In this document: in pieces, positions 1 through 25,485 of the stretch
Numbering within the stretch: the first letter of the stretch is position 1
How the letters are laid out: each line of letters begins with the position of its first letter
From: an uncultured Anaerolineae bacterium
GTDB taxonomy: Bacteria > Chloroflexota > Anaerolineae > Aggregatilineales > Aggregatilineaceae
DNA length: 25,485 nt
NCBI GenBank assembly: GCA_965554365.1
Contig: CBEVZO010000001.1
Location: forward strand, 1 to 25,485
Reading direction: 5' to 3'
Notes under the pieces: generated by a model
What the model saw: only the letters and a program-made list of their open reading frames with translations
Database searches by the model: none
What the model was told of the DNA's origin: nothing
Translations under genes and position numbers: made by a program

Positions 1-2178
1 ATGCTCACCCAGCGCCAGGAACTCGCCCACTGCCAAATCGAGATCGAGCAGGTCGAAATACTCGTCACTGAGGAACACGACCTCGACCGGGATCATGTCG
101 TCGGCGTTGTAGAGCGTGTCGATCCACACACCATCACGCCACACGAATGTGCGATCCCCGGCGTACAGCACCTGTTGTCCGTATGCGTTGGCGTCGTGAC
201 CTTCGTAGTATCTATCCCCGTCGGTGGGTGCGTTACCGCCGCCACCGGCTTCGCCAGCCTCGCGGGCCGCGTTTGCCTGTGTGGTTGATGTTGGTGCAGC
301 AGGCATAGGGGCTTCTGCGTCGGCGAGTCCGGCAGTGGTTTCAGCCGCACCAACTGCATTCGCACCGGATACCGCGTCAAACGCTTCGTCGGTTTCCGCC
401 TCGAACACCGTTTGCGCTTCTTCCACCCCGGTCTGGGTGAAGATGTCGTCTTCGGTAATCAGGAACGAGGTGTAGGGCGTGATGATGCCGTAGCGGATGC
501 TGAGGCGCACAATACTCTCGACCAGTTCAGGGTCTTCGCCGTGCCACCGGATCGCGTTGAGCAGCGCGCCGATTTTGCGCGTGGCCCACAGGCGCGGGAT
601 GAAGACCTCGCCGCCTGCGTTGGCACGGAAGCGCACCTCGTAGATGTACGATTTGCGCGCGCCTTCGAGTTCGCCGCTCAGACGCACGGTAGCCCATCCG
701 TCATCACGATAACGGCCCACGACAATCAACTGTGTGCCCACGAACAGATCCGGCAGCGGCGCATCAGGGTACATATCCTCGATCCGCACGCCGTCTACTT
801 CCAGTTCCACATTGGTCAGCACGGGGGAGTTGATCTTGGTGTAGAGGCTGCTCACTTCCTCGTCGATGCGCTCATCAGGCCGCACATACGTTCCCGCGCC
901 TCCGAATGCTTGATACAACTGGTCCAGCAGGAAAGTGTCCACGTCATCGCCCACGCCAAAGGTGAAGATGCGCACGTTACGTGGCGCGGAACGCTCCACG
1001 TTTTCCAAAATCTCGGCGGAGTCGGTTTCGCCCTCGGTGGGGAGGCCATCGGTCAGGAACAACACGACGGTTGAGCGCTCGCGGTCGGCCATGTTCATGG
1101 CTTCATTTAATGCGCCGTCGATGTCTGTGCCGCCGAGCGCCTCCAGGCTATTGACCCACTCTGTCGCCTCGCGCGCTTCAGCGACAGGTTGGAGATCGTC
1201 GGCAAAGACGCGCACGCCGGTGCTGAATACCACCACGTTAAAGCGATCATACCGGTTGAGATTGTCTAGCACGAAGGCCACCGCATCACGCGCTTGGTCC
1301 CACTTGTCGCCGTACATTGACCCGGATTGGTCCAGCACGATGATCACGTCTTTGGGGATCACGCGGTCTTCATCGACGGTGAAGGGCGGGGTGATCATTA
1401 GTGTGAAGAAGCCGTCTTCCCGCGCGCTCTCACGGTAGGTGAGCAGATTCACGTCGATCTCATCGGTCGCCAGCCCGTAGTAGAGGCTGAAATCCGTTTC
1501 CGGGCGCACAAAGGTCGCTTCGTATCCGGCACGAAACTCAAAGTCGCCGTCGCGCGAGATGGCGATGGGGTGCGTGGGCGAGTAGATTGTGCTGATCGGG
1601 TCGTTGGACTCGACGCTCACGCTGATGCTGATCTGCTCTACTGGGCGGCGGGTCAGATGATCGGTGCGCAGCGGATATTCGTAATGCACCAGCCCGTTTT
1701 CGACCGGCAAAAGCTGTGCGTATTCGATCTCGATTTTCACTTCCGAGTGCGGCAGGATCGGGAACACGCTGGCCTGAATCGCACCCGCGCCCACATATTC
1801 CAGCAGGGCGGGATCGCGCATCTGGCGCACAATCTGATCGTAGATTTCGCGCGCTTCGTCGGCGTCCAGAATGTTCGCTTCAATCGGTTCGCCGTTGACC
1901 CACATGATCAGGTCGGATACGGCTGCGCCTATCGGCAGCGGGAACACATACGTTCCTTCTTCCATCCAATCGTTGTGATTGGCGAATACTTGCTCGATGC
2001 GCGTGGTGGCGACTTGATTGTCGATCTCTACGCTGACGTGATGCGCTTCGATGACCACACCACGTTGCGCTTGCGAAAGCTGCATGGGGGCCTGGGGCGC
2101 GGATTGATGTGCCAGCGCCGGGCTAACCCCGATCAGGACCAGCGCCACTAAGACCAGTAACGTCACTGCACGTTTCAT
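1..2178 (-). CDS. Secreted VIT + von Willebrand factor A domain protein (inter-alpha-trypsin-inhibitor heavy-chain-like); 3' end lies beyond the left edge
   Basis: Absent from the ORF track (no stop in window); segments translated by hand, all in one frame. ATG at 2178 with AGGAGG RBS. Signal peptide MKRAVTLLVLVALVLIGVSPALA. VIT-like segment HVSVEIDNQVATTRIEQVF...EGTYVFPLP...RDPALLEY. VWA MIDAS DVIIVLDQSGS (~1318-1350), GGTDI, LFLTDG, FGVGDDVDTFLLD. C-terminal RTFVWRDGVWIDT. Confidence 0.92.
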   Translation of the reverse strand, partial: MKRAVTLLVLVALVLIGVSPALAHQSAPQAPMQLSQAQRGVVIEAHHVSVEIDNQVATTRIEQVFANHNDWMEEGTYVFPLPIGAAVSDLIMWVNGEPIEANILDADEAREIYDQIVRQMRDPALLEYVGAGAIQASVFPILPHSEVKIEIEYAQLLPVENGLVHYEYPLRTDHLTRRPVEQISISVSVESNDPISTIYSPTHPIAISRDGDFEFRAGYEATFVRPETDFSLYYGLATDEIDVNLLTYRESAREDGFFTLMITPPFTVDEDRVIPKDVIIVLDQSGSMYGDKWDQARDAVAFVLDNLNRYDRFNVVVFSTGVRVFADDLQPVAEAREATEWVNSLEALGGTDIDGALNEAMNMADRERSTVVLFLTDGLPTEGETDSAEILENVERSAPRNVRIFTFGVGDDVDTFLLDQLYQAFGGAGTYVRPDERIDEEVSSLYTKINSPVLTNVELEVDGVRIEDMYPDAPLPDLFVGTQLIVVGRYRDDGWATVRLSGELEGARKSYIYEVRFRANAGGEVFIPRLWATRKIGALLNAIRWHGEDPELVESIVRLSIRYGIITPYTSFLITEDDIFTQTGVEEAQTVFEAETDEAFDAVSGANAVGAAETTAGLADAEAPMPAAPTSTTQANAAREAGEAGGGGNAPTDGDRYYEGHDANAYGQQVLYAGDRTFVWRDGVWIDTLYNADDMIPVEVVFLSDEYFDLLDLDLAVGEFLALGEH

Positions 2179-2234
2179 GATGTCCTCCTAAGTTGTGTGC
2201 TTTGATTGCGGTATGTTTTGAACCTCACTACGCC

Positions 2235-2263
2235 TAAGACGCTGGGTTCTGTTGAAAAGTTCC
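2235..2263 (-). promoter_or_regulatory. ECF sigma-type promoter for the VIT-VWA gene
   Basis: Minus strand reads GGAACTT-TTCAACAGAACCCAGC-GTCTTA (GGAACTT-N16-GTCTNA), close to the RpoE-type consensus, ~57 nt upstream of the ATG. The same motif and spacing recur at 6260. Confidence 0.7.
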
Positions 2264-2338
2264 ATTTGTGGGTTCAGCGGCGTGCCTTTTCAGATGGATT
2301 GGGGCATACTTGTAGGCGTAGTGTAGGAGATCGAAACT

Positions 2339-3334
2339 GTGCATCGCTATTTGATTGACTGGTTACAGTGCCCCGCGTGTCATGCGTCGCTGACGTGGAC
2401 GCTGAGCGAAACTATTGATGATTGTATCGAAACTGCCGAGGCACGTTGTATCGGCTGCGCTGCGGTGTATCCCGTGCGCGAGGGCATCGGTGTTTTTCTG
2501 ACGCCCGATCTGCCACGTAACGATCTGTGGGAACACGTAGACAGTGGATTGATGCGCCATTTACGCGAGAATCCAGATGTCGAACGCGCGTTGATGGATG
2601 GACCGACGGAAACGTTGAGTCCCACCGACCGGTTTTTTCGTATGATGGTACTGGAAGAACGTGGGCAGTTCGAGGCGGCACGGGCGCTCAAAGACTGGAC
2701 GCTGCCTGCGCTGTACACCAAAGCGTACAACCTGGGATGGCAGCAGCAAACGGAGTATGTCATCGACCAACTGCGTAAAACCAGCGTGCCGGTGGTTGAT
2801 CTGGCCTCTGGGCGCGGCTATCTGGTGGAGCAGGTGGCGCGACAGTTGCCCAACTATGTTGTGGCGACAGATTTCAGCCCACGCGTGTTGCGCCGCAACC
2901 AGGCGTTGTGGCGGCATTTCGGGTTGTGTGACCGTGTGAGCCAGATCGCGTTTGATGCGCGCCGTACCCCATTCAAGAACGGGGCTGTCAGTGTGATGAC
3001 AAGCAATCTCGGTTTGCCGAACATTGAACAACCCGGCAATCTGGTGCGCGAACTGCGGCGCGTGGTCGCCGAGCGATTGTTGTCGGTGATGCACTTTTTC
3101 CCTGAAGATGACGCTACCCATGCAGGTCCGATCCGTGAGCATGGTTTGGACACTATGTTATATGCGCGGCGGGCGTTGGCGGCGTTTGGATCTGCGGGGT
3201 GGCAGGTGGTGTTGGAAAATGCGTTTACAGGTCCGGCCAGCCCCACGCCGCACGGCGATATTATCCCTTCTGGCGTAGATGGGCTGCCGGTAGCAGATAC
3301 AATGTTGACCTGGGCTGTGCTGGTGGCACATTGA
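2339..3334 (+). CDS. Trm112-like Zn-ribbon fused class I SAM-dependent methyltransferase
   Basis: GTG start with TAGGAG RBS. N-terminal LQCPAC...CIGCAAVYPVREGI resembles Trm112. SAM motif I VVDLASGRGY, followed by VVATDFS, FDARRTPF and post-II SNLGL. Confidence 0.82.
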   Translation: MHRYLIDWLQCPACHASLTWTLSETIDDCIETAEARCIGCAAVYPVREGIGVFLTPDLPRNDLWEHVDSGLMRHLRENPDVERALMDGPTETLSPTDRFFRMMVLEERGQFEAARALKDWTLPALYTKAYNLGWQQQTEYVIDQLRKTSVPVVDLASGRGYLVEQVARQLPNYVVATDFSPRVLRRNQALWRHFGLCDRVSQIAFDARRTPFKNGAVSVMTSNLGLPNIEQPGNLVRELRRVVAERLLSVMHFFPEDDATHAGPIREHGLDTMLYARRALAAFGSAGWQVVLENAFTGPASPTPHGDIIPSGVDGLPVADTMLTWAVLVAH

Positions 3335-3364
3335 CCAGATCATTTGCAATGAAGGACAGTCACG

Positions 3365-4579
3365 ATGCCTGAACATCACACGTTGGTTGAACTGGATGCT
3401 GCGCGGTTGATGGACGACGTGCGGCAGTTAAGCGTTGAGATTGGCCCGCGTCCGGCGACAAGCCCCGCAGAGCATGAAGCAGCCGATTATCTGCACGCTC
3501 AGTTATGCAGCGTGAATCCCCACTGGGAACTGCTTACGCAGACATTTCGCAGCTTGGACGGATTCCGTTACCGTATTGCGCCATTGGCGTTTCTGGCAGG
3601 CTTGAGCTTGCTCGTCGGACTGCGCCGCGACCGTGAAACGCAAATTACTAGCGGGCTGTTTTCAATTGCGTTGAGCATTCTCAGCCGCGATGCGTTTCTT
3701 GCGCGCCCGGCAGTGTGGGAGGAGTGGCTGCCGCGCGGGGCATCACAGAATGTGATCGTGCGCATTCCGCCGCGTCGCCGCATCGACCGCCGGATTGTTT
3801 TTGTGGCGCACATGGATTCAGGTGTGCATCGCCTGACCACCACACCAGGTGTGGCGCGCCACCTACCACGCACGCTGGGCGGCATTACCTTGATGGCGTT
3901 GGTGGGCGGTGTGCTGACGGCGCTGTCGGGACGCAACCAACGCTGGCGCGAAATCCGTGCGTTGATCGCGGCGTCGGCGCTGGCCGGGTCCGGGCTGGCA
4001 ATGGTAGACGAAATGGGGGCCAAAGTTGCCGGGGCGATTGGCAATGCGTCCGGTGTCGCGGCGCTGATGGGATTAGCGCGCACCCTGCACGCTCGTCCCG
4101 CGAACTCCACCGAAGTGATCCTCGCCTTCACGGGCAGCGCGACCGCTGTCTCGACTGGCGCGGATGTGCTGGCGACCGAGTACGGCAAGGCGTGGAAAGA
4201 TGCGCTGTGGGTGGTGGTGAACAACGTGGGGGCGGGTGAATTGTGCTGGGTGACACGGCACGGCATCAGCCCATACGCCTACTACTATCCCGATGACGAA
4301 GCGGTCAATGTGTTGGCACAGGTCGCGCAGACACGGCCTGATCTGGGGATGATGGGCAAGCAGATGTTGACAGTAGACGAGGTGGCGATCTTGCGCGACC
4401 GCGATCTACGGGCGGCGGCGTTGATGGCCTATGACCGTGTGACCGGTTTGCTCCCGCATTGGCGGCAGATCAGCGATACGGTGCATGAAGTGGAACCCGC
4501 CACGCTGGAACGCGCGGCTCATGCGTGTTGGACAGCGGTGCAGTTGGTCGATCAGGCTGATTCCTGGCCGTCTGCTTAG
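3365..4579 (+). CDS. Membrane-embedded M28-family peptidase homologue with degenerate active site (probable pseudoenzyme)
   Basis: [34 protein letters not shown], [12 protein letters not shown], EVILAFTG and SDTV give the M28 layout, with hydrophobic inserts. Most metal ligands are substituted (see findings). Confidence 0.8.
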
Positions 4580-6129
4580 CGACTATCTTCCAATGTGGAT
4601 GACGCTAACGACTGTTTGAGATTCCATAGACGTTCGGTCAGTGAGACATGGTAAATGTGCGGATTGACCAGGCGTTTCACGCCAGGGTCCAGGCGCTCGA
4701 CATCGTGTTCGCGGCGTGCGCGCATCGCTTCCACGTCCGGCAAATCGTACACCAGTTGCCCATCGCGCAGCACTTCGACCAGCAGCGGCTCAATCTCCGA
4801 GATATATTCTCGGTCGATGGTGCGGCTTTTGGTGTGACGGGTATGGTGACGCAGTACAATGGGGTCCGCTGTGCGCGGGTCTTCATCGTCCAGGCTCAGC
4901 AGATCGGCGGTGGCTTTGCCGCGTGCGTCATATACGCGCCACACGCTTTTGTGCCCCGGGTTTGGCGTTTTATCCGTCGAGTCGGAGAGCTTGATCGCCG
5001 GTTTCCACGTTTCTCCCTCACACACCGCGACCAGTTTATATACGCCACCTAGTGCGGGTTCGCCCCAGGATGTGACGAGACGTGTCCCCACCCCAAAGAC
5101 CAGTCGGTTGATCAGATGGTCTGCGTCTACGTCCCAGCGCGGTGCTTCGTCGCGAATCTGCGTGAGAATTTGCCAGATTACCAGTTCGTCCAGATTATTC
5201 GATAACACGATGAGCGTATCGGGGAAGCCCGCTGCATCGAGCATCTTCGCGGCCTGGATACTGAGATATGCCAGGTCGCCGGAGTCTAACCGGATGCCAA
5301 TCGGTTTGTGGCCTTTGCGGCGCAGTTCCTCAAACACGGTGATCGCGTGGGGCACGCCGCTGCCGAGCGTGTTGATCGTATCTACCAGCAACAAACAATC
5401 GTCGGGATAGACGTCGGCGTAGGCGCGGAAGGCGCTGAGTTCGCCCATGCCCAACGCCATGAACACCTGTACCATGCTGTGCGCGTGCGTGCCTTTGGGC
5501 GGATAACCGAGCAGGCGCGAAATCCCCACGTTAGACGTGAAATCTGCCCCGCCGATCAACGCGGCCCGTGTTCCGGCGTTTGCGCCTCTCCCTTGCCCGC
5601 GTCGCAGCCCGAACTCTATGATCAGTCGTCCGCGTCCGGCCCGGTGCATTCGTGCGGCTTTGCTCGCGACGAGCGTCTGATAATTCAGATGGTTCAACAG
5701 CGAGGTTTCTAACAACTGCGCCGGGATGATCGGACCCATCACGACGGTCAGCGGTGTGTGGGGATGGACCACGCGCCCTTCAGGGATGGCGTGCAGCGAT
5801 AGCCCCTCAAATGTGCCGTTGGCTGCGAGCCACGCCAGAAAATCGTCGTGGAATACGCGGTTTCCGGTCCCGGAGGTGATGCTACGCAGGTACTCGATAT
5901 CATCCGGCTTAAAGTGCGCGTCTTGCATCCAGTTGAGGAGCCATTCCAGCCCCGCATTGACACAGTACCCCGCTTGGTGCGCGCCATAGTCGGGATAGCC
6001 CCGAAAGAAATGGTCAAACTGGGCTTTGCGTTCGTGCAGCCCCGTGCGGAAATATAGTTGAGCCATCGTCAACTGATACAGGTCGGTGAAGAGGATACCT
6101 TCGGCCATGCGGCGTTCGTTCGGTTTCAC
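4576..6129 (-). CDS. pncB: Nicotinate phosphoribosyltransferase
   Basis: [36 protein letters not shown] and GGVYKLV are NAPRTase motifs. Start re-called to GTG 6129 (GGAG 7 nt upstream); ATG 6135 or 6108 are alternatives. The ORF-track start at 6387 overlaps the divergent gene. Confidence 0.93.
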
Positions 6130-6259
6130 ACGCATACTCCCATCAGTGCAGATGTGCGATGCACGCAGATTATCTCGCAATCTGCACCAGAGCGCACACT
6201 TTGTTTGCGTTCTGCGTGCATCTGAGCGGTAATTAGGGTGCATCAGTTGCATGATCGCC

Positions 6260-6288
6260 GGAACAAACTGCGCTGGATCGGCGTCTAG
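6260..6288 (+). promoter_or_regulatory. ECF sigma-type promoter for the alpha-2-macroglobulin gene
   Basis: GGAAC-AAACTGCGCTGGATCG-GCGTCT-AG, identical core and 16-nt spacer to the VIT-VWA promoter; 55 nt upstream of the GTG start. Confidence 0.7.
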
Positions 6289-6343
6289 AGTGCGACACCC
6301 TTTGTTTTCATGTCGCGAGAAAAATATGCACAGGAGAGGAACC

Positions 6344-9300
6344 GTGAGTCGATACCGTATCGTTTTGCAACGCAGTACACTGCTCATCGTAGCGGCGCTG
6401 CTATTAATTTTGGTGGGGCAGTCGTTTGCCCAGGAGGACCGCGATCCGCTGCCGCCGCACGTACTCGCCGTGATGCCATATCCGGGCGAGGAAGTGCTGA
6501 CGGATCAGCCGGTCACGGTGATGTTTGATCAGCCCATGCACCGGGCCAGTGTCGAGGCGGCGTGGTCGCTGGACCCTGCCGCGACGGGCACGTTTGCCTG
6601 GACCGATGACCGCACCTTGACGTTTCTGCCGGATGGCGGTTGGCAGCGCGCGACGCGCTATGATGTCACGTTAGGCATAGCGGCGCAGGCCGCCAACGAT
6701 TTGCCGTTTGAAGACACCTATACGTTTTACGTGCAGACGATTGGCTATCTCGAAGTCTCGGCGGTGATCCCCGCGCCGGATGCCGAAGGTGTGCAGGCCG
6801 ACGCAACAATCATTGTGTCGTTTAATCGCCCGGTGGTTCCGCTGGTGTCTACGGCGCAGCTTGACGATCTCCCCGATCCGCTGATTTTCGATCCGGCGGT
6901 GGAGGGGCATGGCGAATGGCTCAACACGTCAATCTACCAGTTTATGCCCAAAAAACCGTTGGCGGGCGGCACGACGTTCAATGTGACGGTGGATGCAGGG
7001 CTGACGGATGTGCTGGGCGCGACGTTGGACGAAGCGTATAGCTGGAACTTCAAAACACTGCCGCCCGAAATCCTCAATGTCTCACCGTACAACGGGCAGC
7101 AGAACGTGCGCCTGGAAAATGTGGTCAGCGTGCAGTTCAGCCAGCCGATGGATCGCCCCAGCAGCGCGGAAGCGTTTATTCTGACGCACAACGGCGAACG
7201 TGTGCCTGGGGTGTTTGAATGGGCTGACGATGACCGCAGTTTTGTCTACCGCCCGGACGCGAATTTCGAGATCGAGTCGGTCTACACGCTCAACATCGCT
7301 ACCTCTGCGCGCAATGCGTCCGGTGAATCCACGCTGGAGGAGGGACTGTCGTATGTCTTCATGACCGTGCCCTATCCCGGCATCGCCGATACCGAGCCGG
7401 ACAACAACGAGCGTGATGTGTATCCGGGTGACGGCGTGTGGATTTATTTCAAGTCGCCCATGAATACTGAGACGTTCGAGGGTAAGGCGGAGATCATCCA
7501 GCCTGAGGGCGTGGCATGGGAGCCAGTCGTTTATGGCGACAGCCTGTACATGCAGTTCGCCACGCAGCAGAACACGGAATACGTGATCCGCTTCAAACGC
7601 GGCGCAGAAGACGTGTATGGCAACGCGATTGAAACGGACTACACGTTCAGTTTCCGCACCGGGGAGATTGATGCCTGGGCGTCGCTGCCGTTTGGGGATC
7701 GCTTCATGATCACCAGCGCCTACCGCGATGATACGCGCATCGCTATGAGTGTCGCCGCGCAGCCTATTGTGAGCTTTGGGTTGTACGATGTCGTCGTCGA
7801 TGACTACGCTATCGCGATGCAGGGCTATTACTACTACGATGAAGACTATCCGCTCAAGAATCCTGCGCGACTTGTGCGTGCCTGGACCGAGCAGCTTGAT
7901 GCCAGCCCAGCCTTGCAGGGTGTGGACGAAATCCTGCTGGCGGCGCAGGGGGGCGGCAGGCTGCCGTTGGGCGTGTATTATCTGGAAGTGCAGCAGCAAG
8001 AGACAGATCGTTATGCGCAGCGGATGCACCTCGCGGTGGTAACGGCTAATCTGACCGTGAAACGCACCCCGAACGAAATGCTTGTGTGGGTAACGGATAT
8101 TGCGTCCGGTGCGCCGCTGGCGAATGTGCCGGTCAGTTTGTACACCCACGAGGGAACGCTATTGGGCGTCAACGGAACCGATGCGGACGGCTTGATGCGT
8201 TTGCCGGTGGATCTCTCGCCTACCGACAACGAATTCGCTTATGCAGTGGCACAGAGCGACGATGTGTTTGGTGTGTGGATGTCGTGGAATGAAGCTGACT
8301 TGCCCGATCAGTCTGGTTATCTGTACACTGACCGCCCGATCTATCGCCCGGCTGAGACAGTCTACTTCCGGGGCGCGCTGCGTGTCAAGGATGACACCAC
8401 GTACACCGTGCCGGACGTGAACACGGTGCATGTACGCATCGACGTGAACTGGGGCGGACAGTTGTTGTGGGAAGGTGATTTGCCGCTGACTGAGTTCGGG
8501 ACATTTGATGGCGAGATCGAATTGCCGGAGGATGCGCAGCTTGGTGAGGCGCAAATCTACGCCGAAGCCGGCGGGCGCTACTACGCGCACAGCTACTTCA
8601 CGATCTCTGAGTTCCGCGTGCCAGAGTACAAGGTAGAGGTGACGCCGGACTACGACGAGATTGTGCAGGGTGATCCGGCGCGGGCCGCGATCACCGCGTC
8701 GTATTACTTCGGCGGGCCGGTGAGCAACGCGGACCTGAATTGGAATGCGTATGGCGATGTGGCCTATTTCAACTATGCCGGGCCGGGGCGCTACAACTTC
8801 ACCGATAATACGCAGGACTACTTTAGTTGGTACTACGTGGGCGGCGAGAGCGCAATCACCGACGCGAATGGTACGGTGATCGCGGCGCTGGAAAACACCA
8901 ACGCGCCGTCGATCCGCCCGATGACGATCAGCCTGGAAGGGGAAACTTACGACGAAAGCGGCCAGTATATCAGCGGACGCACGACCATCCTCGCGCACCC
9001 GGCGAATGTGTATGTGGGGCTGCGCACCGACCGCTACTTCGGGCGCGAAGGGTCACCGGTCAACCTCGATCTGATCGTTGTCACGCCGGAAAGTGATCCG
9101 TTGGCAGATCAGAAGATCGAACTCACGGTCATCGAAATCCGCTGGGAACGCGTGCCGCTTGAAGGTCAGTTTGGGCGCTACGAGTGGGAACGCCGCGAGA
9201 TCGAAGTTGAGACGAACGAGGTGCGCACCGGGCCGGATGGCACAGCACAGTACAGTTTCACGCCGCCGCAAGCGGGCATCTACCGCGTGCGCGCCGTGAG

Positions 9301-12256
9301 CCGCGATCAACGTGAGCGCGTGAACAGCAGCACACTGCGTTTGTGGGTTACGGGCGAAACCTCTGTGTGGTGGGGCCGACCGAGCAACACCATCGACCTG
9401 ATCACTGACAAAGACTCCTATGTTCCCGGTGACACTGCCGAAATCCTGATCCCGACGCCGTTCACGGGCACGTCATACGCATTGGTGGCGGTGGAGCGCG
9501 CGGGCATTCAGCAGGTGAACGTGTTCGAGATCACCGGCTCGACGCTGGTCTACAAACTTCCGATCACGGACTTCCATGCGCCAACGGTGCATATTTCGGT
9601 GACGCTGGTCAAGGGCACGGACGCGGAAGAACTCAATCCCTCGTATCGCACGGGAAGCGTGGCGCTGAGTGTAGAGCCGGTGCAGCAGCGCATGGACGTG
9701 ACGATTACGCCTTCCGCGATGCTGGCGCAGCCCGGTGATACAGTCACGCTGGATGTGCGGACAGTGGACGCGCGCGGCGAACCGGTGAGTGCCGAAGTGG
9801 GTGTGACGGTGACGGATCAGGCGATTCTCTCGCTGATGCCACCGAATAGCATTCCACTGGAAGCTCACTTTTACGGGGGCGAAGGCAACTACGTCTATAC
9901 CGACGTGGCGATGTCCGCGCTGTTGGACGTGATGACGGACGAAATCTTGAAAAACGCCAAACGTCGGGAACACGACGAAGTCGGAGCCGTTAACGACGCG
10001 GATATGGCGGGTGCATCTGCTCCCGCCGCTGAGTTCGCATTGATGGACGGTGCCGCGATGGAAGAAGGTGAAGCCGCGCCGGGCGGAGCGCCACAGCAAC
10101 AAGTCGCGATCCGTGAAGACTTCCAGCAAACGCCGTTGTGGGCTCCGCGTGTGGTGACGGATGTCAGCGGGCAGGCATCGGTGACGGTGACGCTGCCGGA
10201 TAACCTGACGACGTGGCATGAGGATGCGCGGGGTCTGACAATCGATACACATGTAGGCGATGCCGGGTTAGATGTGGTGAGTACGCTCCCGTTGCTGACA
10301 CGCCCGGTTGTACCGCGCTTCTTTGTCGTGGGCGACCGCGCCGTGCTGGCCTCCGTGATTAACAACAACACCGAGGCAGCGCAGACGGTTGAGGTGCGTC
10401 TCGAAGCGACCGGCGTCGAGTTCAAGAGTGACGAAGTGCAGACCGTAACCATCGAAGCCGGGCAGCGCGCCCGTGTGGAATGGACGGTGGTGGTTGAAGA
10501 CGTGCCGTTTGTGGACATGACCTTCTTCGCCATTGGCGCGGATGGCTACGCTGACGCGGCAAAACCCACGCTCGCCACCGGGCCGGACGGTACGATCCCC
10601 GTGTATCGTTACACTGCGCCGGACACGACGGGCACGGGCGGTCTGCTCCGCGAGGGCGGCGCACGTACCGAAGCGATCAGTCTGCCGCCGAGTCTGGATA
10701 CCGATCAGGGCGAACTGACGATCAAGATCGATCCGTCGCTGGCGGTGACCACAGTGGATGCGCTGGATTACCTGCGGAATTTCAAACATCAGTGTATCGA
10801 GCAGACCGTGAGCCGCTTCCTACCCAATGTGATGACCTATCGCGCGCTGCGCGACCTGGGCCTCGACGATCCGGCGTTGAAAGCGCAGTTGGAAGTCGCG
10901 CTCGACTTTGCGCTCACCAAACTGCGTAACGAGCAGAATGCCGATGGCGGCTGGGGGTGGTTCGGGCACATGGAGAGCAATCCCTATGTCACGGCTTATG
11001 CTGTGCTGGGCTTGATCGAAGCACGCGATGCCGGGTTTGAGGTGGACGCGGGTATGATCGACCGCGCGCTGAACTACGTGCGCACAGATTTTGTGCGCCC
11101 CAACCGCGACACGCCAGTCTACCGGCTCAACCGTCAGGCATTCTACCTGTATGTGCTGGCGCGCGGCGGACAGGCTAGCCAGGGTGATCTGAACGCGTTG
11201 CTGGACCAGCGGCTCGAACTCGACTACTGGGCGCAGGCGTATCTGCTGATGGCGTATCACGAGGCAAGTCCCGGCGATCCGGCAGAGGCGCAGTTGGTGA
11301 GCGATCTGCAAACTGGCGCGATCCTCTCCGCGACTGGCGGGCATTGGGAAGAAGATGATATCGATTGGTGGAACTGGAGCAGCGACACGCGCACGACGGC
11401 CATTGTACTGGCGGCGCTGACACGCGTCCAGCCGGACCATGATCTGCTGCCCAATGTGGTGCGCTGGTTGATGGTGGCGCGACAGGGCGATCACTGGGTC
11501 ACGACACAGGAAACTGCCTGGGCGGTGATGGCGCTGACCGATTGGATGGTCGCCACTGGCGAATTGCGTGGCAATTTCGACTATGCGTTGACGTTCAACG
11601 GTGATGTGCTGACGGAAGGCACAGTCACGCCGGAGACAGTGCGCGAGGGCGAAGTGCTGCGCATCCAGGTGGCCGATCTGCTCCAGGATGAGATCAACCG
11701 TGTGACGTTCATCCGCGATGAGGGCGACGGTGTGCTGTACTATACCGCGCACCTCAAGACGCGGTTGTGGGCGGCTGAAGCGGACCCGATCAGTCGGGGT
11801 GTGACGGTGGCGCGCGAATACTATCTCGCGGATGATCCCGGCACAACGGTCACGGGGGCGCAGGTAGGTGATGTGATCACGGTGCGCGTGACGATGACGC
11901 TGCCGCAGGATATCTACTACTTTGTGCTGGAAGACCCGCTTCCTGCAGGCACAGAGCCGGTCGATACGTCGCTGTTGACGACAGGCCAACAGAACGAGAC
12001 GCCGACGATCCGACCGAGCCGTAATCCGGTCTGGTACTGGGGCTGGTGGCTGTTCGATCACACCGAGATGCGCGACGAGCAGGTAAATCTCTATGCGGAC
12101 TTCCTGCCGCGCGGAACTTATGTCTACACCTATCAGGTGCGGGCGAGCTTCCCCGGTGAATATCAGACGATGCCGAGCCACGCCTACGCCTTTTACTTCC
12201 CAGAGGTCTTTGGGCGCGGCGCAGGGACACTGTTCACTGTTCAGGCGGCTGACTAG
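6344..12256 (+). CDS. Bacterial alpha-2-macroglobulin family protein with four N-terminal Ig-like (Big_5/SbsA-like) repeats
   Basis: GTG 6344 behind AGGAGAGG; Sec signal ending SFA-QE. Four repeats of (V/I)xxxxP...V.F..P(M/V)...Y.F.F.T. MG domains [17 protein letters not shown] and EFRVPEY. Low-complexity bait-like region followed by IREDF. Thioester motif CIEQ at 10793-10804. C-terminal [10 protein letters not shown]...YTYQVRA. Confidence 0.95.
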
Positions 12257-12300
12257 GCCTAATCGCTAGCGGATAGATAGCAACCAACACTTGACAAACT

Positions 12301-12343
12301 ACACCAGATGCAGGCACACTTGTTTGCATCTGGTGTTTGTTTA
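12301..12343 (+). terminator. Probable intrinsic terminator after alpha-2-macroglobulin
   Basis: Perfect 12-bp stem ACACCAGATGCA (12301-12312) / TGCATCTGGTGT (12325-12336) followed by TTGTTT. Confidence 0.7.
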
Positions 12344-12371
12344 CCTTTTTCCGGTGTTTGCCAGATGGCCC

Positions 12372-12401
12372 TTGTAAGTTGGCATAAGATTTATCTATAA
12401 T
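12372..12401 (+). promoter_or_regulatory. Sigma70-type promoter for the response regulator
   Basis: TTGTAA-N18-TATAAT. Confidence 0.6.
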
Positions 12402-12438
12402 AGGGTTAATGTGAAGAGGCTACGTCGTTAGCGTTTAA

Positions 12439-12810
12439 GTGAGCAACAATATGAACATCGTCTACGTTGAAGATGATCCCACCAATATTCTCCTCCTGGA
12501 ACGTGTGACCCACTCTACTGGCGATTACTTGGCGACGTTTACGGACGCAGAGTCGGCATTGGACAGCGCCGAACTGTGGGATGCTGATCTGTTGCTAGTT
12601 GATATTCATTTGCCGGGCGAGTTGAATGGCCTGGACATGACCGATATCTTACGCCGCAACGGGGTCAACGCGCCCGTGATCGTGATCACTGCTTACGATA
12701 CGCCGGAACTTCTCGCGCGTTGCCGTGAGATTGGCGGGGACATGTACCTGGTCAAGCCGGTGAGTGTGCCGGAGTTGGTCGAACTGCTCAACGATTTTCG
12801 CAACGGGTAA
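12439..12810 (+). CDS. Single-domain response regulator (CheY/DivK-like receiver)
   Basis: VYVEDD, LLVDIHLPG (phosphoacceptor Asp), IVITAY and LVKP are all intact; no output domain. Start may be ATG 12451. Confidence 0.93.
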   Translation: MSNNMNIVYVEDDPTNILLLERVTHSTGDYLATFTDAESALDSAELWDADLLLVDIHLPGELNGLDMTDILRRNGVNAPVIVITAYDTPELLARCREIGGDMYLVKPVSVPELVELLNDFRNG

Positions 12811-12830
12811 GTAAGTTCGCGCTGCCGTTG

Positions 12831-12862
12831 ACGCTATCTGGCCGACGGCGAGATGGCGTTTT
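12831..12862 (+). terminator. Hairpin terminator for the response regulator
   Basis: ACGCTATCT (12831-12839) / AGATGGCGT (12851-12859) with one G-U pair, inner GCC/GGC, then TTT. Confidence 0.55.
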
Positions 12863-12907
12863 AACGATCACGCCGTAATACCATAAGCACCAACAACTAT
12901 CAATCAT

Positions 12908-12946
12908 AACGCCCCGGAATAGCAGCTCCGGGGCGTTGTTGTGTTT
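12908..12946. terminator. Second hairpin between convergent genes; probable (bidirectional) terminator for nifJ
   Basis: Perfect 11-bp stem AACGCCCCGGA (12908-12918) / TCCGGGGCGTT (12927-12937), followed by GTTGTGTTTT on the plus strand. Confidence 0.65.
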
Positions 12947-12993
12947 TATGGTGAGGGCGAATGCAGTGATCCGTCCTCAGTGTGTCGTGCGGG

Positions 12994-15900
12994 CTAGATG
13001 TCGAACTGTGCCCACTGTTCGTACATCTTCCACCGGAAGGCCACGTCTTCGCGGGCCGCTGCCAGCAGCATCTCGGCGCGTTCCGGGTCGGAGTTCCGTA
13101 GCATCCGGAAACGGTTCTGTTTGTACATGAACTCCTCAATGTCTATCGTCGGCGTTTTGGAGTCTAGCATGAGGGGCTGTTTGCCCTTTTCCGCGTTGCG
13201 CGGATCGTAGCGGAACAGCGGCCAGAAGCCGGAAGCTACTGCATCCGCCTGGATTTCGTTACCCCGACGCAGGTTGTAACCGTGCGCGATGCAGGGCGAG
13301 TAAGCGATGATCAGGGACGGGCCAGGATACGCTTCGGCCTCAGCAAAGGCTTTGACCGTCTGGTTCATGTTGGACCCAAACGCGATCTGCGCCACGTAGA
13401 TGTTGCCGTAGGTCATCGCGATCATGCCCAGGTCTTTCTTGGGCGATGCTTTACCAGCCGCCGCGAACTTGGCAATCGCGCCACGCGGGGTGGCTTTGGA
13501 CATCTGACCGCCGGTGTTGGAGTATACGCCAGTGTCGAGGACGAGGACGTTCACGTCGCGCCCCGAAGCCAGCACATGATCCAGACCACCGTAGCCGATG
13601 TCGTAGGCCCAACCGTCGCCACCGAAGATCCACACGGACTTCTTGACGAGATAGTCGGCGACAGAATGCAGTTGCGCAGCCGCTGCACTATCGTCAGCTT
13701 CTAGCGCCTGCTTGAGTTGCTCGACGCGCTCGCGCTGGACTTCGATAGATTCCTGGGTACTCATGTCCGCATCGCGGATGCCTTCGAGCAGCGTTACATC
13801 GCCGTCTTTTGTTTCGATCAGTTCATTGACCAGTTCGCGGGCGTAGACTGTCAGCTTATCGACTGTCAGCCGCATACCCAGCCCGAACTCCGCCGCGTCT
13901 TCGAACAGCGAGTTAGACCACGTCGGGCCGCGCCCATCGTCGCGCACGGCGTAGGGAGTGGTCGGCAGATTGCCGCCGTAGATCGACGAGCAGCCGGTGG
14001 CGTTCGCGATGATCATGCGGTCGCCGAACAACTGGGTTGCCAGCTTGACGTATGGTGTCTCACCACAGCCCGCGCACGCGCCGGAGAACTCGAACAGCGG
14101 TTGGAGGAACTGCGAACCCTTAACCGTGAAGCGCTTGAAGGTCGCCGGGTCGGTTTCGGGCAGCTCGACGAAGTAATCCCAGTTGGCGGTTTCCTGCTGA
14201 CGCAGATCGTCGGTCAACTCGACCATCGCCAGGGCCTTGCGCCCGGTTTTCTTATTGTCGGGGCAGACTTCGACACACAGACCGCAGCCAGTGCAGTCCA
14301 TCGGCGAAACCTGTACGGTGTACTGCATGCCCTTCCAATCACGCCCGCGCGCGTCCATCGCCTGGAAGCCCGCTGGGGCGCTGCCGTTACCGTCGTACAC
14401 CTTCATGCGGATTGTGGCATGGGGGCATACAAACGCGCATTGGTTGCACTGGATGCAGGATTCGGTATCCCAGACCGGGATTTCGGTCGCTACGTTGCGC
14501 TTTTCGTACTGCGTGGTGGCGGTGGGGTAAGTGCCGTCCACCGGCAGCATGGACACGGGCAGATCGTCGCCGCGCCCAGCGATGATTTCCGCCGTTACGT
14601 CCTGCACGAACGCCGGTGCGTGGGCCGGGACAGTCTCGCGCATCGTCAGTGTACTGGTGGTTTCCTGTGGATACTCCACCTTCTCGATGCGCCCGACGGC
14701 AATCTCAGCCGCCTTGACGTTCATATCAACGATGCTCTGACCCTTAGTGCCGTAGGTATCTTCAACGGCAGCTTCGATCATTGCCATCGCTTTTTCTTCC
14801 GGCAGCACACCGGAGATGTTGAAGAACGCGGCCTGCATGATGATGTTGATACGGCCACCCAGGCCCACCGACTTGGCAATCTTGTTGCCGTCGATGACGT
14901 AGAACTGCGCCTGCATGTCGATGATTTGCTGCTGGACTTCCTGCGGGATGTGATCCCACACTTCGTCTGCGCTGTGGGGGCTGTTGAGCAGGAAGATGCC
15001 ACCTTGCTCCAGACCATCCAGCATGTTGTAGCGTTCGAGGAAGCCGAAGTTGTGGCAGGCCACGAACTGCGCGTTGCTGATCAGGTAGGTGCTGCGGATC
15101 GGCTGTTTGCTGAAACGCAGATGCGAGATCGTGCGTGCGCCGGATTTCTTGGAGTCGTAGACGAAGAAGCCCTGCGCGTAGTTGTCGGTTGCTTTACCGA
15201 TGATCTTGATGGAGTTCTTGTTCGCGCCCACTGTACCGTCTGCGCCCAGACCCCAGAACATCGCGCGGTGGACGCCTGGGCCTTCGATGTCGAACGCCGG
15301 GTCATAGTCCAGGCTGGTGTGGGTCAGGTCGTCGTTGATGCCAACGGTGAAGTGGTTTTTCGGCTGTGCCGCAGCGATGTTGTCATACACGGCCTTGACC
15401 ATCGCCGGGGTGAATTCTTTGGAGCTAAGGCCGTAACGCCCGCCAACAATAACCGGCATGGCGTTCACGTTGCCCTGCGTCATCGCTTCGACATACGCGG
15501 TCAGCACGTCCTGGTACAGCGGTTCGCCCGCGCCACCCGGTTCTTTGGTGCGGTCGAGTACGGCAATCGTCTTCACCGTATCAGGGATCGCCGCTACCAA
15601 TGCCTGCGCGTCGAACGGACGGTAGAGGCGGACCTTGATCAGACCAACCTTCTCGCCCTGCTCAATAAGGTAATCAACGGTTTCGTGCGCTGCTTCCGCG
15701 CCCGAGCTCATCATCACGATTACGCGCTCAGCATCCGGCGCGCCAAAGTAGTCAAACAGGTGGTACTGGCGGCCCACGATTTTCGCGAAGCGATCCATCA
15801 CGTTCTGGACGACACCGGGCGTGACATCGTAGTACGGGTTCACCGATTCACGCCCCTGGAAGAACACGTCGGGGTTCTGGGCCGTACCGCGCAGGACCGG

Positions 15901-16539
15901 GCGATCCGGCGACATGCCGCGCTGACGATGCTCGATGACGTATTTGTCGTCGATTACGGCGCGCATGTCGTCTTTGGTCAGTTGTTCGATTTTCTGGATT
16001 TCGTGCGAACTGCGGAAGCCGTCGAAGAAGTGCAGGAACGGCACACGCGTTTCGAGCGTCGCCGCCTGGGCGATCAGTGCAAAGTCGTGGACTTCCTGAA
16101 TGCTGCCCGATGCCAACTGCGCCCAACCAGTCGAGCGCGCCGCCATCACATCCGAGTGATCGCCGAAAATCGACAGCGCCTGCGTCGCCAACGAACGGGC
16201 CGAAATATGGAATACGGTCGGGGTCAGTTCGCCTGCGATCTTGTACATATTGGGGAGCATCAGCAGCAGCCCTTGCGAGGCCGTGAAAGTTGTTGTCAGC
16301 GCGCCGGTGGTTAGTGCCCCATGCACCGCGCCCGCTGCGCCGCCTTCGGCCTGCATTTCAGTCACATCCGGGATTGTCCCCCAGAGGTTGGTTTCCCCGG
16401 CTACCGACATTTCATCGGCGGTTTCGCCCATCGAAGACGAGGGCGTAATGGGGTAAATCGCGATGACTTCATTGAGCGCATGCGCTACCTGGGCGGCAGC
16501 GGTATTGCCGTCAATGGTCACCATTTTACGATCAGCCAT
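12994..16539 (-). CDS. nifJ: Pyruvate:ferredoxin (flavodoxin) oxidoreductase, single-subunit type
   Basis: IYPITPSS, TTFTASQGLLLM, GGRYGLSSKEF, two 4Fe-4S motifs (CIQCNQCAFVCP, CTGCGLCVEVCP), FSGACAGCGETPY and TPP motif GGDGWAYDIG; AGGAGG RBS. Confidence 0.97.
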   Translation of the reverse strand: MADRKMVTIDGNTAAAQVAHALNEVIAIYPITPSSSMGETADEMSVAGETNLWGTIPDVTEMQAEGGAAGAVHGALTTGALTTTFTASQGLLLMLPNMYKIAGELTPTVFHISARSLATQALSIFGDHSDVMAARSTGWAQLASGSIQEVHDFALIAQAATLETRVPFLHFFDGFRSSHEIQKIEQLTKDDMRAVIDDKYVIEHRQRGMSPDRPVLRGTAQNPDVFFQGRESVNPYYDVTPGVVQNVMDRFAKIVGRQYHLFDYFGAPDAERVIVMMSSGAEAAHETVDYLIEQGEKVGLIKVRLYRPFDAQALVAAIPDTVKTIAVLDRTKEPGGAGEPLYQDVLTAYVEAMTQGNVNAMPVIVGGRYGLSSKEFTPAMVKAVYDNIAAAQPKNHFTVGINDDLTHTSLDYDPAFDIEGPGVHRAMFWGLGADGTVGANKNSIKIIGKATDNYAQGFFVYDSKKSGARTISHLRFSKQPIRSTYLISNAQFVACHNFGFLERYNMLDGLEQGGIFLLNSPHSADEVWDHIPQEVQQQIIDMQAQFYVIDGNKIAKSVGLGGRINIIMQAAFFNISGVLPEEKAMAMIEAAVEDTYGTKGQSIVDMNVKAAEIAVGRIEKVEYPQETTSTLTMRETVPAHAPAFVQDVTAEIIAGRGDDLPVSMLPVDGTYPTATTQYEKRNVATEIPVWDTESCIQCNQCAFVCPHATIRMKVYDGNGSAPAGFQAMDARGRDWKGMQYTVQVSPMDCTGCGLCVEVCPDNKKTGRKALAMVELTDDLRQQETANWDYFVELPETDPATFKRFTVKGSQFLQPLFEFSGACAGCGETPYVKLATQLFGDRMIIANATGCSSIYGGNLPTTPYAVRDDGRGPTWSNSLFEDAAEFGLGMRLTVDKLTVYARELVNELIETKDGDVTLLEGIRDADMSTQESIEVQRERVEQLKQALEADDSAAAAQLHSVADYLVKKSVWIFGGDGWAYDIGYGGLDHVLASGRDVNVLVLDTGVYSNTGGQMSKATPRGAIAKFAAAGKASPKKDLGMIAMTYGNIYVAQIAFGSNMNQTVKAFAEAEAYPGPSLIIAYSPCIAHGYNLRRGNEIQADAVASGFWPLFRYDPRNAEKGKQPLMLDSKTPTIDIEEFMYKQNRFRMLRNSDPERAEMLLAAAREDVAFRWKMYEQWAQFDI

Positions 16540-16796
16540 AAAAATTCCTCCTGTATGTCCGTTCCATAGTTAACCGCACGCTGTCTAAGTGGACGAGAGC
16601 CTGCGGTCAGCTTCACGAGCTAGTTAGAGGGCAGAATGCGGGATGAGAATTGTCGAGTTGTGTTGTGTGAAGGTATCGCACACGTTTCCGCCATTTTTTC
16701 GTCACGAGTGTAATGCTTAGCGCGTGCCCTCAGTAGTGTGAAATGTCGTGATAAATCGGATGAGTGTCACTTTCGGTCGTTTGTGAGGTCGTTTGT

Positions 16797-16826
16797 GCGA
16801 CACAATCGTCTACGGGGCGGTATAAT
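16797..16826 (+). promoter_or_regulatory. Probable sigma70 promoter for the HAD-sortase-DUF-holA run
   Basis: Perfect TATAAT at 16821-16826; weak -35 GCGACA 18 nt upstream. Confidence 0.45.
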
Positions 16827-16859
16827 CGCGGTGGATTGTGGATACCAAAGGACGGCGTA

Positions 16860-17576
16860 ATGGCAGATAATCGGGTGCTGGCCCTGTTTGATATTGATGG
16901 CACGCTGCTACACTCTGGCGGTTGTGGGCGTGCGGCGACACAGTTGGCGTTGGCGGATGTGTTTGGCACGACGGGCGCGTTGGATGAGGTGAATTTCGCG
17001 GGTAAAACGGATTGGCAGATTCTACGCGAAGTCTTGGAACCTGTGGGATTCAGCGCCGACATGATCGAGGCGCGGCTGGCGCAGCACAACGAGACAGTGG
17101 CGCGGCGCATGATCGAAATCATCGACGATTTTCCGGTACGGCCTTGCGTGGGTGCGCCCGAAGTCGTCGCGGCGCTCAAGGCTGATCCGCGTGTAGTATT
17201 GGGGCTGGTGACCGGCAATACAGCGGCGCTGGTCCCGATTAAACTGCGCGCGGCGGGCTTCGATCCCGCAGACTTCAAGATCGGCGCGTTTGGGTCTGAG
17301 GGCTGGACACGTGCGATGCTGCCGCCGTTGGCATTGGAGCGCGCGCGAGCTTACACCAATGGTGATTTTGCGCCGGCGCGCATTGTGATCATTGGCGACA
17401 CGCCCGGTGACATCACCTGTGCCGCGAGCGTCCAGGGGCGCACGATTGCTGTCGCCACCGGGCCGTTCAGGGTGGACGAACTGCGTCAGTACCAGCCGGA
17501 TCACGTTTTCGAGACAATGCAAGATCATGCGCGCGTGATCGCGGCAGTGCTGCACAACGGACGTGCTACTGCCTGA
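16860..17576 (+). CDS. HAD-superfamily hydrolase (phosphoglycolate phosphatase-like)
   Basis: Motif I LFDIDGTLL, motif II LVTGN, motif III K in IKL, motif IV IIGDTPGD. Start re-called to ATG 16860. Confidence 0.9.
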   Translation: MADNRVLALFDIDGTLLHSGGCGRAATQLALADVFGTTGALDEVNFAGKTDWQILREVLEPVGFSADMIEARLAQHNETVARRMIEIIDDFPVRPCVGAPEVVAALKADPRVVLGLVTGNTAALVPIKLRAAGFDPADFKIGAFGSEGWTRAMLPPLALERARAYTNGDFAPARIVIIGDTPGDITCAASVQGRTIAVATGPFRVDELRQYQPDHVFETMQDHARVIAAVLHNGRATA

Positions 17577-17586
17577 TAGGATACCT

Positions 17587-18585
17587 ATGTCTGCCACTGC
17601 CCCGGACCGGCGTACACTCGTTTTCGGCATCTTGATCGCCGGAGTGGGGTTGTTATGTCTGGGGAGCGGCATCGCGCTGCTGGTGTGGCGATTAGCGCGT
17701 CCAGAGGAGGCAGTGTTGCTGCCGCCGGGATTTGTCACGCCCACGATAGCCACTGCGACACCCGGCGTGTTGGGGACGCCGCTGCCGCCGCCGCTCCTGC
17801 CGGATGATCCCGCGCAGATCGTCATGTTGCCGGTGAGCGAGCGGCCTTCGCTTACGCCGACACAGCCGCTGCCGCCCGAAATCCCCACTGTAACCGCGTC
17901 ACATACGCTAACCGCGACTGCTACGCTGACGCGAACACCGCGTGCAACTGCCACGTCTGTTGTGTCTCGCGATCAGACATTCACACCAACGCCCAGCGTC
18001 CCGACTATAATTGCGACCAGCACCGCTATGCCGACGCTGACGGTGACGCTGGGCCCGACAGCCACTTATGCGCCGTCGCTCACGCCGGTTTCCATGCAAC
18101 TCGCCGCCATCCCGGATCGTATTCTGATTGATCGCATTGCTCTGGATGCGCCAGTGCTGCCAGTGGGACAGCACACGCTGGCGGTCGATGAGCAGGTCTT
18201 TAGCCAGTGGAATGTGCCGGAGCAGCGCGCGGCGGGTTGGCATCACAACAGTGCGCCGCTGGATCAGCCGGGCAACCTTGTGCTGAACGGGCACCACAAC
18301 GTGTATGGTGAGGTGTTCCGCTATATCAATGTGTTGGAGCCGGGCGATTGGCTGATGCTGGAAGCGGATGGGCGGCGCTATTATTACGTGGTGGTGCAGA
18401 CAATGACGCTCGCGGAGCAGGATCAACTGGTTGAGGTGCGGCAAGAGAACGCGCGCTGGATATTGCCGACGGATGATGAACGTGTTACGCTCATTACGTG
18501 CTGGCCGTACTACGCTAATACGCACCGGGTTGTCGTGATCGCGCGTCCCATTGACGCTGTTATCCCGCCCGGTGATATACCCTGA
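17587..18585 (+). CDS. Sortase with N-terminal membrane anchor and long Thr/Pro-rich linker
   Basis: TM segment LVFGILIAGVGLLCLGSGIALLVW; T/P-rich linker; catalytic His in GNLVLNGHH, TLITC (Cys 18499-18501) and Arg in THRVVVIA. Confidence 0.9.
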   Translation: MSATAPDRRTLVFGILIAGVGLLCLGSGIALLVWRLARPEEAVLLPPGFVTPTIATATPGVLGTPLPPPLLPDDPAQIVMLPVSERPSLTPTQPLPPEIPTVTASHTLTATATLTRTPRATATSVVSRDQTFTPTPSVPTIIATSTAMPTLTVTLGPTATYAPSLTPVSMQLAAIPDRILIDRIALDAPVLPVGQHTLAVDEQVFSQWNVPEQRAAGWHHNSAPLDQPGNLVLNGHHNVYGEVFRYINVLEPGDWLMLEADGRRYYYVVVQTMTLAEQDQLVEVRQENARWILPTDDERVTLITCWPYYANTHRVVVIARPIDAVIPPGDIP

Positions 18586-18603
18586 CACGGTGGAGAGTTT
18601 CTA

Positions 18604-19158
18604 ATGGTTCAATTTCTTGCAATTTTCGTAGCGCCGCTGCTGAATTTGCCGCTCATCCGGCGCATTCGCCGCAATCATGGCTTTGAACACGCGACGATCC
18701 ACGTCCTGAGTCGCAAGGTGAAAAACCTAAGCATGGCGGGGCGCGCCACCAACACCGGTTTTTTCCTGTATGGCAATGTGCCCACTGAGGAAATCGAAGC
18801 GGCGGTATTGGAAGCGTTGCAGCGCATGAAGAACGGCGAACACCGGCTGGCGATCCATCCCAACTGTGGCACGGGTTTGGTGACGGCAGGCTTTATGACT
18901 AGCATCACGACAATGCTCGTCACAGCGGGGATGCGCAACACCGTCTCGGACCGGCTCTCGCGGTTGCCCAGCGTGATCTTGCTCTCCACACTTTCGCTGA
19001 TTCTCGCGCAGCCGTTGGGATTGGCGCTGCAAGAGTATTTCACCACGCTCGGCGAGATGGGCGATATGGAGATCGTGAGCATCAATCGCTCGGAGTTCTC
19101 GGTTCCGCTGGCGGGCCAACGCCTGACCGTACATTTTGTCCGCACGCGTTCGAACTAA
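18604..19158 (+). CDS. Conserved membrane-associated hypothetical protein (DUF6391-like)
   Basis: RRNHGFEHATIHVL and LAIHPNCGT match my recollection of DUF6391 proteins; two C-terminal hydrophobic segments. Family assignment is from memory, not searched. Confidence 0.7.
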   Translation: MVQFLAIFVAPLLNLPLIRRIRRNHGFEHATIHVLSRKVKNLSMAGRATNTGFFLYGNVPTEEIEAAVLEALQRMKNGEHRLAIHPNCGTGLVTAGFMTSITTMLVTAGMRNTVSDRLSRLPSVILLSTLSLILAQPLGLALQEYFTTLGEMGDMEIVSINRSEFSVPLAGQRLTVHFVRTRSN

Positions 19159-19170
19159 CACACGCCAACT

Positions 19171-20166
19171 ATGACTACTAAAGCTGCCGCCCCCACATTT
19201 TACGTGCTGCACGGCGAGGATGAATTCAGCCGCCGCGCGGCAGTGCAGACGATGCGCGATCAGATGGGCGATCCGACCACTGCCGATTTGAACACCGCAG
19301 TCTTCGATGGCAAAAACGCCTCCGTGAGTGATGTCTTGGCGGCGGCCCGTGCGATGCCATTCCTGAGCGATAAGCGGCTCGTGATCGTCGAGGGAATGCT
19401 GAATTGGCTGTCGCGTAAGGGGGCGGGCAAAAGCGGCAAAGCGGAGCTTGAGACGCTGCGCGATGGCTTGAGCGCGCTGCCGGACTCGGCACGCGTTGTG
19501 TTTGTGGAGCATGGGAAACTTTCCGCGCGCAACATTATCCTGAAGGCCGCTAAAGAGATTCGCGGCGGTTATCACAAGGAATTCAATCCCCCACACAACC
19601 CGCAGCAGTGGATCATGAACCGGGCACGCGACGAATATGAGGCTGAGATTGATCGGCAGGGCGCGACGGCGTTGGCGACGTTGGTCGCGGGCAACATGCG
19701 CGCGGCAGACAGCGAACTCGCTAAGCTGGTAGCGTATGTGAACTACGAACGGCCCATCACTGAGGCGGATGTGGCACAGATGACTGCATATGTGGTCGAG
19801 GCCAACGTGTTTGAGATGGTGGACGCGATTGGCCGGCGCGATGGTGCAACGGCGGTCTGGTTGATGCACCGCTTGCTGGACAACAGCGAACCATTGCAAC
19901 TGTTCGGCATGATTGTACGCCAGTTCCGGTTGTTGATTCTGGCGCGCGAACATCTCAACCAGGGCGGCACACCTGCCGACACGGGGCAAGCGATTGGCGC
20001 GCATCCGTTTGTGGGCAAAAAAGTCGCGGAACAGGCGCGCGTGTTTTCGCAGGATCAGCTTGAACGCATTTACCGCTTTTTGCTAGAAACAGACCTCAGT
20101 ATCAAAACCGGTAAAGTCGAGGCGGCCCTCGCGCTCGATCTCCTCATCGCTAGAGTTTCCTCCTAA
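19171..20166 (+). CDS. holA: DNA polymerase III subunit delta
   Basis: FYVLHGED, AMPFLSDKRLVIV, ELAKL, NVFEMVDAI, LFGMIVRQFRLL, HPFVGKK and DLSIKTG are typical HolA segments. Confidence 0.93.
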   Translation: MTTKAAAPTFYVLHGEDEFSRRAAVQTMRDQMGDPTTADLNTAVFDGKNASVSDVLAAARAMPFLSDKRLVIVEGMLNWLSRKGAGKSGKAELETLRDGLSALPDSARVVFVEHGKLSARNIILKAAKEIRGGYHKEFNPPHNPQQWIMNRARDEYEAEIDRQGATALATLVAGNMRAADSELAKLVAYVNYERPITEADVAQMTAYVVEANVFEMVDAIGRRDGATAVWLMHRLLDNSEPLQLFGMIVRQFRLLILAREHLNQGGTPADTGQAIGAHPFVGKKVAEQARVFSQDQLERIYRFLLETDLSIKTGKVEAALALDLLIARVSS

Positions 20167-20190
20167 GAATCACAAAATCCTCATACTGCT

Positions 20191-20212
20191 CCCCCCCCCT
20201 ATTTTTAGGGGG
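20191..20212 (+). terminator. Short hairpin after holA including a C9 tract
   Basis: CCCCCTA-TTTT-TAGGGGG stem-loop followed by TT; weak U-tail. Confidence 0.4.
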
Positions 20213-20236
20213 TTCGTCTATTTTGACCACATGGGC

Positions 20237-20263
20237 GTAACTTTGCCCCTGCGTTTTGCGTAT
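20237..20263 (+). promoter_or_regulatory. ECF sigma-type promoter candidate for the GlsB/YeaQ/YmgE-STAS pair
   Basis: GTAAC-TTTGCCCCTGCGTTTT-GCGTAT; same 16-nt spacing as the sites at 2235-2263 and 6260-6288, with one mismatch in each box. Confidence 0.5.
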
Positions 20264-20316
20264 AGATTTACAGCAGCACGGATTGAGGGATGCACAACAC
20301 AAAGAAAGAGCATGTC

Positions 20317-20586
20317 ATGCCAGGGTTATGTGGGTGTTTGCAATGCCTGTGGGTGATCGTCATCGGTGGCGCTGCCGGGTATATGGCTGGGTACGTGATC
20401 CGAGGACGCGGGTACAACCCCATCGGCAATGTGTTGCTCGGCATGGCAGGCTTTTTCGTAGGCGGTCTGTTCTTTGGACGCCTCGGCAATGCGGGGCCGT
20501 GTGGCGCGGTGATCGTTTCGTTTCTCGGCGCACTGGTCCTGATCTTCCTGGTGCGTGTTTTTCTGGATGATGATTTCGCGGGGTAG
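20317..20586 (+). CDS. GlsB/YeaQ/YmgE (transglycosylase-associated) family small membrane protein
   Basis: IVIGGAAGYMAGYVIRGRGYNPIGNVLLGMAGFFVGG...SFLGALVLIFLVR, a Gly-rich three-helix pattern. Start could be ATG 20290. Confidence 0.85.
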   Translation: MPGLCGCLQCLWVIVIGGAAGYMAGYVIRGRGYNPIGNVLLGMAGFFVGGLFFGRLGNAGPCGAVIVSFLGALVLIFLVRVFLDDDFAG

Positions 20587-20636
20587 CTCTGTATACGCTG
20601 CCATCGTAGGACGTAAGATAGAAGTTTAGAGGGAAC

Positions 20637-21026
20637 ATGATCATGCTGGGACAACTCATACAAGCTGCGCCTAACCGCGTACAATTGGTCGAGGTCATCG
20701 GGCGCATCGACACGGACAACGCACACACTGTCGATCAGATCGTCCAGGCGGCGTTAGTGGCCGGGCGGTCGGTGATTTTGCTGGATGTCCACAGCGTGGA
20801 ATACATCAACAGCGCCGGGTTGCGCACGTTGGTGCAGTTGTTCAAGCAGATTGTGCGGCGCGGCGGACGGTTGATCCTGATTAACCCCTCCGAGAATGTG
20901 CAAAAACTGTTGGAACTCGTGGGCCTGGACAATGTGTTCGACATTCATTATGACGCACAGTGGAATACGGCGGCATCATCGGCGAGGCTGCCTGCTGCGA
21001 GCCGGGAGATATGCTATTGTCACTAG
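20637..21026 (+). CDS. STAS-domain anti-sigma-factor antagonist (RsbV/SpoIIAA-like)
   Basis: GRIDT, ILLDVHSVEYINSAGLRTL with the phosphorylatable Ser, LILINPSENV, LELVGL. Confidence 0.9.
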   Translation: MIMLGQLIQAAPNRVQLVEVIGRIDTDNAHTVDQIVQAALVAGRSVILLDVHSVEYINSAGLRTLVQLFKQIVRRGGRLILINPSENVQKLLELVGLDNVFDIHYDAQWNTAASSARLPAASREICYCH

Positions 21027-21046
21027 ACACAGCTTTTACCCATGCA

Positions 21047-21090
21047 GCGGGCGGATCGTGGTGTTGACCATCGACGATCCGCCCGTTTTG
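21047..21090 (+). terminator. Intrinsic terminator after the STAS gene
   Basis: Perfect 12-bp stem CGGGCGGATCGT (21048-21059) / ACGATCCGCCCG (21074-21085) followed by TTTTGTT. Confidence 0.8.
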
Positions 21091-21417
21091 TTGTATTGGT
21101 AGACCATGATATGCGCTGTATTGTCGGTTAGGGTGTGATGTAGGAAAATGTGCAACTAACACCAGACAAGGCGCTTGACCGCAGCCCTCAATCCCAACGT
21201 CAGTATTTCGACGACTTCTCCAGTTATCATGTTCTGATGTACGGGCTCGTTATTCTTCGCGCGCGCGGAAAATTTGGTCGTTCAACCTTCCGTCACCCTA
21301 CGCTTGACGATTGCTCCTGACGACTGCTTTTCGTTCATCTTTACAGGCGTGAGCTGATCGCCTACAGTGAAAATAACTCAGATCGTGTTAAAAGATGCAT
21401 ACGCAGGAGTATTTCCA

Positions 21418-22575
21418 ATGTCACGACGTAACTATCTCCTAATTGCTGTATTGGTGGCAGCTTGGATGTTGCCGTTCCAACGTGTTGCCGCCCAGACTTC
21501 TCCCCAGAGGCCTGTGCTTGCCTTGCACAGCGGTCCCGGTGTGGAGTTTCAGGTAATCGGCGAGGTGCCAGTAGGCAGTATCTTTTTCCTCACCGCACGT
21601 AATCCTGATGGAACATGGTTGTTCGTCGTGACGTCGAATCACGCCCAACGCGGTTGGGTACCTGCGCAGTACATCACATTTAGCACTGTGAACATGGCGC
21701 GCTTGCCGATCAACGCAGAGGGTGTCGCGCTCGTTGAGCAACCTGTCATCAACACAACCGTTCGTACTCCGATTGGCTTTAATCTGCCCGTGATCGAGCG
21801 CATCGATCTTGCCGCCTATCCAGTGGTAGGATCGGCGACTCCAACCGCCCGCGCGATCTATCAACGGGGGCAGGCGATGGGGCGCGATCCACACCAGCTT
21901 GCCAAGGTGGGCGACTGCGCAACCGAACACGAGTATTTTCTCAAACACTTCACATGGGACAGGTACAATCTGGGCGAATACGTCGCGTTGCAGCCTGTGA
22001 TTGATTTCTATGGCGAGTCAATGGATGATCTCAGTTATGCGGCGTCGGTCGGGTTTGTGACAGGCGCTGTAATGGACCCGATTTGGGCCAATCCTGAAGT
22101 GTGCCAACCGGACGAATCGCCCCTGGCGTGCGAGTACCGCGTGCATAATCCGAGCGTGGCCGTGATCATGCTCGGTACACAGGATGTGCTGCTGATGACA
22201 CCGGAACAATTCGATGCCGCGTTGCGCGAAGTCGTCCAGCAGACGGTAGACGCTAACATCGTGCCGATTCTGAGTACTTTTCCTGGCAATGTGGAACTTT
22301 GGGAAAAGTCGCTGCAATTTAACAAAATTGTGATCAACATCGCGCTCGATTTTGACATCCCGCTGATTAATTTGTGGCTGGCGCTCGAAGGGGTGCCCGA
22401 ACACGGATTGGTAGATGGCAATCACCTGTCATTCCCGCTCACGACTGCGGCGGATCTGACCCAACCAAACTTGACCACTGGCTATCCCACACGTAACCTG
22501 GTGACACTGCAAACGTTGGACAGCGTGTGGCGGTCGGTGACGGCTGGTGAGATGGTGGTCACACGCAGCTTTTAG
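21418..22575 (+). CDS. Secreted SH3b + SGNH/GDSL-fold hydrolase homologue with Cys at the nucleophile position
   Basis: ATG 21418 behind AGGAG; signal peptide ending VAA-Q. SH3b-like HSGPGVEFQVIG...GTW...GWVPAQY. SGNH blocks KVGDCAT (I), IMLGTQD (III) and DGNH (V). Confidence 0.8.
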   Translation: MSRRNYLLIAVLVAAWMLPFQRVAAQTSPQRPVLALHSGPGVEFQVIGEVPVGSIFFLTARNPDGTWLFVVTSNHAQRGWVPAQYITFSTVNMARLPINAEGVALVEQPVINTTVRTPIGFNLPVIERIDLAAYPVVGSATPTARAIYQRGQAMGRDPHQLAKVGDCATEHEYFLKHFTWDRYNLGEYVALQPVIDFYGESMDDLSYAASVGFVTGAVMDPIWANPEVCQPDESPLACEYRVHNPSVAVIMLGTQDVLLMTPEQFDAALREVVQQTVDANIVPILSTFPGNVELWEKSLQFNKIVINIALDFDIPLINLWLALEGVPEHGLVDGNHLSFPLTTAADLTQPNLTTGYPTRNLVTLQTLDSVWRSVTAGEMVVTRSF

Positions 22576-22672
22576 TGTGTGTGTGGTTTGGTCGCAAGTC
22601 GCTGTGCTTGCCCTGTTGTATTCATATTCTTTGGCGGGCGATCAACTTCGCCCATTCGTATTCATAGCTATA

Positions 22673-22681
22673 TGCTACAAT
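22673..22681 (+). promoter_or_regulatory. Extended -10 promoter candidate for kbl
   Basis: TG-C-TACAAT, ~55 nt upstream of the ATG. Confidence 0.45.
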
Positions 22682-22735
22682 AGCGAACAGATTCTAGAGT
22701 ATTTTGTAACTTAGACCTGATACAAGGAGTTTTGC

Positions 22736-23920
22736 ATGTCTGATGTAAAAACCGCGTGGATTCGTGACGAAATCGCGGGTTTGAAAGAGCTAGGTCTGTT
22801 CACTAACATCCGCACACTGGGCAGTCCACAGGGCGCGTGGCTTATTGTGGACGGCAAGCGGGTGTTGAACTTCTCCTCGAACAACTACCTGGGTCTCGCC
22901 AACCATCCTGAATTGATCGAAGCCGCAAAAAAGGCGATGGACGAGTACGGCGTGGGACCGGCGGCAGTGCGTACCATTGCAGGGACGATGGACATACACC
23001 TGGAGCTAGAACGGCGGCTTGCGGTGTTTAAAGGCGTTGAGGCAGCGGTCACATTCCAGAGTGGCTTCTCAGCGAACATCGCGACTATTCCGGCACTGGT
23101 GGGGCGCGATGACGTGATTTTCTCGGACCGCTTGAACCACGCGAGTATTATCGACGGGTGTCGTCTTTCGCGTGCCCGCATTGTGCCGTATCGCCACAAC
23201 GATCCCAACGACTTGCGCCAGCAGATCGCCGCGACCACCGAATACGGTCGCCGTCTGATCGTGACGGACGGTGTGTTCAGCATGGACGGTGACATTGCAC
23301 CTTTGCCCGCGCTCTACGAGATTGCGAACGACCATGAGATTCTGTTGATGGTCGATGACGCGCACGGTGAGGGCGTGCTAGGTCGGGGTGGACGCGGCAT
23401 CGTCGATCACTTCGGGTTGCACGGCAAGGTCGATGTGGAAGTCGGCACGTTGAGCAAGGCGTTTGGCGTGATGGGCGGTATTGTGGCAGGCAGTCAGGTG
23501 ATCGTCGATTGGCTGCGCCAGCGCGGACGCCCGTTCTTGTTCAGCAGTGCCATGACCGTCCCGGACGCGGCGGCGTGTATTGCGGCGATTGATGTGCTGG
23601 AAGCCAGCACGGAATTTGTGGACCGGCTGTGGAGCAACGCCCAATACTTCAAGGAAGGCATGAACGCGTTGGGCTTTGATACCGGGCATACGGAAACGCC
23701 GATTGTGCCGGTGATGTTGGGTGAAGCACCGTTGGCGCAGCAGTTCAGCAAGCGGCTGTTTGAGGAAGGCGTATTCGCGATGGCGATAGGGTTCCCGACC
23801 GTCGCGCGTGGGCTGGCGCGTATCCGTGTGATGAACAGCGCGACGCACTCCACCGAGGATCTGGATCAGGCGCTCGCGATCTTTGCTAAGGTTGGGCGCG
23901 AACTCGGCGTGATCGAATAG
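22736..23920 (+). CDS. kbl: Glycine C-acetyltransferase (2-amino-3-ketobutyrate CoA ligase) / AONS family PLP enzyme
   Basis: [39 protein letters not shown] and GTLSKAFG (PLP Lys); AAGGAG RBS. BioF activity cannot be excluded. Confidence 0.85.
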
Positions 23921-23954
23921 GCGGCGCGTAGCCACAGCAGCTACAAAAACACAT

Positions 23955-23990
23955 TGCCCGACAGCGAGTCGTTCATAATCGCGTCGGGCA
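23955..23990. terminator. Hairpin between convergent kbl and the hypothetical gene
   Basis: TGCCCGAC (23955-23962) / GTCGGGCA (23983-23990) plus inner GCGA/TCGC; AAAAAC upstream gives a U-tract on the minus strand. Confidence 0.6.
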
Positions 23991-24021
23991 GTTCTGATTC
24001 AGGATATACAATGTGGGCCGC

Positions 24022-24354
24022 TTACATCTGAAAGCCGGGCCGGAAGCGCACGATCTTACGCCGGTAGTTGGCGGCGTGTTCGAGTAACCGCTGTTCAAAT
24101 TCTGTCCATTTGGTGCTATCTAATGTGTCCTGAATAGTTTCCAGAGATTCGGCCACAAACTCGATTTGCCGCATCGGATGGTTGCCCCCCTGCGGACCAG
24201 GGATGGTATGAAAAGCCCGGAAGATGTACAGGCCTCGGTCATGTAACGCAGGGATCATTTCTGTCATCACGAACTGGTAGTAGGCTTCCGTTTCGCGCGT
24301 GGCGATATCGTAGAACAATATCAGTTTGTATCGCGGCGTGATCTGTCGAGTCAT
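24022..24354 (-). CDS. Small hypothetical protein, possibly NIPSNAP/dimeric alpha-beta-barrel-like
   Basis: 110 aa from ATG 24354: KLILFYDI...EAYYQFVMTEMIPAL...YIFRAFHT...KWTEFEQRL...GFQM. The beta-alpha-beta-beta-alpha-beta pattern is an inference; the longer start at 24453 overlaps amrS. Confidence 0.7.
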   Translation of the reverse strand: MTRQITPRYKLILFYDIATRETEAYYQFVMTEMIPALHDRGLYIFRAFHTIPGPQGGNHPMRQIEFVAESLETIQDTLDSTKWTEFEQRLLEHAANYRRKIVRFRPGFQM

Positions 24355-24410
24355 GGCTACGCATCGTTTCCTGCTTAAAGATACGGTAGATACATAATTA
24401 TCGTGTAACT

Positions 24411-25481
24411 TCACTGCCAGAGGCCGGGAATCGGCGTATTGCAGGTGGGACATACCCCGCCGGTACGCGCCAGCACATTCTCGCGCACCCTAAAGCCCAT
24501 GCGCTTGATGAGCGTGGTCTGGCACTGCGGGCAGCGCGTATTTTCCCATCCCTCGACCTGACCGGGTAGATTGCCCGTATACACGTAGTGCAGTCCGGCC
24601 TCTAAGCCAATTTCTGCGGCCCGCCGCAGCGTATCCGCCGGGGTGCGTCCCCGATCCGTCATTTTGTAATCGGGATGAAAGGCGGTCACATGCCAGGGGA
24701 TATCCGGTGAGATGCTGCGTACAAAGCGTGCGAGATCCCATAATTCTTCGCTGCTATCGTTGAAGTCCGGCACAACTAACGTCAGCACTTCCAGCCAGAT
24801 GCCGGCTTCATACACGCGTTTGATGGTATCCAGCACATGCTGCAACACGCCTCCGAGTTCCTTACGGTAGTGCTGATCCTGCATCGTTTTCAGGTCGATC
24901 TTGTAGCCGTCAAGCCAGGGCGTGAGTTGCTCAATGACTTCGGGCGTGCCGTTGCCGTTCGAGACATAGAGCGTACGCATTCCGGCCTGCTTGGCGCGCT
25001 TGAACACGTCTATCGCCCACTCGGTTGTGATCAGCGGTTCATTATACGTGCTGGCGACCGCACGGGCACGCCGAGTTTTGCCCATTGCGATCATCTCTGG
25101 TGCAGTGATCGGCATGGCGTCGCGTCCGGCGCGATCATCGCGCAGCGTCTGCGAAATCTGCCAGTTCTGGCAGTAGCTGCACCGGAAGTCGCAGCCCAAC
25201 ATGCCAAAGCTCAACACATTCGCGCCCGGTAGGACATGGAAAAATGGCTTCTTTTCCACTGGATCAACGGCCAACGATGACACGTAGCCATGCGGAACGC
25301 GCAGCGTGCCCCCATCATTGTAGCGCACCTGACAAATGCCGCGCCGCCCGTCTTTGAGCAAGCAGCGGTGGGCGCACGCGGTACAGCGGATGGTCTTGCT
25401 CTCAGCATCCACTACGTCAAACAGCGCGCCGGGCACAGTCATGCGATCCAGTTGATTTTGAAATGTTGCCGCAGCAGACAT
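24411..25481 (-). CDS. amrS: AmmeMemoRadiSam system radical SAM enzyme
   Basis: N-terminal CTACAHRC...GICQVR, AVDPVEKKPFFH, radical SAM motif GCDFRCSYCQNWQIS, TYNEP, IPWHVTAFHPDYK and C-terminal CPQC...CPTC. Confidence 0.92.
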   Translation of the reverse strand: MSAAATFQNQLDRMTVPGALFDVVDAESKTIRCTACAHRCLLKDGRRGICQVRYNDGGTLRVPHGYVSSLAVDPVEKKPFFHVLPGANVLSFGMLGCDFRCSYCQNWQISQTLRDDRAGRDAMPITAPEMIAMGKTRRARAVASTYNEPLITTEWAIDVFKRAKQAGMRTLYVSNGNGTPEVIEQLTPWLDGYKIDLKTMQDQHYRKELGGVLQHVLDTIKRVYEAGIWLEVLTLVVPDFNDSSEELWDLARFVRSISPDIPWHVTAFHPDYKMTDRGRTPADTLRRAAEIGLEAGLHYVYTGNLPGQVEGWENTRCPQCQTTLIKRMGFRVRENVLARTGGVCPTCNTPIPGLWQ

Positions 25482-25485
25482 TGTT

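Follow-up and report, generated by a model that had tools for sequence, protein, structure and literature searches.

Predicted promoters of two ECF regulons in an Anaerolineae genome: alpha-2-macroglobulin, serpin and VWA genes share a class likely read by an ECF sigma whose own gene carries the motif in its last codons

The window analysed here, a 25,485-nucleotide stretch of DNA from an uncultured Anaerolineae bacterium, carries predicted promoters of two ECF regulons. On sequence evidence, the sites ahead of its VIT-VWA and alpha-2-macroglobulin (A2M) genes are conserved ECF-type promoters of one regulon across the Anaerolineae (class 1), and the site ahead of its GlsB-STAS operon is a conserved promoter of a second, separate ECF regulon (class 2); we infer promoter activity in both classes. 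Class 1 is likely read by an ECF sigma factor encoded on contig C399 and class 2 probably by another, and we consider this explanation, taken as a whole, to be probable.

The first-pass annotation of the window had described three sites with common boxes and spacing and assigned them to a single ECF sigma factor encoded elsewhere. A search of the whole window with G[GT]AAC-N16-GCGT[CA]T returned exactly three matches, 2263->2237 (minus), 6260-6286 (plus) and 20237-20263 (plus), so that the sites exist as claimed; all three are intergenic and on the sense strand, and Pfam upheld the gene identities given earlier. The relevant features are as follows.

1..2178, minus strand: VIT-VWA gene, with VIT (4.7e-28) and VWA domains (Pfam)
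2237..2263, minus strand: predicted class 1 promoter of the VIT-VWA gene; -35 GGAAC(TTTT), 16-nt gap, -10 GCGTCT
6260..6286, plus strand: predicted class 1 promoter of the A2M gene; GGAAC, 16-nt gap, GCGTCT
6344..12256, plus strand: alpha-2-macroglobulin gene, 1970 aa, with bMG3/5/6/10, A2M_BRD, A2M and TED_complement domains (Pfam)
20237..20263, plus strand: predicted class 2 promoter of the GlsB-STAS operon; GTAAC, 16-nt gap, GCGTAT(AG)
20317..20586, plus strand: gene for a GlsB/YeaQ/YmgE-type small membrane protein (Transgly_assoc PF04226, 25.0 bits, just below the 25.3 cut-off)
20637..21026, plus strand: gene for a STAS protein with one domain, putatively an anti-anti-sigma (STAS 6e-18)

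The VIT-VWA and A2M sites, with unrelated spacers between the boxes, agree at 11 of 11 specified bases. From the end of the -10 box it is 58 nt to the ATG of the VIT-VWA gene at 2178, 57 nt to the GTG of the A2M gene at 6344 (ribosome-binding site GGAGAGG) and 53 nt to the most plausible ATG of the GlsB gene, 20317. Transcription is predicted to start near 2229 for VIT-VWA, at a pyrimidine-purine step 7-8 nt past the -10 box, and near 6294 for A2M; such a step is kept at the same distance at class 1 orthologue sites. The VIT-VWA gene, whose 3' end lies beyond the window edge, encodes a signal-peptide-like N-terminus. The A2M product has a signal peptide, MG domains including MG10, a bait region, a TED and the thioester motif CIEQ at residue 1484. 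In these features, as in its large size and predicted export, it resembles bacterial alpha-2-macroglobulins of the ECAM/YfhM type, in which the thioester motif reads CxEQ. In Proteobacteria, the A2M gene is typically linked to pbpC; here, unlike there, it stands alone, has a predicted ECF promoter and appears to share its regulation with serpin and VWA genes. Three sequencing runs hold part of the region, all of DNA and all from marine sediment.

Dinucleotide shuffles of the window gave 0.06 expected matches, and three were reached in 0 of 100 shuffles, a figure that overstates the case because the pattern was picked after the sites had been seen. The enrichment expected from the first-pass annotation was found in upstream regions and at the right spacing only. 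A plain count of the whole genome did not bear it out (14 strict matches in 4.83 Mb against about 10 expected by a hand calculation from base composition) and is uninformative because of chance matches in coding sequence; a spacing test in 3021 upstream regions took its place. In these regions GGAAC-Nk-GCGTCT occurs five times on the sense strand with k=16 and 0 to 1 times with any other k from 10 to 23. The shorter GGAAC-Nk-CGTC occurs 12 times with k=17 and 0 to 4 times elsewhere. Genome-wide, GGAAC-N16-GCGTCT has six matches, five of them in promoter position.

The motif common to the VIT-VWA and A2M sites, GGAAC-N17-CGTC[T/C/A]T, defines class 1; its extended form is GGAAC[C/T]TTT...CGTC[T/C/A]T, with AAC and CGT cores 17 nt apart. 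It was found upstream of VIT-VWA in 28/29 and of A2M in 28/30 loci within the order, which bears out the claim of conserved ECF-type promoters as to boxes, spacing and orthologues alike. Class-wide, it precedes all 27 VIT-VWA orthologues (44-55% protein identity), and VIT-VWA is, by this conservation, a core class-wide member of the predicted class 1 regulon. At the A2M loci, GGAAC-N17-CGTC[T/C]T sits at the same place in the 28 of 30 (27/29 without the window's own) with unrelated spacers, and spacers of class 1 sites differ throughout the orthologues. The stricter pattern GGAAC-N17-CGTCYT, tried in five relatives, proved too strict, as it missed CGTCA and CGTCTG variants. Class 1 therefore has the hallmarks of an ECF promoter: AAC and CGT cores, a fixed gap with one sharp spacing peak, a sense position upstream of genes and retention in orthologues. 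Defining a regulon by -35 and -10 boxes that orthologues have kept in their upstream regions is also the logic of the genome-scale phylogenetic footprinting of Todor et al. 2020 (PMC7776599).

A class 1 matrix trained on other genomes only was then run on this genome. Its ranks 1-11 are all in promoter position, and from rank 12 onward matches lie mostly inside genes. The VIT-VWA site is rank 1 (33.1 bits) and the A2M site rank 11 (17.6 bits). By promoter position, the other members are genes for a serpin, a YfbK-like VWA lipoprotein, DUF4139, SIMPL and DUF7408 proteins and one Ser/Thr kinase, and two genes of unknown product; class 1 products mostly have signal peptides. The motif precedes 11/12 serpin orthologues, and conservation is only partial for YfbK-like (4/6) and DUF4139 (7/16) genes. 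With the same conserved motif upstream of both, VIT-VWA and A2M would belong to one regulon, as had been suggested. Its suggested protease-defence character is strengthened because the serpin and further secreted VWA proteins have the same predicted promoter.

The first-pass annotation placed the responsible sigma factor outside the window, and the likely cognate of the class 1 promoters is indeed an ECF sigma factor encoded there, on contig C399.

L025:1908-2507: ECF sigma factor gene of contig C399 (Sigma70_r2, 73.4 bits; TIGR02937 sigma70-ECF, 116.4 bits against a cut-off of 42.9)
L025:2581-4137: membrane anti-sigma candidate gene, directly beside the sigma gene

By these profile matches, the C399 protein is an ECF sigma factor. 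It stays below every NCBIfam equivalog cut-off, with sub-threshold similarity to SigM and SigW, and so cannot be named SigM, SigW or RpoE. A class 1 motif lies within the final codons of its gene, just ahead of the anti-sigma gene. The motif lies within roughly the last 10 codons, which encode ..xELLPxxYRL, and ends 12 nt before the stop codon's end in this genome (L025:2495 against 2507) and 5-65 nt, mostly 11-23 nt, before it at 80 loci across the class. GGAAC-N17-CGTC is present in the 3' end of the sigma gene in 27/30 orthologues of the order and 71/80 class-wide. The embedded motif shows selection on synonymous sites. Among 80 orthologues, the codon before the motif's Glu stands for any of 10 amino acids, but its third base is G in 80/80 (background 31%); the Glu is GAA in 80/80 (background 53%), the Arg is CGT in 80/80 (15%) and the Leu is CTT in 70/80 (8%), and the Pro and Tyr codons of the spacer vary freely.

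This placement of a motif of the sigma's own predicted class, within the sigma gene and ahead of the anti-sigma gene, recalls E. coli rseA P3, a promoter of the sigma's type inside the sigma coding sequence that transcribes the anti-sigma gene and gives negative feedback (PMC8595263). As in E. coli rpoE/rseA, an ECF sigma is encoded together with a membrane anti-sigma (here a candidate), has an own-type promoter (here predicted) within its gene and would serve a regulon of envelope and exported proteins. Unlike rseA P3, which lies >230 nt upstream of rseA, the predicted C399 promoter lies within about 10 codons of the gene's end, where it also shapes the conserved C-terminal tail of the protein. 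Unlike rpoE, which has an upstream self-promoter, C399-type sigma genes have no class 1 motif upstream at any of 74 loci class-wide (0/74). A conserved block that was considered as a self-promoter there is TTGACG-N17-TATACT, a sigma-70-type promoter for a divergent tRNA gene. The RpoE -10 box is TCNAA, unlike CGTC in class 1, and the content of class 1 (A2M, serpin, VIT-VWA) differs from that of the E. coli RpoE regulon.

The membrane anti-sigma candidate consists, in order, of a putative N-terminal anti-sigma domain, a transmembrane helix (at about 88-112), an acidic low-complexity stretch of ~370 aa and a second transmembrane helix. Its Pfam matches (zf-HC2, E=0.0025; RseA_N, E=0.01) are both weak and under the cut-offs. 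An anti-sigma-like ORF follows the sigma gene in 66/78 loci. A model of the sigma/anti-sigma complex scored 0.82 against 0.00 for the best control, with contacts to sigma-2 and sigma-4; 51/78 solved complexes come up to this mark, as do 2/108 mismatched pairs, and the pass may reflect likeness to solved complexes.

It is conceivable that class 1 is a real regulon of a different sigma, encoded by an ECF gene on contig C557 or by an unassembled gene, and that the embedded C399 motif stands for cross-regulation, in which that other sigma acts on the anti-sigma gene. GTAAC-N16-CGTCTTA lies 45 nt upstream of the C557 gene, the box preferences of ECF paralogues are often alike, and a promoter before the anti-sigma gene could serve a different sigma; furthermore, another sigma gene may be unassembled because the genome is about 90% complete (89.7%). 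However, the C557 spacer is one base short, and the conserved class 1 sites are all N17. No other sigma gene was found near a class 1 match in this genome and five relatives, and in these relatives, which are better assembled, only C399 orthologues lie at such a match. The embedded motif also shares the extended features GGAAC[T/C]TTT and CGTCT[T/A] with the VIT-VWA promoter. VIT-VWA is almost confined to genomes having the C399-type sigma: the sigma is present in 47 of 48 class genomes with VIT-VWA, and VIT-VWA is absent from 7 of 8 genomes without the sigma (Fisher p=0.006, for genomes that are not phylogenetically independent). We therefore regard a sigma other than C399 as unlikely.

The GlsB/STAS site belongs to another class. 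The class 2 motif is G[T/C/G]AAC-N16-GCGTATAG, and among 20 STAS orthologues about 17 retain G[T/C/G]AAC-N16-(T)GCGTATAG, whether or not a GlsB gene intervenes. Class 2 enrichment is spacing-specific, and the best seven class 2 matches of the genome are all in promoter position. The GlsB gene is the first of the class 2 operon in this genome and the STAS gene its conserved member, the orthologues of which are often syntenic with the A2M gene. Class 2 would drive GlsB-STAS plus about 10 other genes.

The first-pass annotation's proposal of one ECF sigma for all three sites would make CGTC and CGTA strength variants of one promoter. The AAC-to-CGT spacing (17 nt) and the architecture are the same at all three sites, some STAS orthologues have GGAAC as -35, and B. 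subtilis has ECF promoters that serve more than one sigma. Against this, the classes have kept their -10 difference fixed in evolution: at A2M and VIT orthologues, the sites have CGTC followed by T, C or A in 56/56, a set chosen with a CGTC-containing pattern, and STAS orthologue sites have CGTAT(AG) in about 17/20 and CGTC in 0-1/20. Broader scans for CGT[CA] turned up no CGTA site upstream of A2M/VIT orthologues. The matrices also separate the classes, as the GlsB/STAS site scores -1.1 bits with the class 1 matrix vs 30.4 bits with the class 2 matrix, and the VIT-VWA and A2M sites score 17.6 to 33.1 vs 7.3 to 12.1 bits. Finally, a separate ECF sigma, on contig C70, has a class-2-type self-promoter in 30/30 orthologues. 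A single sigma for all three sites is thus quite unlikely, and this part of the earlier proposal was not supported; class 2 is probably read by an ECF sigma other than that of class 1. Judged by promoter sequence, the self-regulated C70 sigma is the best candidate and the C810 sigma an alternative. Neither is a full match: in the C70 self-promoter (-35 GCAAC) the spacer is one base short of that in the class 2 targets, and the -35 of the C810 sigma's own promoter, GTGA[A/T]C, deviates and fits class 2 more poorly than GCAAC does.

The two-class arrangement has a parallel in B. subtilis, where SigW/SigX/SigM promoters have -35 xGAAAC/TGTAAC/TGCAAC and -10 CGTA/CGAC/CGTC, and a single -10 base (CGTA vs CGTC) sorts promoters between paralogous ECF sigmas. 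Classes 1 and 2 are split in the same manner and likewise have AAC and CGT cores ~16-17 nt apart, although the phylum, the sigma clades and the regulons are different. That the motif instead serves as the operator of a DNA-binding regulator or acts at the RNA level, with protein or mRNA constraint behind its in-gene conservation, is very improbable: the ELLPxxYRL tail is also conserved as protein, but the G-ending codon for 10 amino acids and the sole use of GAA and CGT go beyond protein constraint, unrelated genes have these boxes too, in their non-coding upstream DNA, and the motif is asymmetric, always in sense and 35-160 nt ahead of start codons, with ECF-typical AAC/CGT cores and a 17-nt gap.

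With C399 as the class 1 sigma, a circuit can be proposed. Some envelope signal would inactivate the anti-sigma, and RNA polymerase with the freed C399 sigma would then turn on the genes for the protease-trap and VWA proteins. Because a class 1 promoter is predicted in the last codons of the sigma gene, free sigma would also transcribe the anti-sigma gene from it, a negative feedback loop like that of E. coli rseA P3. We also considered that the circuit senses proteases directly, as an inducible anti-protease 'immune' response across the Anaerolineae, which we think rather unlikely. In that case, the ~370 aa acidic stretch, presumably disordered, would be exposed outside the cell between the two transmembrane helices. 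Foreign proteases would clip this tether, a site-1 cut that would lead to intramembrane proteolysis and release of the sigma. Once released, the sigma would switch on the thioester A2M trap together with the serpin and the VWA proteins, and would also restore the supply of anti-sigma via the promoter embedded in its own gene.

Pipelines for ECF regulons start from the promoter that precedes the sigma gene and derive the motif there (Todor et al. 2020, PMC7776599; ECF classification, PMC7826278), and the main text of the latter has no mention of Chloroflexi, macroglobulin, serpin or VWA. Standard pipelines of this kind would miss a C399-type sigma because it has no upstream self-promoter. For regulon calls, it also matters that look-alike AAC...CGT sites can fall in different ECF regulons, told apart by one -10 base. 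The embedded motif would be a case of dual coding, with a promoter in the final sigma codons that keeps synonymous positions constant in 80/80 orthologues and also seems to determine the C-terminal tail of the protein.

Protection of the envelope from foreign proteases is the presumed role of bacterial alpha-2-macroglobulins and serpins, and we know of little on how they are switched on; a literature search for an ECF sigma tied to A2M or serpin found nothing relevant. Here, one conserved predicted promoter ties A2M, a serpin and an ITIH-like VIT-VWA protein to a single, likely sigma/anti-sigma pair, class-wide. As this link spans a class of mostly uncultured Chloroflexota, it may provide a testable regulatory handle on the function of these proteins.

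The pattern G[GT]AAC-N16-GCGT[CA]T has exactly three matches in the window, against 0.06 expected from shuffles. A pattern scan placed them at the coordinates and on the strands reported in the first-pass annotation, and Pfam analysis gave the same gene identities.

2263->2237, minus strand: site of the VIT-VWA gene
1-2178, minus strand: VIT-VWA gene (Pfam)
6260-6286, plus strand: site of the alpha-2-macroglobulin (A2M) gene
6344-12256: A2M gene, 1970 aa (Pfam)
20237-20263, plus strand: GlsB/STAS site
within the window: GlsB/YeaQ-type membrane protein gene (Pfam)
20637-21026: STAS protein gene (Pfam)

The VIT-VWA and A2M sites (GGAAC...GCGTCT) share all 11 specified bases, with no relation between their spacers. 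The end of the -10 box lies 58 nt (VIT-VWA), 57 nt (A2M) and about 53 nt (GlsB) ahead of the start codon. A2M carries the thioester motif CIEQ at residue 1484. The A2M-to-STAS stretch (12439-21026) is syntenic in several genera and contains genes for a lone response regulator, PFOR, a HAD hydrolase, a sortase, DUF6391 and the DNA polymerase III delta subunit; the A2M-STAS distance is ~13 kb in G002, G003, G004, G008, G014, G018 and G022.

Because the pattern was defined post hoc, from the sites themselves, independent tests were needed. Over the whole genome (4.83 Mb, 1056 contigs, 58.6% G+C, about 90% complete) the strict pattern occurs 14 times; by hand calculation, base composition predicts about 10, so the count shows no enrichment. 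Spacer length was then varied in 3021 upstream regions, with genes from a simple codon-usage caller (4569 genes, 87% coding) that reproduced the window genes. GGAAC-Nk-GCGTCT gave 5 sense matches at k=16 versus 0 to 1 at each other k from 10 to 23, and GGAAC-Nk-CGTC gave 12 at k=17 versus 0 to 4 at other k. Genome-wide, 5/6 GGAAC-N16-GCGTCT matches are at promoter position.

This motif, GGAAC-N17-CGTC (class 1), is conserved upstream of orthologues. In 40 relatives of the same family and order, it lies 60-100 nt upstream of A2M in 28/30 loci, the window's own included, and precedes 28/29 VIT-VWA orthologues as GGAAC[C/T]TTT...GCGTC[T/A]T. Among 80 genomes drawn evenly across the class, all 27 VIT-VWA orthologues with usable upstream DNA have it, at 44-55% protein identity. 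By hand calculation, 350 nt would contain a match by chance with a probability of about 0.002, and the spacers are unrelated among all A2M and VIT-VWA orthologue sites. A pyrimidine-purine step conserved 7-8 nt past the -10 box fits predicted start sites near 2229 and 6294.

A class-1 weight matrix was built solely from the A2M and VIT-VWA sites of other genomes and used to scan this one. The best 11 matches are all at promoter position, while from rank 12 onward most are within genes. They precede VIT-VWA, A2M, a putative anti-sigma gene (directly), a truncated ORF on contig C125, a 270-aa membrane protein with no Pfam match and, as identified by Pfam, a YfbK-like VWA protein, a Ser/Thr kinase, a serpin (true start a GTG 39 nt past the motif), DUF4139, DUF7408 and SIMPL/DUF541. 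A signal peptide or membrane anchor is present in most of the products. The motif is also upstream of 11/12 assessable serpin orthologues, 4/6 YfbK-like and 7/16 DUF4139 orthologues. The protease-defence idea proposed earlier thus gains members, a serpin and additional VWA proteins, and is strengthened. Serpins are patchily distributed (14/41 related genomes). Two more lie in tandem in this genome (C395:1425-3729, L199/L200), the first without a class-1 motif in 500 nt upstream.

The first-pass annotation had assigned all three sites to one ECF sigma factor. Its observation was confirmed, and its interpretation is partly supported: judged by its motif, the GlsB/STAS site belongs to a separate promoter class (class 2). 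It scores -1.1 bits with the class-1 matrix and 30.4 bits with a class-2 matrix, against 17.6 and 12.1 bits for the A2M site and 33.1 and 7.3 bits for the VIT-VWA site. G[T/C/G]AAC-N16-(T)GCGTATAG is conserved upstream of about 17/20 STAS orthologues, about 400 nt away with the GlsB gene between and 60-160 nt away without it. The -10 box is CGTA there and CGTC at the A2M and VIT sites; these 56 orthologue sites were picked with a CGTC pattern, and scans also permitting CGTA found no CGTA site upstream of these genes. Class 2 is spacing-specific in this genome (10 sense matches at N16 versus 0 to 4 at other spacings), and its best seven matrix matches, mostly GCAAC-N16-GCGTAT, are all at promoter position. 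They include the promoter of the ECF sigma gene from contig C810 (L028/L154), whose orthologues (L155-L175; G021:C23) conserve GTGA[A/T]C-N16-GCGTAT, then TATAGGGCA, upstream. Throughout the order, 30/30 orthologues of the ECF sigma on contig C70 (C70:1510-2109, L007/L281; L282-L310) carry GCAAC-N15/16-(G)CGTATA upstream, a textbook predicted self-promoter, and this sigma appears the better fit as class-2 sigma. The C810-type gene is a divergent neighbour of the A2M gene in G021 and lies ~2.5 kb past its end in G015.

A dispersed intergenic repeat outside the window (roughly 95 nt; C706:718-762, C60:7501, C219:5871, C437:2884, C541:2659, C649:8, C1019:1064) gave a false match with the class-2 matrix. 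In its seven copies a C-rich/G-rich hairpin-like segment comes after a conserved core of 45 nt; a MITE-like element and a small RNA are both possible identities.

For class 1, the genome has 17 sigma-70 region-2 matches, about 12 of them ECF-sized, and the only sigma gene at a class-1 site is on contig C399 (L025:1908-2507) and encodes an ECF sigma. Its 3' end contains the motif, 86 nt ahead of the next gene. The motif is embedded in 27/30 orthologues of the order and in 71/80 across Anaerolineae (Aggregatilineales, Ardenticatenales, Promineifilaceae, Anaerolineales, Caldilineales, Thermoflexales). In these 80 genes the motif Glu codon is always GAA (background in the same genes 53%), the Arg codon always CGT (15%), and the following Leu is CTT in 70 (8%). 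The codon preceding Glu encodes 10 different amino acids, yet ends in G in 80/80 (31%), while the spacer Pro and Tyr use every synonymous codon. This codon usage indicates that conservation acts at the DNA level. Among the sigma genes of five better-assembled relatives, only C399-type orthologues lie at a match to GGAAC-N17-CGTCYT. Across the class, this sigma is present in 47/48 genomes with VIT-VWA, which is absent from 7/8 genomes without the sigma (p=0.006; the genomes are not phylogenetically independent). We infer that the C399 sigma reads class-1 promoters. The main alternative is the ECF sigma of contig C557, which has a similar box, but with a spacer one base shorter than in class 1. 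A primary-like sigma-70 gene (415 aa, C358:3351-4598, L004) has GGAAC-N18-CGTCTT 80 nt upstream, one base longer.

No class-1 motif was found within 300 nt upstream of the C399-type gene (0/74 loci). The conserved block there is the sigma-70-type promoter of a divergent tRNA gene, found just upstream in most relatives (L025:1700-1860; L125-L153). This well-conserved promoter, TTGACG-N17-TATACT, is a useful reference for the housekeeping consensus of the lineage.

Downstream, an anti-sigma-like ORF is present at 66/78 loci, and the embedded promoter would give sigma-dependent synthesis of the anti-sigma. The candidate (L025:2581-4137) has an N-terminus weakly like zf-HC2 and RseA_N, both below cut-offs. 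Two transmembrane helices, one at about 88-112 and the other C-terminal, flank about 370 aa of low-complexity sequence that is acidic and rich in Ala/Thr/Asp/Glu/Pro. Orthologues range from 259 to 484 aa. The stop codon of the candidate gene is overlapped by a zinc-ribbon-like ORF. A complex model of the C399 sigma with residues 1-85 scored 0.82, a mark reached by 51/78 solved complexes and 2/108 mismatched pairs, versus 0.00 for the best control. Its predicted contacts are on both sigma domains, and the model supports binding as a prediction.

Sequence of the organism was found only in DNA runs, from marine sediment, so promoter activity, start sites, sigma-promoter assignments and the inducing signal are inferences. 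ECF regulons and a sigma-dependent promoter within a sigma gene are of known kinds; E. coli has an analogue of the embedded promoter in rseA P3, which depends on sigma-E and lies within rpoE (PMC8595263). A link between an ECF sigma and bacterial A2M or serpin genes was not found in the searched literature, and the main text of the ECF classification paper (PMC7826278) mentions none of Chloroflexi, macroglobulin, serpin or VWA. Published ECF regulon pipelines (PMC7776599, PMC7826278) derive the motif from a promoter ahead of the sigma gene, and the C399-type sigma would escape pipelines that need such a self-promoter.

Follow-up and report, generated by a model that had tools for sequence, protein, structure and literature searches.

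An M28 peptidase homologue lacking most of its zinc ligands is conserved across one family of Anaerolineae and probably carries transmembrane hairpins within its catalytic domain

Introduction

What has been retained when a bacterial lineage keeps an M28 peptidase gene in which most of the metal-binding residues have been replaced? The loss of catalytic residues is common among peptidase homologues, and M28-fold pseudoenzymes such as the transferrin receptor and nicastrin are textbook cases in animals; those of bacteria are only listed as 'non-peptidase homologues'. A gene of this kind lies in a 25,485-nucleotide stretch of DNA (hereafter, the window) from an uncultured Anaerolineae bacterium of the family Aggregatilineaceae (GenBank assembly GCA_965554365.1, contig CBEVZO010000001.1). 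A previous inspection of the letters and the open reading frames, performed without database searches and referred to below as the sequence-only reading, described its product as an M28 homologue that appears to have lost four of five zinc ligands together with the catalytic glutamate, and considered it a maintained pseudoenzyme rather than a decaying pseudogene. Here we examine which positions were replaced, whether the gene is maintained, from which proteins it arose and what its product could do.

The gene and its reading frame

The features of the M28-like gene are as follows (positions in the window).

3351..3356, + strand: Shine–Dalgarno-like GAAGGA, 8 nt 5' of the ATG, read from the sequence
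3365..4579, + strand: CDS of the ligand-less M28 homologue, 404 aa plus stop, ATG start (ORF list and translation)
3365..3565, + strand: N-terminal part of the M28 core, residues 1–67, with two helices, the first strand and an IGPRP...E...A motif (secondary structure of the model)
3566..3697, + strand: hydrophobic helical hairpin 1, residues 68–111, model helices 68–84 and 90–111, a putative transmembrane pair
3698..3862, + strand: M28 core strands with the retained HxD motif (H149, codon 3809–3811; D151, codon 3815–3817)
3863..4012, + strand: hydrophobic helical hairpin 2, residues 167–216, model helices 167–187 and 195–216
4013..4576, + strand: C-terminal M28 core with replaced catalytic positions, the same columns in canonical relatives being D, EE, D/E and H
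4040–4042, 4139–4144, 4220–4222 and 4463–4465, + strand: the replaced codons of G226, A259-T260, N286 and R367 in the C-terminal core
4475–4477, + strand: codon of the retained D371 in the C-terminal core

The open reading frame had been described as full length and free of frameshifts, and it indeed runs for 404 codons from the ATG without a stop or an interruption. Its orthologues are 401–409 aa long and share its start region, and the N-terminal core (residues 1–67) aligns to the N-terminal helices of the Bacillus subtilis aminopeptidase BSAP in the family profile. Most of the motifs from which the loss of the zinc site had been deduced were found in the translation exactly where they had been placed: AHMDS contains H149 (codon 3809) and also D151; the Gly of GAIGNASG at codon 4040, G226, stands where the bridging Asp belongs; the EE pair has given way to GSAT at 4139–4144, the segment FTGSATAV supplying A259 and T260; and the Arg of WRQISD at codon 4463, R367 of HWRQISD, sits at the position of the last His. 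The fourth motif required a correction. VNNVG does replace the Asp/Glu ligand by Asn, but the aligned residue is N286 (4220) and not N287 (4223), which is without consequence, both residues being Asn.

Replacement of the zinc site

The di-zinc site of M28 peptidases, built from His, Asp and Glu residues, is summarised in PMC3426542. Where canonical members of the family read H-D, D, E-E, D/E and H-D, the protein studied here reads H-D, G, A-T, N and R-D. The five zinc ligands are a His, the bridging Asp, a Glu, an Asp/Glu and a second His; only the first is kept, as H149, and G226, T260, N286 and R367 substitute for the rest, while the general-base Glu, the first residue of the EE pair, has become A259. 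The proposed loss of four of the five ligands and of the catalytic Glu was thus confirmed.

A single-sequence phmmer search against PDB sequences returned no match, NCBIfam likewise gave none, and solved structures were reached by the family profile only; the residue equivalence was therefore built through relatives. We aligned 220 family members, all full length (340–460 aa) and sharing the architecture of about 400 aa, and 93 of them carry the canonical H-D-D-EE-D/E-H-D in exactly the columns that are degenerate here. The family profile matches B. subtilis YwaD/BSAP (6hc6) with an E-value of 3.4e-27, and in this alignment the site columns fall on AHYDS, PGANDNGSG, GAEELG, LDMVG and WYHTPED of BSAP, the known M28 ligand motifs. 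The fold matches described below are a third basis for the equivalence.

One may object that the losses are an artefact of alignment, and that the catalytic residues are present but were shifted by insertions. Such an artefact would be easier to imagine given the weak match to Pfam Peptidase_M28 (PF04389; 35.3 bits against a cut-off of 21.3, E-value 1.2e-8), whose best stretch covers only residues 215–389, and given the large insertions in the protein. However, relatives at 30–37% identity that carry the same insertions have the canonical residues in the same columns, the profile-to-PDB alignment concurs, and the residues flanking the replaced positions (G223, A224, N227, A228, S229, F255, T256, G257, V288, G289, W366 and D371) are invariant and in register, which excludes a register error. 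We regard this explanation as very improbable. H365 (codon 4457), which had been named as a possible alternative ligand, was also considered and set aside, being His in 52 and Asn in 31 of 89 clade members and hence not conserved.

From the replaced residues, we infer that the protein can no longer assemble a di-zinc centre or supply a general base, and its peptidase activity has most likely been lost.

Predicted fold and inserted hairpins

The structure of the protein was predicted by AlphaFold2 from a 150-row alignment with a pLDDT of 96.6 and a pTM of 0.94. Structural comparison using VIA-align recovered the aminopeptidase of Aeromonas (1rtq; Z 32.4, 266 residues, rmsd 2.6), that of Streptomyces griseus (1cp7; Z 30.8, 249 residues, rmsd 2.5) and human transferrin receptor 1 (Z 27.4, 276 residues, rmsd 3.1). 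Foldseek concurs with an M28 fold, with TM-scores by target of 0.74–0.79 to 1amp and 1xjo. The protein has both the M28 alpha/beta core fold and an above-cut-off Pfam match, and the alignment to any solved structure covers at most about 280 of its 404 residues. The scaffold had been called intact; this holds for the core, but two long hydrophobic helical hairpins are inserted within it.

Hairpin 1 has a mean Kyte–Doolittle hydropathy of 1.8–1.9 and no charged residues (0%), its distal loop (residues 87–93) is rich in Arg, with a net charge of about +2.9 in the clade, and a matching counterpart was not found among solved M28 structures. Hairpin 2 has a hydropathy of 1.6–1.7 and 0–6% charged residues, and lies between the HxD motif and the bridging-Asp motif, which are only about 10 residues apart in BSAP. 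Its distal loop, with a net charge of about +3, carries the pattern Q-R-W-R..R, with R193, W194 and R198 each conserved to at least 95% among clade members. Both hairpins align over their full length with canonical members at fixed positions, hairpin 1 lying before the NVI strand, and the four helices show a mean hydropathy of 1.2–1.9 and 0–7% charged residues across ligand-less, canonical and other degenerate members.

Hydropathy and charge counts indicate that the protein is probably a four-helix transmembrane protein. The C-terminal domain bears a net charge of about -10 in the ligand-less clade, and the Arg-rich distal loops are probably cytoplasmic, with the acidic M28 domain outside. The orientation is the weaker part of this proposal: a signal peptide is lacking, and the stretch that joins the two hairpins is basic as well (net about +5.7), which weakens the positive-inside argument.

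The same architecture was found in a broad family of proteins of about 400 aa that align end to end with the M28-like protein at 25–37% identity. The canonical part of this family is large (761 representative clusters at E-values up to 0.001; proteins P0098–P0253), is distributed among Chloroflexota, Actinomycetota and Bacillota, and is annotated just as 'M28 family peptidase'. The entire architecture recurs among model clusters, with a TM of 0.89 for those of Chloroflexota and of about 0.76 for unnamed ones of Bacillota; it was also recognised in Actinomycetota clusters by sequence features, and as the core within longer AlphaFold DB proteins. No functional name is attached to any of them. 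The AlphaFold DB matches are only 'M28 family peptidase' or unnamed entries, some of them 500–800 aa long. Searches of the AlphaFold DB Swiss-Prot and cluster sets revealed no characterised protein with hairpin inserts, and no publication describing a bacterial M28 protein that is inserted in the membrane or devoid of its ligands was found in a full-text literature search of incomplete coverage.

Conservation and selection

A conserved ligand-less clade, as would be expected of a maintained pseudoenzyme, does exist: about 90 orthologues with 58–90% identity were found in large protein collections. To describe its distribution more precisely, we sampled 36 species-level genomes, spanning more than 20 genera, from the GTDB family to which the window belongs. 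An orthologue is present in 34 of them. In 30 of these 34 genomes it is full length and 62–75% identical, with no stop in any copy; the other four matches are partial, being cut by a contig end or spread over more than one contig, and include one fragment with a stop. The two genomes without an orthologue match are 84–85% complete. Aggregatilinea lenta belongs to this family, its record L012 being identical to locus L065. Elsewhere in the class, no orthologue was detected in a sample of 200 genomes, which yielded only relatives at 27–37% identity. A few marine-sediment DNA sequencing runs share up to a third of the sampled words, and no RNA run is listed.

The ratio dN/dS had been expected to be below 1. 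The codon model GY+F3X4+G4 applied to 29 orthologues gave an omega of 0.084, an approximate value, since synonymous sites are partly saturated over this set (tree length 28.9 per codon). For the closest orthologue pairs, with dS of 0.3–0.5, the Nei–Gojobori method (NG86) gave an omega of 0.10–0.19. That omega is far below 1 for the M28-like gene is a robust result. The most telling control is offered by three genomes possessing both forms, between which the ligand-less copies are 62–72% identical and the canonical copies 47–56%, although the latter may not be strict orthologues. Altogether, the ligand-less gene is near-universal in one Anaerolineae family and more conserved than its canonical paralogue.

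The view of the gene as maintained rather than decaying is therefore upheld by the conserved clade, the omega of 0.084 and the lack of a stop in 30 full-length copies. The rival view, of a pseudogene in decay or of a reading frame that has simply stayed open under relaxed selection, could draw on the replacement of five of the six catalytic positions, some of them variable among orthologues, but is hardly credible in view of the same omega, the presence of full-length copies without a stop in 30 and partial copies in 4 more of 36 genomes, the many positions that are at least 95% conserved, the better conservation than that of the canonical paralogue in the same genomes, and the confident predicted structure.

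Paralogues and stepwise history

The possibility that an active paralogue exists in the genome, raised by the sequence-only reading, was not borne out: no canonical member of the subfamily was found in the window's own genome (89.7% complete), nor in 33 of the 36 sampled genomes of the family. In the other three (G213, G217 and G218), a canonical paralogue reading HDDEEEHD (loci L077, L080 and L083) is present beside the ligand-less copy. This distribution points to repeated loss of the presumably active form while the inactive form was kept.

On the maximum-likelihood tree, the ligand-less proteins form a clade with an SH-aLRT support of 100, nested within a clade of 25 rows (support 99) that consists of degenerate members only. 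The sister group belongs to another family of the same order (loci L072–L074; proteins P0111, P0112 and P0126) and reads H-D, D, (D or E)-T, D and R at the positions of the site. This sister form retains one zinc site in full (H, D, D), and roughly half of its members still have the catalytic Glu, or an Asp at that position; the lineage is possibly a mononuclear enzyme. Where the ligands of the second zinc were, it already carries Thr (for the ligand Glu) and Arg (for the last His), which makes T260 and R367 shared derived states. In the three genomes with two copies, the canonical ones cluster with canonical proteins of the order's other families in a separate, well-supported clade, so the ligand-less lineage is an old paralogous one, and, as judged from the sampled genomes, most members of the family, the window's included, have kept the ligand-less copy only.

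Individual positions are conserved to different degrees. Among the 89 members of the ligand-less clade, H149 is His in 88 and D151 is Asp in all 89. The positions whose residues were lost later vary freely: position 226 is Gly in 71, Ser in 9, Cys in 4, Ala in 2 and Asp in 2 members, position 259 is Ala in 75, Gly in 13 and Glu in 1, and position 286 is Asn in 33, Ser in 28, Ala in 19, Asp in 5, Thr in 3 and Glu in 1. The earlier changes are held, with Thr at position 260 in 88 and Arg at position 367 in 81 of the 89 members. Moreover, the degenerate clade as a whole has fixed E292, C294, W295, Y356 and R358, residues not conserved among canonical proteins; at position 295, the degenerate clade has Trp and canonical members have Tyr. 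By this phylogeny, the loss of the site in the M28-like lineage is old and stepwise.

The membrane hairpins, the stepwise history and the gained invariant residues are all additions to the sequence-only reading.

Neighbouring genes

The following features flank the M28-like gene.

1..2178, - strand: gene of a secreted VIT-VWA protein with an N-terminal signal peptide, its C-terminus cut by the window (translation)
2237–2263, - strand: ECF-type motif GGAAC-N16-GCGTCT, before the VIT-VWA gene
2339–3334, + strand: methyltransferase with an N-terminal Trm112p-like zinc ribbon, with the VIT-VWA gene on one side and the M28-like gene 30 nt downstream
4576–6387, - strand: nicotinate phosphoribosyltransferase (NAPRTase) ORF, listed with 603 aa, orthologues 517 aa
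6260–6286, + strand: ECF-type motif GGAAC-N16-GCGTCT, before a 2001-aa alpha-2-macroglobulin gene

The VIT-VWA gene, whose Pfam families VIT and VWA were identified at the orthologous locus L011, is located divergently upstream in 19 of 30 orthologous loci and is the sole recurrent neighbour; it does not adjoin distant homologues of the M28-like gene. No homologue of the methyltransferase occurs at this position in 29 orthologous loci, which suggests that its gene was recently inserted between two divergent genes whose pairing is conserved. Of the 30 loci, 7 retain the convergent NAPRTase gene downstream. A conserved operon partner for the M28-like gene was sought among these neighbours and rejected, the upstream methyltransferase being unique to this genome and the NAPRTase being present in only 7 of the 30 loci. 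Since NAPRTase orthologues have 517 aa and the listed frame has 603, the true start of this gene is probably downstream of the listed one. The stops of the NAPRTase and M28-like genes overlap by a few bases in convergent orientation.

The ECF-type motif occurs twice in the window, against 0.08 occurrences expected by chance, and precedes the VIT-VWA gene in 7 of the 16 orthologous loci in which that gene lies directly upstream (L043, L044, L047, L051, L052, L059 and L060). Co-regulation of the M28-like gene with the VIT-VWA and alpha-2-macroglobulin genes through this motif was considered and discarded. The motif never faces the M28 strand, and the linkage of the VIT-VWA gene to the M28-like gene is therefore positional only. 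A predicted complex of the M28-like protein with residues 26–450 of the VIT-VWA protein scored 0.00, which gives no answer either way.

Possible function

Taking together the observed fold, replacements, conservation, purifying selection and phylogeny, we propose with moderate confidence that the M28-like protein is a neofunctionalised, non-catalytic, membrane-anchored pseudoenzyme used for binding or scaffolding at the membrane surface. It descends from the widespread, uncharacterised membrane M28 enzymes of about 400 aa with intact sites. A first step replaced the ligand Glu by Thr and the last His by Arg, the state still seen in the sister clade, and a second step removed the catalytic Glu together with the bridging Asp and the second Asp/Glu. 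Meanwhile, E292, C294, W295, Y356, R358 and T260 were fixed, and the distal loops turned basic and became conserved. In the resulting protein, the hairpins would form a four-helix bundle, placing the former active-site cleft next to the membrane surface on the outside. The old substrate cleft could then bind a peptide end or an anionic group without catalysis, the cationic R367 taking the place of a zinc ion, and the protein may act as a receptor, anchor or scaffold. The sequence-only reading had suggested a peptide or lipid sensor, or a scaffold, as candidate roles.

The alternative that fares best is that the protein is still an enzyme with a re-modelled site, i.e., a mononuclear or metal-free hydrolase or transferase that acts on a membrane-proximal substrate using H149 and D151 together with T260, C294, E292 or R367. 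H149 and D151 have remained invariant in spite of the loss of their metal partners, and T260 is invariant exactly at the position of the former ligand Glu. The gained and conserved C294, E292, W295 and R358 would also be accounted for, and constraint as strong as that observed is typical of precise chemistry. Further conserved side chains that may contribute to a new metal or catalytic site are E216, H299, D338 and E339. In addition, the sister group keeps a whole zinc site (H, D, D), with the catalytic Glu or an Asp there in about half of its members, so that activity may have changed rather than stopped. However, positions 226, 259 and 286 of the former site drift freely within the clade, suggesting that the old centre is unused, and glutaminyl cyclases, in which the metal site is also reduced, keep exactly the ligands that are missing here. 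No M28-fold enzyme is known to work without the Asp/Glu/His set. We therefore consider a re-modelled enzyme unlikely, yet deserving to be kept in mind.

A more specific version of the proposed binding role, in which the bacterial pseudoenzyme works on the same principle as nicastrin or the transferrin receptor, is decidedly speculative. The protein would in that case be a receptor in the membrane, its inactive M28 ectodomain binding a free peptide terminus or an anionic ligand of the envelope, while the four-helix bundle and the conserved basic cytoplasmic loop Q-R-W-R..R would relay the signal or recruit a partner. Should this be true, the candidate partners would be an intramembrane protease, or an envelope module around the secreted VIT-VWA and alpha-2-macroglobulin genes, and the canonical relatives would represent an undescribed class of membrane-integral aminopeptidases of monoderm-type phyla.

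Whichever role the ligand-less protein plays, the locus provides an unusually clear series, consisting of an intact ancestor family, an intermediate with one zinc site, and a fully ligand-less gene that is near-universal in its family. This series is suited to asking how the cleft of a metalloenzyme is turned to another use, and the cultured carrier Aggregatilinea lenta makes such questions testable. It also draws attention to a large M28 family whose catalytic domain is probably threaded through the membrane by four inserted helices.

Comparison with known M28-fold proteins

A first comparison is with the canonical M28 family of about 400 aa, the direct evolutionary source of the ligand-less form, with which it shares the length, the architecture and equally hydrophobic hairpins. 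The canonical proteins differ in keeping H-D-D-EE-D/E-H, in having short and nearly neutral distal loops (net charge about +0.6, versus about +3 in the ligand-less clade), and in lacking the gained E292, C294, W295, Y356 and R358.

The co-catalytic di-zinc aminopeptidases of MEROPS family M28, clan MH (AAP of Aeromonas/Vibrio proteolytica, SGAP and YwaD/BSAP) have the same core fold as the M28-like protein, the same order of motifs (HxD, GAxDNxSG, xEE, D and WH...D) and a common N-terminal IGPR...E...A helix. By comparison with these enzymes, the protein has one of the five zinc ligands and lacks the general-base Glu. Unlike them, it has no signal peptide or PA domain, and its hairpins, of about 45–50 residues each, are found in no solved M28 structure.

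Type II glutaminyl cyclases are among the top Foldseek matches of the M28-like protein, and share with it the M28 fold and a reduced metal site, which in their case holds one zinc. They keep an Asp-Glu-His zinc site and the catalytic Glu, and have lost the first His and the second Asp. The M28-like protein keeps only the first His, the reverse of this pattern, and all four positions of the glutaminyl cyclase site are replaced, by G226, T260, R367 and A259.

Among eukaryotic M28-fold pseudo-peptidases, nicastrin and nicalin have no zinc site, are membrane-anchored and use their ectodomain for binding. Transferrin receptor 1 likewise combines an M28-type fold without a zinc site with a membrane anchor and an ectodomain that serves binding rather than catalysis, and transferrin receptors are placed within M28B as non-enzymatic members (PMC10794815). 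These eukaryotic proteins have a single-pass anchor together with PA/apical and helical domains, and they lost the site independently, in another subfamily. Features of the M28B lineage, to which the transferrin receptor and GCPII belong, are an apical (PA) domain set into the protease-like domain and a helical dimerisation domain at the C-terminus. The anchor of the M28-like protein, in contrast, would consist of four helices inside the catalytic domain, and a PA domain is absent: Pfam gave no match to one, and transferrin receptor 1 aligns only through the core, with a Z-score below those of the bacterial aminopeptidases. The likeness to transferrin receptor 1, nicastrin and nicalin is thus best described as an analogy of working principle, not membership of their lineage. 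What is new in relation to all these systems is an M28-fold pseudoenzyme in bacteria, putatively threaded through the membrane by inserts inside its catalytic domain and traceable to its enzymatic ancestors via an intermediate state.
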